IMG/VR virus record: IMGVR_UViG_3300038393_000743
Coordinates: 6,018-70,017 of that record
DNA: 64,000 bases
Origin: a virus
Taxonomy: Duplodnaviria; Caudoviricetes
Direction: 5' to 3' (one strand)
A program made the position numbers and the translations under genes. Below are positions 1 through 64,000 of this stretch, piece by piece (the first letter of the stretch is position 1; each line of letters starts with the position of its first letter). The notes beneath the pieces are model-generated. The model was not told the origin of the DNA. It saw only the letters and a program-made list of their open reading frames with translations, and ran no database searches.

Positions 1-131
1 AGGGCCTCGGTGACCGACAGCAGTAACATCGGTGCACCACAGTGCGGGCATGGCCGAAACGACACTTCGGTCTTGGGCGCCCGCTCTATGGTGGCGGGCT
101 GTGAGGACATTTCTACGCTGGCACTAATCAT
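1..131 (-). CDS. Partial small CxxC (Zn-ribbon-like) protein, runs off window start
   Basis: Manual translation MISASVEMSSQPATIERAPKTEVSFRPCPHCGAPMLLLSVTEAL; GGAG upstream on the minus strand. Confidence 0.5.
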   Translation of the reverse strand, partial: MISASVEMSSQPATIERAPKTEVSFRPCPHCGAPMLLLSVTEA

Positions 132-281
132 TGTCCTGCTCCATTCTGGAAGGGGCCCACACCCCTGCAGGTAAACTTGCTACTTATTCCCGGTCCCCGT
201 CTACAGTAAATTGCGGGTTGACTTTGAAAAACGCAACTGCCGCTAGCGCTTTGAGCAACATAGGTTAACGGAGGTATTTCT

Positions 282-545
282 TCACTCCATGAAGAACGAC
301 TTGCACGGCCCGTCGCAGCGCATGTGCAGGTGGTTCTTGTGGCCGGCGAGGGTGCCGTAGAGGTATCCCTCGCACAGTTCGCACCGGGCCTTGGCGGTGG
401 TGAGGCCGCGCTTCAGCATCACCTTTTTCAGCTTCGTGGCCATGTCGAGCACCTTCGTGAAGTTCTCGAAGGTCTTGGCCACATCGCCTTTTGTCTTGCT
501 CTCGGCAAGCTCTCGCCGGGCCTTGTCGATGCCGCGCTCCGTCAT
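282..545 (-). CDS. Hypothetical protein with Cys/His cluster (putative Zn-binding)
   Basis: CELC...HLHMRCDGPC; 4-bp overlap with upstream gene. Confidence 0.75.
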   Translation of the reverse strand: MTERGIDKARRELAESKTKGDVAKTFENFTKVLDMATKLKKVMLKRGLTTAKARCELCEGYLYGTLAGHKNHLHMRCDGPCKSFFME

Positions 546-1009
546 CGCCGGAACTCATGCGCGCGGCGCGGTGGCCCGAAGTCGACCGGGATTGCGGTCC
601 CTGACGCGCCCTGAGAGGGCTCTGGAGCAGCTTTCTCCTCCGGGGCCTCATTGGCGGCGGCTTCCGGCCCGGCGCTCTGGGCGGGCTCCGTAGCCTCACT
701 TGCGGCCGGTTGCGGCTTGGTGGCCTCCAGGCCATCGTGGGCGGCCGCCTTCACCGCGCCGGCGATCGTGTCGTGGATGGCAAGCAGGCGCCCGAGCAGG
801 GTGGCCGCGGTGGCCTCCCATTTGCGCCGCTCGATCTCCGAGCCGTGCAGGCGCTCGCGCAGCATGCCGACCTCGGCCAGCAGGTTTGCGCTCTCGGTCC
901 TGGCTTCGCTGGCCTCGCGGCGCGCGGCCTCGCACTGCAGCTCCATCACGAGGTAATTGTCGAGGGCGCGCTGCAGTGGGTTGCGGTCGTCAGATTGCTG
1001 GATGCTCAT
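542..1009 (-). CDS. Hypothetical coiled-coil protein
   Basis: 155-aa ORF in operon order, GGAG RBS, Ala/Glu/Pro-rich tail. Confidence 0.75.
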   Translation of the reverse strand: MSIQQSDDRNPLQRALDNYLVMELQCEAARREASEARTESANLLAEVGMLRERLHGSEIERRKWEATAATLLGRLLAIHDTIAGAVKAAAHDGLEATKPQPAASEATEPAQSAGPEAAANEAPEEKAAPEPSQGASGTAIPVDFGPPRRAHEFRR

Positions 1010-1313
1010 GGTTCTCTCCTGGTGGGTGGGTTAATCTCCGGCGCGCCAAGTAACGTTCGTGGCGGGCCAGCTGCACGTCGGGCCGGAGGTGGTACCGGAC
1101 CGTGTTCTCGTTGCGATGAAGCGTCTTTGCGATCGTGGTCGACCCGATGCCCTTCGAGTAGGCCAACTGAATAAACTCTTTCCGCGCCGCGACGATGTGG
1201 GGAAACCGCTCCTCCCCCTTCAGGGTCTTGGTGCTCATCATGTATTTGCGCGCCACCCACTCCAGTAATTGCCGGGCGTGGTTGGCGCGCCTGCGCCTTA
1301 CAGACTTCCGCAT
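990..1313 (-). CDS. DnaA C-terminal-like HTH DNA-binding protein
   Basis: HIVAARKEFIQLAYSKGIGSTTIAKTLHRNENTVRYHL resembles the DnaA domain IV HTH found in phage stand-alone genes. Confidence 0.65.
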   Translation of the reverse strand: MRKSVRRRRANHARQLLEWVARKYMMSTKTLKGEERFPHIVAARKEFIQLAYSKGIGSTTIAKTLHRNENTVRYHLRPDVQLARHERYLARRRLTHPPGENHEHPAI

Positions 1314-1322
1314 GGCCCCCGG

Positions 1323-2039
1323 TTATTCCTCGATGCCGCCGGTGCTGGTGCCGAGGAAGTCGGGGATGTCCTGGTCGGCGTCCGGAAGTAGCGACGGCTG
1401 CTTCGGCGCCCGCTTGGCCGCCGGCTTCTTCGCCCCCTTCTCGTACGGATCCTTGAACGCCGGCATCTCGCCACGATCGCGCAGGTGCCGCAGGATCTGC
1501 AGCGCGCGCTCGGCGCCGCCGATGCCGGTGTGGGCGCCCTTCTCCTCCAGGTCGATGCCGAAGAACGCGCAGGCCTCCTCCAGCCGCGGCGCCTTCTTCT
1601 TGCCGTCGGCGGTGCGGGCGTCGACGATCTGCCGCGAGCCCTGCATGGTGCAGATGTAGCGGGTCTGCATGAAGCGGTCGGGGAAGCCTGCAATTCGCAT
1701 CTCCGCGCGCATCATCTTGAGGTCATGCAGCACGTTGTGGCCGACCACGATGCGGCGGTTGTCGATTGCGTCGCCATAGATTCGCAGCGCGACCTTAACG
1801 TCGATGCCCTCGTCCATCAGCCGCTCGTGGGTCAGGCCGTTGACCTGGGCGGCCTCGGAGTTGTTGTCGAACACCCAGCCGTTCGGCTTGATCAGGAAGC
1901 TGTGACGCTCGGTCTCATTGAGGTTCTCGTCGACCAGGATCATGCCGATCGATGCTAGGCGTGGTTGACCCGGCGCGTCGGCCGGCTTCGTATAGTCAAA
2001 AAGCCCGCTCGATTCTGTATCCTCAGCAATGTAATTCAC
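1323..2039 (-). CDS. DEDDh (DnaQ/Pol III epsilon-like) 3'-5' exonuclease family protein
   Basis: ExoI DTESSG, ExoII GHNVLHD, ExoIII AHTGIGG; GTG start at 2039 after GAGGAG. Confidence 0.85.
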   Translation of the reverse strand: MNYIAEDTESSGLFDYTKPADAPGQPRLASIGMILVDENLNETERHSFLIKPNGWVFDNNSEAAQVNGLTHERLMDEGIDVKVALRIYGDAIDNRRIVVGHNVLHDLKMMRAEMRIAGFPDRFMQTRYICTMQGSRQIVDARTADGKKKAPRLEEACAFFGIDLEEKGAHTGIGGAERALQILRHLRDRGEMPAFKDPYEKGAKKPAAKRAPKQPSLLPDADQDIPDFLGTSTGGIEE

Positions 2040-2404
2040 GATTGCGTTCTCCTCTCGTGGCGGCGCAGCGCATGGGTGACAGCCCATCCGGTGAGACCAA
2101 AGACCTTGCCGGTCGCCTTTTGCGATCCGGTCGTGGCGTAATGTGCCGCAATCTCGGCGTCTCTCTTTGGGTTCACCCTCGGGTGAACGCGCTCGCCGCT
2201 CTTGATGGCCGCATTGAAAGCGGCAAGGTTTTGCGGGTTTAGGTTCGGCGTTCGATCCCCCACGGCGTATTCGAGCATGATAATCTGGGAGAGACGATCT
2301 TTTTCCGCCTGCGTGAACGGGATACCCTTACGAAACTGATTGCCGCGAAGCCCGGCGCTAATCCGAGACCTCTGTTCAGCGGTCATCTTCGACCCCTTGA
2401 TCAT
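2036..2404 (-). CDS. NUMOD3-like plus HTH DNA-binding protein with no recognisable nuclease domain
   Basis: KMTAEQRSRISAGLRGN resembles NUMOD3; C-terminal HTH-like segment; less biased codon usage than neighbours. Confidence 0.5.
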   Translation of the reverse strand: MIKGSKMTAEQRSRISAGLRGNQFRKGIPFTQAEKDRLSQIIMLEYAVGDRTPNLNPQNLAAFNAAIKSGERVHPRVNPKRDAEIAAHYATTGSQKATGKVFGLTGWAVTHALRRHERRTQS

Positions 2405-2577
2405 TTGCTGTCTCTCGCTGGACCCGGTTTCTGACGCTTGAACAGTACGCGCACGCGACCGAGCCCGATGTCGCGGAAATGGAAGGCCTCCCAGCCCTGC
2501 TCGCCGAAGGCGTTGAGCTTTTCGAGGATCTTATCATCGGCCTCGAATAGGAATTGACGATATTCCCAGCGGATCAC
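2401..2577 (-). CDS. DUF4177-like small protein (58 aa, not in ORF track)
   Basis: Manual translation MIRWEYRQFLFEADDKILEKLNAFGEQGWEAFHFRDIGLGRVRVLFKRQKPGPARDSK; WEY...LN..G..GWE...FKR pattern; 4-bp overlaps both sides. Confidence 0.75.
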   Translation of the reverse strand: MIRWEYRQFLFEADDKILEKLNAFGEQGWEAFHFRDIGLGRVRVLFKRQKPGPARDSK

Positions 2578-3089
2578 GATTGCGCCCCCGCCTTCTCCAG
2601 CCGCGACTTCTTCACCCGGATCAGCTCGGCGATGGTGTCGAGCACGACGTCCTTCGACTGCTGGAATTCCTGCTTGTTCATCGCCTTCAGCGATTGCGAT
2701 TTGGCGACATAGCGCTTCACCACGTTATCGCGCACTACGATGATCACACCCTCGGTGTAGCCCATGAAGGCGGCGATGGCGCGGGCCTGCTCGGGGCTGT
2801 CGCACACCACCGAGGCCTCGGTGCAATAGCCGTTCTTGATCAGAGCCCACTTCCGCAGCGCATCGGGATTCGGGAAGCGGTTGTCGGCCTCTGGCAGATT
2901 GTTCCAGGCCTCCTGGATGCAGGCGAAATAGTGGGCGTGGCTGGCCATCGAGCGCTGTTCGTGGCGCTCGAAGGTGACGACCTCGCCCTCGCCAAATTCT
3001 TGATCGCAGAATATCGCGGTGCGGCCCTGCGGCACGAACACGCCGTCGCGCCAGACCATACTGAAGAGGCGGGGAGGTTGCCGGGTCAT
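2574..3089 (-). CDS. Conserved phage protein (NinB/DUF1367-like)
   Basis: RSMASHAHYFA...LRKWALIKNGY...KSQSLKAMNKQEF pattern, next to recombination genes. Confidence 0.55.
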   Translation of the reverse strand: MTRQPPRLFSMVWRDGVFVPQGRTAIFCDQEFGEGEVVTFERHEQRSMASHAHYFACIQEAWNNLPEADNRFPNPDALRKWALIKNGYCTEASVVCDSPEQARAIAAFMGYTEGVIIVVRDNVVKRYVAKSQSLKAMNKQEFQQSKDVVLDTIAELIRVKKSRLEKAGAQS

Positions 3090-3691
3090 GACATTGCCCT
3101 GATGCGTTTCACCATGTCGTCCAGTTCGCGGTTAAACCAGTGCACCGCGACCTCGATGTCGTTGATGTAGCCTTGATCGCGCTGCAGCCGGAACACCGCC
3201 AACGGCAGCTTCGGTGAGGAGCCGATCACGAGGTCAGTCCACTTGCGCTCGGCCACCCACAATTCGCCCTGGCATTGCGGCAGGTGCTTCTTCGGCACGC
3301 AGCCGTCCATCAGGATCTCGACCATGACGTGCGGCGCCGCCGACTTGATCTGCACCATGCCGTCGCTGCCGATCAGGCCGTCCGGCGAGCAGCCCTTCTT
3401 GCCGTTCTTGATGAAGCCGCACGGGGTGACGTCGACGTCGTGCTCGAAGGCGTAGCGCGCCAGGATCTCGGGCTCCTGCTCGCGACCACGATCCATGTCG
3501 TCGTTGGTGTAGCTCTCCATCGGGATGTCGGTCAGGATCTCGCCGGCGAGCTTGCGCATGTAGGAGGCGCGCCCCTTGCGGGTGTCGTTCTGCACCATGA
3601 TGGCGCCAAACATCGAGGCGGTCGGGATCCCCATCCGGACCCGGAACCACTCCTCGCTGCGCTGGGGGACGTCGAAGATCTCAATCGGCAT
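3086..3691 (-). CDS. YqaJ / lambda-exonuclease family recombination nuclease
   Basis: QRSEEWFRVRMGIPTAS, GREQEP, GCSPDGLIG, QIKS, QCQGELWV motifs. Confidence 0.93.
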   Translation of the reverse strand: MPIEIFDVPQRSEEWFRVRMGIPTASMFGAIMVQNDTRKGRASYMRKLAGEILTDIPMESYTNDDMDRGREQEPEILARYAFEHDVDVTPCGFIKNGKKGCSPDGLIGSDGMVQIKSAAPHVMVEILMDGCVPKKHLPQCQGELWVAERKWTDLVIGSSPKLPLAVFRLQRDQGYINDIEVAVHWFNRELDDMVKRIRAMS

Positions 3692-4602
3692 TACCTATCT
3701 CCAGGAAAGTCCGACTGCTGCGACTTCTTCTGCTTCAGCTTGCGCTGCAGCTGCTGCTTGGCCTCGGCAAACCGGCTCTGCGGGATCTCGGCCAGAGCCT
3801 CCACGCCCATGACGGCGCAAAATTTGGCTTTGTCAGCGCCGGCGTCATCGGCGAGCTTGATCAGCTCCTTCAGCTGGGCCTCGCTGATCGGGCCATCCTT
3901 CGGGAAGCCGTCGTTGTCGACATCCTCCTTTGCCTCGGTGACGATGTTGAGCAGTGCGATCATGTTGTAGCGCATGCCGTATTGCTGGCTGCTTCCCCAG
4001 CCTTGCTGGTTGTTCTTGCCGCCGGTGGCGTCGGCCGTGACGCGGAAGTGGGTCTTACGCGTGGCGCCGGCGACGTGGGCGAGCGTAGACACCACGATCA
4101 TGGCGCCGCTCGGATCCGGCTCCATCGAGCTGGAGAAGGTAAAGCCGTGCTTCTTCAGCAGTGGGCCGACCACCCGGTTGAGGTTCGGGTAGGTGGCATA
4201 CTTGGTCTGTAGCGCCTTGCGGCCGCTCCTAGTGGTGCCGCTGGTGCCCTCGGCGCTGTGGTCGATCTTGCCGTCGCGATCGATGATCGGCAGCTCGGCC
4301 TGCAGTGCGTTAAAGGCGGACGTGAAGGCCTTTTCGGCGTCGCGGTTCTCGATGCGCTCCTGCATGTCGAGTAGGGCCTGCATCTTGGTGACGTCGCAGC
4401 GCGGATCCATCACGGCCTGGGAGATCACGGCGAGCATGCTGGTCGGCGCGGGCGGCGGCGCAGGCTGATGCACCGCTACCTGCTTGCCGGGCTCTTTCGC
4501 TTTGGAAACGGCCTTTTTGGCCACGGCTTTGCCCTTTGCGGGATTTTTGCCTTTGGCTTTTTGCGGGGCTGCTCCAGCCGCCTGAACTTGGTCTTGAGCC
4601 AT
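3691..4602 (-). CDS. erf: ERF family ssDNA-annealing protein
   Basis: KYATYPNLNRVVGPLLKKHGF and GSSQQYGMRYNMIALLNI ERF motifs; adjacent to YqaJ; start uncertain. Confidence 0.9.
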   Translation of the reverse strand: MAQDQVQAAGAAPQKAKGKNPAKGKAVAKKAVSKAKEPGKQVAVHQPAPPPAPTSMLAVISQAVMDPRCDVTKMQALLDMQERIENRDAEKAFTSAFNALQAELPIIDRDGKIDHSAEGTSGTTRSGRKALQTKYATYPNLNRVVGPLLKKHGFTFSSSMEPDPSGAMIVVSTLAHVAGATRKTHFRVTADATGGKNNQQGWGSSQQYGMRYNMIALLNIVTEAKEDVDNDGFPKDGPISEAQLKELIKLADDAGADKAKFCAVMGVEALAEIPQSRFAEAKQQLQRKLKQKKSQQSDFPGDR

Positions 4603-4988
4603 ATGTCGGATCCCTTCGTGGTGATGGTCTTGGCCGCTCCTGGCTTACGGCCGGTGGTCTTCTGGCCGTGGTCGCCAAGCGGTCGATAAATGAGATGCTC
4701 GGGGTCGTTGGCGTTGGGGGTAAACCATGCCGCCTCGGGCTTGCGCCGGTCAACCTTGTATTGACGCAAGATCAGGGCGGGGTCGTGGTCGAGTTCAAGA
4801 ACATCGCCGAGCGCCTCGGACAGGGCCTCGATGTAAACGGCGAGCCGGTCACCGAGCCTCATGCCGTCGGTGCGATTGAGCGCCCACCAGATCGGTGAGC
4901 GCTGGTCGCCGTTGAACATACCGCGCAGCTGCCGCTCCGCGACCTGGACGCGCACCGAGAGCGGGATGTAGGGGCGCGGGCGTCTCAT
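4476..4988 (-). CDS. HNH-like nuclease-fold protein
   Basis: ELDHDPAL...ANDPEHL...DHGQKT pattern with basic KIPQR..PFPKR tail. Confidence 0.6.
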   Translation of the reverse strand: MRRPRPYIPLSVRVQVAERQLRGMFNGDQRSPIWWALNRTDGMRLGDRLAVYIEALSEALGDVLELDHDPALILRQYKVDRRKPEAAWFTPNANDPEHLIYRPLGDHGQKTTGRKPGAAKTITTKGSDIWLKTKFRRLEQPRKKPKAKIPQRAKPWPKRPFPKRKSPASR

Positions 4989-5176
4989 GGTATCGGAACC
5001 CCAATGGCGACGGCCTTGTCGCGCAGTTTTTCAGCCTCTCTGCGCAGGGCGAGGCTGCCCTCCAGCGAGATACCGCTCTCGTTCGAAAGACTGTCGAGAG
5101 ATCGGGCCAGAGCCATCAAGCGCAAAACCTCGTCCGCGGCCTTCTTGCTCCCGACCCTGATCTTGGATGGTCTCAC
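4985..5176 (-). CDS. Hypothetical protein
   Basis: GTG start, GTGA overlap with upstream gene; MRPSKIRVGSKKAADEVLRLMAL. Confidence 0.6.
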   Translation of the reverse strand: MRPSKIRVGSKKAADEVLRLMALARSLDSLSNESGISLEGSLALRREAEKLRDKAVAIGVPIP

Positions 5177-5349
5177 TTCTTCACCTTTCTCGATTTCCCG
5201 GTCTTCTTCGCCGCCTTCGCGACGCGCTCCTTCAGCCCGTCCAGCTTCTCGGCCTTGGACTGCTCGCGCATCTTGCGCTGGTTCTCCTCGAAGCGGGCCT
5301 CGCGCTGTTCGCGCAGTGCTCGCTCGCGCGGGCCGATTTCCTTGCTCAC
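5173..5349 (-). CDS. Hypothetical basic coiled-coil protein (58 aa, not in ORF track)
   Basis: Manual translation MSKEIGPRERALREQREARFEENQRKMREQSKAEKLDGLKERVAKAAKKTGKSRKVKK; overlaps both neighbours by 4 bp. Confidence 0.7.
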   Translation of the reverse strand: MSKEIGPRERALREQREARFEENQRKMREQSKAEKLDGLKERVAKAAKKTGKSRKVKK

Positions 5350-5600
5350 GGCTTGATCTCCAGGATGTCCAGCATGTGCCGCACGATCCGGTCGTACTGG
5401 CCGGCGCGGTTGCTGAAGAGTTTCGGGCCGTCGCGGCCGGCCTCATTGTCCTTGGCGATCATGCGATCGGCGGCCTGCGCGCGGTGCGCCGAGTCGCTGC
5501 CGCCGTCGTCCTCGGCCAGCAGACCCCGGTACAGCCGCTCCGAGAAGGAGCGGATGTGTTCCGGGCTGTGGGTGGGTGGCTTTTCCTTCGGTGCCTTCAT
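5346..5600 (-). CDS. Hypothetical protein
   Basis: MKAPKEKPPTHSPEH...; operon overlap pattern. Confidence 0.65.
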   Translation of the reverse strand: MKAPKEKPPTHSPEHIRSFSERLYRGLLAEDDGGSDSAHRAQAADRMIAKDNEAGRDGPKLFSNRAGQYDRIVRHMLDILEIKP

Positions 5601-5779
5601 GACGCTATCCTTGCCGCAAGAAGAAGGCACAACCCGCCCGCGCCCAGTCCGAGAATGAACTGCGCGCAAAGTTGCGCGTCAGTCTCTCCCGGCTTCCGGT
5701 TGAACGGGGCAATGACCCCGCTGGTCGCGAGAGCCGCGCCGAGAAGCCAGAAAGGAATCGAAGCTACGGTCCACATCAT
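5597..5779 (-). CDS. Small membrane protein (two hydrophobic segments)
   Basis: MMWTVASIPFWLLGAALATSGVIAPF...FILGLGAGGLCLLLAARIAS. Confidence 0.65.
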   Translation of the reverse strand: MMWTVASIPFWLLGAALATSGVIAPFNRKPGETDAQLCAQFILGLGAGGLCLLLAARIAS

Positions 5780-6684
5780 CGCGTCACGCCCGCATTGCGG
5801 AAGCCGATCTCGGCGCCGGACATCTTCTCGCGGTGGCCGGTGGTCTTGGCCCACTGGCGCAGCGCCTTCTCGATCTCGGCGTCGGTGAAGAACGGCAGCA
5901 GCTTGGACATGTCCAGCTGATACCGGTCGGTGACCAGTGCGTAGGGCTCCTGCTTCATCGTCAGGGTAACGCCGGCGCCGGATTCGTCGCTGCCGCGCAA
6001 GCGCGCCATGTCGGCCGGCTTGGCGAGGGTGGAGATGCGGGCGTCCTCGGCCTTCTCCAGCGCCTGCTCGGCCTCGGTCTTGGCGATGGAGGCCGCCTCT
6101 TCGAGCCTAGCAGCCTCCGCAGCGTGCTTGGCGCGGTTCTCCTCCTTCCGGGCCCGCTCGGCCGCGGCGGCCTTCTCCGCGGCTTCCCTGGCGATCCTGG
6201 CGGCCTCCTCGGCGGCCTTGCGGGCTTCCTCGCGCGCGGCACGCTCCTCGGCCTCGCGGCGGGCGCGCTCCTCGGCGAGGCGGCGCTCCTGGAAGTCGTT
6301 GATGCGGGCCTGCAGGATGTCGATTGCGCCGGCCGCGGACTTGCGGTCGGTTTTGATCCGGCGGCCGATCTTGTCGCGCATGCTGTTGAAGAAGCTGTCG
6401 ACGGCATTGCCGCCGCGCAGGTAGGGCTCCTTCTCCAGGGTTCGGACGCTCTCGGCGCGGCCGTCGAGGTCGCGCAAGCGCTTGATCAGCGCGCCCAGCA
6501 TCAGCGCGTCAGCCTCGGAGGTGACCTCCTTCGGCATCTCACGGGCCTCGCCGAGCAGCTCGTTGAGGGTGTTGGTCAGGCCGACATATTCGTCGGCGAG
6601 ACGCTCGGTGACCTGCTTGGCGTAGTCCGGCGCCTCGTTGGAGCCGGGGACGACGCGGGTATTGAGCGGTTCGGTGATGGGCAT
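5776..6684 (-). CDS. Long coiled-coil phage protein of the recombination module
   Basis: 302 aa with A/E/R/K-rich heptads and strong GC3 bias. Confidence 0.8.
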   Translation of the reverse strand: MPITEPLNTRVVPGSNEAPDYAKQVTERLADEYVGLTNTLNELLGEAREMPKEVTSEADALMLGALIKRLRDLDGRAESVRTLEKEPYLRGGNAVDSFFNSMRDKIGRRIKTDRKSAAGAIDILQARINDFQERRLAEERARREAEERAAREEARKAAEEAARIAREAAEKAAAAERARKEENRAKHAAEAARLEEAASIAKTEAEQALEKAEDARISTLAKPADMARLRGSDESGAGVTLTMKQEPYALVTDRYQLDMSKLLPFFTDAEIEKALRQWAKTTGHREKMSGAEIGFRNAGVTR

Positions 6685-6685
6685 G

Positions 6686-6820
6686 TCAGTTCTCCAGCCG
6701 ACGCAATTCGGCTTCCAGGGTGGCGTAGTCTTCGTATTGGGCGTTCGCCCATCCGTTGCGGGATAGGTCGCTGAGGATTCGGATGATTTCCATCCGACGG
6801 CGGCGCTGTTTCGCGGTCAT
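6686..6820 (-). CDS. Hypothetical protein (44 aa)
   Basis: MTAKQRRRRMEIIRILSDLSRNGW...; 4-bp overlap. Confidence 0.55.
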   Translation of the reverse strand: MTAKQRRRRMEIIRILSDLSRNGWANAQYEDYATLEAELRRLEN

Positions 6821-6927
6821 GACGTGAGGATCCAGCAGGCGGCGATGGAGGCGAGGCAGACGACGCCGCAAACCACGTCAAGCGCGGTGAGGTCGGCGTC
6901 GTGGAGAAGGGTGCGGAAGCGGTTCAT
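6817..6927 (-). CDS. Small membrane peptide (36 aa)
   Basis: MNRFRTLLHDADLTALDVVCGVVCLASIAACWILTS. Confidence 0.55.
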   Translation of the reverse strand: MNRFRTLLHDADLTALDVVCGVVCLASIAACWILTS

Positions 6928-6928
6928 G

Positions 6929-7123
6929 TCAGGCGCGAAGGTACGAGGTATTGAAAGGGAGGGCGTGGCGCGCGGCGCGGATCGCGTCCGTCGCTTGCGC
7001 GATATTGGCGCCGTATGCCGCGTGCAGCGCATCCGCTATCGCGCCGCGGCTGGAAAAGCCGATCTGGATCATGTTCGTTGCCGCCTCAATCATAGCGCGG
7101 GTGGCAACATCGAGATGGGTCAT
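6929..7123 (-). CDS. Hypothetical protein, first gene of the leftward operon
   Basis: AAGGAG RBS then MTHLDVATRAMIEAA...; directly downstream of promoter cassette A. Confidence 0.75.
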   Translation of the reverse strand: MTHLDVATRAMIEAATNMIQIGFSSRGAIADALHAAYGANIAQATDAIRAARHALPFNTSYLRA

Positions 7124-7135
7124 GTGATGCTCCTT

Positions 7136-7204
7136 GAGCCCCGATGGCTCGGTCAACGACGTGCTTATCTCACGACTCTTGCGCCGGGTCAACATCTCGT
7201 TTAT
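7136..7204 (-). promoter_or_regulatory. Promoter cassette A (leftward): operator + TTGACC-N17-GATAAG + GAGCC-N5-GGCTC
   Basis: Minus-strand ATAAAC-GAGAT-GTTGAC (7204-7188), -35 at 7192-7187, -10 at 7169-7164, inverted repeat at 7136-7150; same architecture as cassettes B-E. Confidence 0.8.
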
Positions 7205-7207
7205 GGT
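7179..7207 (+). promoter_or_regulatory. Rightward sigma70-like promoter for the HTH gene (probably leaderless transcript)
   Basis: TTGCGC (7179-7184)-N17-TATGGT (7202-7207), ATG 8 nt downstream, no SD; operator lies in the spacer. Confidence 0.65.
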
Positions 7208-7215
7208 CGCGCACC

Positions 7216-7416
7216 ATGAGCAAGCGACCGAAAACCGACGAAGAGGGCCTCGCCCTCGTCCTGTCCAAGACCACCAAGGCGGAAATCGCCCGGCATCTTG
7301 GCATCAAAAAGCAGAACCTGACGCGCTGGAAAAAGGTGCCGCCGCATTATGTGGCGCAGCTGTCCGAGCTGACCGGCTTGCCGCGCGAGTATATCCTGCC
7401 TAGCGTGTTTGCGTAA
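7216..7416 (+). CDS. Cro/YdaS-like HTH transcriptional regulator (66 aa)
   Basis: KAEIARHLGIKKQNLTRWKKVPPHYVAQLSELTGLPREYILPSVF; position at the divergent switch. Confidence 0.85.
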   Translation: MSKRPKTDEEGLALVLSKTTKAEIARHLGIKKQNLTRWKKVPPHYVAQLSELTGLPREYILPSVFA

Positions 7417-7452
7417 TCGGCCACCCGGTGCCCCAGCGGGGTGGTCTATGTG

Positions 7453-7491
7453 TGCCCGGCGGGGTTGGTGATGCGTCCCGCCGGGCATTTT
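7453..7491 (+). terminator. Intrinsic terminator / attenuator hairpin
   Basis: TGCCCGGCGGG/CCCGCCGGGCA 11-bp stem followed by TTTT; loop contains GTTGGTGATGC. Confidence 0.65.
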
Positions 7492-7521
7492 CCTGCCTTC
7501 AACCCTGAACCGGAGCGCCAG

Positions 7522-8322
7522 ATGGCCCCACCTCGCAAGACCGCCAAATCCCAATCCCAAATCGCCGACGAGATCCGCGAAAAGGCCGACAAGGCCGCGG
7601 CCCGCGCCGCCAAGGCCCCGAAGGCCGACACCGTGAAGGCCGATGCGTCCAAATCTGACGCAGCCAGCGAGAAGCCCGCCAAGGCGCCGAAGGCCGAGAA
7701 GAACGCGCCCCGCGTCAGCAACGACGACCAGGACCGCGCCCTCTTCCTCCAGGCCCTCCCGAAGATCGCCAAGCTGACCGCCGACAAGGACGCCGCCGTC
7801 GCCGCGCTCCGCAACGCCTACAAGCAAGCCAAGGCCGACGGCTTCGCCAAGGGCGACTTCGACGAGGCCTTCAAGATGCAGGGACATGAGGGCGAGAAGG
7901 TCAAGAAGGCCGCGATCTCGCGTTCCCTGCGCATCGCGCGCTGGCTCGGCATGGATCTCGGCGCCCAGCTCGACATGTTCGAACAGGACGCGCGCGTGCC
8001 GGCGGTCGACCGGGCCTACGAGGAAGGCAAATCCCAGGCGATGCAGGGCCTCTCCCTGAAGTGCGACTATTCCCCCGACACCGAGCAGTACCGCACCTTT
8101 GCGGCCGGCTGGCATCATGGCCAGGAGATCCTCTCGAAGGGCTTCAAGAGGCTCCACCCCGAGGTCGCCGCCGACGAGAAGGCTAAGCTGATCAAGAAGG
8201 CCGAGCGCGAGGCGGCCCAGGCCGAGGACGCCAAGGCGTTCGACGCGCCGGCCTCCGGTGTCGCCATGACGCGGGCCGAATTTGAGAAGAAGAAGGCCCA
8301 GGAATCGCAGCAGACGCACTGA
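7522..8322 (+). CDS. Lys/Ala-rich N-terminus + GapR(DUF2312)-like domain + RMF-like C-terminal motif
   Basis: ALRNAYKQAKADGFAKGDFDEAFKM is GapR-like; RAYEEGKSQAMQGLSLKCDY...FAAGWHHG is RMF-like; GGAG RBS. Confidence 0.6.
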   Translation: MAPPRKTAKSQSQIADEIREKADKAAARAAKAPKADTVKADASKSDAASEKPAKAPKAEKNAPRVSNDDQDRALFLQALPKIAKLTADKDAAVAALRNAYKQAKADGFAKGDFDEAFKMQGHEGEKVKKAAISRSLRIARWLGMDLGAQLDMFEQDARVPAVDRAYEEGKSQAMQGLSLKCDYSPDTEQYRTFAAGWHHGQEILSKGFKRLHPEVAADEKAKLIKKAEREAAQAEDAKAFDAPASGVAMTRAEFEKKKAQESQQTH

Positions 8323-8324
8323 CC

Positions 8325-8804
8325 GTGACCGAGCCGTTTGTCAGTATCACTCTGATGGGGCCGCCTTTGGGAAAAGGGCGGCCCCGTTTCACGACCATCG
8401 GCGGGTTCGCACGCGCCTTCACGCCGAAGCAGACGCGCGACTATGAGAACGCGCTGAAGGCCGCAGGCATCGCGGCCATGAAGGGACGTCCGCACCTGGA
8501 CGAGGCGGTGTCGGTGGTGATTCGCGCGTTTATGCCGATCCCGGAGAGCTGGAGCCGCAAGAAGCGCGAAGCCGCGCTGGCGCATGAGATCATGCCCACC
8601 ACGAAGCCGGATTACGAAAATATTTCCAAGATGATCGACGGGCTCAACTACCACCCGCCCCGCTTCAAGGGTGACCGGGAGCGACGCCCGATCGTTTGGC
8701 GCGATGACAGCCAGATCGTGGCTGCGCAGTTCATCAAGGTCTACAGCGACCGGCCGCGGCTCGTGATCGATGTGTGGCGGTGGGATGCTGGCCGTGACGC
8801 TTGA
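8325..8804 (+). CDS. rusA: RusA family Holliday junction resolvase
   Basis: GKGRPRF, TKPDYENISK and WRDDSQIV motifs. Confidence 0.9.
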   Translation: MTEPFVSITLMGPPLGKGRPRFTTIGGFARAFTPKQTRDYENALKAAGIAAMKGRPHLDEAVSVVIRAFMPIPESWSRKKREAALAHEIMPTTKPDYENISKMIDGLNYHPPRFKGDRERRPIVWRDDSQIVAAQFIKVYSDRPRLVIDVWRWDAGRDA

Positions 8805-9030
8805 TCAAGTCCGCGAGCTGTTATTGCGCAGGGCCGCTCCCTTCGCGGCCAACAAGGGCAGCACCGGAATTTATGGGTGGTGTGAGGCGCACGGAGTGAA
8901 CCGGACGCACGTCTCGGATTTCATGAACGCCAAGAGGATGCCAGGAAACGATATGCTGGACGCCCTCGGTCTCGAATGGCGCGTGATGCGCAAGGTTGGG
9001 GAAAGACATGCGCGTAAGGTCGAGGCATAG
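8785..9030 (+). CDS. Small HTH-like protein
   Basis: GWCEAHGVNRTHVSDFMNAKRMPGNDMLDALGL. Confidence 0.6.
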   Translation: MLAVTLDQVRELLLRRAAPFAANKGSTGIYGWCEAHGVNRTHVSDFMNAKRMPGNDMLDALGLEWRVMRKVGERHARKVEA

Positions 9031-9595
9031 CGCCGAAGATCGCGGGCTGCAGCTTTACGAAACGGTGCCGGTAGCCACGCGCGCGATGCTCGCGAACGTG
9101 GACCTGCCGCATGGGCTCTGGGAGCCGCACTGTGGCAAGGGCGCGCTGGCCGACGTGCTGCTCGATGCCGGCCACGCGGTCTATTGCAGCGACATCGTCG
9201 ACCGCGGCTATCCGCTCCAGGCCGCGACCGGAAATTTCCTGAAATCCACAGGATGTCCACAGGGTATCGAGGGCATCGTGATGAACCCGCCGTTCGCGAC
9301 CGCGGCGCTCCACGTCAAGCATGCGCTGCAGCTGTGCCCGTTCGTGGTCGCGCTGCTGCCGCTGGCATTCCTGGAGGCCGGGCAGACCAAGACAGAGGCT
9401 GGTCGCGCGCGGTTATGGGTGCTGGATCATGGCCATCTGCTGCGCGTGCTGGTGTTTCGCGAGCGACTGCCGATGATGCATAGGGACGGGTGGCAGGGAA
9501 AACTGTCGACCAGCAACGTGCCCTATGCGTGGTTCATCTGGGATGGGGATTTTAAAGGTGACGCTTCGATCAGGAGGATTTCTTGGAAAAGCTGA
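9008..9595 (+). CDS. Amino-DNA methyltransferase (m6A/m4C type)
   Basis: WEPHCGKG SAM-binding motif, SDIVDRGY, catalytic NPPF. Confidence 0.88.
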   Translation: MRVRSRHSAEDRGLQLYETVPVATRAMLANVDLPHGLWEPHCGKGALADVLLDAGHAVYCSDIVDRGYPLQAATGNFLKSTGCPQGIEGIVMNPPFATAALHVKHALQLCPFVVALLPLAFLEAGQTKTEAGRARLWVLDHGHLLRVLVFRERLPMMHRDGWQGKLSTSNVPYAWFIWDGDFKGDASIRRISWKS

Positions 9596-10089
9596 GCACG
9601 TCAGATTTTGGTATGGCGGCCGTTCATCTCGTCTGCGCAGATCTGTTGATTTCTGGCTTCAGATGCTTCGTTGCCGGGGAGGGGTTGCGCTACGACGTCG
9701 TTATTGATGTTGGCCACCGTCTTTTCCGCATTCAAGTCAAAGGGACCAAGGGTCTTCGCGTCCGGCCGAGCCGACCAAACACACCCCCGCTCTATCGATT
9801 CGTGACGCGCCGCAACGGCGATAAGGAGCAAAATTTTTACAGCGATGCTGATGTCGACATTATTGCGTGCGTCGCGATGGATGTCAGGCGGATCGCCTAC
9901 TTTCCGGTGACAAAGGCCTTCCCAAAGATTCTGCACGTCCACCCGGTCGGCACTAAATCCTTCATCCGGAAGGGGGTGGAGCAGCGTCTCGTCATCGACC
10001 GCTTCCCGATTGATTTGGCAATGACGAATTTCCTGGAAGGACTCGGCGTCACAGGATTGACGCATATGCGGCGCGCGCGCATAAAGTGA
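9583..10089 (+). CDS. PD-(D/E)XK endonuclease (I-Ssp6803I / PDDEXK_5-like)
   Basis: G.AAVHLVCADLL...RYDVVIDV...RIQVKGT; lower GC than flanks; TTG start. Confidence 0.75.
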   Translation: MEKLSTSDFGMAAVHLVCADLLISGFRCFVAGEGLRYDVVIDVGHRLFRIQVKGTKGLRVRPSRPNTPPLYRFVTRRNGDKEQNFYSDADVDIIACVAMDVRRIAYFPVTKAFPKILHVHPVGTKSFIRKGVEQRLVIDRFPIDLAMTNFLEGLGVTGLTHMRRARIK

Positions 10090-10123
10090 AAGGCCCCGGA
10101 GTCGCGAAACTCTCGGGGCCTTT
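10089..10123. terminator. Bidirectional-type terminator hairpin
   Basis: AAAGGCCCCG...CGGGGCCTTT inverted repeat. Confidence 0.7.
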
Positions 10124-10236
10124 AAGCCAATCGTGGCAGCGATTGGGATTAGCAACAATGGGGTGTTGCTGACGGCAAAGTAGGGCGTTCGCCCGAATCC
10201 GTCAACAAGCCCCGGTCCAGTTTGGAAGTGGGGGCA

Positions 10237-11661
10237 ATGAACATCCATACACCGACGCAGTGGCAGCCAATTTCGGTGGAGGTCGAGCAGGCCGTCCTCG
10301 GCTCGGCCATGACCAACCCTGAAGCGTTCTCCAAGATCTCGGCGGTGGTCGAGAAGGAGCACTTCTACGATCCGTTTCACCAGCAGATCTTCGAGATCAT
10401 CTCGACGCTGTCGCAGATGGGCAAGCTGGTCAGCCCGCTGACCGTCCCCTCGTTCCTGCCGCCGGTGATCGGCGAGACCAAGGTCAAGACCAAGGTCTAC
10501 ATGGCGCGCCTCGCCGCCGAATCAGTGCCGCCGGACATCGCGCTCGGCTACGCCAAGCACGTCCGCGAGCTGGCGATGCGGCGGCGGATCTCCGAGATCG
10601 CCACCCAAATGGCCCCAGACGCGGCTACGGACGCCGCCCAGCTGGCTTCCGAGGCGATCGAGGCCTTGGACACCGTGGTCTCCTCCAGCTCCTCCTGGGC
10701 CCTCCCTGCGGTCTCGATGGCGGCCGTCATGACGCGGTCGGTCGATAAGATCGCAGACGCCTACCGCAACGAGGGCAAGATCATCGGCATCCCAACGGGC
10801 TTGCGCGACCTCGACCAAAAGCTCGGCGGCCTGCAGCGCGGCAACCTCGTGCTGCTGGCCGGGCGCCCCGGCATGGGCAAGTCCGCGATGCTGCTGGCGA
10901 TGCTGCGGCAGGCCGGCATCCGCGACTTCCGCTCCCTGGTGTTCTCGAAGGAGATGCCGGCGACCGAGCTGGGCGAGCGCATGATCTCGGACTACATCTT
11001 CGACCTGCCCATCACCCACGTCCCCTACAGCAACCTGCGCACCGGCAGCTTTCACGAGCAGATGTTCGACTACGTCCGCGAGGCGGCGATGGTGTGCTCC
11101 AAGCTTCCGATCGACGTCGAGGAGCAGTCCAACCTGACGATGTCGCAGATCCTGACGCGGGCGCGGCGCTACAAGCGGCGCCACGGCCGGCTCGACATCC
11201 TGGCGATCGACCACCTCGGCCTGATCCAGGCTTCCGACCGCTACCGCGGCAACCGGGTCAACGAGATCGGTGAAATCACCGCCGCGGCGAAGGCGGCCGC
11301 AAAGGAGCTGGATTGCGTTGTGGTGCTGCTGTCGCAGCTGTCGCGCAAGGTCGAGGAGCGTGCCGACAAGCGGCCGATCTTGGCCGACCTGCGCGATTCG
11401 GGCTCGATCGAGCAGGACGCCGACACGGTGATGTTTCTCTATCGGCCGACCTACTACCTCGCCAGCTCGGAGCCTGAGCCCGGCACCGAGGCGCACCTGC
11501 AATGGCAGCGCGACAGCGAGGCCGCCCACAACAAGCTGATCGCGATCATTGCCAAGCAGCGCATGGGCCCGACCGGGCAGGTCGAGCTGTTCTGCGACAT
11601 CGCCAGCAACGCCATCAGAAACCTCGGACATCAGCAGTATATGCCAGGAGCAGCGCAATGA
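10237..11661 (+). CDS. dnaB: DnaB-like replicative helicase
   Basis: EVEQAVLG N-terminal domain, Walker A GRPGMGKS, IDHLGL, LSQLSR, DLRDSGSIEQDAD, KQRMGP. Confidence 0.97.
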   Translation: MNIHTPTQWQPISVEVEQAVLGSAMTNPEAFSKISAVVEKEHFYDPFHQQIFEIISTLSQMGKLVSPLTVPSFLPPVIGETKVKTKVYMARLAAESVPPDIALGYAKHVRELAMRRRISEIATQMAPDAATDAAQLASEAIEALDTVVSSSSSWALPAVSMAAVMTRSVDKIADAYRNEGKIIGIPTGLRDLDQKLGGLQRGNLVLLAGRPGMGKSAMLLAMLRQAGIRDFRSLVFSKEMPATELGERMISDYIFDLPITHVPYSNLRTGSFHEQMFDYVREAAMVCSKLPIDVEEQSNLTMSQILTRARRYKRRHGRLDILAIDHLGLIQASDRYRGNRVNEIGEITAAAKAAAKELDCVVVLLSQLSRKVEERADKRPILADLRDSGSIEQDADTVMFLYRPTYYLASSEPEPGTEAHLQWQRDSEAAHNKLIAIIAKQRMGPTGQVELFCDIASNAIRNLGHQQYMPGAAQ

Positions 11662-12614
11662 GTGGTGAGGCAGTCGGTTGGGCCTTCCGCAAGGTCCATA
11701 TGGATGATTCGACAGCAAAGTTTGTGCTGGTCGCAATCTGTAATTACGCCAACGAGGAGGATCGTGCGTGGCCGTCGCATGCTGCGATTGCGCGGCTCAC
11801 TGGGCTGTCCAAGCGCACCATCCAAAACTCGATCCAGAAGCTGGAAGACTGGGGCATCATCAAGCGCGATCGGCGCGATCGGGAGAACGGCAGCGAGACG
11901 AGCGCGATGGTCTCGATAGACCTGGAGACCAGCTGGATCGTCAAAGGGGGTATAGCAACAGCTGCTATAGGGGGGGTGCAGCAGCTGCCACGGGGTATAG
12001 CAGCAGATTCCACCCTTGAAACCAAAGATAAACCACAGGGCAAAGCCCTTAACCGGTCGAAAAAGGATGAGGCTTACTCGGAAGACTTTCTAGCGCTCTG
12101 GCAGCAATACCCGAGAACCAGGAACACCTCGAAGAAGGATGCATGGAATTTCTACCGGGTGATGACCGACGAAAAGCAGGAGATGGTGCGCCGCGCCGTG
12201 CCGCTGTTCGCCGCGGCGATGCGCGCCGAGGCCCGCACCGAGGACAAGATCATGCACATGATCCGGTTCCTGCGCGGTGGCGTCTACGAGACCGTGGCGC
12301 CGCCGCTCGCCCCGGCGGCCGCGGGCGGCGCGGCCAAGCCGTTCTGGGAGACCGCGACGCGCCAGGATTGGGTCAGCGTGCTGCGGCAGTGGTCGATGAA
12401 CTGGAATTGGAAGGCCTACTGGGGCCCCGAGCCGGAGAACCCGCTGCGGCCGAACCCGGCTGGCGCGCCGAAGCACCATGTCCCGCAGGACATCCTCGAC
12501 CGCTTCGACCTGAAGTACCGCGGCCACCTGTATTCCCCGGCCGAATTGGCGGCGATCCAGGCCCGGGTCAATGCGGCGAGTAAACACGCAGTTGACAAAG
12601 AGCGCGCGGCGTGA
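11658..12614 (+). CDS. Phage replication initiator (N-terminal winged HTH)
   Basis: AKFVLVAICNYAN...AWPSHAAIARLTGLSKRTIQNSIQKLEDWG; F.ALWQQYPR domain; internal repeats. Confidence 0.85.
   Translation: MSGEAVGWAFRKVHMDDSTAKFVLVAICNYANEEDRAWPSHAAIARLTGLSKRTIQNSIQKLEDWGIIKRDRRDRENGSETSAMVSIDLETSWIVKGGIATAAIGGVQQLPRGIAADSTLETKDKPQGKALNRSKKDEAYSEDFLALWQQYPRTRNTSKKDAWNFYRVMTDEKQEMVRRAVPLFAAAMRAEARTEDKIMHMIRFLRGGVYETVAPPLAPAAAGGAAKPFWETATRQDWVSVLRQWSMNWNWKAYWGPEPENPLRPNPAGAPKHHVPQDILDRFDLKYRGHLYSPAELAAIQARVNAASKHAVDKERAA
11946..12014 (+). repeat. Putative origin iterons within the initiator gene
   Basis: Three imperfect ~22-23 bp direct repeats (GGGGTATAGCAACAGCTGCTATA / GGGGGGGTGCAGCAGCTGCCAC / GGGGTATAGCAGCAGATTCCAC) followed by an A-rich tract. 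Confidence 0.6.
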
Positions 12615-12656
12615 GACAACCGCGCCACTGAGAAACCCACCGAGCCGATAGGGCTC
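12580..12656 (+). promoter_or_regulatory. Promoter cassette B
   Basis: GTAAAC-ACGCA-GTTGAC (12580-12596); TTGACA-N17-GACAAC; GAGCC-GATAG-GGCTC (12642-12656); AAGGAG RBS. Confidence 0.85.
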
Positions 12657-12671
12657 AAGGAGCATCAACTC

Positions 12672-13778
12672 ATGAAGACCGGACGCAGCCTCACCGACCT
12701 CGCCGCCGAAATCGAACGCCGCGCCAACGGCAAGAAGGATCTGGTCGCCTCGACCAAGAACATGGAAGTGCAGACCATCTCTGCCGGTCCCGAGATCAAG
12801 GGCGTCGCCCTGGTCGTCGGCGAGGAGCGCCAGTTCGGCGTCAACGACATCGCCCACAGCCAGATCGCCGCGCACACCGAGATCCCGAAGGCCTATTACG
12901 ACCGCATGGTCAAGGAGGCCCCGAAGCTGCTCGCGACCAACGTCAACGAGTGGTTTGCCAAGTACCCGGCGCCGCGCATGGTCCGCACGCTGGACGGCAA
13001 CGCCCGCGCCTTCCTATCGGACAAGTTCTCGCCCGACATGGAGAACGAGGATCTGGCCGAGGCCGTGCTGCCGGTGCTGCTCGACATGAACCTGTCGATC
13101 ATGTCCTGCGAGGTCACCGACCGCCGGCTCTACATCAAGGCAGTCGACCCCAAGGTCGAGCGCGCGCTGGCGAAGACCGGGGCCCGGTTCGGCGACGGCG
13201 GCCACACCATCGTCCGCGTCACCTCGCCGGCGATCACGATCTCCAACTCCGAGGTCGGGATGGGCGCGCTGTCGATCCAGGGCGGCGTCTACGACCAGTT
13301 CTGCTCCAACCTCGCCTCGTTCGGCGAGCGCTCGATGCGCCGCGCCCATGTTGGCCAGAAGCAGACCATCGCCGAGGGCGAGCTGTACGCGATGCTGTCG
13401 GACAAGTCGAAGCGGCTCAACAATGCCGCGCTGTGGTCGACGGTGCGCGACGTGGTGCGTGCGGTGTTCGATCGCGCCAAGTTCGACGCCCTGGTCGACA
13501 AGATCGAGGGCTCGCACGCGGACAAGATTGGCGGAGACGTCGTCAAGGTGGTCGAGATGTCGACCCGCAAGCTGGGCCTGCTCGAATCCGAGGGTAAGTC
13601 CGTGCTGAAGCACCTGATCGAGGGCGGCGACCTGTCGCGCTTCGGGCTCTACAACGCGGTCACCCGCATGAGCCAGGACGTCGAGAGCTACGATCGCGCC
13701 ACCGAGCTGGAGCGCATTGGCGCCCAGGTCATCGAGCTGCCGAAGGCCGACTGGCAGGTTCTCGCCGAAGCGGCCTGA
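12672..13778 (+). CDS. DUF932/DUF945-like phage protein
   Basis: RTLDGNARAFLSDKF, ISNSEVG.GAL.I, FCSNL motifs. Confidence 0.8.
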   Translation: MKTGRSLTDLAAEIERRANGKKDLVASTKNMEVQTISAGPEIKGVALVVGEERQFGVNDIAHSQIAAHTEIPKAYYDRMVKEAPKLLATNVNEWFAKYPAPRMVRTLDGNARAFLSDKFSPDMENEDLAEAVLPVLLDMNLSIMSCEVTDRRLYIKAVDPKVERALAKTGARFGDGGHTIVRVTSPAITISNSEVGMGALSIQGGVYDQFCSNLASFGERSMRRAHVGQKQTIAEGELYAMLSDKSKRLNNAALWSTVRDVVRAVFDRAKFDALVDKIEGSHADKIGGDVVKVVEMSTRKLGLLESEGKSVLKHLIEGGDLSRFGLYNAVTRMSQDVESYDRATELERIGAQVIELPKADWQVLAEAA

Positions 13779-13839
13779 CGGCTACCCCGGGAGGGCTGTC
13801 CACCCCAGCCCCGCGGCCCTCCCGGGCCCCATTTTGGAG

Positions 13840-14271
13840 ATGCGGATGCCGTGGAACGTCTGGAGCCTGACCGAAAGCCGCTGGCTGCTGATGCAGAGCG
13901 TCAAGTCACGCAGCGCGGCGCAGGACGCCATCGACGTCTTCCTCAAGCGCGACAATCCGGGACACAAGCTGGAGCCGCGAATCGTCCGCTCGGCGCTGGA
14001 GACCAACGGCACCGGCGGCGTGCCGTTCAAGCCGGACGCGGTCTGGCGCATGGCGCTGCGCGACCTGGATGCCAGGGTCGGCAACGCCACCGCGGTGGTC
14101 GGCAAGATGCGGCACTATCACTTCCACCGTGACCACGTCCGTAAGGCGGCGACCGCCAACGACATCCTGCGCGCGGCGATTGCGGACCTGGAGAAGGGCC
14201 GCCAGTCCAGCAAGAAGCTGACGCGGCTGCTCTACACCGACGCCGAGCTGCTGAAGGCGGCGCTGCAATGA
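13840..14271 (+). CDS. Hypothetical protein
   Basis: GGAG RBS; MRMPWNVWSLTESRWLLMQ... Confidence 0.7.
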   Translation: MRMPWNVWSLTESRWLLMQSVKSRSAAQDAIDVFLKRDNPGHKLEPRIVRSALETNGTGGVPFKPDAVWRMALRDLDARVGNATAVVGKMRHYHFHRDHVRKAATANDILRAAIADLEKGRQSSKKLTRLLYTDAELLKAALQ

Positions 14272-14423
14272 GCGAGCGCGAAGAGGCCGCCAAGCTGGCC
14301 AAGGAGTACCGCAACTACGCCGACAAGATGCCGAACGATGCCTACCGCCGGCGCTGGGAGATCATCGGCCGGGCGCTCGACCACTACAGTAAGCATGCAG
14401 TTGACGAGGCGGCCGAGTCGTGA
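14268..14423 (+). CDS. Hypothetical protein (51 aa, not in ORF track)
   Basis: Manual translation MSEREEAAKLAKEYRNYADKMPNDAYRRRWEIIGRALDHYSKHAVDEAAES; ATGA overlap. Confidence 0.7.
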   Translation: MSEREEAAKLAKEYRNYADKMPNDAYRRRWEIIGRALDHYSKHAVDEAAES

Positions 14424-14453
14424 GATAACTTCGCCTGCGAGCCATTGGGGCTC
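14389..14453 (+). promoter_or_regulatory. Promoter cassette C
   Basis: GTAAGC-ATGCA-GTTGAC (14389-14405); TTGACG-N17-GATAAC; GAGCC-ATTGG-GGCTC (14439-14453). Confidence 0.85.
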
Positions 14454-14467
14454 TGGGAGATGCACCC

Positions 14468-15373
14468 ATGATCAACTTCCCCGCTGACGACCTCGACCAA
14501 GCCATCGCCAACGCCGGCGAAGTCCGCACCAATCCGGTGCGTGCGCCGGCAGATTACGCGCCGAAGTTCTGGGAGCCGTGCAGCCGCTGCCGCGGCACCG
14601 GCCAGACCCGCTGGGGCGTCTGCTTCAAGTGCAAGGGCGCCCGCGGCCAGGAGTTCAAGACCTCGGCCGCTCAGCGCGCGCAGAACCGCCAGCAGGCCCA
14701 GGTCCGCACCGAGCGCAAGCAGCAGGATGCCTGGACCGCCTTCGCCGCCGCCAATCAGGCCATTGCCGAGTGGATCATCGCCAACCGCGCCAAGTTTGAC
14801 TTCGCCGCCAAGATGAACGAGGCGGTGGTGCGCTATGGCGACCTCACCACGGGCCAGCGCGAGGCTGTGGAGCGTTGTATCGCCCGCGAGGTCGCCAAGG
14901 CCACCGAGCGCGCCCAGCGCGCCCAGGCGGCTCCGCTGGCCGATACGGCCGGCATCGACCGCCTCAAGGCCTCGTTCGACAAGGCCAAGGCCAAGGCCTA
15001 CGCCGCGGCCAAGGGCCTGACCCTGCGCACCCCGAAGATCACGATCGGCGGCGTCACCATCTCGCCGGCTAAGGCCGACGGCAAGAACCCCGGCGCGCTC
15101 TACGTCAAGGCCGGCACCACCTATCTCGGCAAGATCCAGAACGGCCGCCTGTTCGCCGCGCGCGAATGCACGAGCGAGCAGGAGAAGCAGGTGCTGGCGT
15201 TCATCGCCGACCCGGCCGAGGCCGCCAAGGTCTATGGCCAGACCACCGGCGTGTGCTGCGTCTGCAACGCCACGCTGAAGTCGAAGTGGAAGCACGCCGG
15301 CATCGGCCCGGTGTGCGCCGAGAAGATGGGCTGGGCCGCGATGGCGGAAGACTTCGGAGGGTTGCCGCAGTGA
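14468..15373 (+). CDS. DnaJ-type Zn-finger + DUF6011-like protein
   Basis: CSRCRGTG...CFKCKGARG; C-terminal CCVCNATL...GIGPVCAEK. Confidence 0.75.
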   Translation: MINFPADDLDQAIANAGEVRTNPVRAPADYAPKFWEPCSRCRGTGQTRWGVCFKCKGARGQEFKTSAAQRAQNRQQAQVRTERKQQDAWTAFAAANQAIAEWIIANRAKFDFAAKMNEAVVRYGDLTTGQREAVERCIAREVAKATERAQRAQAAPLADTAGIDRLKASFDKAKAKAYAAAKGLTLRTPKITIGGVTISPAKADGKNPGALYVKAGTTYLGKIQNGRLFAARECTSEQEKQVLAFIADPAEAAKVYGQTTGVCCVCNATLKSKWKHAGIGPVCAEKMGWAAMAEDFGGLPQ

Positions 15374-15546
15374 GGCGGATCCGGCTCACCCGCGCAGAGA
15401 TCGAGGCGTTGTGGGCTGCGGCCCGCAACATCGACCCCTGCATGTTCGAGGAGATGCCGGAGCCCGAGGGCGATCGGATGTTCAAGGCCTGGGAATCTGG
15501 CCTGGAGAAGCTGGGCCGAATGCTCGACCGGCACGAGGGGAAGTAA
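15370..15546 (+). CDS. Hypothetical protein
   Basis: GTGA overlap; MRRIRLTRAEIEALWAAARNID... Confidence 0.65.
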   Translation: MRRIRLTRAEIEALWAAARNIDPCMFEEMPEPEGDRMFKAWESGLEKLGRMLDRHEGK

Positions 15547-15547
15547 G

Positions 15548-15745
15548 ATGGGGCGCGCCTACAACGCTCGCGAGACCGCCGAGCACATGATCAAGAGCTA
15601 CCGCAGCCGTGACAAGGCGGCGATGGCAGCGGCCGACCACAAGCACAGCTACGACTACGGCGCGCCGCAGCGGGATTATTGGGAATCGGTGCTGCAGGCG
15701 ATCTACGCGAGTAAACTGACGGTTGACACGAAATCCGGTTCGTGA
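15548..15745 (+). CDS. Hypothetical protein
   Basis: 65-aa ORF; stop codon lies in cassette D. Confidence 0.7.
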   Translation: MGRAYNARETAEHMIKSYRSRDKAAMAAADHKHSYDYGAPQRDYWESVLQAIYASKLTVDTKSGS

Positions 15746-15774
15746 GACAACACTCGGGCGAGCCATTGGGGCTC
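15711..15774 (+). promoter_or_regulatory. Promoter cassette D
   Basis: GTAAAC-TGACG-GTTGAC (15711-15727); TTGACA-N17-GACAAC; GAGCC-ATTGG-GGCTC (15760-15774). Confidence 0.85.
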
Positions 15775-15787
15775 CGGAGAGCATCAC

Positions 15788-16297
15788 ATGATCAAGACCT
15801 ACACCGAATTTTGCCAGGGTAAGCTGGGCGCCGATTTCACTGGCGTCGTTCACTCTGACGTCGGCAAGCTGAACTACGGCGCGGTCGTCAACGGCGCGCT
15901 CTTGACGATGAAGAATGGCCGCAATCGCTGGTTCGCCAGCGCCTCGGCCGCCCGGCTCGCCATCAAGGCGGCCCAGCCGGCGCCCAGCTGGAAGCAGCGC
16001 GCGCTGGCTGCCACGAGCGGATCCCAGTTCGGCGCCATCGTCGCCGCGGCGCTCGGCGAGGAGATCCCGGCCCCCTGCTTCCGCGGCCGCCCCTCGATCA
16101 CCAGCGACGGCTACCTGATGTGCGATTTCGTCGACCGCGACGGCAACGGCCGCATGGGCGCCTTCGTCGGCTCGCTGGCCGACGTCGTCCGCAACACCTG
16201 CGGCCTTGCCGATCACCTCGGCCTCAAGGGTGCCGAGCGGGCCGACTACGTCGCCGCGATCAGCCGCTGGGTCGGCCGCAGCCTGGAGGTGGCGTGA
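15788..16297 (+). CDS. Hypothetical protein
   Basis: 169-aa ORF, GGAG RBS, strong GC3. Confidence 0.8.
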   Translation: MIKTYTEFCQGKLGADFTGVVHSDVGKLNYGAVVNGALLTMKNGRNRWFASASAARLAIKAAQPAPSWKQRALAATSGSQFGAIVAAALGEEIPAPCFRGRPSITSDGYLMCDFVDRDGNGRMGAFVGSLADVVRNTCGLADHLGLKGAERADYVAAISRWVGRSLEVA

Positions 16298-16512
16298 TGG
16301 CCAAATATGCGCTCAGCAAGTATTTCGGGCGTGGCCACGGCCACGTCCTGCGTATGCACAAGAGCGAGGTGCTGCTGTTTAGTTGGAACGGCCGGCCGGA
16401 TGGCTCGGCCCGCTATGTCGAGCACGTCAAGCGCTACACCCGCAACGGCAATGAATATCCCAGCCTCGCTGCGCTGCTACGCGCGGTCGAGGCCGAGCAT
16501 CAGGAGGGTTAA
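16297..16512 (+). CDS. Hypothetical protein
   Basis: TGATG overlap, GGAGG RBS; MAKYALSKYFGRGHG... Confidence 0.7.
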   Translation: MAKYALSKYFGRGHGHVLRMHKSEVLLFSWNGRPDGSARYVEHVKRYTRNGNEYPSLAALLRAVEAEHQEG

Positions 16513-16758
16513 GTGCAGCTTCCCCAGATCAACATCAACGGCACCGAGCGGAAAGACCTCCTGCACGACTACATGGCCGCCAGGAGGGCCCTACAGCTGG
16601 CCGTGGAGGCGCTAAGCGCCTGCTCGCCGCATGGGCGGGACTACCAGACCGCCGAGCCCGGCGCCTTCTACGCCGCCCAGCGCGAGCACGCCGACCGCCT
16701 CGTCAAGGTGAGGTCGGTCATGGCCGAGATCGAGACCCTCGCGGAGCATGTCGTATGA
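16513..16758 (+). CDS. Hypothetical protein
   Basis: GTG start after AGGAGG; MQLPQININGTERKDLL... Confidence 0.75.
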   Translation: MQLPQININGTERKDLLHDYMAARRALQLAVEALSACSPHGRDYQTAEPGAFYAAQREHADRLVKVRSVMAEIETLAEHVV

Positions 16759-17108
16759 GCTACATCCGCGTCCTGCCTCGGGATCTGTTCAACGAGGCCA
16801 ACCTGCTGAAGTGCCTGGGCCAGCTCTGGCTGCTGATCGAGGGCGACGACCGGGCCAAGTTCCTGGTCGAGGCGGTCGAGGCATTTGACATCGAGCAGGA
16901 CGAGAACGACGGCTCGCTGTCCGTGGTGAACCTGCCGTTCGCACTGCGCGCCCGGCTCGTCCACCTGTCGCGGCCGCTCAACTCGCGCCAGCCCTGGCCG
17001 CTCTATCTGTCGATCCCCGAGGATCCAGACTTCGACCCGATCGCCGTCTTCAACGACGTCGGCGATCTCTCCGAGGACATGCTGCGCGCAATGGGAGAAA
17101 CGTCATGA
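16755..17108 (+). CDS. Conserved phage hypothetical protein
   Basis: MSYIRVLPRDLFNEANLLKCLG N-terminus recalled from other phage ORFs; ATGA overlap. Confidence 0.75.
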   Translation: MSYIRVLPRDLFNEANLLKCLGQLWLLIEGDDRAKFLVEAVEAFDIEQDENDGSLSVVNLPFALRARLVHLSRPLNSRQPWPLYLSIPEDPDFDPIAVFNDVGDLSEDMLRAMGETS

Positions 17109-17845
17109 TCACCGAACCAAACCTGCCGCCCCGCCGCGGCGCCCAGGTCACCGCCTGCGGCACCCTCGCTCCCGTTTTCGTCCGCAAGGTCGAGCTGTGT
17201 CGGCAATGGACGCTCGATGTCCTGGCCGAGGTCGAGGGCTTCGAGGACGTCTACAGCACCAAGGTCAGCGAGGTCGAGAACCGCTCGCGCGACGGCTTCA
17301 TCGCGTTCACCGACGGCGGCTTCGCCGGCATCGGCACCGCGACCATGGACGCGGCATATGGTTCGGGATGCGTCCCGGAGGCGATCAAGCCGTACCTCGA
17401 TCGCGAGATCAAGGACATCGAGGAGGCCTGGAACGAGAAGCACCCCGAGCATCCGGTGGATTGGATTTACGCCAGCGATGAGCCTCACCCCACTTTGCCG
17501 GGAATCCCGGCGTCGACCGAACGCGAGCACTGGCGCGAGAAATTCTACGACTTCGAGCACGAATCGATGTCGGAGGGCGGCACCTACTTCTACAAGGTGC
17601 GCGTGGTGTTTTATGATCGCTCCAACAGCAGTAACGAGACCGGCGAACCCGAGGCGTTCTTCATGGTCGGCATCAACACCGACTTCGAGTATGGCCGCGA
17701 TTCGATCCCCTGGCTGCGTTGCTACGGCCGGGATCCGCAATGCACCAAGTGGCTGTGGGAGAAGACCGTGAAGATCAAGGATCTCAGCCCGCGGCGAATC
17801 GCCAGCCTGACCCGGCAGGCGATCAAGGCACTGGGTGACGCATGA
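17105..17845 (+). CDS. Hypothetical protein (acidic, 246 aa)
   Basis: Long ORF with RBS and ATGA overlaps. Confidence 0.8.
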   Translation: MITEPNLPPRRGAQVTACGTLAPVFVRKVELCRQWTLDVLAEVEGFEDVYSTKVSEVENRSRDGFIAFTDGGFAGIGTATMDAAYGSGCVPEAIKPYLDREIKDIEEAWNEKHPEHPVDWIYASDEPHPTLPGIPASTEREHWREKFYDFEHESMSEGGTYFYKVRVVFYDRSNSSNETGEPEAFFMVGINTDFEYGRDSIPWLRCYGRDPQCTKWLWEKTVKIKDLSPRRIASLTRQAIKALGDA

Positions 17846-18054
17846 GGCTGCCGTCGCTGTCGATCGACCTGCTCAACCGGATCTATGCCTGCTCGGAGAT
17901 TCCGTGGGCGCAGATCGTCAAGGAAGGCGACCGCACCGAGCGCGCGGCGCGGCATCTGGTCTATCTCGGCCTGATCCACGTCTGGCCGCCGCGCCGCGAG
18001 GTGACACTGACCGCCGCCGGCCGCGGCGAGCTGTATCGGCGCCGCCGCTGGTAA
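17842..18054 (+). CDS. Hypothetical protein (wHTH-like)
   Basis: AARHLVYLGLI...VTLTAAGRGEL; ATGA overlap. Confidence 0.65.
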   Translation: MRLPSLSIDLLNRIYACSEIPWAQIVKEGDRTERAARHLVYLGLIHVWPPRREVTLTAAGRGELYRRRRW

Positions 18055-18115
18055 ACATGTGCTTGACCGCTCGGCCCGGATATGAGACAACATCCGGGTC
18101 GAGCCATCAGGGCTC
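18051..18115 (+). promoter_or_regulatory. Promoter cassette E
   Basis: GTAAAC-ATGTG-CTTGAC (18051-18067); TTGACC-N17-GACAAC; GAGCC-ATCAG-GGCTC (18101-18115); GGAG RBS. Confidence 0.85.
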
Positions 18116-18130
18116 TGGAGCATCGCCACC

Positions 18131-18298
18131 ATGACCGCCACCCGATTTATTGTGAAGTCCATCCGCGCTGCCGGCACCGGCCCCGAGCGCGACCAGCGCG
18201 GCGACCTGTTTGGCTCGCGCAAGGAGGCCGAGGCCGCCGCGCTGGCACGCAACTGCAAGCCGTTCACCCCCTTCTTCTGGTTCGTGGTGGAGGCCTGA
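18131..18298 (+). CDS. Hypothetical protein (55 aa, not in ORF track)
   Basis: Manual translation MTATRFIVKSIRAAGTGPERDQRGDLFGSRKEAEAAALARNCKPFTPFFWFVVEA; first gene after cassette E. Confidence 0.7.
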   Translation: MTATRFIVKSIRAAGTGPERDQRGDLFGSRKEAEAAALARNCKPFTPFFWFVVEA

Positions 18299-18301
18299 GC
18301 C

Positions 18302-18499
18302 ATGATCCGCATCGGCACCAGCTACTTCGTCGATCGTCAGGCCGCCGAGCGCTATTACGGCAGCTACGGCGACGTCGGCATCGACGTCACCAACAAGATC
18401 CTCGCCGGCGAGATCAGGCTCGGCAAGCCGCCGGTGAATCCGGGCCAGCGCCTGGAGATCATCGACAACGGCACCCGCTACGCGATCGTGGAGGGCTGA
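18302..18499 (+). CDS. Hypothetical protein
   Basis: 65 aa, GGAGG RBS. Confidence 0.7.
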   Translation: MIRIGTSYFVDRQAAERYYGSYGDVGIDVTNKILAGEIRLGKPPVNPGQRLEIIDNGTRYAIVEG

Positions 18500-18500
18500 C

Positions 18501-18773
18501 ATGAGCATCATGGACCGCCTGATCGACCAGGAGACCGGCGAGATCGATGGTCTCGCCCTGATCGAGGTCGCCGACCTGATCGCCCAGCGCGACTGGGGCG
18601 GGCCGCTGCCGCCGCCGGCCTACATCCGGCAGGCGGTGTCGGGCGTCCACGACCGCGCCCGCGACCTGCGCCGGGCATGGCGCCGGGCTCGCGGCCTGCC
18701 CGACGACACGCCAATCACCATGACGGAGCTGCCCGCCTGGGGCGCCTCCGGAGACAGCTACGGGAGAGCCTGA
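18501..18773 (+). CDS. Hypothetical protein
   Basis: 90 aa, GGAGG RBS. Confidence 0.7.
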   Translation: MSIMDRLIDQETGEIDGLALIEVADLIAQRDWGGPLPPPAYIRQAVSGVHDRARDLRRAWRRARGLPDDTPITMTELPAWGASGDSYGRA

Positions 18774-18976
18774 TGATCGTATTGGCTGCAGAGCAGGGAC
18801 GGGTGGCGCGCCGCAGCGGCTTCGTCGAGGGCATCGACTTTATCGCCTATGAGCAGGTGCCGCTCGGCCCGTATGATCTGGTCTATGATCAGGGATCCGG
18901 GCGCTGGGTCGATCGCCGCACCACCGACGGCGAGATCCTGGCGGTCGACGGCAGGAACGCAAGGAGGGCGCCGTGA
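18773..18976 (+). CDS. Hypothetical protein
   Basis: TGATG overlap. Confidence 0.6.
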   Translation: MIVLAAEQGRVARRSGFVEGIDFIAYEQVPLGPYDLVYDQGSGRWVDRRTTDGEILAVDGRNARRAP

Positions 18977-19215
18977 CCAAGCACGAGCAGGCCAAGCTAC
19001 TGGAGGCCATCCTCGATAACATGAAGGCCGCGATGATGGCCAAGGTCGATCGCTTCCCAGAAAATTGGGACGGAATCGAGATCCGGCAATATCTCGCCGA
19101 CCACGGAATCGAGATCCGGCAATATCTCGCCGACCAGTTCGCCCTGGAGGCGCGGCCGATGCATCGCAAGCGGCTGCGTAATTACCGCAACGACGTGATA
19201 ACGAGGCCACTATGA
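18973..19215 (+). CDS. Hypothetical protein with an internal 11-aa duplication
   Basis: GIEIRQYLAD occurs twice; GTGA overlap. Confidence 0.7.
   Translation: MTKHEQAKLLEAILDNMKAAMMAKVDRFPENWDGIEIRQYLADHGIEIRQYLADQFALEARPMHRKRLRNYRNDVITRPL
19070..19135 (+). repeat. Perfect 33-bp tandem duplication
   Basis: ACGGAATCGAGATCCGGCAATATCTCGCCGACC x2 (19070-19102, 19103-19135). Confidence 0.95.
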
Positions 19216-19466
19216 TGACGCGCGGCGCACGAATCGGATGGGAAATCACCGCCCGCGATCACGACTGGATCGACGAGGGCGCGGCATGGCAATGGGAGAT
19301 GCCGGCCAAGGCGGCGCCGTTCTGGCGGCGCTGGGGCATCCGGCATGTGCGGGCCTTCGGTGTCGAGCTGTGGGCGTGGCTGACGTTCATGCCGACCGAG
19401 CCGGAATGGCGCGCGCTGTGGCGCGCCGAGTGGGTGGCGTACGCGATTCGCCGCGGGTGGTGCTGA
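19212..19466 (+). CDS. Trp-rich hypothetical protein
   Basis: 84 aa with PAKAAPFWRRWGIRHVRA segment. Confidence 0.65.
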   Translation: MMTRGARIGWEITARDHDWIDEGAAWQWEMPAKAAPFWRRWGIRHVRAFGVELWAWLTFMPTEPEWRALWRAEWVAYAIRRGWC

Positions 19467-19747
19467 TGCAGTCCGCAGAATTGAAGCAGCTGCGCCAGCG
19501 CCTCGGCCTCGACCGGCTGCAGTTCGCGCGTCTGATCGGCTACACCGGCACCGACCGCAATGACGAGATGCGGATCCGGAAATACGAGACCAGTGTGCAG
19601 CCGCCGCTGCACATCGCGCGGTTCGCGTGGCTGATCGAGGACTTCAAGGATCAGCACGGCTGCTTGCCTCCGTTCCCGTTGTGGGAGAATTACGAGTTCA
19701 GCCACGAGCCGGATCCGCAGCATCAGAAGGAGCCCGATAATGTCTAA
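19466..19747 (+). CDS. XRE-family HTH protein
   Basis: ELKQLRQRLGLDRLQFARLIGY...RIRKYET. Confidence 0.75.
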   Translation: MQSAELKQLRQRLGLDRLQFARLIGYTGTDRNDEMRIRKYETSVQPPLHIARFAWLIEDFKDQHGCLPPFPLWENYEFSHEPDPQHQKEPDNV

Positions 19748-19994
19748 GACCATGTCCGAGATGATGGTCGATGCCCAGATGGTTCAGTTCGAGCGCTTCG
19801 ACGACCACGTCCGTCCGCTCCTGGAGGACGGTGCCAAGACGCTCGATCCGGAGATCGCGCCACTGGCGTCTCTCGCCATCAGCCTGAAGCGAATCGCCGA
19901 CTTCATCTGCGGCGGCAAGGACAGCGAGGGCACCGAGCGCATGGACGTCGTCGCCTATATCGGCCGCGAGATCGAAAATGTCGCAAAGCGCTGA
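19740..19994 (+). CDS. Hypothetical protein
   Basis: AAGGAG RBS; 84 aa. Confidence 0.7.
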   Translation: MSKTMSEMMVDAQMVQFERFDDHVRPLLEDGAKTLDPEIAPLASLAISLKRIADFICGGKDSEGTERMDVVAYIGREIENVAKR

Positions 19995-20196
19995 GCAATT
20001 TCAGGCCTATGCCCACGTCAACAATGGCGAGTATCAGTATTGGAACCGCGTCGGCGAGCCCCAAGGAAGCGAAGCGCTGGCGTGGCGCGAGGTCCACAAC
20101 GTGGGGATCCAGTTCTGGCCCGAGAACGCACCGCGTCGGAGATTGTTCGAGAGCAGGTGCAAGGTCGAGAAGTTGCACCGGATCCCAATCGGGTAA
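19978..20196 (+). CDS. Hypothetical protein
   Basis: 72 aa, overlaps upstream gene. Confidence 0.6.
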   Translation: MSQSAEQFQAYAHVNNGEYQYWNRVGEPQGSEALAWREVHNVGIQFWPENAPRRRLFESRCKVEKLHRIPIG

Positions 20197-20387
20197 AGCT
20201 CTACGCCGGGCGTTGTGAAGGCGGCCCGCACCACGGCCGTCCGCTCTATCACGGGCTGCCCGTGTTCAGGCTGGTACGACACAAGGCCAGCGGGAAGTAT
20301 ATCTCGTGGGCGGGGCCGGTGACGGCCGAGATCGAGATCGAGCACTATCGCCACCAGGACGGCCGGTGGGTTTGGGAAGGAAGATGA
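20157..20387 (+). CDS. Hypothetical protein (start uncertain)
   Basis: CEGGPHHGRPLYH motif; GTG at 20157 is my best guess at the start. Confidence 0.45.
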   Translation: MQGREVAPDPNRVKLYAGRCEGGPHHGRPLYHGLPVFRLVRHKASGKYISWAGPVTAEIEIEHYRHQDGRWVWEGR

Positions 20388-21040
20388 TTATGGGCGAGCA
20401 TCACGACGGATCCGCTGCCACCGTGGATGCGGAAGCCATCCACCAGAAGATTTATCGCCGCGTCTACGATGCGGTGAAGCATATCCTTGGCGAACAACAT
20501 CTGACCGGCACGATTTGGCTCGCCACACAACAGGCCGCCGAGGATATTGCAGCCGGCATCACGGCTCCTGCCCAAAGTGTAGCGCACCCTGCGCGCGAGA
20601 CAATTTACGCTGCGGCCAAGGAGGGAAACCTCCAATACTGGCGCGATAGTGCGCGCCAACGCGCTGCCTTTGACGCATGGGTCGCTGGGGGCTGCGAAGG
20701 TGATTGCCCGCAGGAATGTGGCGGTTCGATAGTCGATTACATCACGAACGCTGTGCATGCTGCCATCGCCACCCAACCGCCGGCCGCTCCGGTCGATACC
20801 AGCGCGCGTTCGGATGGCAAGACGATCGGCGAGTTCTACGGCGACCCAGGCGCTCGGTCCTCTGCCGGGACTGCGGAAGTGTTGATCGAGCGCTTGGTTC
20901 AAGCTGCCGTGGAGTATGAGAACAACTGCGACAGGTTGGTCGCAAAGACTATCCGCATCGAACTCGAAAAGGCCAAGCAGGCGATCCGCGACGCCATCGG
21001 CGCAACACCGCAGCAATCTGCCGAAAAGGAACCGGCGTGA
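20384..21040 (+). CDS. Hypothetical protein (mosaic, lower GC)
   Basis: ATGA overlap; 218 aa. Confidence 0.6.
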   Translation: MIMGEHHDGSAATVDAEAIHQKIYRRVYDAVKHILGEQHLTGTIWLATQQAAEDIAAGITAPAQSVAHPARETIYAAAKEGNLQYWRDSARQRAAFDAWVAGGCEGDCPQECGGSIVDYITNAVHAAIATQPPAAPVDTSARSDGKTIGEFYGDPGARSSAGTAEVLIERLVQAAVEYENNCDRLVAKTIRIELEKAKQAIRDAIGATPQQSAEKEPA

Positions 21041-21348
21041 TGCCCATCGTGACCGGAAAGCCGCTCTCTCTCGCCAAGCTGCGAGAGATGGACAACGCAT
21101 TACACCGCCTCCGCCGCCATCCCAACGACGGACCTATGATTGACCGGTTCGGTTACGACCACGGCAATACCCTGATCTACGACACGTCAGGGGCGTGCGA
21201 TCTGCTCATTGAGAACACCACGGACGTGAAGCGCGATTGCGCTCGCCTTCTCTTGCACTGCTCACCGGCTCAAATGCGCGAACTGTGGCGCGGCTACATG
21301 CTCGCCAAAGAAGCCGGGCTACTCGACCAACCCTTAAAGGTTCAATGA
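21037..21348 (+). CDS. Hypothetical protein
   Basis: GTGA overlap; 103 aa. Confidence 0.6.
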   Translation: MMPIVTGKPLSLAKLREMDNALHRLRRHPNDGPMIDRFGYDHGNTLIYDTSGACDLLIENTTDVKRDCARLLLHCSPAQMRELWRGYMLAKEAGLLDQPLKVQ

Positions 21349-21665
21349 TGACCAACATCGAACTGCTGCTGAAACTGGCTGACATGATCGAGAAAGGCAA
21401 ATGCGGCGACCTGTGGGACATCAACGACGTATCTGAGGAAGATCACGCGCGGCTGCCAACGCTCTTGCGCACCCTCGCTGAACCGCAGACAGCGCCAAAG
21501 ACGATTGATGACGCGGCGGGCAAGGTCGAGCGGATAGCGCGAATGATGCGAAAGTGCCTTCCGCATATCCCGTTCTGCGATCCCGACATCAAGGACTTAG
21601 AGCAGGCGGCTGCGACACTCCGCTCACTTTCACTCTCGCGCCCACACGAGGGAGGTCGATCGTGA
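21345..21665 (+). CDS. Hypothetical protein
   Basis: ATGA overlap; MMTNIELLLKLADMIEKG... Confidence 0.6.
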   Translation: MMTNIELLLKLADMIEKGKCGDLWDINDVSEEDHARLPTLLRTLAEPQTAPKTIDDAAGKVERIARMMRKCLPHIPFCDPDIKDLEQAAATLRSLSLSRPHEGGRS

Positions 21666-21751
21666 TTCCAATCGTCTTCTTCGCTGTCGTCGTTGCCGTC
21701 TTTCTCTTCGGCCTCCTGGCGTTCATTGCCTGGGTTCTCAAGCACGCTTGA
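21662..21751 (+). CDS. Single-TM micro-protein (29 aa)
   Basis: GGAGG RBS, GTGA overlap; MIPIVFFAVVVAVFLFGLLAFIAWVLKHA. Confidence 0.6.
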   Translation: MIPIVFFAVVVAVFLFGLLAFIAWVLKHA

Positions 21752-21765
21752 CCCGTTGATAGGTC

Positions 21766-21806
21766 GTAAACTGGTGGTTGATTTAGTATCGGCGTAAACC
21801 TATGTT
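21766..21806 (+). promoter_or_regulatory. Promoter F with operator-like site, at the start of the late region
   Basis: GTAAAC-TGGTG-GTTGAT (21766-21782); TTGATT-N17-TATGTT (21778-21806). Confidence 0.65.
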
Positions 21807-21927
21807 GCCGAGATCGGGCTGCGGGTTCTCGTGCCTCACGAGATACAATCCCCAGCTCTTGATGCGGCGGCCGGTGTTGGTGATGCTCCACCGGCCGCTT
21901 GCCTCTCTACAGAATGGAGATGAAGGC

Positions 21928-22491
21928 GTGAGCATTCCGCTTGAAGATTGGAGGGACATACCTCCGCTTCTGGGCTATCAGGCCTCGTCTCTCGGGCGCA
22001 TTAGATCTGTCGATCGGATGCTCCCATTCCGGACAAGATGGGGCTATCTCGTTGAGAGACTTCACCATGGTCGCATTCTTTGCCTGCAAAGTGATGGTGA
22101 TGGGTACCTCTATTTTGAGGCCGAAGGTGGAGTTAGATGGCGTGTAAGCCGCGCTGTTTGCTGGGCCTTTCATGGCAAGCCTCCGTCAGATAAGCATCAT
22201 GCGGCGCACCTTGATGGGAAGGTCTTACGTAACCTCCCGTATAATCTGCAGTGGTCCACTCCCGAGGAAAATGAGGATCACAAAGTAGTGCACGGGACTG
22301 CCGCCATCGGGTCGCGGCATGGTAAATCCAGGTTGGATGAAGCTGCGGTCTCGGACATCCTCCGAAGATATTCGGAGGGGTGCTGTGTGGATGTCTCTCC
22401 GTATCGAGCTGCAGCATCGGCGCGCGCGAAAGAAAATCAGCACCAAAATTTAATTCAAAACAGAGGTGAACATGGCAATAGACCAAGCTAG
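21928..22491 (+). CDS. NUMOD4-HNH homing endonuclease
   Basis: EDWRDIP...YQASSLGRIRS (NUMOD4); VSRAVCWAFHG...AAHLDG...NLQWSTPEEN (HNH_3). Confidence 0.88.
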   Translation: MSIPLEDWRDIPPLLGYQASSLGRIRSVDRMLPFRTRWGYLVERLHHGRILCLQSDGDGYLYFEAEGGVRWRVSRAVCWAFHGKPPSDKHHAAHLDGKVLRNLPYNLQWSTPEENEDHKVVHGTAAIGSRHGKSRLDEAAVSDILRRYSEGCCVDVSPYRAAASARAKENQHQNLIQNRGEHGNRPS

Positions 22492-22756
22492 GTCCGACAC
22501 CTCTCGCGGCATCCACCACGAGCCCGACCAAACCTATCCCGAGACCGTGGTGATCCGGCTCACCTGGATTGTCGACGGCCATATCCGCATCCGCACCGAA
22601 GAGATCAGCGCCGATCAGTTCTTCGGGCTCGGTAATTACGGCGCGCCGATCGAGGGCGCCGCGCTGATCAGCCGGATCGAGAACATGCGCCGCGCCGGTC
22701 CGCCGGTGGTCGAGCAGAAAGGAAAGAAGCATGCCGTCCGCAAAGGCCGCCGCTAA
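22472..22756 (+). CDS. Hypothetical protein
   Basis: GAGGTG RBS; 94 aa. Confidence 0.65.
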   Translation: MAIDQARSDTSRGIHHEPDQTYPETVVIRLTWIVDGHIRIRTEEISADQFFGLGNYGAPIEGAALISRIENMRRAGPPVVEQKGKKHAVRKGRR

Positions 22757-23294
22757 CGGGATGAAGATCGAGGAATGGGCGATCGGGCGCGTGACGCCCT
22801 ATGCCGCCAATGCGAAGCGCCATCCCCCGGCGCAGGTGCTCAAGATCATCGCCTCGATCAACCAGTTCGGCTTCGTCAACCCGATCCTGGTCGATCGCGC
22901 TGGCGTCGTGGTCGCCGGCCATGGCAGGCTCGCAGCTGCGATGGAAATGGGCCTGAAGAAAGTTCCGGTGATCAAGCTCGGCGACCTCACCGAGGATCAG
23001 GCCAAGGCGCTGCGAATCGCCGACAACTCGATTGCGGAATCCGGCGCCTCCTGGGATCCCGACATGCTCGAAGCCGAGCTGGCCTCCTTGCGCGCGGTGA
23101 AGTTCGATCTGGAGCCGCTCGGGCTCGACACCATCGAGTTGCCGGACCTGGAGGAGATCCCGAGCGCGCCGCCGCCGCGGCCGACGCGCAACAAGACCAC
23201 GATCTTCCTGTCGGTGAAGAGCGCCGACGCGGAGAAGGCGCGCAAGACCGTCGCGGCCGCGCTGACGAAGGCCAAGATCGAGCACAACCTCTAA
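22731..23294 (+). CDS. ParB/Sulfiredoxin N-terminal domain protein
   Basis: TPYAANAKRHP...IASINQFGFVNPILVD...VVAGHGRLAAA...ALRIADN. Confidence 0.9.
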   Translation: MPSAKAAANGMKIEEWAIGRVTPYAANAKRHPPAQVLKIIASINQFGFVNPILVDRAGVVVAGHGRLAAAMEMGLKKVPVIKLGDLTEDQAKALRIADNSIAESGASWDPDMLEAELASLRAVKFDLEPLGLDTIELPDLEEIPSAPPPRPTRNKTTIFLSVKSADAEKARKTVAAALTKAKIEHNL

Positions 23295-23311
23295 CTCCAG
23301 CGGAGCATCAC

Positions 23312-23605
23312 ATGTCCGGCCCGGATGAAGCTGAAGACCAAGTCCATGTCATCCCGTTGCCGGATCCGCCGGAGGCTGGCACCTATGCGATGGTCAGCGT
23401 GCTCCAGCAGATCATGCATGGGGTGGCGCAATCGATCCCGTTCGAGTTTCATCCGGCTGATCTTATGTCCGCGCATCTCAAGGCGGCCTTTGATCTCACG
23501 GTCCTGAACACGACCATGGGCCCTCAGCTGGCGCGCGACAATCTGGTCAAGGGGCTCGATGCCCTGCTCGGAGATGCCATCGAATCGAAGCGGAGGTCGA
23601 ATTGA
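23312..23605 (+). CDS. Hypothetical protein
   Basis: GGAGCATCACATG start context; MSGPDEAEDQVHVIPL... Confidence 0.7.
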   Translation: MSGPDEAEDQVHVIPLPDPPEAGTYAMVSVLQQIMHGVAQSIPFEFHPADLMSAHLKAAFDLTVLNTTMGPQLARDNLVKGLDALLGDAIESKRRSN

Positions 23606-23964
23606 CCGAGCCCGTCATCACCATCAATGGCCGCACGTTGATCCCGGCGCAGGTGAAAGCCGTTCGCGGCGCCCTGCTCCTCGCCGATGGCGCGATCGAC
23701 GCGATTTACGACGCCGACCGGCTTACCGAGGTGATCGCGATGCTGTCGGCGCCGACCACTGAACGCGCCCAGCAGGAGCGCGTGCTCAGCGCCATCAACA
23801 AGCCGCGCCGCGACCGCATCCTGCAGCTCGCCGGCATTGCCCCTGAAACCGCCTCCGCGCGTGCCCTGGCGCTCGCCGAGGGCTATGCTGCCCAGACCGG
23901 GGTGGCGGTCGACGAAGCCTCCACGCGCCTCCGCAGGGCGCTGGACGCCCAGTCTGGAAACTAG
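23602..23964 (+). CDS. Hypothetical protein
   Basis: TTG start, GGAGG RBS, TTGA overlap. Confidence 0.65.
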   Translation: MTEPVITINGRTLIPAQVKAVRGALLLADGAIDAIYDADRLTEVIAMLSAPTTERAQQERVLSAINKPRRDRILQLAGIAPETASARALALAEGYAAQTGVAVDEASTRLRRALDAQSGN

Positions 23965-23967
23965 GCC

Positions 23968-24120
23968 ATGGATGCGGCGTCGGTCTTCGTCCTTGTGCTG
24001 GTTGGCCAGTTCATGATCGGCTCTGTCCTGGCGCTGTGCGGCTGGTTCTGGTTCGGGCTCGCCCTGATCGTGCTGGCGCCGGCGCTGTTCCTCTACGTCG
24101 CGGTGGGGCTGAAGTACTGA
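23968..24120 (+). CDS. Small hydrophobic membrane protein (50 aa, not in ORF track)
   Basis: Manual translation MDAASVFVLVLVGQFMIGSVLALCGWFWFGLALIVLAPALFLYVAVGLKY. Confidence 0.55.
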   Translation: MDAASVFVLVLVGQFMIGSVLALCGWFWFGLALIVLAPALFLYVAVGLKY

Positions 24121-24362
24121 TGCCGAAGATGGTCACCATCCACTACAAATGCTCCTGCATGCAGGACGAGGGCTCGTTCGAGATGCCGGCCCGGCGCTTC
24201 AATGAGGACACGGCCGACTTCATCGCGCGGCTGCAGAAGTGGCTGGGGGAGGATCATTCCCAGCGCTCGCCGTTCTGCCGCGCCGCCAAGACCGAATACG
24301 TTAAGATCCCGACCCTCGGCGAGGACAGGCCGATCGGCTCCAGCAAGGAGGATCTGAACTGA
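24120..24362 (+). CDS. Hypothetical protein (Cys/His-containing)
   Basis: TGATG overlap; YKCSCM...DHSQRSPFC. Confidence 0.65.
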   Translation: MPKMVTIHYKCSCMQDEGSFEMPARRFNEDTADFIARLQKWLGEDHSQRSPFCRAAKTEYVKIPTLGEDRPIGSSKEDLN

Positions 24363-24399
24363 TGAAGCATGCTCGCGCCGTCAAGAGCCGGTTAGCCCG

Positions 24400-24603
24400 A
24401 TGACCAAGGACCAGGAAGACGCCATCTACGCCGCCTACCTCGGGATCTGCGTCCTCCAGACCATGACCCGAAAGGTAGGGCTCAGGATGGCCACAGAGCG
24501 GGCAGGGAGCCTCATCAAGGAGCTGAGCACAGCATTCCCCTTCATTGGGGAACGGGTGGCGTTGAGCGCCCTACGGGCCTCCCAGGCCGGTCAGGGAGAG
24601 TAA
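24400..24603 (+). CDS. Hypothetical protein
   Basis: 67-aa ORF ending 2 nt before terS. Confidence 0.5.
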   Translation: MTKDQEDAIYAAYLGICVLQTMTRKVGLRMATERAGSLIKELSTAFPFIGERVALSALRASQAGQGE

Positions 24604-24605
24604 GC

Positions 24606-25148
24606 ATGCCTCAGTTGAGAGATGTGAAGCGGGAGGCCCTGGCGCAGGGCCTGTTCGCGGGCAAGACCCGGATCCAGGCCTACAAGGACGCTGGCTTCAA
24701 GGGATTGACCACCGGCGCCTCGACCAAGGCCGCGCAGCATCCCGAGGTCCAGGCCCGCGTCGCCGAACTGGTGCGCGAGCGCAATGACGCCCAGCGCGCG
24801 GCCAATGAGCGGATCCTGGAGCAGGAGGGCGTCAGCAAGAAATGGATCATCACCCGGGCCAAGTATGTCACCGACCGGGCAATTCGCGGCACCAAGCAGA
24901 TCGTCGACGACCAGGGCAACGTGACCGGCTGGCAGCCCACCGCGCGCGACGACGGCAACGCGATCAATGCGCTGCGGCTCTTGGCGCAGCTCGGTGGCCA
25001 CCTGATCGAGAAGGTCGAGGTCGGCCAGCCCGGCGACTTCGCGCGCCTGAGCGACGACGAATTGATGCGGGAGCTGGTGCTGGTCGGCGAATCGATCGGC
25101 ATTGCCGGCGAGCAGATCCAAAAAGCGATCACTGGAGGTTCGGAATGA
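24606..25148 (+). CDS. terS: Terminase small subunit
   Basis: REALAQGLFAGKTRIQAYKDAGF...HPEVQARVAEL...ALRLLAQ..G...EKVEV...LSDDEL. Confidence 0.85.
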   Translation: MPQLRDVKREALAQGLFAGKTRIQAYKDAGFKGLTTGASTKAAQHPEVQARVAELVRERNDAQRAANERILEQEGVSKKWIITRAKYVTDRAIRGTKQIVDDQGNVTGWQPTARDDGNAINALRLLAQLGGHLIEKVEVGQPGDFARLSDDELMRELVLVGESIGIAGEQIQKAITGGSE

Positions 25149-25435
25149 CCGTCTACACCAACCTGCTGATGTACAATTTCGACATGCATCAGGTCCGCCT
25201 GACGTTCTTCGACAAAGGCCAGCGCTATGGCCAGCAGGCCGTCCCCAACGGGGAATCCACCGAGCAGGTCGCCGAGCTGGTGATGACGCGGCAGACCTTC
25301 CGGGCCTTCCTGGAGATCCTCAACGGCATGGCGCAGCAGATGCCGCCGATCTCGGTGCATGACCAGGACAAGCCGCCGCCTGCGGACGCTGGTTGGCATA
25401 ACCGCGGTGACCACCTCCACGAGGGGCAGGCATGA
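25145..25435 (+). CDS. DUF3467-like small protein
   Basis: YTN...VRLTFFD...VAELVMTRQTFRAFLEIL pattern. Confidence 0.5.
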   Translation: MTVYTNLLMYNFDMHQVRLTFFDKGQRYGQQAVPNGESTEQVAELVMTRQTFRAFLEILNGMAQQMPPISVHDQDKPPPADAGWHNRGDHLHEGQA

Positions 25436-25674
25436 GCAGCGTGCCCCGGCATCGCGTCATGCGGTGGCTCGACGCCGCCTATTGCCGTGGCGCCTTCGAG
25501 CGCGATGGCTCGCTGGTCGGGCTCAGTGCCGATGCCATCGCCGACGAGATCGCGCGGGACTGGGATGATGCCGGGCAGCGTGGCCGGCTCGAATGGCACA
25601 CCGGCACCAGCGCAGTCGAGGCCGCCGACATCGAGCCGCTGGTGCAGCAATGGCTGGATCGATGCATCGCATGA
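25432..25674 (+). CDS. Hypothetical protein
   Basis: ATGA overlaps; 80 aa. Confidence 0.65.
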   Translation: MSSVPRHRVMRWLDAAYCRGAFERDGSLVGLSADAIADEIARDWDDAGQRGRLEWHTGTSAVEAADIEPLVQQWLDRCIA

Positions 25675-26147
25675 AGTTTCACCGCCCCGCCGCGGTGCTG
25701 AAGTCCAAGGTGCTCACCGAGGCCTACGTCACCAACCTGGAAAGCGAGAACCAAGCGCTGCGCGAGCGCATTGCTATACTGGAAGGCGGCTACGATCTGG
25801 TCCGCGTCGCGTTCGGCCTCACCCGCACGCAAGGGGCGATCTTCAGCCTCTTGGTTAAGCGCGGCTTTGTCTCGCGCGAGCAGCTGCTGACCGTGCTCAC
25901 CCGCGACATCACCGGGCGCAGTCTCGGGCCCGACCCAGACACGATCAGCGTTCACATGGTGCGCCTGCGCCGCATCATGGAAAACTTCGGCATCGTCATA
26001 GAAACCGTGTGGGGCTCCGGCTATAAGATCGGGAGCAAAAGCCGCGCGAAAGCGTTGGCCTGCCTTCAGGAGGCGGAAGATGGGACGTCAGTTCACGAGC
26101 CTGCGCCGGGTGATGGGCGGCTTCCTCCCTCCGCCGCCGGAGCCTGA
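25671..26147 (+). CDS. Coiled-coil + OmpR/PhoB-type (CtrA-like) winged-helix protein with no receiver domain
   Basis: GLTRTQGAIFSLL...VSREQLL...DTISVHMVRLRR...IETVWGSGY. Confidence 0.8.
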   Translation: MKFHRPAAVLKSKVLTEAYVTNLESENQALRERIAILEGGYDLVRVAFGLTRTQGAIFSLLVKRGFVSREQLLTVLTRDITGRSLGPDPDTISVHMVRLRRIMENFGIVIETVWGSGYKIGSKSRAKALACLQEAEDGTSVHEPAPGDGRLPPSAAGA

Positions 26148-26916
26148 AAGAGTTGCGGTGCGGGACGAGGGGGTGGCCGAGACCCTCCGTCACGTCGAGA
26201 TCCTCGGCCGCCTGATCCTACGCACAATTCACAGACTGGAGACACAGATGGCCGACCAGAACGTAACCACCCAACAGATCCTCGACGCGGTGCGCGCCCA
26301 GCGCGGCCAGATTGCTTCGCTCTCGACCCTGATCGGCGGCATCAAGGCCCGGCTCAACGCCGCGCTGGAAGGCCAGATCAGCCCGGACGCCCAGGCCAAG
26401 CTCAACGACATCATGAGCGAGATCCAGGGCAACACCCGCGCCATCACCGACGCGGTCGCCACCAATGACGACGACCCGACCACGGTGGCCTCCGACGGCT
26501 CCGGCGGCCAGACCGGCCCGGCCGAGACCGGCAAGGCTGCGACCTCGACCAGCCTGTCGACCTCGAAGGCGGTGGTGCAGGCCGGCGAGGCGGTCAGCCT
26601 GAGCGCTGGCGTCAGCGCGGCCAGCGGCATCGACAAGCCGATCACCGGCACCGTGACCTTTGCCAGCGAGGGCGAGGAGATCGGCAAGGCCGGGCTCGAT
26701 TCGACCGGCGCCGCAGCGCTGTCGGTCAGCGACCTGCCGGCCGGCGACCATGTGATCACGGCGACCTATGGCGGTGATGCCAACTTCGCCTCCTCGACCT
26801 CGCAGGAGATCACGCAGTCGGTGATGCCGGCGTCGACCGAGACCCCGGCGCCGCAGCCTGAGCCCGCGCCGGCCACCCCGGGAAGCACCGGAGATGCGCC
26901 GCAACCCGTGGCCTGA
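26080..26916 (+). CDS. Coiled-coil protein with a bacterial Ig-like (Big_3) domain; second in-frame start at 26248
   Basis: TSTSLSTS...GEAVSLSAGV...TGTVTF...G.A.LSVSDLPAGDHVITATYGGDANFASSTS; SD upstream of both 26080 and 26248. Confidence 0.8.
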   Translation: MGRQFTSLRRVMGGFLPPPPEPERVAVRDEGVAETLRHVEILGRLILRTIHRLETQMADQNVTTQQILDAVRAQRGQIASLSTLIGGIKARLNAALEGQISPDAQAKLNDIMSEIQGNTRAITDAVATNDDDPTTVASDGSGGQTGPAETGKAATSTSLSTSKAVVQAGEAVSLSAGVSAASGIDKPITGTVTFASEGEEIGKAGLDSTGAAALSVSDLPAGDHVITATYGGDANFASSTSQEITQSVMPASTETPAPQPEPAPATPGSTGDAPQPVA

Positions 26917-26964
26917 TAGTGAGGGAGTGCTGAAGGATCGCCCCCTCGGCACCTCCCTAGACTT

Positions 26965-27002
26965 GGCCCCGCCGGCAGCGATGCTTGCGGGGCTTTTTCT
27001 TT
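26965..27002 (+). terminator. Intrinsic terminator
   Basis: GGCCCCGC/GCGGGGCT stem followed by TTTTTCTTT. Confidence 0.75.
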
Positions 27003-27060
27003 GGTGGTACGCAAGGTGCATCCGATGGCGCACGCACGCACTTGGACATTGGCGAGCCGG

Positions 27061-27096
27061 GGCCCTGCAGCTGCAATGTTGCAGGGCCTTTTCGTT
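27061..27096 (+). terminator. Second intrinsic terminator
   Basis: GGCCCTGCA/TGCAGGGCC stem followed by TTTTCGTT. Confidence 0.7.
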
Positions 27097-27144
27097 GGTG
27101 TATGGTCCGACCCGAGCGGCGCGCGGCCGCGGATGGAGTAGCTG

Positions 27145-27384
27145 ATGCCAGCCCAGAAGATCGAAGATGCGCTCGCCTGCCTGCAAAGCGCGTTTCCCCT
27201 CACCAAGTTCAGGATCGAGAACGGCCAGATCACCTATCCCGGCGGGGTGGTGGCGCAGGGTCTGCTCAACGGCACCTCGCTGGCGATGGTGCGCACCGTC
27301 GGCGCCGCGCTGAAGGCGATCGAGGAGCAGCAGGCCGAGGCCGCGCGCAAGAAAGCCGCCGAGGACGCAGCGCGGGCAGGCTGA
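27145..27384 (+). CDS. Hypothetical protein
   Basis: GGAG RBS; 79 aa. Confidence 0.7.
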   Translation: MPAQKIEDALACLQSAFPLTKFRIENGQITYPGGVVAQGLLNGTSLAMVRTVGAALKAIEEQQAEAARKKAAEDAARAG

Positions 27385-27385
27385 C

Positions 27386-27646
27386 ATGCTCAGTCGTCGC
27401 GGCTTGCTGTTCGGCGCCGCCGCTGTGGCCGCGCCGGCGATCATCCGCCCCGGGCTGCTGATGCCGGTGAAGCAGATGCTGTTGCCGGGTGACGGTGTCG
27501 GCCTTCTGAGCGCAGCGCATCCATGCGGGGCAGTGACGTATGACCTGACCGAGCAGTCGCTCTTGCGCGCCATGGTCGAGGTCTTGCTCGAAGTCCCGCC
27601 GGCTGCTCGTGGGCTTAGGCTGCGGCCACGTTTCATCCACACATGA
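27386..27646 (+). CDS. Twin-arginine-signal micro-protein with a major-capsid-like fragment
   Basis: MLSRRGLLFGAAAVAAPAII; GDGVGLLSAAHP...DLTEQSLLRAMVEV...ARGLRL aligns with the window's own MCP. Confidence 0.65.
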   Translation: MLSRRGLLFGAAAVAAPAIIRPGLLMPVKQMLLPGDGVGLLSAAHPCGAVTYDLTEQSLLRAMVEVLLEVPPAARGLRLRPRFIHT

Positions 27647-29463
27647 TCGCCCCACGCCTCCGCTATGAGCCCCTCAGGGGGCGCCGCAATTCCAGCAGCG
27701 AGCGGCGCAAGATCCCGGCCTACGCGCAGCGCCAGCCCTCGCGCCAGGAGATGGAGCGCTTCCTCGGCCTCGCCGCCGAGGTGCGCCGGCGCCGCGCCAA
27801 GGCCGAGCACAAGATGCGCGGCTATCGCGACGAGAACGGGGAATGGCAGGGAGGGCTGCTGAGCTTCGTCCGCTATTTCTGGCACATTCTGGAGCCGGGC
27901 ACGGAATTCCGCGCTGGATGGGCGCTGGAGGCGCTCTGCGAGCACCTTGAGGCGGTGACCTTCGGCGAGGTGACGAAGCTGCTGATCAACGTGCCGCCCG
28001 GCTTCATGAAATCGCTGCTCACCGACGTGTTCTGGCCGGCCTGGGAATGGGGGCCAATGGAGCTGCCCCACATCCGCTATGTCGCCTTCAGCTATTCGTC
28101 GTCACTGACCGAGCGCGACAATCTTAAGTTCAAGGATCTGATCACCTCGGCCGATTATCAGGCCATGTACGGCGCCAATGCGCCCGAGCTAAAGGACCAG
28201 CAGGTCAAGGTCCGCAAGACCGGCGAAAAGAAGGTCTCGAACTGGCGGCATGGCTGGAAGCTGGCGACCTCGGTCGGCGGCGTCGGCACCGGCGAGCGCG
28301 GCGATCGCGTCATCCTCGACGACCCCCACAACGTCAAGGAAAGCGAATCCGAGGTCACCCGCAAGGAGACGGTGCGCTGGTTCCGGGAATCGATGTCGTC
28401 GCGCCTCAACGACATGGAGACCGGCGCCAAGATCGTGATCATGCAGCGCGTGCATGAGGACGACGTCTCCGGCACCATCATCACGGAGCTGGGCGATTGG
28501 TGCCATCTGCTGATCCCGATGGAGTATGTCTGGGGCTTCGTCGCCGACGAGCGCGGGCCGTGCGTGCCGCCGATGACCGCGATCGGCTGGACCGACCCGC
28601 GCTGGCGCGAGACGCCGGAGGAGTGCGACGGCGAGCTGGCGTGGCCGGAGCGCTTCCCCGAGCGCATCATCCCGTCAATGAAAAAGGACGCCGGGCCCTA
28701 TGCCTGGGCCGGGCAGTACCAGCAGACCCCGAAGGTGCGCGGCGCCGCCATCTTCGAGCAGGAATGGTGGCAGCCCTGGGAGCCGGCCGACGGCAAGTTC
28801 CCGCCGATGTCGTTCGTGCTGGTGTCGGTCGATTCGGCCTTCACCGAGAAGGAGCAGAACGACCCGAGCGCGGCGGTGGTGCTCGGCGTGTTCGAGAACG
28901 AGGACGGCTTCAATCGCGTCATGCTGATGCATGCGTGGCGGCGGCGCCTGCGGTTCTCCTCGCCGAAGATCATCCCGGAGCCGGGCGAGAAGCAGCTGCA
29001 TTTCCGCCAGCGCCAGCAGAAGGCCTGGGGCCTTACCGACTGGGTCGCCGACACCTGCATCCGCTTCAAGGCCGACCGTCTGCTGATCGAAGGCAAGGCC
29101 AGCGGCATCTCGGCGGCGCAGTCGCTGCAGGACAGCCACCCGCGGGCCGGCTGGAGCATCCAGATCGTCGACCCCAAGGGCCTCGACAAGGTGGCGCGCG
29201 CGCTCGCGGTGCAGCCGTCGTTCTCGCAAGGCATGGTCTACGTGCCCTATCCCTTGCGCGAGTGGGGCGAGAAGACGATCGAGGAAATGGCGGTGTTCCC
29301 GAAGGGCCGCTACAAGGATCTCACCGACGCCATGACGCAAGGGATCAAGTTCTTGCGCGACAACGGCATGCTGCGCTCCGACGACGAGGTCCGGATCGAG
29401 CAGCGCGAGGCGCTGTTGCCGAAAAAGAAGCAGAAACCCCTCTACCCAACAGCGAGGTCGTAA
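27643..29463 (+). CDS. terL: Terminase large subunit
   Basis: INVPPGFMKS Walker A, ILDDPH Walker B, IMQRVHEDD coupling motif, VSVDSAF and DLTDAMTQ nuclease motifs. Confidence 0.97.
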   Translation: MIAPRLRYEPLRGRRNSSSERRKIPAYAQRQPSRQEMERFLGLAAEVRRRRAKAEHKMRGYRDENGEWQGGLLSFVRYFWHILEPGTEFRAGWALEALCEHLEAVTFGEVTKLLINVPPGFMKSLLTDVFWPAWEWGPMELPHIRYVAFSYSSSLTERDNLKFKDLITSADYQAMYGANAPELKDQQVKVRKTGEKKVSNWRHGWKLATSVGGVGTGERGDRVILDDPHNVKESESEVTRKETVRWFRESMSSRLNDMETGAKIVIMQRVHEDDVSGTIITELGDWCHLLIPMEYVWGFVADERGPCVPPMTAIGWTDPRWRETPEECDGELAWPERFPERIIPSMKKDAGPYAWAGQYQQTPKVRGAAIFEQEWWQPWEPADGKFPPMSFVLVSVDSAFTEKEQNDPSAAVVLGVFENEDGFNRVMLMHAWRRRLRFSSPKIIPEPGEKQLHFRQRQQKAWGLTDWVADTCIRFKADRLLIEGKASGISAAQSLQDSHPRAGWSIQIVDPKGLDKVARALAVQPSFSQGMVYVPYPLREWGEKTIEEMAVFPKGRYKDLTDAMTQGIKFLRDNGMLRSDDEVRIEQREALLPKKKQKPLYPTARS

Positions 29464-29912
29464 TGAGGTTTGAAGAACGTTTTTGGTTGAAGGTGCAAAA
29501 GGGAAGGAAAGACGAATGCTGGCCGTGGACAGCGTATCGCGACAGAGAGGGCTACGGGCAAATTAGAAATGAGCAGCAGCAGGTTGAGTCCGCTCATCGT
29601 GTCTCATGGCGCCTGCACCACGGTGCCACTGATTTGCGGGTCCTGCATAGTTGCGACAACCCCGGATGCGTGAACCCGGGGCACCTATTCCTGGGGACGC
29701 AAGGGGATAATATGGCCGATAAGGTTGCCAAGGGCAGACAGCGCGGTGGCTCGGCTAATAAGTTGACGGAGAGGCAGGTCTTAGAGGTCCACGCCATGCG
29801 CGCAAACCGGCGTGTGGATATTGCTAGTCGTTTTGGAGTTACGCCGCAGGCGATTTACGACATTCTTAGCGGGAGATCGTGGCCCCACCTTTACGTAGCC
29901 GCGCGGTCGTGA
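29463..29912 (+). CDS. HNH homing endonuclease with C-terminal HTH
   Basis: RFWLKV...CWPWTA...AHRVSW...VLHSCDNPGCVNPGHLFLGTQGDNMAD. Confidence 0.92.
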   Translation: MRFEERFWLKVQKGRKDECWPWTAYRDREGYGQIRNEQQQVESAHRVSWRLHHGATDLRVLHSCDNPGCVNPGHLFLGTQGDNMADKVAKGRQRGGSANKLTERQVLEVHAMRANRRVDIASRFGVTPQAIYDILSGRSWPHLYVAARS

Positions 29913-29963
29913 TAAACGTCAGGCTTACCCCCGTGGTGGGGGCACCTGTACCGGGGGACTGAC

Positions 29964-30296
29964 GTGAAACTTCGCCTGATTGCCTCGATGCTCGTTTTTG
30001 CCGCTCTCGTGCCCGCTGGTGCGTTCGCTGAAGACGCCGCTCCAATCCCGACCCCTGCCGAGCGGCCCGCATCAGCGCCTTCCGCAGCGGCTCCTGCGGC
30101 CCCGCAGAAGTTCTATCTGGAGCTGGAGCAGGCCGACCTCGCCACGCTGTCGCAGGCTCTCAATGAGCTGCCCTATCGGATCGCGGCGCCGCTGTTACTG
30201 AAACTGCAGGGCCAGCTGCAGGCTCAGCAGCAGCTGAAGGAGGCCGCGGACAAGTCGATCAGCGATCCGGTCGAGAAGGCGAAGAAGAGGAAATGA
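29964..30296 (+). CDS. Protein with a Sec-type signal peptide
   Basis: MKLRLIASMLVFAALVPAGAFA-EDAA; LSQALNELPYRIAAPLLLKL motif recalled from small phage proteins. Confidence 0.7.
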   Translation: MKLRLIASMLVFAALVPAGAFAEDAAPIPTPAERPASAPSAAAPAAPQKFYLELEQADLATLSQALNELPYRIAAPLLLKLQGQLQAQQQLKEAADKSISDPVEKAKKRK

Positions 30297-30928
30297 GCGA
30301 CAAGTTCGGCTATCAAGACAAGGTGGCTGCTTGGCCACGACAATGGGCCGATCTCTTCGACAGCAAGGTTTATGCTGACGCCGCGCTCTACGGCACCGGC
30401 TACTCAATCGGTGGCCAGTACGTCCCCATCCACAAGGTGATCGACATGACCAAGGAACTACCCGTCTACATCTCGCACAAGAAGGTCCGCGCGCTGGAGA
30501 TCCGCTCGATCGGCCACTACTCCCAGAAGCCGGACCCCGGCGCGGAGTTGATGCGTGAGATCGTGTTCGCTGACCCCGCCTACGGGTCGATGGATGTCCC
30601 GGCCGAGCTGTTTTCGCGCTACACCCCGATGCCCGGCGACTATTACGTGGTCTACGAGGATGGGTATGCCAGCTTCTCACCGAGGAAGGCGTTCCTGGAG
30701 GGCTACAGCCTCGCCAGTGAGGGCAATGTACTCATGGAGCGGCTCAATGATCTCGCTACCGCGGCCGGCGACACGACCCACGGGAGTACCCCGGAATGGC
30801 TTCTCGCCCACGACTGGATCGCTGGAATTAGGCGCGTTGCCCGCGAGGCCTACGTCACCATCAACAGCCTGAAACACCAACTGGAGACCATCCAACGTGA
30901 AAAAGCCGACCCTGATCAACCCGAATAA
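30293..30928 (+). CDS. Conserved phage hypothetical protein (mosaic)
   Basis: HKKVRALEI...GDYYVVYEDGYASFSPRKAFLEGY motif. Confidence 0.7.
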   Translation: MSDKFGYQDKVAAWPRQWADLFDSKVYADAALYGTGYSIGGQYVPIHKVIDMTKELPVYISHKKVRALEIRSIGHYSQKPDPGAELMREIVFADPAYGSMDVPAELFSRYTPMPGDYYVVYEDGYASFSPRKAFLEGYSLASEGNVLMERLNDLATAAGDTTHGSTPEWLLAHDWIAGIRRVAREAYVTINSLKHQLETIQREKADPDQPE

Positions 30929-31175
30929 CGGCGAGGCCGTCTCGACCCTGTCGCCAGCGCAGCAGGAGTGCATCCAGCTGCTGACCGATGTCTTGGAGAG
31001 CGCCAAGAAGGGCGAGGTGACGTCCTGCATCGTGGTCGCCTGCGGCCTCAACGATTTCGGCACCGCCATGGCCGGCTCGGATGCGCCTCGGCTCAATCTC
31101 GGCCTCGACGTCGCCAAGCAGTCGATCATGCAGCGCGTCACCGGCAACGGGCCGCGCACGGTGCTGCACCGCTGA
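30897..31175 (+). CDS. Hypothetical protein
   Basis: GGAG RBS, GTG start; 92 aa. Confidence 0.7.
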   Translation: MKKPTLINPNNGEAVSTLSPAQQECIQLLTDVLESAKKGEVTSCIVVACGLNDFGTAMAGSDAPRLNLGLDVAKQSIMQRVTGNGPRTVLHR

Positions 31176-31513
31176 TGCGTGTCGTCAACCGAGCCGACTT
31201 CCTGAAGTTGCCGGCAGGAACGATCTACTGCAAGGGTACGCCGTGGGCCTTCTACGGGATCCAAATCAAGGGCGATTCCCTGCCGAACGACTGGATCTTC
31301 CTCGACCCGGCGTGGCCGCAGGCCTTCGACAGCGGCGCTGCGAACGACCTGCTGGAGCAGTCCTTGGCCGATGGATCATCCTTCATCGTCCAGGAGGATT
31401 ATGGCCGCGACGGCTGCTTTGACGACAGCGAGGTGATGCTGATCTTTGAGCAGGCGGATTTACTGGCGCTGCGAGCCAACATTGACGCGGCGCTAAAGGT
31501 CGCCGACCGGTAA
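31175..31513 (+). CDS. Conserved phage hypothetical protein
   Basis: MRVVNRADFLKLPAGTIYCK...GRDGCFD. Confidence 0.7.
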   Translation: MRVVNRADFLKLPAGTIYCKGTPWAFYGIQIKGDSLPNDWIFLDPAWPQAFDSGAANDLLEQSLADGSSFIVQEDYGRDGCFDDSEVMLIFEQADLLALRANIDAALKVADR

Positions 31514-31625
31514 CAACCCAGAGAGAGAGCGAAGATGGGGCCGGGTTCGATCGCCATGCCACCCCGATCGGGGACAACAGGGGTCGACCCGGCCGCCGCT
31601 CTTTGATGTGAGGAGCGAGGAACCC

Positions 31626-31862
31626 ATGAAAGTAGGATCTATCGTATTCGGCCCGAGCAATCTTGTCCCGAACCGCAATTCGGCCAGCGGCTACTCGGTC
31701 GGAGCTCAAGTCAGCAATGCCACTCCATGCAACTGCATCGGCCCTCAGCCCGGAGAGACCAAATGCCCGTGCGCACTGGCCGGTGAAGCTGCGATGGGGC
31801 GGAAGATGATTGACGAGGGCGTGACGATCAACGGCAAGCGCTACCGGCTGGTGCCGGAATAG
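31626..31862 (+). CDS. Cys-motif hypothetical protein
   Basis: CNCIGPQPGETKCPC; GAGGA RBS. Confidence 0.65.
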   Translation: MKVGSIVFGPSNLVPNRNSASGYSVGAQVSNATPCNCIGPQPGETKCPCALAGEAAMGRKMIDEGVTINGKRYRLVPE

Positions 31863-31907
31863 TGGTGCGACGAGGTCACCGCTGACCCCCTAACCCTGGA
31901 GAGACCA

Positions 31908-32099
31908 ATGACCGAGCAACGCAAGTTTGCCTATTGCAAAAATGGCCACCGTTCCACCGTGCCAGAAGATGCATTTTCGACTGAAACAGCATCAACCCAC
32001 GCTTGTCCGATTTGTGGACGCGGAGTCATCGTTGACGATCCCGGCGATCGCCCGCGCGGCGATTATACCGTGTCTGTCGGCCTCGATCCTTTGCCGTAG
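31908..32099 (+). CDS. Zn-ribbon protein
   Basis: CKNGH...CPICG; GGAG RBS. Confidence 0.65.
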   Translation: MTEQRKFAYCKNGHRSTVPEDAFSTETASTHACPICGRGVIVDDPGDRPRGDYTVSVGLDPLP

Positions 32100-32114
32100 A
32101 TGAGGAGAGTGAGC

Positions 32115-32252
32115 ATGCACTGGGGTAAGAGCCGAGAGAACGGAATCTGGTTCGCCAAGGTGTCGGACTGGCGCCTGATGTTTTTCAATCATGACGCTCT
32201 TTACATCGCCGCCGGCCGACTGCGCCTGCGCCTGATGAAGCAGGTACGGTAG
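32115..32252 (+). CDS. Micro-ORF (45 aa)
   Basis: Manual translation MHWGKSRENGIWFAKVSDWRLMFFNHDALYIAAGRLRLRLMKQVR; GAGGAG RBS. Confidence 0.55.
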   Translation: MHWGKSRENGIWFAKVSDWRLMFFNHDALYIAAGRLRLRLMKQVR

Positions 32253-32265
32253 TGAGACGAGATGC

Positions 32266-32403
32266 ATGACTAAGTTTTACGTCTATTCGTATGACCGCCC
32301 AGGACTCATCATTTGGGCAAACAGCCAGCGCGAAGCTCGACACCTCTATGTAACCAGGAGCGGCAGCGCCAGAGCTGTCTACGTCATGGCAATCGAGGCA
32401 TAA
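32266..32403 (+). CDS. Micro-ORF (45 aa)
   Basis: Manual translation MTKFYVYSYDRPGLIIWANSQREARHLYVTRSGSARAVYVMAIEA. Confidence 0.45.
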   Translation: MTKFYVYSYDRPGLIIWANSQREARHLYVTRSGSARAVYVMAIEA

Positions 32404-32423
32404 CCACTGTGGCGGGGCAATAA

Positions 32424-32549
32424 ATGATCCCATGGCGCTTCGTGCTCTGGTTGCAGAATCGTCCCTACCGATGGATCATCATCCTGTTCCTGTTTCGGCG
32501 AGCCGAAATCATTCGGCGACGCTGTGACGCGATCAGGGGTGGGGGATGA
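32424..32549 (+). CDS. Basic hydrophobic micro-ORF (41 aa)
   Basis: Manual translation MIPWRFVLWLQNRPYRWIIILFLFRRAEIIRRRCDAIRGGG. Confidence 0.4.
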   Translation: MIPWRFVLWLQNRPYRWIIILFLFRRAEIIRRRCDAIRGGG

Positions 32550-32665
32550 AGCGGAATTTCGGACTGCGCAGTCGGATCGAGCCGGCCGAGATGGGAGCCG
32601 GCGCCGTCTGGGTGATTTTCGTCGCGACAATTATCGTGGTATGGCTGGCCTTCATTCACCCATGA
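32546..32665 (+). CDS. Single-TM micro-ORF (39 aa)
   Basis: Manual translation MKRNFGLRSRIEPAEMGAGAVWVIFVATIIVVWLAFIHP; ATGA overlap. Confidence 0.5.
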   Translation: MKRNFGLRSRIEPAEMGAGAVWVIFVATIIVVWLAFIHP

Positions 32666-32677
32666 GGGGGGCCGAAG

Positions 32678-35161
32678 GTGGCAGGACAGGCGCTGGCGAA
32701 CGACAACATCGAGGTCATCATCGAGGGGGATGACGACAGCGGCGTCCACACCCTTCCCGACGGCAACATCGCGATCGATTCCGATGACGGCGGCGTCGTC
32801 GTCCAGCTGAACCCGCAGCGCAAGGCCGCAGACGAGGACGCGGACGACCCCGCCAAGTTCTATCAGAACCTCGTCGAGAAGATCGACGAAGGCACCCTCA
32901 CCGTCCTCGCCAATGAGTTGCACGAGGCGATCTCGGCTGACGATGCCTCGCGGGCGGAATGGCTGGCCAACCGCGCCGCGGCGATGGACCTGCTCGGCCT
33001 CAAGATGGAGGATCCAAAGAACAGCGAGGGCGCCTCGGCGGTCGACGGCCAGTCGGTGGTAACCAACCCGCTATTGCTCGACGGCGTGCTGCGCGGCTGG
33101 GCCAACGCCCAGGCCGAGCTATTGCCGGCCGAGGGGCCGTGCAAGATTGCCGACTTCTCGCCGCTGCCGGAGGGCCAGAAGGACATCCTCGGCGAGGCGC
33201 TGCAGCGCGACATGAACTACTATCTGACCACGGTGGCGACCGAGTTTGGTCCTGAGACCAGCCACATGCTGCTGTGGGGTTGCTATTTCGGCGGAAGCGG
33301 CTTCAAGAAGGTCTACACCCACCCGCTGAAGAAGCGGCCCTACTCCGAATCGGTGCCGCCGGAGCGGCTGATCGTCTCCGACGCCTCCAAGGATTTCGAG
33401 CAGTGCGAGCGCATCACCCACGAGATCCCGATGCGGCAGTCGGTGATGAAGCGCTATCAGGCCAAGGGCATCTATCGGAAGATCGATCTGGCGCCGCCGA
33501 CGCCGCAGCCGAATCAGGTCGACGAGAACGTGGCGCAGCAGCAGGGCATCGCGGTGCAAAAGCAGCGCCCCGAGGACATGCCGTACACGCTCTGGGAGTG
33601 CCAGTGCGAGCTGGAGCTGGAGGAGTTCTTCCCGAAGGAGATGCGCGGGCTCGGGCTGCGACTGCCGTTCCTGGTGACGATGGACAAGGATTCGATGGTG
33701 ATCCTGTCGATCCGGCGCGACTGGAAGCCCGAGGACGAGGATTGCAACCGCAAGAAGATGTACGTGAAATATCCGTACGTCCCGGGCCCCGGCTTCTACG
33801 GCACCGGCCTTGCCAACATCCTCGGCAATTCCACCGCGGCGATGACCGCGGCGTGGCGCATCGCGCTCGACAACGGCATGTTCGCCAACTTCCCGGCCGG
33901 GCTGATCGACAAGCTGGCGGGGCGGCAGAACACCAGCAATTTGCGCGCCGCGCCGGGTGAGCTGATCGGTATCGAGACCGGCGGCCGGCCGATCAAGGAC
34001 GTGGTCGCGGACCTGCCGTTCAACGACGTCACGCAAGGCCTGATGACGCTGATCGACAAGATCACCGAGCAGTCCAAGCAGGTCGGCGGCGCGCCGGACG
34101 TGCCGATCGGCGAGGGCGTGCAGAACATCCCGGTCGGCACCATGCTCGCCCACATCGAACAGGCCACCAAGGTGATGGGCGCCGCCCACAAGGGCCAGCA
34201 CCGCGCCATGGACGAGGAATTGTCCATGATCGCGGATCTGTTCCGCGAGAACCCGGAGGCGTTCTGGCGCAGCAACAAGAACGCCAAGGGCTACTGGAGC
34301 CAGCAGCTGCTGTTCCAGGCGCTGGACGAGCGCACCTTGGTGCCGAAGTCGGATCCGAACGTGCCGAGCCACATTCACCGCGTCATGAAGGCGGTGGCGC
34401 TGGTCGAGCTGAAGGCCTCGCCGCTCGGCACCCGGCTCGACGACGACGAGGTGCTGCGCCGCGTGCTGGCCGCGATGCGCGAGGATCCGACCGGGCTGAT
34501 CCTGCCGAAGACGCCGCAGGGCCCGAGCGCCGAGGACAAGATGGCCGACGCCAAGAACAAGGAGGCCGAGGCCAAGATCCTGACCGCGCAGGTCAAGGCC
34601 GAGGAGGTCAAGCAGAAGCCGGCGCTGACGCAGATGGAGACCGCCGGCTCGGTCAAGGGCAAGACCATCGACCTTGCCAAGACCCTGATCACCCACCAGG
34701 GCGACCGCGAGGACGCCGCCCACCAGCGGCAGGTCGACGTCGCCAAGCTGGCGATGGACGCCAAGAGCCACGCGCTGGAGACCACCAAGGCCACCGCCGA
34801 CATCATGAAGACCCAGCAGGAGGCGACCCAGGGCGAGCGCGAGCACGGCCTCGCCACCGCGCAGACCATGCACCAGATGGGCCTGGAGCGCCGCCAGCAC
34901 GATCTCGCCGAGCGGCAGGCCCAACACCAGATGGCCAAGGACGGCGCCTCCCACGGGCTCGCCGCCGCGCAGCTCGGCCATCAGGTCGGCATGGACCACA
35001 AGGACCGCGAACTGGCCGAGCGCGAGCTGGGCGTCAAGGCGGCCACCGAGGCCGAGAAGGTCGGCGTGCAGAAGCAGCAGGCCGATGTCGCGGCGCATGT
35101 CGCACTGCATGCGCCGAAGCCGGCCGGCGGTGCGCCGAAACCGAAGGGCAAAAAGAAATGA
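32678..35161 (+). CDS. Portal protein (P22 gp1-like) with a long C-terminal helical barrel
   Basis: 827 aa after terL; SRAEW...LLG, PLLLDGVLRGWANAQAELLP, GSGFKKVY, PGPGFYGTGL, NVPSHIHR features. Confidence 0.9.
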   Translation: MAGQALANDNIEVIIEGDDDSGVHTLPDGNIAIDSDDGGVVVQLNPQRKAADEDADDPAKFYQNLVEKIDEGTLTVLANELHEAISADDASRAEWLANRAAAMDLLGLKMEDPKNSEGASAVDGQSVVTNPLLLDGVLRGWANAQAELLPAEGPCKIADFSPLPEGQKDILGEALQRDMNYYLTTVATEFGPETSHMLLWGCYFGGSGFKKVYTHPLKKRPYSESVPPERLIVSDASKDFEQCERITHEIPMRQSVMKRYQAKGIYRKIDLAPPTPQPNQVDENVAQQQGIAVQKQRPEDMPYTLWECQCELELEEFFPKEMRGLGLRLPFLVTMDKDSMVILSIRRDWKPEDEDCNRKKMYVKYPYVPGPGFYGTGLANILGNSTAAMTAAWRIALDNGMFANFPAGLIDKLAGRQNTSNLRAAPGELIGIETGGRPIKDVVADLPFNDVTQGLMTLIDKITEQSKQVGGAPDVPIGEGVQNIPVGTMLAHIEQATKVMGAAHKGQHRAMDEELSMIADLFRENPEAFWRSNKNAKGYWSQQLLFQALDERTLVPKSDPNVPSHIHRVMKAVALVELKASPLGTRLDDDEVLRRVLAAMREDPTGLILPKTPQGPSAEDKMADAKNKEAEAKILTAQVKAEEVKQKPALTQMETAGSVKGKTIDLAKTLITHQGDREDAAHQRQVDVAKLAMDAKSHALETTKATADIMKTQQEATQGEREHGLATAQTMHQMGLERRQHDLAERQAQHQMAKDGASHGLAAAQLGHQVGMDHKDRELAERELGVKAATEAEKVGVQKQQADVAAHVALHAPKPAGGAPKPKGKKK

Positions 35162-35268
35162 TGGCGGCGGCCTGCATCTTCGCGGTGTTGATCGTGGGCG
35201 CGCCGATCGGCGTGATCGTTCTGCTCATACTGCCGCGCCAGGAGAAGCTGAGATGGCCATGCCGATAA
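35158..35268 (+). CDS. Single-TM micro-protein (36 aa)
   Basis: MMAAACIFAVLIVGAPIGVIVLLILPRQEKLRWPCR; ATGA overlap with portal. Confidence 0.5.
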   Translation: MMAAACIFAVLIVGAPIGVIVLLILPRQEKLRWPCR

Positions 35269-35429
35269 CCCCCACGCAGCAGGCGATGTGTCGCGAGGCA
35301 ATTGCGAAGTGGTTGGCGATGGCGCCTGGAGATCGTGACGCCGTTCTCAAGGCTCAATGGGAGCGCGAGGCAAAATTCCGTGACGCTATAGCGTTTCCAT
35401 GGCATAAGGCGGCACCGCACGACCCATAG
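35253..35429 (+). CDS. Hypothetical protein
   Basis: AGGAG RBS; MAMPITPTQQAMCREAIAKW... Confidence 0.5.
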   Translation: MAMPITPTQQAMCREAIAKWLAMAPGDRDAVLKAQWEREAKFRDAIAFPWHKAAPHDP

Positions 35430-35460
35430 CCCGCGCCGGGCGCATTTGAAGGAGCCCACG

Positions 35461-36087
35461 GTGGCCCATCCCTACAAACAGTTCCGGCAGAACAAGGTGC
35501 AGAACGCCCGCGTCGGCGCGCTGACGAAATCCTACGACAACGAAGCGATCGAGGGCGCCTATGCGCCGAACCGCGCCGATCGTCCGATGCGCGCCTCCGG
35601 CGGCAAGGTCGGCAAGAAGGCGACCACCGTCGTCAACGTCATCACCGGCGGCCAGCAACAGCCGCCCGCGCCGCCGCCGATGCCGATGCCGCCACCCGGC
35701 GCGGCGATGCCTCCGCCGCCCCCTCCAGGCCCGCCTCCTGGCGCTGCTCTGCCCCCGGGTGCCGGACCGATGCCCGGTCCCGGTCCCGGCATGCCGCCCG
35801 GCCCCCCGATGCGCGCCCGAGGCGGCGGCGTGAAATCGAAGGGCATGGACGTCGGCACCAAGGTGCAGCACGACAGCGCCAAGGCGGTCGACAAGGCCAA
35901 CATGAACCGCAAGCGCGTCATCACCTTCGCCACGGGCGGCGGCGTGGTGTCGTTCCGCGCCAGCGGCGGCGGCGTCAAGGGCGTCGTCATGAAGGGCGGC
36001 ACGCCCGGCAGCGCCGACCAAGGCAGCAAGCTGCCCGGCGGCGCCGGCGGCGGCAAAGGGCGCCTCGCCAAGGCGCACAAGCGCTGA
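35461..36087 (+). CDS. Pro/Gly-rich basic protein with four (R/F)AxGG motifs (probable internal head protein)
   Basis: AAGGAG RBS, GTG start; RASGG, RARGG, FATGG, RASGG. Confidence 0.8.
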   Translation: MAHPYKQFRQNKVQNARVGALTKSYDNEAIEGAYAPNRADRPMRASGGKVGKKATTVVNVITGGQQQPPAPPPMPMPPPGAAMPPPPPPGPPPGAALPPGAGPMPGPGPGMPPGPPMRARGGGVKSKGMDVGTKVQHDSAKAVDKANMNRKRVITFATGGGVVSFRASGGGVKGVVMKGGTPGSADQGSKLPGGAGGGKGRLAKAHKR

Positions 36088-36314
36088 TGGCGATGATCGA
36101 AAAAGAACCTGTGCGCGAGTTTCGCGGCGATCCCCGCCGGCTCGCGCACAGCGTGCTGCACGAGCTGCAGGCCGCGCGCGAGACCGCAGTGAACGAATTG
36201 GCGACGATCACCTGCGCGACCTTTGAGGAGTACAAGGCGCGCCGCGGCAAGATCGAGGGCCTCGACATCGCGATCAGCGTATGCAAGGAAGTGCAACGTA
36301 AACTTGAGGCTTAG
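36087..36314 (+). CDS. Conserved small head-module protein
   Basis: EEYKARRGKIEGLDIAI motif, upstream of the GroES-like gene. Confidence 0.75.
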   Translation: MAMIEKEPVREFRGDPRRLAHSVLHELQAARETAVNELATITCATFEEYKARRGKIEGLDIAISVCKEVQRKLEA

Positions 36315-36396
36315 TCCTCACGAACCGCCCGATGCCCGGGTGGTGCGACGCAGGGAACGCTACCCAGATGTTCACCGCCACGCAGGCGAGGCGCCC

Positions 36397-36630
36397 GTGA
36401 TCAAGGTCCAGCGCGCGAAGATAGCAGCCATTGAAGACGCGCTCCACGAAGCCGTCATGACGTCAACGTCAATGGCTAACCTAGCGATCAAACATCCGAA
36501 AATTCCGCCTGCGGCTTTGACTGCAGCAGCGATGCTGGCGATCCAGTCCGTCACGATGGCGCTCTATGGCGCCGACGACATCGCCACCCCTTCCGACGTT
36601 CACCACCTCAACATCAGCAAGGACGCCTGA
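36397..36630 (+). CDS. Hypothetical protein
   Basis: GTG start; stop abuts GroES-like ATG. Confidence 0.5.
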   Translation: MIKVQRAKIAAIEDALHEAVMTSTSMANLAIKHPKIPPAALTAAAMLAIQSVTMALYGADDIATPSDVHHLNISKDA

Positions 36631-37044
36631 ATGACCCGCACCAATGCCATGGTGAAGATGCGCGAGATCGCAGAATCATCGACCGACCCGAAGGCCGCGA
36701 TCCTGAAAGCCCTCGGCAAGCACGACACCCAGGTGCTGCATTCCAAGGTGCTGGTGGCGACCTACGTGCGCCCGGCCAAGACCAAGAGCGGCATCTGGCT
36801 CGCCGACAAGACCATCGAAGAGGATCGCTACCAGGGCACGATCTTCCTGGTGGTGGGCATGGGCAAGGGCGCCTTCAAGGACGACAACATCGCGCAGTTC
36901 CACGGCGACGGCCTCAAGATCGGCGACTGGGTGATGGGCGTGGCCGGCGACGGCATCTCGATGTTCATCAACGGGGTGCCGTGCCGGCTGTTCGACGACA
37001 CCCGGATCCTGATGAAGGTGAAAGATCCGGAGTTGTACTTCTGA
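36631..37044 (+). CDS. GroES/Cpn10-like co-chaperonin
   Basis: VLHSKVLV...KTKSGIWLAD mobile-loop-like segment, VVGMGKGAFKD, KIGDWV. Confidence 0.8.
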   Translation: MTRTNAMVKMREIAESSTDPKAAILKALGKHDTQVLHSKVLVATYVRPAKTKSGIWLADKTIEEDRYQGTIFLVVGMGKGAFKDDNIAQFHGDGLKIGDWVMGVAGDGISMFINGVPCRLFDDTRILMKVKDPELYF

Positions 37045-37229
37045 TGCGAAAGCGCGCCTCCAAGCGACGTTTGAAGGCGCGCCTCCTGCTCGGGCGCTGG
37101 ATCGCCCGGGAAGACATCGAAAATTACCGGCTCGACAGAATGATCGCTCGCCGAGGTCTTAACATCGAGGCCCAAGGTTGGGCCGATTACTATCGGAGGG
37201 CCCCATGGCCGGTGAAGACGACGACGTGA
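37044..37229 (+). CDS. Arg-rich hypothetical protein
   Basis: TGATG overlap; MRKRASKRRLKARLLLG... Confidence 0.5.
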   Translation: MRKRASKRRLKARLLLGRWIAREDIENYRLDRMIARRGLNIEAQGWADYYRRAPWPVKTTT

Positions 37230-38206
37230 TTGTGAGTTTGCCCGGTGATACCTCGCAGGTGGTCAAGACCGATGACGTGGTGGTGAAGACCGGCGCCGCC
37301 GAGGTCTCGTTCAACGACGAGGACGGCGGCGACCCGGTCGCGGACCTGAAGAAGCAGTTCACGCAGATGACCGGCGCGCTCAGCACGGTGGTGGCGAGCC
37401 AGCAGCAGACCGAGCAGCAGCTGCGGGAGGCCAACCAGCGCCTGCAGCGCGCCGAATCGCAGGTCACCGTCAGCCAGCTGGAGACCATCGAGAACGGCAT
37501 CGCGCAGATCGACGCCGACACCGAGGCGGCCGAAGCGGCCTATGCCCATGCGTTCGATGCCGGCGACGGCGCGGCGATGGCGCGCGCCAACCGGGCGATG
37601 CAGCAGGCGATCGTCAACCGCGCCAAGCTGGTCGAGGCCCACCAGGATCTGAAGGAGGCGGCCAAGCGCGGTCCGGCCCAGCAGCAGGGCCGGCAGCCGG
37701 TCCGCACCGCGCCGGCGGATCCGGTCGAGGCCGTGATCGCCAACGGCAATGTGTCGCCGAAATCGGCGGCGTGGCTGCGGGCGCACCCGCAGTGCATCAC
37801 CGACCCGAAGCTGAACGCGCGCATGCTGGCGGCACACAATCTAGCGCTGGCCGACGACATCCCGGTCGACAGCGACGAATATTTCGAGCGCATCGAGCAG
37901 GGGATCAAGCCGGTGAAGCAGCAGCAACAGCAGGTCGAGAAGAAGCCCGCAGCCGATGGGCGCCGTCCCAGCTCGGCCGCGGCCGCCGGCGGCGCCACCG
38001 GGGGTGGCCTCAATGGCGGCACCGTCCAGGTCAAGCTCACCAAGGGCGAGGCGGCCTCGGCGACCGACGGCACCTTGGTCTGGAACTGGGATGATCCGGG
38101 CGGGAAGTTCAAGAAGGGTGAGCCGATCGGTCTTGCCGAGATGGCGCGTCGCAAGCACGAGGGCATGAAGGCCGGCCTCTACGACCGTAACAACGTCGAA
38201 GTGTAA
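37205..38206 (+). CDS. Putative capsid scaffolding protein
   Basis: Acidic N-terminus, long coiled coil, position between portal and capsid; GGAGG RBS. Confidence 0.6.
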   Translation: MAGEDDDVIVSLPGDTSQVVKTDDVVVKTGAAEVSFNDEDGGDPVADLKKQFTQMTGALSTVVASQQQTEQQLREANQRLQRAESQVTVSQLETIENGIAQIDADTEAAEAAYAHAFDAGDGAAMARANRAMQQAIVNRAKLVEAHQDLKEAAKRGPAQQQGRQPVRTAPADPVEAVIANGNVSPKSAAWLRAHPQCITDPKLNARMLAAHNLALADDIPVDSDEYFERIEQGIKPVKQQQQQVEKKPAADGRRPSSAAAAGGATGGGLNGGTVQVKLTKGEAASATDGTLVWNWDDPGGKFKKGEPIGLAEMARRKHEGMKAGLYDRNNVEV

Positions 38207-38228
38207 GCCAACGCAGAAGGCGTGCATC

Positions 38229-38966
38229 ATGAGCCTCGTCACCGAGATCCTCACCACCGACCAGATCCACGATCTGTGGGGCGCCGGCTACACCATCGTC
38301 AGGCGCCCCGCCGACCCGTTCGAGGTTGATCCGAAGATCATCCCGCACGGCATGTCCTATCAGTGGAACGACAGCCAGGAGAAGCCCGGCTGGTCGCCGG
38401 TGCTATTCGAGGATCACGACGGGGCGTTCGGACCCTTTGGCATGCGCGGTCCGGTCTACCGCGACAACCTGTTCCTGTGTAAGCGGCCAAAGGCCGAGGC
38501 CGAACACGATCTGGAGCGGGCGCGCACCAAGGCGCAGCAGAACGTCGCCGACTGGGCGTCCAAGAACGCCGCGCTCGGCCTCACCGGCTCCGTCACGGTC
38601 GGCACCCAGACCGCGGTCGGGAAGCTCGATTCGCTGAAGAAAGTGAAGGTCGGCGACCTCGTCGAGATCGATACCGACGAAGGCTTTGCCCAGGTCGGCT
38701 CCACCAAGACCATCGAGACCATTGTCGCGATCCCGCGCGATATGACGCCGCACATCCCGGAGATCTTCAAGGAACGCGATCGGCTGGAGGCCGAGGTGGT
38801 GCGCAAGGACCGCACCCTGGCGCCGGGCCCGATCGCTGATAAGTTCTATGCGGCCGTCGAGGCCGACAAGGGCGCACCCTGGTGGCCCACCCTTCGCGCT
38901 ATCTTGCTGCCGATCGCGGTCGACAACGTGCGCGCCAACCTGAAGAAGGAAACGACCGATGAATGA
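38229..38966 (+). CDS. Head-module protein, paralog of 38959-39669
   Basis: PFEVDPKIIPHGMSYQW...GWSPV...H...LFLCKRP. Confidence 0.75.
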   Translation: MSLVTEILTTDQIHDLWGAGYTIVRRPADPFEVDPKIIPHGMSYQWNDSQEKPGWSPVLFEDHDGAFGPFGMRGPVYRDNLFLCKRPKAEAEHDLERARTKAQQNVADWASKNAALGLTGSVTVGTQTAVGKLDSLKKVKVGDLVEIDTDEGFAQVGSTKTIETIVAIPRDMTPHIPEIFKERDRLEAEVVRKDRTLAPGPIADKFYAAVEADKGAPWWPTLRAILLPIAVDNVRANLKKETTDE

Positions 38967-39669
38967 CGCGATGGACATCGACCAGCCGGCCGTGCGCGCG
39001 CCGAAGAAGAAGCTCACCAAGACCAAGCGCGCCACAGTGGCCGCTCCGCAGCCCAGGAGGGCCGCCCAGGCGACCGCAACGCCGACCCGGGCCAATCCCC
39101 GCCCCGTCCCGCCGCGCTCTGAGGCGGCTCGTGAGGCCGTCCGGGAGAACCCCCGCGAGGGCGCGATCGTCGCGCTCGGCCGTGACGGCGCCCGCCTGAC
39201 CCGCCGTCGCATCGCTAGCGGAGACCCGCTCGACGTGCCGCGCAACGAGATCCCGAAGGGCTGGGACTACCAGTGGAACCCGGTCACGGTGCTCAACAAG
39301 GGCATCAACGAGATCCTGCAGGGCGACCTGCAGATGTACCAGAACGGCTGGCGCCCGGTGCCGGCGGCGCGCCATGCCGGACGCTGGACCCCGGTCGGGT
39401 TCGAGGGCGAGATCGTTGTCGGCGGCCTGCGCCTGGAGGAGCGGCCGTTGTCGCTGTCGCAGGAGGCCCGCGACGAGGACGAGGCGCACGCGCGCGCCCA
39501 GGTCCGCGACCGCACCGACGCGCTGAAGCTGACCCAGAAGCAACTGCCCGGCGCCAGCGTGGCGCGCAGCCGTGGCCATGGCGGCGGCCTCAAGATCGAC
39601 TTCAACGACGACGGCCACGACATCCCGCGGCCCGAGCACGAGATCGATCCGGACAGCGGCGAGTTTTGA
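38959..39669 (+). CDS. Conserved head-module protein
   Basis: PLDVPRNEIPKGWDYQW...GWRPV...H...LRLEERP. Confidence 0.8.
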   Translation: MNDAMDIDQPAVRAPKKKLTKTKRATVAAPQPRRAAQATATPTRANPRPVPPRSEAAREAVRENPREGAIVALGRDGARLTRRRIASGDPLDVPRNEIPKGWDYQWNPVTVLNKGINEILQGDLQMYQNGWRPVPAARHAGRWTPVGFEGEIVVGGLRLEERPLSLSQEARDEDEAHARAQVRDRTDALKLTQKQLPGASVARSRGHGGGLKIDFNDDGHDIPRPEHEIDPDSGEF

Positions 39670-39760
39670 CCCCTTACCGCGCACAAATGCTGATCTTCAT
39701 TGCGGGGCACCATCGATCGGTGCCCCGTAATCGTATCCTCCTGAGATTGGGACACCAAAA

Positions 39761-40477
39761 ATGGCCAAGGTATTCGTCTTCGTCCCGGCGTTCGGCCGGC
39801 AGATCACCACCACCACCTTCGAGACCAGCCACGCGCTGATGGGTGCGCTGATCTCGAAGGGCATTTCGGCGAACATCGCCTCGTTCTCCTGGCCCGACAT
39901 CGAGGAGATCCGCAACATGGTGCTGTCGTTCTGGTACGATGCCATGCCGGACTCGACGCACCTGCTGTTTCTCGATGCCGACGTCGGCTTCCCGCCGCAG
40001 GCCGTGCTCGACATGCTGACCTTCAACGAGCCACTGGTCGGCGGCATCTATCCGAAGAAGTGCTATCCGCTGGAGTGGGTGGCGAGCGGCACCGCGGCGC
40101 CGGAATATCGCCAGGGCTTCATCGAGGTCGACGGCCTTGGCGCCGGCTGCCTGCTGATTCGCCGCGATGCGGTTGCGATGATGCTGGAGAAATTCCCCGA
40201 GCTGGTGCGGCCCTACATGACGATCCCGGACCTGCGCTTTGCCGGTGCCAGCCGCACCTTCGGGTTTTTCGATTGCCTGCGCGTGCCGGAGGGCAAGGTG
40301 AGCGAGGACATCTCGTTCTGCCGCAGATTCCGCGAGGCCGGCGGCAAGGTGTGGGCGACGACGCAGTACACCTTCACGCACGAAGGCCCGCATGCGTTCG
40401 TCGGCTGCTTTGCGCAGGAGCGCGCGATGAAGGCCGGTCTCGACATCGTCACCAAGGCTGGTGAAGCGGCCGAGTGA
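39761..40477 (+). CDS. GT-A fold (GT2-like) glycosyltransferase
   Basis: IRNMVL...THLLFLDADV (DxD), VGGIYPKK, GAGCLLIRR, SEDISFC, THEG. Confidence 0.85.
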   Translation: MAKVFVFVPAFGRQITTTTFETSHALMGALISKGISANIASFSWPDIEEIRNMVLSFWYDAMPDSTHLLFLDADVGFPPQAVLDMLTFNEPLVGGIYPKKCYPLEWVASGTAAPEYRQGFIEVDGLGAGCLLIRRDAVAMMLEKFPELVRPYMTIPDLRFAGASRTFGFFDCLRVPEGKVSEDISFCRRFREAGGKVWATTQYTFTHEGPHAFVGCFAQERAMKAGLDIVTKAGEAAE

Positions 40478-40490
40478 ACGTCACAACATG

Positions 40491-40689
40491 TTGACAGTGT
40501 CGGAACTTTTGCTGTAGGGAAGATTCCGACGCTGAGAACATCAGCAGACGCTGATCCGCCTTAAGGCCTGATCAGTTCGGCAGACGCCCTGCCACGTTAC
40601 CGAGCGCGAGCTGCGGTCGGACCAAACCCAGGCGAACATCCTAGCCATGCGTGCTGTGGAGATGCCTCCGTAACCCGGAGCGATTTCTC
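40491..40689 (+). promoter_or_regulatory. TTGACA-containing promoter region and structured ~200-nt leader of the capsid genes
   Basis: TTGACA at 40491; GTCGGAA/TTCCGAC inverted repeat; 5-bp-stem/5-nt-loop hairpins at 40531, 40579 and 40666 (the last covers the SD). Confidence 0.5.
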
Positions 40690-41292
40690 GTGGCCAACAC
40701 CCAGGCAACCTTTGGCTTCCGCCACATCGGATACACCTCCGGCGGATCCCCCGACTATCAGCTGGCGACCGGCGTGATCCTGTCGACCAACACCACCAAG
40801 ATTTATCGCGGTGACCCCGTCATCGTCGACCCCACCACCGGCAAGATCAAGCAGGCGGCCGCGGGCGCCACGCAGGCTCTCGCCGGCATCTTCGACGGCT
40901 GCATGTACACGCCGGTTGGCGGCACCCCGGTGTGGTCGCCGTACTGGCCCGGCGCCGGCGCCTCGGTGGACGCCACCGCCTACATCATCAACGCTCCGAA
41001 CGCCCTGTTCATGGCGGCGGCGCTCAACACCTCGATCGTCACCGCCAACATCGGCGAGAACGTCGACTTCGCGATCGGCACCGGCAGCACTGTGACCGGC
41101 TTCTCCGGCGCCACCGTCGACCAGTCGACGCTCAACACCACCAACACGCTGCCGTTCCGCATCGTGGCCCCCGTCACCACCCAAGGCAATTTCGGCGTGG
41201 TCGGCAACGGCAGCGATCCGAGCACGGCGTATGGCTGGTGCGTCGTGACGTTCAACAACACCACCTTCAAGCAGCTGCAGGGTCTGGCCTAA
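40690..41292 (+). CDS. Capsid-associated (decoration / minor head) protein
   Basis: MANTQATFGFRHIG...IYRGDPV...IINAPNALF pattern directly upstream of the MCP. Confidence 0.75.
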   Translation: MANTQATFGFRHIGYTSGGSPDYQLATGVILSTNTTKIYRGDPVIVDPTTGKIKQAAAGATQALAGIFDGCMYTPVGGTPVWSPYWPGAGASVDATAYIINAPNALFMAAALNTSIVTANIGENVDFAIGTGSTVTGFSGATVDQSTLNTTNTLPFRIVAPVTTQGNFGVVGNGSDPSTAYGWCVVTFNNTTFKQLQGLA

Positions 41293-41322
41293 TCAGCCAG
41301 CCCTCCCGGTGAGGAGCTAAAC

Positions 41323-42237
41323 ATGCCTATCGCACTTGCCAGTATCCGGTCCGAGCTGCTGCCGGGACTGTTCGACGTCCGCGGCTCTTACGAGATGATC
41401 CCGCGCCAGTGGGACAAGGTCTTCAAGACCCACAAGTCGGCGATGGCCGTCGAGCGCTCGACCCAGATGGCGTTCGTGGCGCTGCCGTTCCTGAAGGATG
41501 AAGGCGCGGCGACGCAGTTCGACAACAACGCCGGCGAGCGCTTCACCTGGGCGTTCGTGCATATCGAGGTCGCGTTGGGCTACGCGATCACCCGCAAGGC
41601 GATCGACGACAACCTCTACAAGGCCCAGTTCAATCCGACCAACCTGAAGCTCCAGGAAGCGTTCGCGCAGTTCAAGGAGATCCAGGCCGCCAACGTCCTC
41701 AACCTGGGCAACGTCTACAACTCGGCCCAGATCGGCGACGGCAAGGCGCTGTTCGCGACCGACCACCCCTGGGATCAGGGGACCTGGGCCAACACCTCCT
41801 CGACGCCGAAGTCGCTGAACGAATCGAGCCTGCTCGCCGTCATGGCGAACGTGCGCTCGAACTTCGTCAACGAGCGCGGCCTGAAGATCCTGGCCCGCGC
41901 CCGCCGCCTGATCGTCCCGGTCAATCTGCAGCCGGTCGCGATCCGCCTGATGAAGTCGGAGTTGCGGCCCGGCACCGCCGACAACGACGTCAACGCCATC
42001 CTCACGACCTCCGGCGGCCTGCCGGAAGGCTTCCTGGTGATGGACTTCCTGACCTCGAACTATGCGTGGTTCGTCACCACGAACATCGAGGGCCTGATCC
42101 ACATGCTGCGCATTCCCTACGAGAGCGACATGTGGGTCGACAACATCACCGACAACCTGCTGGTCAAGGCCTACGAGCGCTACTCGTTCGGCTACAACGA
42201 CCCGCGCGCGGCCTGGGGCGAGTTCCCGTCCTCGTAA
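41323..42237 (+). CDS. Major capsid protein (HK97-like fold)
   Basis: IRSELLPGL, EVALGYAITRKAIDDNLY, GDGKALF..DHP, ERGLKI, KAYERYSFG; strong codon bias. Confidence 0.9.
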   Translation: MPIALASIRSELLPGLFDVRGSYEMIPRQWDKVFKTHKSAMAVERSTQMAFVALPFLKDEGAATQFDNNAGERFTWAFVHIEVALGYAITRKAIDDNLYKAQFNPTNLKLQEAFAQFKEIQAANVLNLGNVYNSAQIGDGKALFATDHPWDQGTWANTSSTPKSLNESSLLAVMANVRSNFVNERGLKILARARRLIVPVNLQPVAIRLMKSELRPGTADNDVNAILTTSGGLPEGFLVMDFLTSNYAWFVTTNIEGLIHMLRIPYESDMWVDNITDNLLVKAYERYSFGYNDPRAAWGEFPSS

Positions 42238-42278
42238 GGGGCGGGTTCTTCCTTCCACGCAACCCTTGAGGAACGAGC

Positions 42279-42782
42279 ATGGCCGTACAGTCGCAGATCG
42301 TCGCCCCCTTGGTGGGCTCTGGTATCTCCGGGACCGGGTTCGCCGGCCCGGTGGTCTCGGGCAACCATATGGGCCAGAACGCCTCTGGCATCGGCCCGAA
42401 CCTCGGCCTGTCGGTCTGCATGCAGCAGGTGACGCTGAACGCCAACGCAGCCAATGCCGTCAGCGCGACGGCCTATCTGCCGAAGCATTCGGTGCTGATC
42501 GACATCCTGGTCGACACGCTGACCGCCTGGAACAGCGCCACCTCCGACACGCTGTCGGTGGGCACCGCTGCCGCCGGCACTCAGTATGCCGGCTCGGTTG
42601 ACGTCAAGACCGCCGCCGGCCGGATCCGCCCCACCTTCACCGCAGCGCAGCTGTCGGCGATGATGGACACCGGCTCCAACGAGGCGATCGTGGCCACGGT
42701 GACCCCGGTGGGGTCGGCAGCGGCCGGCCAGACCGTGGTGACCTACATCTACGTGCAGACCGTCAACTGGCAGAACCCGTAA
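42279..42782 (+). CDS. Putative head decoration / structural protein
   Basis: GTGFAGPVVSG N-terminus, beta-rich, follows the MCP. Confidence 0.7.
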   Translation: MAVQSQIVAPLVGSGISGTGFAGPVVSGNHMGQNASGIGPNLGLSVCMQQVTLNANAANAVSATAYLPKHSVLIDILVDTLTAWNSATSDTLSVGTAAAGTQYAGSVDVKTAAGRIRPTFTAAQLSAMMDTGSNEAIVATVTPVGSAAAGQTVVTYIYVQTVNWQNP

Positions 42783-42809
42783 CGGGTTTGAGCCGCGCAG
42801 GAGAGAGCG

Positions 42810-43001
42810 ATGCCCGACAAGGTTTCTGGCAACCCGAACGTCTTCAAGGAAGCCAAGCAGCGCAAGAAGGGCGGCAAGGTTTGTGCGCCCGAGGGCGGCA
42901 TGGCCAAAGCCCGCATGGATCGCCCGCGCCGCGCCAGCGGTGGCGGCGTCGGCGCCGACAAGAACCCGTTCTCCTCGGCGCGCCGCGTCTCGAAGGGCTG
43001 A
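42810..43001 (+). CDS. Small basic protein with RKKGG / RASGG motifs
   Basis: 63 aa, AGGAG RBS. Confidence 0.7.
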   Translation: MPDKVSGNPNVFKEAKQRKKGGKVCAPEGGMAKARMDRPRRASGGGVGADKNPFSSARRVSKG

Positions 43002-43008
43002 CAAGACC

Positions 43009-43209
43009 GTGGCGCGGCTCACGTCAAAGGAGCGCAAGGATCTGCCGGCGAAGGATTTCGCCGGCCCAGACCGCTCCTATCCGATCCCCGACGCGAGCCA
43101 CGCCCGCAACGCGCTTTCCCGGGTCAGCCAGTACGGCTATCCGGAATTGAAGGAAAAGGTTCGGGCTGCTGTCCACCGCAAGTTTCCCGGCATCGGGAAG
43201 GGCGACTGA
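43009..43209 (+). CDS. DUF6582-like small basic protein
   Basis: LTSKERKDLPAKDFAGPDRSYPIPDASHARNALSRVSQ. Confidence 0.7.
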   Translation: MARLTSKERKDLPAKDFAGPDRSYPIPDASHARNALSRVSQYGYPELKEKVRAAVHRKFPGIGKGD

Positions 43210-43231
43210 GCGGTCCAATTAGGAGATCGCC

Positions 43232-43549
43232 GTGCCCAACGCCTACAGCGTCACCTTCACCACCACCGGCGCCAAGACCCCCGTCGTCACCGATTATCAG
43301 CAGTCGCCGTTCAATGCCTCGGTGGCCGCGATCATCGCCTCCGGCACCGCGACCTACGGCATCGAGTACACGCTGGATGACCCGGACGGCACTGCTGTGA
43401 CGTGGTTCTCCGACGCCAATCTGCCGCCAGGACAGACCGCCACCGGCGTCTCCAACTACGCCTTCCCCGTGCGCGCGGTCCGCGTCAACATCACGGCCAT
43501 CTCCGGCTCCCTGCGCTTCGTCTTCCTGCAGGGCACGCAGCAGCCATAG
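43232..43549 (+). CDS. Small beta-rich structural protein
   Basis: AGGAG RBS; YGIEYTLDD...FPVRAVRVNIT. Confidence 0.75.
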   Translation: MPNAYSVTFTTTGAKTPVVTDYQQSPFNASVAAIIASGTATYGIEYTLDDPDGTAVTWFSDANLPPGQTATGVSNYAFPVRAVRVNITAISGSLRFVFLQGTQQP

Positions 43550-43558
43550 CGGGGCTCC

Positions 43559-44923
43559 ATGAGCGGCGTTCTCCAGCTCAATGACGGCGTCCAGTTCGGC
43601 GACGGCACGCAGATCACCGGCGCCGGCGTGCAGCTGACGTCGACCTCCATGCTGAATGTCCAGGGGGTTACTCTCAGCGGGTCATCGCTTGGCCCCGTGG
43701 GCAGCACGCAGATCGTGGCGTTCGGAACGGCGAACCCGAATACCGTCAGCACGGCCTCGACAGACGCCGGCCGCTGCCGCATGACCCGCACCGTTCACAA
43801 AACCGGCGGGAAGCCTCTCGCTGAACTCCAACTCGCCCACTGCGCTTATTATGTTGACGTCCCCGGGTCGCCGACCGGCCCAACTGCCGGAACGGAAATC
43901 ACGACCAGCAGCTACACGGTAGAGGCGTCGATCGAGATGCCCGGCGCTCCGATCCCCGGGCCGATCCGCGTGACTTATTCCGCGGCCAATGTCGGCACCT
44001 GCCCCGCCGCCGCGGCTCTTTACCTTAGCGATGCAGTGCCGGCATCTGCTTTCGGGCTAACTTACATCCCGGTGGATACGACTTTTTACGTCAAGAACCA
44101 CATGGTCGTGGCACTGAATGCCACTTGGTCAATCAACAACGTCCTGACGTTGCTTTCAGCAAATGGCGAGGATGGTTATGTCTGTCCCAGCGCCTCTGCC
44201 TCGCAGGTCATGACCCCAGGAATCTTCTCGGCGCCATCTGGCGGCTTTACTTCGGCGGTTCGTCCGCCGCTGCTTGCCGTCCTCGGCAAGCCGTATGGCA
44301 GGATGCGCTCGCTGATCATCATGCAGACGAGCATCGCCGAATACCAGAACGATGTCCTCGGCAACGGCCCGACCTCGGGCGGCTTTGCGGCGCGGGCGGC
44401 ATATTCGGTAAAGGGCCATGCGATGCCGTGGGCCAAGCTGGCGCGCGGCGGCTCCGGCTATCAGACGCTCGCCGCTGGCGGGACCAAGCGCGCTGCGCTC
44501 TACCCATACGCCGATACGTTCCTGATGGACGGCCCGACCAACGACGTATTTTACAGCCGCACAGCCGCTCAAATTGAGGCCGATTTGCAGACGATCTGGG
44601 CGCGCATTGTTGCGGCGCGGCCAGATGCAAAGATCGTGATGGCGAACACCCTGCCGCGCACCACGTCAACCGACAGCTGGGCGACGGAGGCCAACCAGAC
44701 GCCGCGCGCCGGCTTCGAACTCAATGGCGTTGCCGACACGGTCAACGTGTGGCTCGCGACGCAGGTGGGATCAAGTATCGTGGCGTTGGCGGATGTCAGG
44801 GCGTCGTGCCGGGGCGTCGATCCGAACAAGTGGTTGCCGGGCAACACGAACGACGGCACGCATCCGACCGGTGCCCTTGCGGGGATGGCTGCGGTCGCCA
44901 ACGCGGCTCTGGCCGCGCTGTAG
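43559..44923 (+). CDS. Virion-associated SGNH/GDSL hydrolase domain protein
   Basis: Block I MQTSIA, block II ARGGSG, block III GPTNDV, block V DGTHP. Confidence 0.75.
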   Translation: MSGVLQLNDGVQFGDGTQITGAGVQLTSTSMLNVQGVTLSGSSLGPVGSTQIVAFGTANPNTVSTASTDAGRCRMTRTVHKTGGKPLAELQLAHCAYYVDVPGSPTGPTAGTEITTSSYTVEASIEMPGAPIPGPIRVTYSAANVGTCPAAAALYLSDAVPASAFGLTYIPVDTTFYVKNHMVVALNATWSINNVLTLLSANGEDGYVCPSASASQVMTPGIFSAPSGGFTSAVRPPLLAVLGKPYGRMRSLIIMQTSIAEYQNDVLGNGPTSGGFAARAAYSVKGHAMPWAKLARGGSGYQTLAAGGTKRAALYPYADTFLMDGPTNDVFYSRTAAQIEADLQTIWARIVAARPDAKIVMANTLPRTTSTDSWATEANQTPRAGFELNGVADTVNVWLATQVGSSIVALADVRASCRGVDPNKWLPGNTNDGTHPTGALAGMAAVANAALAAL

Positions 44924-44945
44924 GCGGAATGGGGGTCACCGGATC

Positions 44946-46196
44946 ATGAACTTCCTGATTGAGAACGCCGCCATCGCGGCCATCCACCCCGGCGACACCA
45001 TCACCATGCAAAGCTCAGTTGCGGCGGCTGATGCCGCCTCGGCTGGGACCTACCACATTCGTCAGGTCATCATCCGCGCAACTGACAACGTCGTAGTTCA
45101 CGAGCAATATTCCTACGCGCAGCCGATTACCCAGACGCCCAAGCAATTCAGTACAAAGTGGGCCCACAATCTGGCTCTGGGTAACTATCGGTACGGCTGC
45201 TGGGTCTACGATGCAGCCTACTCCATAGTCTCCAAGGGAAGTGCCCAGACCTATAGTGACTTCGCTGTCACGCCGGCGCGGATCCCGCTCTACGGCACCC
45301 ACACCCCGCTGGTGACGCTGCGGCCGGCCGCCGGCGGCGACCCGCTGTCCGGCGGCGGCTTCCTGCCCGACGACGGCAAGACCTATCAGCTGATCCTGGG
45401 CGACGAGTTCGACGGCACCGCGCTCGACCACGCCAAGTGGAAGACCCGCTACATCTACAACAACGGCCAGCTCGACTTCCTCAACGACGAGCTGGAGCGC
45501 TATGTCGACAACCACATCGTCTCGAACGGCACGCTGAAGTTCACGGCGACGCCGCGGCCCGGCACCGCCGGCCACGCACCGTCCGGCAGCATCACCTACC
45601 CGTTGTTCGATTCGTCGATGATCCGATCGGTCACGACGTTCAAGTACGGCTACATCGAAGCGCGCTGCAAGCTGCCCTATGAGCGCGGGGTGTGGCCGGC
45701 GATGTGGCTCAACCCCCAGGTCGGCTGGCCGCCCGAGATCGACATCTTCGAATATGTCGTGACCGGCGTCACCGAGCTGCCGAACATGATCCACCACAAC
45801 GTCCACCGCTCGGCGATGCCGGACGGCAATGGCCGCTACCTCTATGCCGACATCAACGTCAACCAGACCTACGGATATTGGAAGGCGCCGGCCACGCTCG
45901 ACCCGAACTATTTCGGCATCGACTGGCACGTCTATGGCTGCCTGTGGTCACCGGACGGGGTGGTGACGTTCTACATCGACGGCGAGCCGATCGCGGCGCG
46001 CCGCTGCGTCTGGAAGCACGACGACGGCTCGGACGGCGGCATGGCGCATTTCCTGCTCAATCTGGCGATCGGTGGCTCCTGGCCGACCAACAATTGGACG
46101 ACGCCGGTGCCGTCATCGCCGCAGGTGATGGAAACCGACTACGTTCGCGTCTATCAAGACGCGAGCAATATCATCACCGGCACCGCGACGGTTTGA
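44946..46196 (+). CDS. GH16 family glycoside hydrolase with an N-terminal beta-sandwich
   Basis: LILGDEFDG, YIEARCKLP..RGVWPAMWL, catalytic EIDIFE, WHVYGCLW, LNLAIGGSWP, DYVRVYQ. Confidence 0.92.
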   Translation: MNFLIENAAIAAIHPGDTITMQSSVAAADAASAGTYHIRQVIIRATDNVVVHEQYSYAQPITQTPKQFSTKWAHNLALGNYRYGCWVYDAAYSIVSKGSAQTYSDFAVTPARIPLYGTHTPLVTLRPAAGGDPLSGGGFLPDDGKTYQLILGDEFDGTALDHAKWKTRYIYNNGQLDFLNDELERYVDNHIVSNGTLKFTATPRPGTAGHAPSGSITYPLFDSSMIRSVTTFKYGYIEARCKLPYERGVWPAMWLNPQVGWPPEIDIFEYVVTGVTELPNMIHHNVHRSAMPDGNGRYLYADINVNQTYGYWKAPATLDPNYFGIDWHVYGCLWSPDGVVTFYIDGEPIAARRCVWKHDDGSDGGMAHFLLNLAIGGSWPTNNWTTPVPSSPQVMETDYVRVYQDASNIITGTATV

Positions 46197-46206
46197 GAGG
46201 GCGCCC

Positions 46207-46908
46207 ATGGCCAGTTCTGGCACCTATAACTTTTCGGTCTCGAACGGCGAGGTGGTGCTGGCCGCCTATGAGCGCATCAAGATCTTCGCGCCATCGATTC
46301 GAGTCGAGCACATGATGACGGCGCGGCGCGAGCTGAACTTCCTGCTCGCCGAGGCCGCCAACAAGCAGGTCAATCTGTGGAAGGTCGAGAAGGTCTCGGT
46401 GCCGCTGATCAACGGGCAGGCCGAGTATGCCGTCGACGCCAAGACCGTGATGATCTTGGATGCTTGGATCACCACCGGCGTGTCCTCGCCGAGCGACGCC
46501 AACGACATCTACATCGTGCCGGTCTCGCGCACCGAATACGCCTCGTTCGCCAACAAGCTGACGCCGGGGCGGCCGACCTGCTACTGGTTCGACCGCCTGA
46601 TTGCGCCGACGATCACGATGTGGCCGGTGCCGAATCAGAGCAACACCTACACGCTCAATTACTATCGCTGCGTCCAGATGCAGGACGCCAACCTCGCCGG
46701 CGGTGAGACGCCGGACGTGCCGTATCTGTGGCTGGACTGGTTCGTCGCCGGCCTCTCGCACCGGCTGTCGCGGCCCTACGCCACCACCGAGATCGAGAAG
46801 CTGCGCAAGGCCGACGCGGTCGAGGCCTGGACGATCGCGGCGACGCAGAACGTCGAGAACGTGCCGGTGACGATCTCGCCGAACATTGGCTCTTACTATC
46901 GTCGCTAG
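46207..46908 (+). CDS. Head-tail adaptor / tail tubular protein
   Basis: MASSGTYNF...ARRELNFLLAEAANKQVNLWK...SRTEY...GRPT.YWF..R...WPVP. Confidence 0.75.
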   Translation: MASSGTYNFSVSNGEVVLAAYERIKIFAPSIRVEHMMTARRELNFLLAEAANKQVNLWKVEKVSVPLINGQAEYAVDAKTVMILDAWITTGVSSPSDANDIYIVPVSRTEYASFANKLTPGRPTCYWFDRLIAPTITMWPVPNQSNTYTLNYYRCVQMQDANLAGGETPDVPYLWLDWFVAGLSHRLSRPYATTEIEKLRKADAVEAWTIAATQNVENVPVTISPNIGSYYRR

Positions 46909-46930
46909 GCGACCGATGCTATGAGGGGGA

Positions 46931-47146
46931 ATGATCGAGAATTGGCGAGCGGTGGTCGGATACGAGGGACACTACGAAGTCTCTGATCAAGGACGTGTGC
47001 GCAGTCTCGACCGCCTCGTTGAGTTCAAAGATGGGCGCAGCCGGCTGTTCCGTGGCCTTCCTCAGAAAGAGATTGCTGGCTTCTTCGATATTGACCCGAG
47101 CCGTGTGTCGGACATCAAGAACGGTCATCGCTGGGGGCATCTGTGA
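46931..47146 (+). pseudogene. Internally deleted NUMOD4-HNH endonuclease (NUMOD4 fused to HTH, HNH core missing)
   Basis: ENWRAVVGYEGHYEVSDQGRVRSLDR...FRG joined directly to LPQKEIAGFFDIDPSRVSDIKNGHRW. Confidence 0.75.
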
Positions 47147-47505
47147 GCCACCGTCCGCACCCAAAAATGGCCCGAACCAACCCGCGCTCGCCGCGGGGAT
47201 GGGGGACGTGTCAGCGCTGCGGCTTTGTCGGCAATGTTCGGGATTTCGAAACCCAGCATGAATGGGCCGGGCTGCAGCTGATCTCACTCAACCTGCAGGT
47301 CTGCGACACCTGCCTCGACAGGCCGCAGCGCCAGCTGGGCTCGATCGTGCTGTCGCCGGACCCGGAGCCGGTCATGAACGCGCTGCCGGAATCCTACGCC
47401 ATCGACGAATACTGGCCGCGGCTCGTGCAGGGTGGCCAGCCGCGCTATCTGCAGGGCGGGCGGCCGCGCTACCTGCAAGTCCTGAAATATTTCGACACCA
47501 ATTGA
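47143..47505 (+). CDS. Conserved Zn-binding tail-module protein
   Basis: CQRCGF...VCDTCLDRPQRQL...DPEPV. Confidence 0.75.
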   Translation: MSHRPHPKMARTNPRSPRGWGTCQRCGFVGNVRDFETQHEWAGLQLISLNLQVCDTCLDRPQRQLGSIVLSPDPEPVMNALPESYAIDEYWPRLVQGGQPRYLQGGRPRYLQVLKYFDTN

Positions 47506-47515
47506 GGGGGCATCT

Positions 47516-48037
47516 GTGAGCGTCAACCCAATCACGCCGGATGTCTTCCAGGGCGGCCAGATGACGGACCTGCCGGTGTTCTCCGGCACGCTCGACGGTA
47601 CCGAGCTGATGGAGATCGTGGCGGCGCCGGCCGGCCAGACCAACGAGGCTGCCGGCGTCAATTACCAGATCACCACCAGTCAGCTCGCGGCGCTCCTTAG
47701 CGCGCTCAGCCTTCATGCGGTGATCATCCGCACTGGACAATATTCAACCATCGGCAATCCGTATGTGCCGGGACCGACAATCAGCCGCATCTATGTCGAC
47801 AAGACGATTGCCGAGCCGACCTACATCTCGATGAACATGGCGAGTACTTATTTCGTCGAGCCTCTGGTAAAGGACATCGCCGGCACCGCAGACGCTTTGG
47901 GTAACGGCATCACGGTGACCTTCACCGGAGGCGAAGTAGCGGACACCTACGCCACCATTCCGATCACGACGCCCTTCGGGGGCTACTTCTTCCGGCCGAT
48001 CGCCGCGATAAACAGTTGGACGCTTGGGAGCGCATGA
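47516..48037 (+). CDS. Tail-associated protein
   Basis: QMTDLPVFSGTLDGTELMEIV N-terminus; position before the tailspike. Confidence 0.65.
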   Translation: MSVNPITPDVFQGGQMTDLPVFSGTLDGTELMEIVAAPAGQTNEAAGVNYQITTSQLAALLSALSLHAVIIRTGQYSTIGNPYVPGPTISRIYVDKTIAEPTYISMNMASTYFVEPLVKDIAGTADALGNGITVTFTGGEVADTYATIPITTPFGGYFFRPIAAINSWTLGSA

Positions 48038-51000
48038 TGAAGTTGCTTCGTTCTATCCTGGTTGGGCTCGCGCTTGCGGTCTCGTTTTGCGGGCCGGCCA
48101 AGGCACAGTGCGGAACTTCGGCGCCACCGAACAAGTTCTGCGGCAATGACAGCGGTTCTTCCGCGCTCGCGACTTGGAAGTCGATCCCTCCTGGCGCGCT
48201 GTCGCCGATCGGGGGCGGCACGATTCTCGGCAACCGCACCACGGCCTCGGCGGCGCCGACGGCTCTCACCAATCCCGTGCTCGGTATCCCGGGCACGTCG
48301 ACCGGCCAAATCGGGCTGGCCGGCTCTGGCTCGGGGACGTCGACCCTTGTTGCCCAGTCCGCCGCCGGAGGTTCGGTGCTGCAATTGCCGACCGGCTCGG
48401 GCACGCTGGCGTCGAGCGCCACCAGCCCGCTGGTGCTGGATTCCGTGCTCGGCACCTTGTCGTGTCCGACGTGCCTTCCCATGGTGACGGCCTACGGCGC
48501 GTCCGGGTCGGCCAGCACGACCACCGGCTCGATCACCTCCGGCAGCACCTCCCTGTCGCTGTCGAGCGCGCTCGATTTTGCCAACGGCCAGGGCGTGGTG
48601 GTCCTGAATGCGGGACCGGCGACCAGCATCGGCGCCTCGTGTCTCACCGCGCTCGCGTCCATCAACGGGTCCGGCAGCACCAGCTACACCTATCGCGTCG
48701 AGGGCCGCGACAACAATGGCGGCGTCACCGCCGCTGGCTGCACGGCGACGCTCGCTACGGGTGTCGCGACGCTCGGCACCTATCAGGCCGGCACCGCCGG
48801 CATCACGATGAACCAAGTGTCCTGGACCACCGGGACAAATGCGATGTGCACGCTGGTGTGGCGCAGCAAGAACGGGGGCGCGTTTCAGCTGCTTGGCTGC
48901 TTCACCGGCACCAGCATTTACGACACGGGATTGCCCGCCCAGACCATCCTGGGGGCGCCGGCGACCCCGCCCAGCTCGCCGCTCGCCAACTGGTTGGCCA
49001 CCACCATCGTGTCCGGGGCCCACACCACCACCCTCACACTGGCGGCCCCGGCCTCGACGACGGTGTCGGGCGCGATCGTGCAGCACGATGACACCGCGGC
49101 AATTACGGCCGCCTTCGCGGCCAACACGGCGGTCTCTTTTCCTGCCGGGACCTATACCGTTCGAGGCCTGCAGATTCCCTCGACGGTGCGCGCGGTCGTC
49201 GGCGCCGGCGGCGGCCAGTCGCAGATCATCGCGATCGCCCAGACCACCGATGGCTTGGCGTCGGGGGTGTCGGCCTCGATGGCGAATGGAACGTTTCGGA
49301 TGACCGGCATGGTCATCACGGCCCAGCCTGGAATGTCTTTTAACGGCTTCACGTTGAACCAGGGCGTGGGCTCCTATATCGGCGAGAACACCTTCAGCGG
49401 CGCCAAGGCGCTGGTGAATTTGTCGTCCTACCAGACGGTGATGGCCAACAATCACGTCAGCAGCTGGTGGAATATCGGCATCTACGACGTCAGCACCTAC
49501 TCGCTGATCACTGGCAACACGATCGGAAACATCGCGGGTCAGGTCGGCGCCGTGGCGATCACGGCGACGCCGGTGGGTAGCAACTACCAGTACAGCAGCG
49601 CCATCTGGACCGACTACAATGCGGTAGGCGCCTTGGTGATCGGCAACACGATCGACCAGCAGGGCGGCTCGTTCGGGATCGGCGCCCAGAGCATCGGCGC
49701 ATCGACGATTGGCAACGACATCAAGTATACCGGCCGAGAGTGCATTGCGTCCGGTGTTCACTCGAACACCAAGACGTCGGCCAATCGCTGCTTCTGGAAC
49801 GTCAACGGCAACGGAGCTACGTCTGGATACGACTTCGGCATCTCCGTCACCGATGATGGCGTCAATCCGGTCGTCAACACCTCCGTCTCCGACAACCACC
49901 TCATCAACCCCGGGTTTTCCGGAGTTGGCATCTACGGCAACGGCGGCGCCAATTCCTACACCAACACCAGCGTGTTCGGGAACGTGATCTCGGGCGCCAA
50001 TCAGGTCGCTGGCGGGCCGCCCTGTGGGATCGAGATCTCGGGCAGCAACGTGTCCGGCGTGATCGTAGCGTCCAACACGCTGCAGTCGGTGACCGCCAAC
50101 ACCACCTACAATGTCTGCGAGCACAACGAGGGCCAAGGCACGCCCGACAATAACGTGTTCCGCCTGCCGATGGGGCCTGCGGGCTCAAGCGGCATGGTGG
50201 GGTTGATCGGGGCCAACAGCCGCTATCAGGTGTTCCCGAGCGTCTCCGGGACCGTGGCGACCGAAGAGGGGGTGGAGACCCTTAGCAACAAGACCTTGGC
50301 AACCCCGGTCTTTACCTACGGCACCGGCGCCAGCAGCACGATCAACGCGATCTCCACCAACACCGGCTTTTCCAACAACCTGATCTCTCAGAACAACGGA
50401 ACGGCCAGCAACAGCGGCACGATTGCCACCACGGCGGCGACGCTTACCGCGATTGCCAACGGCTATCTTCAGATGGTTGTGCAGGGCGGCGCCACGCCAT
50501 CCGCGCAGCTTGCCAGCGGCGCCGGGCTGACCGGCGGTCTCACCATCTCGGCGGGCGCCGGCACGCTGACGCTGACCAACCCGGCGCTGGGAACGCCGGT
50601 CTCCGGCGTTGCCACCAACCTGACCGGCACGGCTGCCGGTCTGACGGCGGGCAACGCCACCCTCGCTGCCAGCGCCACCAAGCTCGCCACCGCCCGGGCG
50701 ATCGGCATCGGTGGCTCGACCGGCCTCACCGCAACGGGTGTAAACTTCGACGGCACCGCCGCGATTACGCCGACGCTCACCGGCACCCTGGCGGTCGCCA
50801 ACGGCGGCACCGGCAACACCGGCGGCGCCTTCTCGACCTACTCGCCGACGGTAAGTTGTGGCCAGTCCACCGGCACCGCCGTCTGCACGGGACAGGGCCG
50901 CTACCAGCAGATTGGCAAGCTGATCAATCTGACGGTGACGATCACCATCTCCGGCACCTTCACCGGCGGCGTCATCAACAATGTCGCCCTTCCGGTGCAG

Positions 51001-51183
51001 GCAACGGGAGGATCTGGAGGCACATTTATATTTACCGGCCGCGAAACCGCCGTCTCGGGGGCGCCGTGGTGGGGTTCGATGGCGGCAAATGCCACGACCA
51101 TGGGAATCACGAACGTATCGAACACCAATTCGATCACCACGGGCTGGTCGATCACTTTGACCGGATGGTATGAGGCGCAATAA
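48034..51183 (+). CDS. Tailspike / depolymerase with pectate-lyase-like beta-helix and apparent N-terminal signal peptide
   Basis: HDDTAAITAAF...VSFPAGTY.V entry motif, Asn/Gly-rich helix repeats; MMKLLRSILVGLALAVSFCGPAKA-Q. Confidence 0.85.
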   Translation: MMKLLRSILVGLALAVSFCGPAKAQCGTSAPPNKFCGNDSGSSALATWKSIPPGALSPIGGGTILGNRTTASAAPTALTNPVLGIPGTSTGQIGLAGSGSGTSTLVAQSAAGGSVLQLPTGSGTLASSATSPLVLDSVLGTLSCPTCLPMVTAYGASGSASTTTGSITSGSTSLSLSSALDFANGQGVVVLNAGPATSIGASCLTALASINGSGSTSYTYRVEGRDNNGGVTAAGCTATLATGVATLGTYQAGTAGITMNQVSWTTGTNAMCTLVWRSKNGGAFQLLGCFTGTSIYDTGLPAQTILGAPATPPSSPLANWLATTIVSGAHTTTLTLAAPASTTVSGAIVQHDDTAAITAAFAANTAVSFPAGTYTVRGLQIPSTVRAVVGAGGGQSQIIAIAQTTDGLASGVSASMANGTFRMTGMVITAQPGMSFNGFTLNQGVGSYIGENTFSGAKALVNLSSYQTVMANNHVSSWWNIGIYDVSTYSLITGNTIGNIAGQVGAVAITATPVGSNYQYSSAIWTDYNAVGALVIGNTIDQQGGSFGIGAQSIGASTIGNDIKYTGRECIASGVHSNTKTSANRCFWNVNGNGATSGYDFGISVTDDGVNPVVNTSVSDNHLINPGFSGVGIYGNGGANSYTNTSVFGNVISGANQVAGGPPCGIEISGSNVSGVIVASNTLQSVTANTTYNVCEHNEGQGTPDNNVFRLPMGPAGSSGMVGLIGANSRYQVFPSVSGTVATEEGVETLSNKTLATPVFTYGTGASSTINAISTNTGFSNNLISQNNGTASNSGTIATTAATLTAIANGYLQMVVQGGATPSAQLASGAGLTGGLTISAGAGTLTLTNPALGTPVSGVATNLTGTAAGLTAGNATLAASATKLATARAIGIGGSTGLTATGVNFDGTAAITPTLTGTLAVANGGTGNTGGAFSTYSPTVSCGQSTGTAVCTGQGRYQQIGKLINLTVTITISGTFTGGVINNVALPVQATGGSGGTFIFTGRETAVSGAPWWGSMAANATTMGITNVSNTNSITTGWSITLTGWYEAQ

Positions 51184-51899
51184 TGCCGGGGCTGACCTAC
51201 TCCAGTTTCGTGACGTCGCTGGCCAACTTGCTGCCGGTCGACACGGCTGACCCCGGCTTCATCACGGTGCTGCCGAATATCATCGACGACGCCGAGCAGC
51301 GGATCTACCGCGAGCTGGATCTGCTCTCGACCGTCGTCACTGCTACCGGCGTTCTCACCGCTGGCAGCCGCAAGTTCTCGCTGCCGACCATCAGCGGCAC
51401 CTTCGTTGTGGTTGAAGAGATGAACGCGATTGTGCCGGCTGGGGTCACCAACCCGGAGCTGGGTTCGCGGGTGCCGTTGCTGCCGGTCTCCAGGGAATAT
51501 CTCGACGTTGTTTATCCGAGCGCGGCCGGCGAAGGCGTCCCGGCGCTGTTCGCGCCGATCACCCAGCAGGACTGGATTCTGGGGCCGTGGCCCGACGGAA
51601 ACTATACCGTCGAGGTGGTCGGCACCATTCGGCCCGCCGCACTCTCGGCTTCCAACCCGACGACGTTCCTCAGCCAGTATCTGCCCGACGTGTTTCTGGC
51701 CGCGGCGATGGTTTTCTCGGCTGCATACCAGCAAAACTTCTCGGCCACGGGCGACAACCCGCAGTCTTCGATAAGCTGGGAGACGCATTTGGCAAAATTG
51801 CTCGAATCGGCGCGGGTCGAGGAGATCCGTAAAAAGTTCGGAGCGCAGGGTTGGTCGTCGAAGTCGCCAGATCCGGTGGCAACGCCGCCGCGGACGTAG
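51183..51899 (+). CDS. Tail / adaptor protein
   Basis: LTYSSFV...IIDDAEQRIYREL...GPWPD..Y...L...PD..LAA pattern. Confidence 0.7.
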   Translation: MPGLTYSSFVTSLANLLPVDTADPGFITVLPNIIDDAEQRIYRELDLLSTVVTATGVLTAGSRKFSLPTISGTFVVVEEMNAIVPAGVTNPELGSRVPLLPVSREYLDVVYPSAAGEGVPALFAPITQQDWILGPWPDGNYTVEVVGTIRPAALSASNPTTFLSQYLPDVFLAAAMVFSAAYQQNFSATGDNPQSSISWETHLAKLLESARVEEIRKKFGAQGWSSKSPDPVATPPRT

Positions 51900-51944
51900 G
51901 GGGCTATTGGTGGCGGCATCTGAGATCAAGCAAGGGGGAGTGAA

Positions 51945-52952
51945 GTGGTCAATCCGCGCACGGTAAACACGGGAATCATCGTGCCTCTGACGGGTGCGGA
52001 TGTGGACCTCTGGGGCGAGGACGACGTCAACCCCAATATGGTGGCGATCGACGGCCTTTTCGGTGGCGTGCAGTCCATCCCCGTCAGCTCCGGCATCGTG
52101 ACGCTGACGTCGCCATCGGGCTTTACGGCAACGCCGGGGCCGGGCCCTACCCAAGCGCAGAACGCGGTGATTCGATTTACCGGCGCTCTCGTTGGCAATG
52201 TCCTTGTGATTCTGCCCCTGCCGGGGCGCTACGTCATGGAGAACCTCACCACCGGCGCCGCGCAGATTCAGGTGCAGGGGGCCACCGCCCAGGTCGAAGC
52301 GGTGTCGCTGCCGCCAGGAGAGCCCGTCACCGTCTACAATGATGGATCCGTTGTCCGCTTTGTCGGGATGGGAAGACCGGGCGCGCTGGAGTTTTGGGCT
52401 GGCCTCAACGCGATCCCGGGCTGGGTGATATTCAATACGATCAAGCCGTACCTGCTCTGTGACGGCACGGTCTACAATGTGTCGGATTATCCCTATTTGT
52501 TCAATCGCCTCGGCGGGAGCTTCGGCGGCAACGGCGTTAGCACATTTGCCGTCCCGGACCTGCGCGGCCGCTATCCGCTCGCTTATGATGGCACAGGCTC
52601 GCGCGTCACCGTGGGCGGCTGCGGCATCAACGGCCAAGCCATCGGCGCCGCGCTGGATGCGCAAAGCATCACATTGACGGCAGCGCAGATGCCGTCGCAT
52701 TTTCACGGCGCTGGCATTTATGATCCGACCCACGCTCACAGCGTCGCCAACCTTGCCGGCAGCACCGGCAACACCGGCGGCGGCGGCGCGTTCGGCAACA
52801 CCCCCGTTGCGGGCGCCACCGCCGCAGCAGCCACCGGCGTTCGTGTCAACTCCTCCAACGGGCTCGACACCACCTACAGCTCCGGGGGCAGTGGATCCCA
52901 TAACAATATGCCGAACACCCTGGTGACCGGAATCTGGGTCGTGAAGACCTGA
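51945..52952 (+). CDS. Tail collar domain protein (short tail fibre-like)
   Basis: YLLCDGTVYNVSDYPYLF...FGGNGVSTFAVPDLRGR...HNNMP. Confidence 0.88.
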   Translation: MVNPRTVNTGIIVPLTGADVDLWGEDDVNPNMVAIDGLFGGVQSIPVSSGIVTLTSPSGFTATPGPGPTQAQNAVIRFTGALVGNVLVILPLPGRYVMENLTTGAAQIQVQGATAQVEAVSLPPGEPVTVYNDGSVVRFVGMGRPGALEFWAGLNAIPGWVIFNTIKPYLLCDGTVYNVSDYPYLFNRLGGSFGGNGVSTFAVPDLRGRYPLAYDGTGSRVTVGGCGINGQAIGAALDAQSITLTAAQMPSHFHGAGIYDPTHAHSVANLAGSTGNTGGGGAFGNTPVAGATAAAATGVRVNSSNGLDTTYSSGGSGSHNNMPNTLVTGIWVVKT

Positions 52953-52996
52953 TCGGGTAGATTGGCGCCTCGGCGCATATTGAGAGGGACCAAGCT

Positions 52997-55042
52997 ATGG
53001 CATTCGGCGGCGTCAAGCTCGTGCCCGGGGTAAACGTCGAGCGCACGCCGACCTTGAATGAGGCCGGCGTCGTGGCGAGCCAATTGATCCGCTATCGCGA
53101 CAGCCTGATCCAGAAATATGGCGGCTGGCAAAACTTCTATCCGTTCGCGATCGGCGGGGTGCCGCGCGACCTGCATGCGTGGCAGGACCTCAACACCGTG
53201 AGCCGGCTCGCGATCGGCACCACCGCGCAGCTCGCTGTGGTGACCGGGTCCACCCTGAAGGCACTGACGCCGCAGACCAAGGTCAGCGATTTTGCGCCGA
53301 ACTTCTCGACCACGGTCGGCTCGGCCAGCGTTCTGGTCACCGATGGCAACATCAACACGGTGACGACTTACGATTCGGTGTTCTTCAACACCCCGGTCGA
53401 GGTCGGCGGCATCGTGTTGTCCGGGCTCTATCCGATCGACACCGTCACCGGCGTTCACAGCTATCGGATTACGGCTGCCACCAAGGCTACGGCGCTGGTT
53501 AACAACGGCGGCGCTGTTCCAGTTTTCACCACCGGGATCAACAGCTCCAACGTCTCGGTAGGCTTCCCGGGCCACGGTCTAGGTGCTGCGCCCCAGAACA
53601 CAATCGTGTTTCCCATCCCGACCAATGCCAACGGGATCACCATCCAAGGCCTCTACACCGCGACCTCGATCACCGACGCCAATAATTTCATCATCCCGGC
53701 TAACGCGCAGGCCACTGCCGCCGGAGCGGTTCCGATGAACGGCGGCAACGCCGAGATAGTCTATTACATTACCCTGGGGCCGCCACCCGGCGGCGTCGGC
53801 TATGGTCTTGGTGGCTATGGTCTCGGCGGCTACGGCCTGGGGACGGCGCAGGCGGGGCAGCAAGGCACCCCGATCACCGCCTCGGATTGGACCATGGATA
53901 ATTGGGGCCAATTGCTGCTGGCGTGTCCGAAGGGCGGCGGGATCTATTACTGGGACCCGACTGGCGGTTTCCAGAACGTCAGCCTGATCTCCTCGGGCCC
54001 TATCTTCAATGCCGGCATATTCGTCTCGACGTCCGCGCAGATCCTAATTGCCTATGGTTCGACCGCGACCGAGCAGATCGGCGTGCTGCAGGATCCGATG
54101 CTGGTGCAGTGGAGCGATTCGGGAAACTTCTTCGATTGGACCCCGAGCGACACCAATCTGGCGCGCAATTTCCGCATTCCGATCGGGTCACGCATCGTGG
54201 CCGGCATGGCGGTGTCGAATCAGAACCTGATCTGGACCGATCTCGACCTCTGGATCATGAACTTCATCGGCTTCCCGAACGTCTACGGCTTCAACAAGAT
54301 CGGTGCGGGGGCCGGCGCGGCATCTTCGCACGCGGTGCAGTCACTGCGCGGCGGCGTGCACTGGATGGGCGCCTCAAACTTCTATCGTTACGCCGGCGCC
54401 GGCGTGGAGGTGGTGCCGTGCCCGGTGTGGGACTTCGTGTTCCAGAACATCGACATGACGAAAATCAACAACGTGCGCGCGATGCCGAACACGCCGTTCA
54501 ATGAGGTCGGCTACCTGTTCACGACGACAGCAAGCTCGAACGGCGAGAACGACGCTTACGTCAAATACAACATCAGCGAGCCCGGGCAGCCATGGGATTA
54601 TGGCTACCTGCCGCGCTCGGCCTGGATCGATCAGAACGTGTTCGGGCCGCCGATCGCCGCCAACCCGGCCGGTGTGATCTACCAGCACGAGACCACCAAT
54701 GATGCTGCGGGGCAGCCGCTCTCGTGGTCCTACACCACCGGCTATTTCCGGCTCGGCGAAGGCGAGGACTATGTCTTCGTCGATCAGTGGAGGCCTGATT
54801 TTATCTGGGGCGAGTACGGCGATCCGGCCACGGCGCAGATCAGGATGACATTCGATGTGGTCGACTATCCTGGCGACACGCCGCGCACTTACGGTCCATA
54901 CACCGTGACCAAGGCGACGCAGTTCATCACCACGCGGTTTCGCGGCGGCCTCGTCGCGATCACCGTCTCCGGCGACGACCTTGGGAGTTTCTCGCGGTTG
55001 GGGTATGTCAGGTATCGCTATTCAGCAACTGGGAGACGGTGA
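52997..55042 (+). CDS. Tail nozzle / DNA-stabilisation protein (P22 gp10-like beta-propeller)
   Basis: 681 aa; LIRYRD...QKYGGW, WTMDNWGQ, VQWSD...DW.P, LIWTD..LW.M..IG repeats. Confidence 0.75.
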   Translation: MAFGGVKLVPGVNVERTPTLNEAGVVASQLIRYRDSLIQKYGGWQNFYPFAIGGVPRDLHAWQDLNTVSRLAIGTTAQLAVVTGSTLKALTPQTKVSDFAPNFSTTVGSASVLVTDGNINTVTTYDSVFFNTPVEVGGIVLSGLYPIDTVTGVHSYRITAATKATALVNNGGAVPVFTTGINSSNVSVGFPGHGLGAAPQNTIVFPIPTNANGITIQGLYTATSITDANNFIIPANAQATAAGAVPMNGGNAEIVYYITLGPPPGGVGYGLGGYGLGGYGLGTAQAGQQGTPITASDWTMDNWGQLLLACPKGGGIYYWDPTGGFQNVSLISSGPIFNAGIFVSTSAQILIAYGSTATEQIGVLQDPMLVQWSDSGNFFDWTPSDTNLARNFRIPIGSRIVAGMAVSNQNLIWTDLDLWIMNFIGFPNVYGFNKIGAGAGAASSHAVQSLRGGVHWMGASNFYRYAGAGVEVVPCPVWDFVFQNIDMTKINNVRAMPNTPFNEVGYLFTTTASSNGENDAYVKYNISEPGQPWDYGYLPRSAWIDQNVFGPPIAANPAGVIYQHETTNDAAGQPLSWSYTTGYFRLGEGEDYVFVDQWRPDFIWGEYGDPATAQIRMTFDVVDYPGDTPRTYGPYTVTKATQFITTRFRGGLVAITVSGDDLGSFSRLGYVRYRYSATGRR

Positions 55043-55257
55043 TGCCCGCGGATCTCGACACGCTCAATTCGACCCAGGCCCAGGGGGTGCAGTATTTGGG
55101 CCTGCTCTATCAGGCCCTGAAGAACGCCTTCGGCTTCATCGGCGGCACCAGCGCTACGGCGACCGGCGGGGCGGCGACGCTGCCCGCCAATCCTATTGGG
55201 TTCGTGACGCTGACGTTGCCAAACGGCACGAGCGTGAAAGTTCCTTACTATTCGTAA
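55039..55257 (+). CDS. Small tail-module protein
   Basis: GTGA overlap; C-terminal TLTLPNGTSVKVPYY. Confidence 0.7.
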   Translation: MMPADLDTLNSTQAQGVQYLGLLYQALKNAFGFIGGTSATATGGAATLPANPIGFVTLTLPNGTSVKVPYYS

Positions 55258-55272
55258 GCTAGGGGCTTACCA

Positions 55273-58200
55273 ATGCCGCTCAAGAAGTCATCGTCCCGGG
55301 CGGCCTTCGTCAGCAACCTGAGGACGGAATTAAAGGCCGGTAAGGCGAAGGATCAGGCCCTCGCCATCGCCTATGCGGTGAAGCGGCGCAGCCGCGCCGA
55401 GGGCGGCGAGGTCTCGTTCGACGACCGCTTCACCGGCGAGCCCTACCGCGAGACCGCCGACGACATCGCCGCGCGCGCCCGCAACCTCGTGCGCAGCCAG
55501 CCGCAAAGGATGGAGCGCGTCGTCCCTGACGTCACGCAGGAGCTGGGAGGCCCGCTGATCGGCGATGGCGGCCAGTTCTCGCCCGGCACCGCCTGGGGCA
55601 ACAAAGCCGCTGACATCGGCTCCAGGCTCGTCAAGGGCATGGGCGAGGGCATCGTGCACGACCTCTCGGTGCCCGGCGCCGGGATGAAGCCGAACCCGTA
55701 CCCGGAAGGCTCGGAGGAGTGGCACTGGTACAACGACCAGCTGCAGCAGGCGGCGACGCAGTGGGGCCCCTCGATGGCGCTCAACACGGTCGGCACCGGC
55801 CTGCCGTTCGCGCAGCCGGGGGCTGCTGGAATTTTTGGTGGACGCCTCGCCCAGACTGCCGATCACGCCGCGCTGGCGCGTGCCGAGAAGATGCACGCCG
55901 AAGGCGCGGCGCCCCAGCAGATCCATGCTGAAACCGGGTGGTTCCAGGGCGCCGACGGTAAGTGGCGATTCGAGATCAATGACAAGAACGCCGACTTCCC
56001 GGCGGGTTATCCAACCGACCGCAATATCGCGGCGTCGGTTGGTGCCTTCGAGCACCCGGAGCTGTACAAGGCCTATCCGGATCTGGCGAAAAGCGACCTG
56101 AACGTGCTGCCGCTCGAAGGTTTCAATGGTTCCTATCGCGCGCCATCCCCGGCGACGCCCGGCGACCTGATCCCGCCGCCGCGGGAGGCTATCAATCTGA
56201 ACCAGACCCCGGATCGGCTGCAGGCGCGATCGACCATGCTGCACGAGTTGCAGCATGCCGTGCAGCAGCGCGAGGGCTTCTCGCCAGGATCCAATCCGGA
56301 TGCTTGGCGATACGTCGCGCAGCCGGTCGAGGACGCGCGAAAGCTGATTGAGCTGGGATCGCCTTATGAATTTACCAAGGCGGTGGGGCGCCAGCCGCAC
56401 CCGGCCGCGCGTGAACTTGTCGCCCGCTTGACTCCGGAGGAGTTGGCAAAGGTCGAAACCGACCCATATGAGCTGTATCGCCGGGTTGCCGGCGAGGTCG
56501 AGGCGCGCAATGTTCAAAATCGCCGCGATCTATCTGGCGCGTTTCGCAGACTGAAATATCCCCGCGCCGGGGAAGATATTCCCGCTGAAAAGCAGTTGAT
56601 TGGAGCCTCCCATGACCCAGCCGCCCCGACCGCAGACGCCGCCCCCGCTCAACCAGGAGCAGCCGCCGACCCCGCAGCAGTGGGATCCGGAGGAGGAGGG
56701 CCGGGAGGAAATGCGAGCCTATCAGAAGCACAGGCAGCGGCAGCGCGGTGGGCCGGTGAGCGAAAGCCGCTAGAGGGCCTTCCGGGCCCGCTCAAGATTG
56801 GCGATGAGCATTTCGTCCCGGGCCCGATCGGGAAGATCCACGACGTCGCCGAAGACTACATGCGGACGCATCACCCCGATCGTCCCTACACGCCACCGAC
56901 GCGCTATCATCCACTGGATCCAGAGCACTCCAAGGCCATCGCACAGGCCTATGAGGAGATGCAGCACACCCCGAACGACCCGGCCACGCGGGCGTCCTAT
57001 GACGCTCTGATCAAGGAGACAGCGGACCAGTATCAGGCGATCAAGAAGACCGGACTCAAGATCGAGCCCATCCTCCCGGGGATGGAAGATCCGTATGCCG
57101 CGAACCCACGGCTGGCGGCGAAGGACGTCGCGGAAAACAATCATCTGTGGTTCTTCCCGACCGAGAGCGGATTCGGCACGGTTAACAAGATCTCCGACAA
57201 CCCCATGTTGCGCAACACCGGCGAGAAGATCGGCGATCATCCGCTGCTCGCCAATGATATGTTTCGGATAGTTCATGATTACTTCGGCCACCTGAAGGAG
57301 GGCCACGGCTTCCGCGCCGCCGGCGAGGACAATGCGTGGCGCACCCACTCGGCCATGTACAGCGACATCGCGCGGCCGGCGATGACCACCGAGACGCGCG
57401 GCCAGAACTCCTGGGTGAACTACGGCCCGCACGGCGAAAAGAACCGCACGGCCAACGCCGCCGACACCACCTATGCCGACCAGAAGGTCGGGCTGCTGCC
57501 GGAATGGGTGATGCGCGACCGCGGCTCGCCGGCGCCGGTGATGGTCTATCATGGCACCCCGCACTCGTTCGACCGCTTCGACATCTCCAAGATCGGCGCC
57601 GGCGAAGGCAATCAAGCCTACGGCCACGGCCTCTACTTCGCCGGCCACGAGCCGGTCTCGGAGTGGTACCGGCATCAGCTGGCAACGCGCCAGGACCCGC
57701 TGCTGCAAAATTACAAGCTGCAGGACGTCGGCCACGTCATCGGCTCGCACCTGTCCGACTTCGGCGGCGATGCGGCCAAGCTGGCGGCCAAGTATGCCGA
57801 CGAGCGCAACAAGCTGATCGCGAGCGGCGACACCAGCAAGGCGACGTCGAACATGATCGACGAGTACGCGCGCCGGATCGACTACCTCAACAATCCGCAG
57901 CGCGCGACCGGCCACATGTATCAGGTTGGCATGAACGTGAACCCCGAGCACCTGCTCGACTACGACGCGATGTTCGCCAACCAGAGCCCGTACGTCCAGG
58001 GCCGCACCGGCCCGGTGATGGAGCAGAGCATCAAGGAGCAGCTCGCGGCGATCGACCGGCTGCTGGAGAAAGGCGGCACCGGCACGCCGGGCACGCGCTC
58101 GTTCCGGCCCTACACCAGCTTCAAGAAGCAGGATCTCGAAGGCCGCCGGCTGATGCTGGAGCAGGCCGGCCCGAACGCATTCAAGGGCAGCGAGATCTAT

Positions 58201-60438
58201 CAGCGCACCGGGCTGCCGGCGAAGGATCCGAACGAGGCCGCGGTGAACGCTTCGCAGCGGTTGCGCGCGATGGACATCCCGGGCCTGCGCTACAAGGATG
58301 CCGGCTCGCGCGCGCCCGGCCAGCAGGGCTCGCACAATTACGTCATGTTCGGGGACGACATGCTGAAGATCTTGCGCAAATACGGCGTGGTCGGGATCCC
58401 GGCCGCGGGCGTGCTCGGGGCCGATGGTGAGGAGCGCCGCGCCCGCGGTGGCAAGGTCGATCGCGCGATGCGGCTGGCGCGCCGGCGGGCGGAAGGCGGC
58501 GCCGCGTTCGGCGTGCTGTCGCCGGCGGAAGAGGCCGAGCTGCCGGAGGGCGTGCCGGCCAAGGTGATCCGCGGCGCGGCGATGAACTTCGCGACGCTGC
58601 CGAAGCGGGCCTATGAAAGCTCGCAGCGCATGGTCGAGACCGGCGAATACGATCCGGCGCCGATCCTGGAGGCGGCGACGCTGCCGATGGGGACCGGCGC
58701 CATGGCCGGCGCCCGCGCGCTGCCGCGCGAGATGATCGCGGGCTCCGGCCCGGTGCGCCGGCTGGTCGACGACACCGGTTCGGCGATGACCAAGCCAAGC
58801 CGGATCTATGCCGAGCCGGAATATGCCCCGAGCGGCAGCATGATCATCAACAAGGGCGTCGAGAACCCGCCGAACCGTAAGATCCAGACCGTCGCCGATC
58901 CCTATCGGATGATGTTCCCTGGCGTCTATCGCAACCCGCGCATCATCGCCGAGGAAGCGGCCGCGCGCGTCGGCGAGGAAGACCCGGCGATGCAGCGCCT
59001 GTTCGGCGTCACCCGCGGTGATCTGCGCGAGATGGCGCAGGGCCGCATCGGCAACGAGGAGCCAGTGGTGCCGCCGTCGGGCGCGCGGTCGCGCGGATCG
59101 CTCAGCGCGCAGAACATCCAGACCCCGCAGAACACCCAGCGGCTCCAGGACATCCTGGCCGAGGCCGGCCGCCACGAGGGTCTGCGCACCGCCGATGCGT
59201 GGTACATCATGGACCCGGTCTATCGGCGCATGGTCGAGCTGTTCGGGCCCGAGGAGGCCGCGGCGCGCTATCGCCGCCTCAACACGCTGACCGGCATGGC
59301 CTCACCCGGCTCCGACGTCATGACCGAGATTCAGCGCGGCACCGGCGCGCACTGGCTCAACGAGCAGGGCCGGTTCGGCGACTTCCAGAAATATGCCGGC
59401 GTGCCCGAGGCGATGCGGTCGAGCCAGCGCTTCCCGAGCGACATGCGCTACATTGGCGGCCACCCGTATCATCGGACCTCGCAGGGCGATCCGATGGCGA
59501 AATACCTGGAGCACGGCTCGATCCAGAGCGACGCGCCCAAGGTGCCGCTCTATGTCCACGCCTCCGGCGTTCCGGAGACCGGCTTCCAGACCTCGGGCCC
59601 GGTCGGCGACGCGCACTTCTCGCGCGGCGTCGGATTGTCCGATACCCGCAAGGGGCCGACCGATGTCCAGGGCTCGTTCTCCAAACCCGAATACCAGACG
59701 CTGCAGCCGTGGTGGCAGCACGAGGTGGCGGGCGAGGTCGGCCTGGAGAGCGTGCCGGCGCAGGCGCGGCTATGGACCGCGCTGGGGCCGCAGACCGGCG
59801 TCGAGAGCGAACTGGGAGCGCCGAAATTGGAATTGCTGGCGAAGCAGATCATGACGGCGGCGAAGCGCCTGCGGGTTTCGCCGGAGACCGCGCGCGACAT
59901 GGTGCTGTCGGGCAAGGCCGGCGCCGGCGTCCTCGCTGGCGGCATGCTGGCGCCGAGCGCGATCGAGGCGATGCGCGAGCCGCGCGCCGACGGCGGCAAG
60001 GTCTCTAGCGCTTTGGCGCTGGCCCGCAGCGTCAAGCGGGCGCGCGGCGGCAAGGTCCACACCGGCGCGATCATCGGCGACACCGACGGCCGCGCCGACG
60101 AGGTGCCGATGGAGGTGCCGGATGGCGCCTACGTGCTCACCGCCGACCACGTCTCGTCGATGGGCGAGGGCAACACGCTCGGCGGCTTCAAGAAGCTCGA
60201 CCAGATGTTCCCGAAATCGGCGGCCTCGCACCGCGCGCAGAAGATCGTCAAGCGCGCGGCCGGCGGCGCTGTTCCGATCTATGCAGCGGACGGTGAATAC
60301 GTTATCTGTCCGGAAGACATCACCGATCGCTGGGGCGATCTCGAAGCGGGTCACCGCTATCTCGATGCGTGGCAGACCTCGTCACGCAAGGAGCACGTCA
60401 ACACGCTGCGCAACCTCGCGCCGCCAGCCCAGGACTGA
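55273..60438 (+). CDS. Large polyvalent virion protein (LPD23-like, zincin HExxH, second metallo-motif, ART-like modules) punctuated by RAxGG motifs
   Basis: ETGWFQGADGKWRFEI; LHELQHAVQ; VHDYFGH...GEDNAW; VYHGTPHSFDRFD...GLYFA; six RAxGG motifs. Confidence 0.8.
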   Translation: MPLKKSSSRAAFVSNLRTELKAGKAKDQALAIAYAVKRRSRAEGGEVSFDDRFTGEPYRETADDIAARARNLVRSQPQRMERVVPDVTQELGGPLIGDGGQFSPGTAWGNKAADIGSRLVKGMGEGIVHDLSVPGAGMKPNPYPEGSEEWHWYNDQLQQAATQWGPSMALNTVGTGLPFAQPGAAGIFGGRLAQTADHAALARAEKMHAEGAAPQQIHAETGWFQGADGKWRFEINDKNADFPAGYPTDRNIAASVGAFEHPELYKAYPDLAKSDLNVLPLEGFNGSYRAPSPATPGDLIPPPREAINLNQTPDRLQARSTMLHELQHAVQQREGFSPGSNPDAWRYVAQPVEDARKLIELGSPYEFTKAVGRQPHPAARELVARLTPEELAKVETDPYELYRRVAGEVEARNVQNRRDLSGAFRRLKYPRAGEDIPAEKQLIGASHDPAAPTADAAPAQPGAAADPAAVGSGGGGPGGNASLSEAQAAAARWAGERKPLEGLPGPLKIGDEHFVPGPIGKIHDVAEDYMRTHHPDRPYTPPTRYHPLDPEHSKAIAQAYEEMQHTPNDPATRASYDALIKETADQYQAIKKTGLKIEPILPGMEDPYAANPRLAAKDVAENNHLWFFPTESGFGTVNKISDNPMLRNTGEKIGDHPLLANDMFRIVHDYFGHLKEGHGFRAAGEDNAWRTHSAMYSDIARPAMTTETRGQNSWVNYGPHGEKNRTANAADTTYADQKVGLLPEWVMRDRGSPAPVMVYHGTPHSFDRFDISKIGAGEGNQAYGHGLYFAGHEPVSEWYRHQLATRQDPLLQNYKLQDVGHVIGSHLSDFGGDAAKLAAKYADERNKLIASGDTSKATSNMIDEYARRIDYLNNPQRATGHMYQVGMNVNPEHLLDYDAMFANQSPYVQGRTGPVMEQSIKEQLAAIDRLLEKGGTGTPGTRSFRPYTSFKKQDLEGRRLMLEQAGPNAFKGSEIYQRTGLPAKDPNEAAVNASQRLRAMDIPGLRYKDAGSRAPGQQGSHNYVMFGDDMLKILRKYGVVGIPAAGVLGADGEERRARGGKVDRAMRLARRRAEGGAAFGVLSPAEEAELPEGVPAKVIRGAAMNFATLPKRAYESSQRMVETGEYDPAPILEAATLPMGTGAMAGARALPREMIAGSGPVRRLVDDTGSAMTKPSRIYAEPEYAPSGSMIINKGVENPPNRKIQTVADPYRMMFPGVYRNPRIIAEEAAARVGEEDPAMQRLFGVTRGDLREMAQGRIGNEEPVVPPSGARSRGSLSAQNIQTPQNTQRLQDILAEAGRHEGLRTADAWYIMDPVYRRMVELFGPEEAAARYRRLNTLTGMASPGSDVMTEIQRGTGAHWLNEQGRFGDFQKYAGVPEAMRSSQRFPSDMRYIGGHPYHRTSQGDPMAKYLEHGSIQSDAPKVPLYVHASGVPETGFQTSGPVGDAHFSRGVGLSDTRKGPTDVQGSFSKPEYQTLQPWWQHEVAGEVGLESVPAQARLWTALGPQTGVESELGAPKLELLAKQIMTAAKRLRVSPETARDMVLSGKAGAGVLAGGMLAPSAIEAMREPRADGGKVSSALALARSVKRARGGKVHTGAIIGDTDGRADEVPMEVPDGAYVLTADHVSSMGEGNTLGGFKKLDQMFPKSAASHRAQKIVKRAAGGAVPIYAADGEYVICPEDITDRWGDLEAGHRYLDAWQTSSRKEHVNTLRNLAPPAQD

Positions 60439-60441
60439 TCG

Positions 60442-60708
60442 ATGGCAGATGTGGAAGTGGTCTACGTGACCGAACTGGAGGCCTCCGGCTTCCTCAACGG
60501 CGTCATCAACATGGCGTTCTCGACCTACCATTTCATCCCGCAATACGCCCCGGCGGAAGAGGGCGAGGCCGAGGGTCGCCTCGTCATCGCGCCGGCGCCG
60601 CGGATCTCGGCGAACCTGCGGTTCGACCTGCGGCTGGCGCAGATCATGCGCGACCGGCTCAACGATCTGATCGAAGAGAACACCAAGCCAGCGAGGGCTG
60701 CGAATTGA
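60442..60708 (+). CDS. DUF3467-like small protein
   Basis: VYVTE...GVINMAFS...ISANLRFDLRLAQIMRDRL. Confidence 0.5.
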   Translation: MADVEVVYVTELEASGFLNGVINMAFSTYHFIPQYAPAEEGEAEGRLVIAPAPRISANLRFDLRLAQIMRDRLNDLIEENTKPARAAN

Positions 60709-61181
60709 CCCTGGTTACGATCCCGGTCCGAAAGGCCAAACCGCGAGATCGAGAAGCGATCCTCAAAATCTGTCGCCAGAACCACGAGGAGAACGGACAG
60801 TTCTCGCTGGCGATGCCCAAGGTCGAGGCGATGGTCGACAAGGCCTTCGCCAACCAGGGCGCCATCATCGGCGTGGTCGGCCGCGACAAGATCGAAGGCA
60901 TGATCTTTCTGCTGATCGCTCAGTTTTGGTACAGTGAAGACTGGTGCCTCGAAGAAATTCTCAATTACGTGCTGCCGGAGCATCGTCGCTCCACGCATGC
61001 CAAGGACATGATCTCGTTCGCCAAGCGCTGCTCGGACGAGATCGGCATTCCGCTGGTGATCGGCGTCGTCGCCAATGAGCGCACCAAGGCGAAGATGGAG
61101 CTGTACCGGCGTCAGCTCGGCGACCCCTGCGGCGGCTACTTCCTGCACCGCCCCGCACACCCTCTGGTGCAGACCGCCTGA
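60705..61181 (+). CDS. GNAT-fold acetyltransferase-like protein
   Basis: VRKAKPRDREAIL...YVLPEHRRSTHAKDMISFAKR; TTG start with TTGA overlap. Confidence 0.7.
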   Translation: MTLVTIPVRKAKPRDREAILKICRQNHEENGQFSLAMPKVEAMVDKAFANQGAIIGVVGRDKIEGMIFLLIAQFWYSEDWCLEEILNYVLPEHRRSTHAKDMISFAKRCSDEIGIPLVIGVVANERTKAKMELYRRQLGDPCGGYFLHRPAHPLVQTA

Positions 61182-61260
61182 ATTGTGTATGTCGGGGGAT
61201 CATTTACCCCCCGCGCGCGCCGCCCGGGTCTTACGGTCAAGCTGACCGGGATTGAGACCC

Positions 61261-61842
61261 GTGGGCACTATTGTCACAGACCAGCGCGGAATTACCGGCA
61301 CCCAGTTGGCCGAACGTCTTTTTGTGAAGCCAGAGACTGGGGAGATTTTTTATGTTCGTGACGCGCAAAAGCGCGGACGGCGCCTAATCCCTGCAGGTTA
61401 CATCAAGCCCGGCCTCCCCTCCGAGGGGGGTGGCTATCGTATGGTATCGTTCGCCATCGGGTATCGCAGGTACAGGAAGCTGCGCGCCTCTCACATTGTG
61501 TGGGCTTGGGTCCATGGTGAGTGGCCTGACGGCGAGATCGATCACAAGAGCACGAACCGCGCTGACGATTCGATCGACAACTTGCGTCCGGCGTCGACCG
61601 AGCAGAATCGAACAAATCGCAGTATGTCAAAAACACGTTCGTCAGGCTTCAAGTGGGTGACGCGCGGTTCTGGAAACAATTGGGTTGCTCAGATTGAGGC
61701 GCCGAAGTCGATGCAGATCGATGGCAAAAGAAGGGTGCTGTTTAGAAAGCAGTTTCCTACGCCTGAAGAGGCGCATGCGGCTGCATGCGAATTTGCCAAG
61801 GGCTTGCACGGCGAGTGGTTTAACCCCGGCACCGTGAATTGA
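61261..61842 (+). CDS. HNH homing endonuclease with an AP2-like C-terminal domain
   Basis: HIVWAWVHGEWPDGEIDH...NLRPASTEQNRTN...SGFKWV...WVAQI...FPTPEEAHAA; low GC. Confidence 0.88.
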   Translation: MGTIVTDQRGITGTQLAERLFVKPETGEIFYVRDAQKRGRRLIPAGYIKPGLPSEGGGYRMVSFAIGYRRYRKLRASHIVWAWVHGEWPDGEIDHKSTNRADDSIDNLRPASTEQNRTNRSMSKTRSSGFKWVTRGSGNNWVAQIEAPKSMQIDGKRRVLFRKQFPTPEEAHAAACEFAKGLHGEWFNPGTVN

Positions 61843-61854
61843 TGGGAGGCTGTC

Positions 61855-64000
61855 ATCGGCAAGGGTTCCAACACCACCTCCAGCTCCTCGACGTCGTCCG
61901 CTGATCCGCAGGCCGCGCAACTCTATCGCGACATTCTGCAGCGCGCGCAGGGCGTGGCCGCGACGCCATATCAGGCCTACAGCGGCGAGCTGACCGCGCC
62001 GATCAACGCGCAGCAGCAGACCGGCATCGCCGGCATCAACGCCAATGCCAATTTCGCCGCGCCCTACATCCAGCAGGCGGCCGGGCAGGCGACGTCGTCG
62101 AGCGCGCCGATCACGGCCTCGACCATCCAGCAGTACCAGAGCCCGTACACGCAGCAGGTCATCGATGCGACGATGGCGCAGATGTCGCACGACAATCAGG
62201 TCGCCGACGCCAGCCTGCGTGGCAACCAGATCGCGCAGGGCGCGCTCGGCGGCAACGCCACCGGCGTGGCGCGCGGCATCCTGGCCGGGCAGCAGGCGCG
62301 CACCGCGGCCTCGACCACGGCCGACCTCTACAACCGCAGCTACTCCCAGGCGCTCGGCGCCGCGCAGCAGCAGCAGCAGACCGGCCTCGCCGGCGCCAAC
62401 GCGCTCGCGAACTACGGCATCTCGGGCCAGAACGCCGCGCTGACCGGCGCCAACGCCCAGATCGGCGCCGGCACGCTGGAGCAGCAGAACGAGCAGCAGC
62501 GGCTCAATGCGTTCTATCAGCAGTACCAGCAGCAGCAGGCCTACCCCTATCAGCAGACGCAGTGGCTGGCCGGCATCGGCACCGGCGTCGGCTCGAACCT
62601 CGGCGGCACGTCGAGCGGCACCACCACTGGACCGGCGCCGAACTCGACCGGGCAGTGGCTCGGTGCCGGACTGTCGGCGGCGAGCCTGTTCTTGTCGGAC
62701 CGGCGCGCCAAGGAAGACATCGAGCACATCGGCAAGACCAACGATGGCCAGAACATCTATCGCTACCGCTACAAGGGGCAGCCCGGCTACCACATCGGCC
62801 TGATCGCGCAGGAGGTGAAGCAAGATCACCCCGAGGCGGTCGGCCGCGGCGTCGGTGGTCTGCACTATGTCGACATGAAGGGCGCGACCGATGATGCGGT
62901 CGCGCGCGCCTCCGGCGGCGGCGTCGGCGGCGTGCCTTACGAGGGCGTGCAGGGCTGGATTCCGACCATGCAGATCCATGGCGGCTCCGGCGCGCCGCAC
63001 GCCTCGGCGCCGAGCCTGCCGAGCAATCAGGGCTCCGGCTACGACCCGAGCAAGATCGCCTCCGGCATCGTCGGGGTCGGCAAGGGGCTGCAGGGCATGG
63101 ATTGGGGCGGGGCCTACAATGCCGGGTTCGGCAACCTGAGCGGCGATTCGTGGGGTGGCGGCAGCTTCTGGAAGGGCGACGCCTATGGCGGCTCGGCCGC
63201 CGAGCCGCTGTCGGGCCTATCCGCGGAAGACTACGGCTATGCCGCGGGCGGCGGCGTCAGCGCGTTCGACATGCGGCGGCACTATGCCGACGGCGGCGCC
63301 CCGCTGGGCTACGCGCCGGATGACGGTGTCGGCGGCGCCGGTCTCAACGACTGGCTCGGCAACCTGCCGGTGCCTAAGCCCGACCCCGGGCCCACGTTCC
63401 AGGACCGCTGGAGCGAGCGCATCGCGCCGCGCCGCGCCGCCACCGGCGCCCCGGGCGTGGACCCTGGCGCCGGCCTGTCGTTCCGCGACCGCGCCGCGCC
63501 GACCATGGCGGCGATCGAACAGGGCGACTTCGATCCGCAGGGCATCAATTCCACCACCTTCGCCGGCACCCCGGGGATGGAGGCGGCCAACGCCGGTGTC
63601 GTGCCGACGCCGCGACCGCGTCCAGACGACGCTGGGAGCCCCGTTGGGGCGCCTGACGATGACGAGGAGGAAACGGCGCGGTCCGGCGTCGCGGCCGCTG
63701 GGGCGCCCTCTGGGGCCCCGGTAATGGCGTTTGCGCCGGAAGGCCAGCCCGGCGCCTATCGCGGGCTGCCGGATGCGATCCGCCGGCCGAGCGGCGAGGA
63801 GCCCGGCTTCGGCCTCGGGCTGCTGTCGCGGAACGCCCAGACCGGCCTTTTGGCGGCTGGCCTTGGCATGCTGTCGTCGCGCTCGCCGTTCCTCGGCAAC
63901 GTCGTCGGCGAGGGCGGCCAGCAGGGTCTGGCGGCCTATGGCGCCGCCAACGAGGCCGACCGCAAGGCCGCGCTCGAAGCCGAGAAGCTGTCGCGCGAGG
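61855..64000 (+). CDS. DNA ejection / pilot protein with internal S74-like autocleavage domain and AxGG motifs; partial, apparent ATC start
   Basis: Manual translation open from 61855 to the window end: GKGSNTTSSSS...PYQAYSG...YQSPYTQQVID...QAYPYQQ...FLSDRRAKEDI...IGLIAQEV; GGAGG 5 nt before ATC. Confidence 0.85.
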   Translation, partial: MGKGSNTTSSSSTSSADPQAAQLYRDILQRAQGVAATPYQAYSGELTAPINAQQQTGIAGINANANFAAPYIQQAAGQATSSSAPITASTIQQYQSPYTQQVIDATMAQMSHDNQVADASLRGNQIAQGALGGNATGVARGILAGQQARTAASTTADLYNRSYSQALGAAQQQQQTGLAGANALANYGISGQNAALTGANAQIGAGTLEQQNEQQRLNAFYQQYQQQQAYPYQQTQWLAGIGTGVGSNLGGTSSGTTTGPAPNSTGQWLGAGLSAASLFLSDRRAKEDIEHIGKTNDGQNIYRYRYKGQPGYHIGLIAQEVKQDHPEAVGRGVGGLHYVDMKGATDDAVARASGGGVGGVPYEGVQGWIPTMQIHGGSGAPHASAPSLPSNQGSGYDPSKIASGIVGVGKGLQGMDWGGAYNAGFGNLSGDSWGGGSFWKGDAYGGSAAEPLSGLSAEDYGYAAGGGVSAFDMRRHYADGGAPLGYAPDDGVGGAGLNDWLGNLPVPKPDPGPTFQDRWSERIAPRRAATGAPGVDPGAGLSFRDRAAPTMAAIEQGDFDPQGINSTTFAGTPGMEAANAGVVPTPRPRPDDAGSPVGAPDDDEEETARSGVAAAGAPSGAPVMAFAPEGQPGAYRGLPDAIRRPSGEEPGFGLGLLSRNAQTGLLAAGLGMLSSRSPFLGNVVGEGGQQGLAAYGAANEADRKAALEAEKLSRE

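Follow-up and report, generated by a model that had tools for sequence, protein, structure and literature searches.

A conserved Ala-x-Gly-Gly-x-Val peptide marks module seams in probable head-internal proteins of an uncultured short-tailed phage, probably as a common signal for cutting or docking

The DNA analyzed here (the window) is a stretch of 64,000 nucleotides from an uncultured short-tailed phage, positions 6,018 to 70,017 of the IMG/VR record IMGVR_UViG_3300038393_000743. Four of its late open reading frames (ORFs) share a junction peptide with the consensus basic/aromatic residue, Ala, any residue, Gly, Gly, any residue, Val, or, more broadly, [R/K/Y/F]-[A/K]-x-G-G-x-V. An initial annotation had listed 14 copies of [RYF]AxGG in these ORFs, and all of them are in frame at the positions given below. 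A 15th copy lies in the nozzle protein and a 16th in the next gene past the window end.

Directly after the portal gene lies the gene for a Gly/Pro-rich basic protein of 208 amino acids (aa) (35461 to 36087, plus strand) with the motifs RASGG (35590), RARGG (35812), FATGG (35926), and RASGG (35956). It has more than 424 homologs, all unnamed, and in an alignment of 27 sequences the invariant columns are R44 G47 G48, R118 G121 G122, and F156 G159 G160 V162 F165. Outside the motif columns the family is of low complexity, with Pro-rich linkers separating three to four invariant motifs. A basic ORF of 63 aa (42810 to 43001, plus strand) contains RRASGGGV, with the in-frame RASGG at 42930, and the variant RKKGGKV at 42861; its C-terminal end is similar to a His-rich protein of 185 aa in relatives, which carries five motifs (L053, 4860; L066, 3208). 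An ORF in another frame (42883 to 43209), with a DUF6582-like/phrog_16160 domain, overlaps the 63-aa ORF.

The gene at 55273 to 60438 (plus strand) encodes a protein of 1721 aa with motifs at 55393, 58438, 58486, 59983, 60037, and 60253. From the N terminus it comprises an N-module (aa 1 to 40) closed by RAEGG at residue 41 (55393 to 55407, plus strand), an LPD23 domain (PF18838, aa 187 to 242, E = 4.6e-23) and an HExxH block, an Ala/Pro/Gly linker, a cargo region with an ART-like module, a motif-helix-motif unit (residues 1056 and 1072), unknown cargo, a second such unit (residues 1571 and 1589), C-repeat 1, a motif at residue 1661, and C-repeat 2. Residues 1 to 43 match phrog_2423, and the PHROG matches are giant proteins. 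The ART-PolyVal-like segment (aa 754 to 800) scores below cut-off, and the HExxH sequence reads HELQH, with a DUF6782 match of 19.9 bits that is under the 27-bit cut-off. The first motif-helix-motif unit, RARGG-KVDRAMRLARR-RAEGG (58438 to 58500, plus strand), ends the ART-containing cargo, with the block edge of the relative L012 at residue 1037, and the second, RADGG-KVSSALALARSVK-RARGG (59983 to 60051, plus strand), stands directly before the C-module. These helix and motif units duplicate the end of the N-terminal module, as the initial annotation had claimed.

The conserved C-module (60052 to 60435, plus strand) consists of two repeats of ∼35 aa, with RAAGG (60253) in the loop preceding repeat 2. 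In an AF2 model of a 175-aa fragment (fragment position + 1546 = position in the 1721-aa protein), the C-module had a pLDDT of 79 and a pTM of 0.66; a helix is predicted between the paired motifs (H30-44), which themselves sit in coil (low-confidence loops, pLDDT 57 to 68), and the conserved Val at +2 starts a predicted strand (E120-123, AVPI). Comparison of the C-module with PDB folds gave no Foldseek match at an E value of ≤0.001 (best, 2.0) and a best VIA Z score of 2.9. Its invariant residues are D63, S82, N88, E129, H148, and D152 in fragment numbering. All relatives checked possess the module, which was not found in any cultured relative. Cargo-free carriers of 168 to 205 aa retain both motifs, directly before each C-module repeat, and there the Val at +2 runs into the predicted strands HVGPI and PIYAADGEY. 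The 1721-aa protein is an expanded version of a carrier of 170 to 240 aa, with cargo inserted between conserved N- and C-terminal modules.

The ejection protein (61954 to 63999 in the window, plus strand; 1012 aa after joining of the contig ends; phrog_4287) has an N-terminal coiled-coil part followed by a Peptidase_S74 module (PF13884; 62695 to 62841, aa 248 to 296; E = 2.1e-9, 38 bits at a cut-off of 22) and then the motifs in a Gly-rich stretch (62905, 63238, and 63283). The Ser-Asp-x-Arg-x-Lys context of S74 is present (FLSDRRAKEDI), and relatives conserve the motif immediately after the S74 module. Given this module in the ejection protein, self-cutting is likely for one or more internal proteins. 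Just beyond the window end, a 918-aa protein (L070:1117-3870) carries the motif RRADGGKV and an inorganic-pyrophosphatase (InPase) domain (PF18823, aa 30 to 164, E = 6.6e-49). The motif is common to five proteins of this one phage.

As the initial annotation had proposed, we counted the motif against a composition-matched background. In per-protein shuffles of 82 heuristic genes covering the entire 70-kb genome, 16 copies of [RYF]AxGG were observed versus 2.40 ± 1.52 expected (maximum of 9 in 2,000 shuffles), and the strict form RAxGG[KGEA]V occurred 11 times versus 0.018 expected. For individual proteins, the observed numbers were 4 versus 0.066, 6 versus 0.29, and 3 versus 0.30 (P = 0.003), and R-A-x precedes 12 of the 144 GG sites. 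The copies differ in their synonymous codons; because of this, and because relatives of 44 to 52% GC encode the motif with other codons, selection acts on the peptide and not on the DNA. The copy in the nozzle (“stabilization”) protein, FAIGG (53144 to 53158, plus strand), which the initial annotation had overlooked, lies inside a folded, conserved segment and is not significant (1 observed, 0.13 expected); it is probably a chance match outside the system. The motif is genuine, is under selection as a peptide, and is limited to the presumptive internal and ejected proteins.

It recurs in 65 related uncultured phage loci, where it is confined to genes downstream of the nozzle (69 motifs observed versus 9.0 expected), with 14 versus 7.7 in upstream genes and 3 versus 2.8 in the nozzle proteins. 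In relatives, Tyr or Phe frequently replaces Arg at position −3. In the relative L007, with 73% identity over 1,227 residues, only the site at residue 1056 departs from the motif (YEQGG), and the other five are kept.

The initial annotation had placed the motifs of the 1721-aa protein at domain boundaries, and this holds for most of them: the sites at residues 41, 1056/1072, and 1571/1589 adjoin the edges of BLASTP blocks (47 to 51, 1037, and 1559 to 1595). It does not hold throughout, since no motif occurs in the Ala/Pro/Gly linker that forms the seam at ∼436 to 498, and the motif at 1661 falls within the conserved C-module. The InPase cassette, which shifts among three host proteins, allowed 12 contexts to be compared. 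All internal InPase seams but one have the motif or a sequence close to it (FNTGG, FSRGG, or HASGG), at most 27 aa upstream or 15 aa downstream of InPase; as exceptions, the downstream seam of L007 is lost at the locus end and the end marker of L055 was not found. The number of motifs follows the number of seams, an N-terminal InPase having one downstream and a C-terminal InPase one upstream. Gene ends coincide with the motif as well: stand-alone N-module proteins (40 to 50 aa) terminate where the fused forms carry RAxGG, and stand-alone InPase-core proteins begin 1 to 2 residues past the KKRGG of a fused form. Cassettes of several kinds (InPase, ART-like, and others) have been exchanged among the three host proteins at such motif-bounded seams.

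The initial annotation had read the motif-bearing ORFs as polyproteins whose modules are released by a di-Gly protease. This reading is partly supported, by a selected motif at seams and gene ends; among known head and di-Gly proteases, no family was found to be encoded. A six-frame Pfam search of the 70-kb genome gave no match at an E value of ≤1 to S78 (PF04586), S49 (PF01343), ClpP (PF00574), or Mu-like_Pro (PF10123), and the six frames contained no candidate for an S77 gp21-like protease (PF03420) in a search in which the control genomes behaved as expected. Peptidase_C5 (PF00770) and C48 (PF02902) likewise had no six-frame match, with sequence profiles that could miss remote homologs. The ORFs between the portal and capsid genes had no Pfam or PHROG protease match apart from the capsid ORF itself, which has two weak ones (phrog_4523 and phrog_133, E = 0.001 to 0.004). 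The 304-aa capsid protein is Mu gpT-like and accompanied by a separate coiled-coil scaffold-like gene, an arrangement that suggests, by analogy with P22 or T7, protease-free head assembly.

Two protease candidates named in the initial annotation are not supported. L007, with its five of six sites, lacks the HExxH module, and in 15 of the 17 motif-keeping relatives checked the late region is without it as well; HExxH and the motif are not coupled. Among 39 homologs of the paralog pair at 38229 and 38959, the residues that never vary are W46, G65, L83, P169, and D184, and no Ser, Cys, or His is conserved. The AF2 model of the pair (pLDDT 82.6) gave no Foldseek match and a best VIA Z score of 5.0, for the C-terminal helices only, so that no protease-like fold was recognized.

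Because a conserved peptide marks module seams in proteins that are probably carried within the phage head, the motif probably serves all of them as a signal for cutting or docking. Our tentative preference, which we put slightly below an even chance, is for a cleavable junction or “punctuation” signal used clade-wide in packaged and ejected proteins; the packaging of these proteins, as well as the cutting, its place, its timing, and its agent, are what we infer. The packaged set would comprise two small basic proteins, the ejection proteins, and the conserved carrier (N-module, cargo, and C-module); the junction peptides would be the places where cargo enzymes (InPase, the ART-like module, and the LPD23/HExxH block, among others) are spliced in. 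One common factor would recognize the motif as a cleavage site and cut it at Gly-Gly or just behind, either while the head is being assembled or once the proteins have been ejected, and so release the cargo domains together with short basic peptides and the N-terminal helix module. Precedents exist in the proteolytic processing of a Gly-rich junction in TP901-1 Tal (PMC11409707), in the cleavage of ejection proteins at short motifs by the head proteases of SPN3US, phiKZ, and T4 (PMC10052503), and in the predicted processing of polyvalent proteins (PMC5512222). A bolder version seems improbable to us: that this podophage clade without a recognizable head protease uses a Gly-Gly code, read by a maturation protease of a new kind, for loading and then freeing interchangeable enzyme cargo and small basic peptides. 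The carrier's own C-module would then be a candidate reader.

Several observations speak against cutting: a protease was not identified, the motif at 1661 lies between two repeats that are folded together in the model, the 436-to-498 seam lacks the motif, the 63-aa protein would yield pieces of ∼20 aa, and cargo-free carriers keep both motifs. Since the motifs of these carriers directly abut predicted strands, a structural or assembly role fits them as well as a cutting site does. The main rival, which we consider possible but on the unlikely side, is an uncleaved strand through which the motif proteins dock or assemble onto a common partner. In this view, the motif, made up of a basic/aromatic anchor, a Gly-Gly turn, and a short beta strand (x-V-x-hydrophobic), would attach to the portal, the scaffold, the inner capsid surface, or another internal protein, so that all motif proteins would enter the head, or a single ejection complex, together, and the 208-aa protein, with several motifs and Pro-rich spacers, would act as multivalent glue. 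Such a strand needs no protease, and none was found. The restriction of the motif to presumptively co-packaged proteins, the strand beginning at the conserved Val, the position of both motifs directly before the C-module repeats in minimal carriers, and the three to four invariant motifs between low-complexity linkers in the 208-aa family all agree with it. However, docking leaves unexplained why the motif count matches the seam count around the InPase cassette and why gene termini coincide with motif positions; moreover, no partner was identified, and the motifs are of low confidence in the monomer model.

The swapping of cassettes among three host proteins, precisely at seams bounded by the motif, might also reflect a flexible Gly-Gly linker kept through recombinational exchange, with no dedicated reader. 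We regard this as quite improbable: Arg, Gly, Gly, and Val are invariant in a fast-evolving low-complexity protein, retention with different codons across relatives of 44 to 65% GC points to selection on the peptide and not to DNA homology, and the motif also occurs in small proteins and cargo-free carriers, where nothing is swapped. More improbable still, to a degree that we would hardly expect it, is a chaperonin or modification signal, with the motif either mimicking the GroES mobile loop and recruiting host GroEL or offering its Arg to the co-packaged ART module. The mobile loop of Escherichia coli GroES is K-S-A-G-G-I-V-L, which resembles the motif by position (basic, small, small, G, G, x, V), and a Cpn10/GroES-like gene (36631 to 37044) is part of the head module both in this phage and in MW202675. 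A precedent for directing proteins to GroEL is the N terminus of the T4 capsid protein, in work that PMC10052503 cites. Only the Val of the GroEL-binding hydrophobic I-V-L triplet is conserved, though. For modification, the ART-PolyVal-like segment of the 1721-aa protein, below cut-off as it is, would supply the enzyme; the frequent Tyr or Phe at −3 excludes a general Arg-modification site, and most motif-keeping relatives lack the ART module.

Gly-Gly sites are cut by clan CE cysteine proteases of eukaryotic viruses, the adenovirus protease at (M/I/L)xGG-x and pS273R of ASFV at GG-x. The proposed cleavable junction resembles these in having Gly-Gly at the presumed P2-P1, a defined P4, several virion-core precursors, and small basic core peptides; unlike them, it has Ala or Lys at P4 and a basic or aromatic P5, and the genome has no C5/C48 match. 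The S74 intramolecular chaperone cuts at its own Ser, whereas the motif comes after the S74 module and outside it. Cleavage motifs of T4, phiKZ, and SPN3US end in Glu; [RKYF][AK]xGG contains no Glu-ending L/I-x-E or S/A/G-x-E, and while those phages have an identified S77-type protease, none is detectable here and cleavage is proposed only. Shared features are a short N-terminal element with a short motif and multiple sites per protein, and in T4 (CTS/gp21), phiKZ, and SPN3US short motifs in several internal proteins accompany head loading and subsequent removal (PMC9026906, PMC10052503).

By the definition of polyvalent proteins (at least two unrelated effector-type domains per polypeptide), the 1721-aa protein is one. 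As in that class (PMC5512222), LPD23, a zincin-like HExxH block, and an ART-like module occur in one polypeptide, with InPase in a neighboring protein; the gene lies among virion genes, and the cargo varies between close relatives. Iyer, Burroughs, Anand, de Souza, and Aravind (2017) assigned processing to the MPTase domain and named no site motif (PMC5512222). Here, by contrast, there is a defined junction peptide, which is also found in nonpolyvalent virion proteins and persists without an MPTase-like block, and the cargo sits within a small carrier with fixed N- and C-modules. Polyvalent and internal proteins of phages are presumed to reach the host cell and to undergo processing there, but few have a known loading signal or cutting site, and a short, sharp peptide on a conserved carrier that marks the cargo slot offers a mutable target for cargo loading and release; if portable, the signal might also serve to load foreign proteins into phage heads. 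In the tail-associated lysin of TP901-1 and Tuc2009, Gly-to-Arg changes block processing of a Gly-rich domain junction (PMC11409707). Unlike the motif described here, that junction is one site (NGGGNSGGGD) in one siphophage tail protein, without the R-A-x/Val context and unshared with other proteins.

The recurring [R/K/Y/F]-[A/K]-x-G-G-x-V peptide of the late proteins, RAxGG among its forms, is genuine and is conserved throughout the clade as a junction peptide in presumptively packaged phage proteins. All 14 copies listed in the initial annotation were recovered, in frame and in place, together with three further sites: an RKKGGKV variant in a 63-aa ORF, one FAIGG in the nozzle, and RRADGGKV at residue 176 of a 918-aa protein encoded beyond the window. 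The motif is enriched, with 16 occurrences of [RYF]AxGG against 2.4 expected from per-protein shuffles of 82 heuristic genes (2000 shuffles, maximum 9). For the strict form RAxGG[KGEA]V, 11 copies were seen and 0.018 expected by the same procedure, and R-A-x precedes 12 of the 144 GG sites in these genes. No copy had been noticed in the nozzle at first; it carries the one FAIGG, a count within expectation. Synonymous codons differ between sites, showing that the feature sits in the peptide and not in the DNA, and a DNA-level repeat was ruled out by these varying codons and by retention of the peptide in relatives of low GC content.

The source contig (70,017 bp, 64% GC; bases 6018-70017 form the window) has ends that share an overlap of ∼155 bp, not perfectly identical, and the genome therefore closes to a circle of ∼69.9 kb. 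The late genes on the plus strand comprise those for the large terminase (27643-29463), the portal (32678-35161), a 208-aa Gly/Pro-rich protein (35461-36087), a Cpn10/GroES-like protein inside the head module (36631-37044), a 342-aa coiled-coil, scaffold-like protein (37178-38206), two adjacent paralogs starting at 38229 and 38959 (together 38229-39669), a GT-A-like protein (39761), and a 304-aa Mu gpT-like capsid protein (41323-42237). SU10-type adaptors and tail fibres follow, ahead of the P22 gp10-like nozzle (52997-55042), the 1721-aa protein (55273-60438), an HNH endonuclease (within 60369-61842; phrog_99, 2e-38), and a 1012-aa ejection protein whose gene begins at 61954 and crosses the contig junction (61954-63999 of the window plus bases 1-1147 of the contig). 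The next gene encodes the 918-aa protein (contig 1117-3870, genome bases 1117-3873), in which an inorganic pyrophosphatase (InPase) domain (PF18823, 6.6e-49, aa 30-164) is joined to a phrog_5880 core (aa 193-880). The GroES-like gene occupies the same place in MW202675, the closest GenBank record, and its mobile-loop region reads KTKSGIWL.

Relatives were collected by scanning viral contigs with the nozzle protein as the query, which gave 65 loci (35 to 81% identity, 40 to 65% GC). Position counts, limited to those loci in which the nozzle ORF could be positioned, located the excess downstream of the nozzle, with 69 copies of [RKYF][AK]xGG against 9.0 expected and 33 of RAxGG against 2.4; the corresponding counts of [RKYF][AK]xGG were 14 against 7.7 in upstream ORFs and 3 against 2.8 in the nozzle itself. 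Relatives of 44 to 52% GC encode the same peptide with other codons. MW202675 has many copies, including seven of the loose form [RKYF][AKSC]xGG in one 382-aa protein. In the family of the 208-aa protein (more than 424 homologs, all without a name), few columns of a 27-sequence alignment are invariant, the motif positions among them; tblastn with this protein as the query gave no match. The motif is absent from phiM5, a LUZ24-like phage whose particle proteome has been published. Siphophage tape-measure proteins may often contain [FY]AxGG; the protein of DSL-LC04 annotated as a tape measure had just two copies of FAxGG. A literature search for the strings RAxGG, FAxGG, and YAxGG found none of them, the sole matches being "fangg", mostly inside Chinese place or personal names.

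One setting of the motif is the carrier, as we call the 1721-aa protein and its counterparts, which range from 168 to 1683 aa in the relatives. All counterparts but one open with an N-module (MPLxKGSSxxxISxNIxExxxGxPxxQAxAxALxxAR) followed by the motif; the exception, in locus L025, opens directly with a helix-plus-motif unit. Every complete counterpart ends in a C-module of two related repeats, HxGPIxSxVxGRTDxxPMxVPxGSYVxPADxxSxxGEGNT and VPIVAAGGEYVxxPxxVxxxGxGDLxxGHxxLDxFVxxxRxxxIKTLxxLPGP, with the motif between them in 16 of 21 aligned sequences. Minimal carriers consist of the N-module, RARGGKV, repeat 1, KRASGGKV, and repeat 2, and nothing else. The 1721-aa giant is an expanded version of such a small carrier, with ∼1,500 residues of cargo between its end modules, and it qualifies as a polyvalent protein.

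The proposal that the motifs lie at domain boundaries was largely confirmed: BLASTP block edges at residues 47-51, 1037, and 1559-1595 adjoin the motifs at 41, 1056/1072, and 1571/1589, and the seam at ∼436-498 is a plain Ala/Pro/Gly linker with no motif. The short helix described between paired motifs is basic, repeats the end of the N-module, and is predicted as a helix by AF2. In the same model, all three C-terminal motifs lie in coil (pLDDT 57 to 68), and the x-V after Gly-Gly leads into a strand. The C-module (60052-60435), whose two repeats are ∼35 aa each, is modeled confidently (pLDDT up to 97) and has invariant Asp, Ser, Asn, Glu, His, and Asp residues in the same 21-sequence alignment. 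Its fold had no Foldseek match in the PDB at an E value of ≤0.001 (best, 2.0), the best VIA Z score was 2.9, and neither the giant protein nor the 208-aa family profile matched a PDB entry by sequence. The C-module was found in no cultured phage.

Natural gene ends coincide with the motif sites. Stand-alone N-module proteins of 40 to 50 aa (phrog_2423 type) occur in many phages, so the N-module must have a function of its own; they end after AIAYAVKRR and a basic tail, without the motif, and the fused forms carry RAxGG exactly there. Motif-linked gene fission was checked at the stand-alone N-module gene of locus L069, which is a different phage type and so does not bear on the question. These stand-alone proteins are very basic and occur in many unrelated-looking phages, and in L069 the gene comes after three structural genes that are Gly-rich. 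Twelve contexts of the InPase cassette were seen among the relatives: at the N terminus of the core ejection protein (this phage, L008, L012, and L042) or at its C terminus (L018 and L055), at the C terminus of another large protein (L001), inside the carrier (L035, L036, L053, and L054), and with a further 135-aa module fused upstream (L007). Internal InPase seams have the motif or one of its near variants (FNTGG, FSRGG, or HASGG) within 27 residues upstream and 15 downstream, the L007 seam after the InPase lying beyond the locus end, and protein-terminal cassettes have it on the inner side only. The N terminus of the stand-alone InPase-core protein (M-x-L-x-A-x-I-x-E-Q) maps 1 or 2 residues past the KKRGG of the L007 fusion.

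What might act on the motif was sought among proteases. Six-frame Pfam searches of the whole genome gave no match to Peptidase_S78, ClpP, C48, S77, S49, Mu-like_Pro, or C5, with controls as expected; the ORFs between the portal and capsid genes had no protease by Pfam or PHROG, and the capsid ORF itself had two weak PHROG protease matches (phrog_4523 and phrog_133). The zincin-like HExxH block of the 1721-aa protein, suggested earlier as a candidate protease, was rejected as a general answer because it is uncoupled from the motif: the L007 carrier (73% identical over 1,227 residues) has no HExxH yet retains the motif at five of six sites, the other one (residue 1056) reading YEQGG, and the block is absent from 15 of 17 relatives checked (late-region ORFs of ≥150 aa). 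Another suggestion, the paralogs at 38229 and 38959 (27% identity over ∼110 aa, E = 7e-8), finds no support either: W, G, L, P, and D are the residues invariant in 39 homologs, Ser, Cys, and His are not conserved, and no protease was matched by the fold of a confidently predicted model (pLDDT 82.6). This family, with the signature IPxGxxYQW...GWxPV...GLxLxxRP, numbers ∼100 representatives at 50% clustering and has neither a Pfam or PHROG name nor a PDB fold match. The C-module, present with the motif in every relative checked, is a candidate reader of it; a host enzyme is equally possible.

We consider it quite plausible, at a little under an even chance, that the motif would serve as cleavable punctuation. 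Putative cleavage fits both the peptide-level conservation and the tracking of seams, and it has precedents: a Gly-rich junction is processed in TP901-1 Tal (PMC11409707), head proteases cut the ejection proteins of T4, phiKZ, and SPN3US (PMC10052503), and processing has been predicted for polyvalent proteins (PMC5512222). The system would then resemble processing by T4 CTS-plus-gp21 or by the adenovirus protease, from which it differs in its motif and in having no S77, C5, or C48 domain. A serious rival, which we regard as rather unlikely, is that the motif stays uncleaved and acts in strand addition or assembly. This would accord with the empty protease searches and a head module that looks protease-free, with the motif abutting strands in carriers that hold no cargo, and with the one site inside the co-folding C-module. 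However, the number of motifs follows the number of seams and natural termini fall at motif sites, which speaks for a function at junctions and against a general docking tag. That the motif is a passive seam is improbable, because such strong conservation of the peptide argues against a mere linker, and its being a GroEL-loop mimic or a modification site appears very improbable.

A second ORF (42883-43209), read in a different frame, overlaps the 63-aa motif-bearing ORF (42810-43001), and its C-terminal 60 residues match phrog_16160/DUF6582. A frameshift fusing the two appears unlikely, because the relatives' homologs share the GxDxxPF(S/T)SA end. Among the virion genes, an SGNH/GDSL esterase adjoins a GH16 glycanase (43559-46196), and there is a 1055-aa tailspike-like ORF. 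A GNAT-like acetyltransferase ORF (weak matches) is inserted together with the HNH endonuclease between the carrier and ejection-protein genes. Peptidase_S74 modules are usually C-terminal; in the ejection protein, this self-cleaving module lies mid-protein, at aa 248-296.
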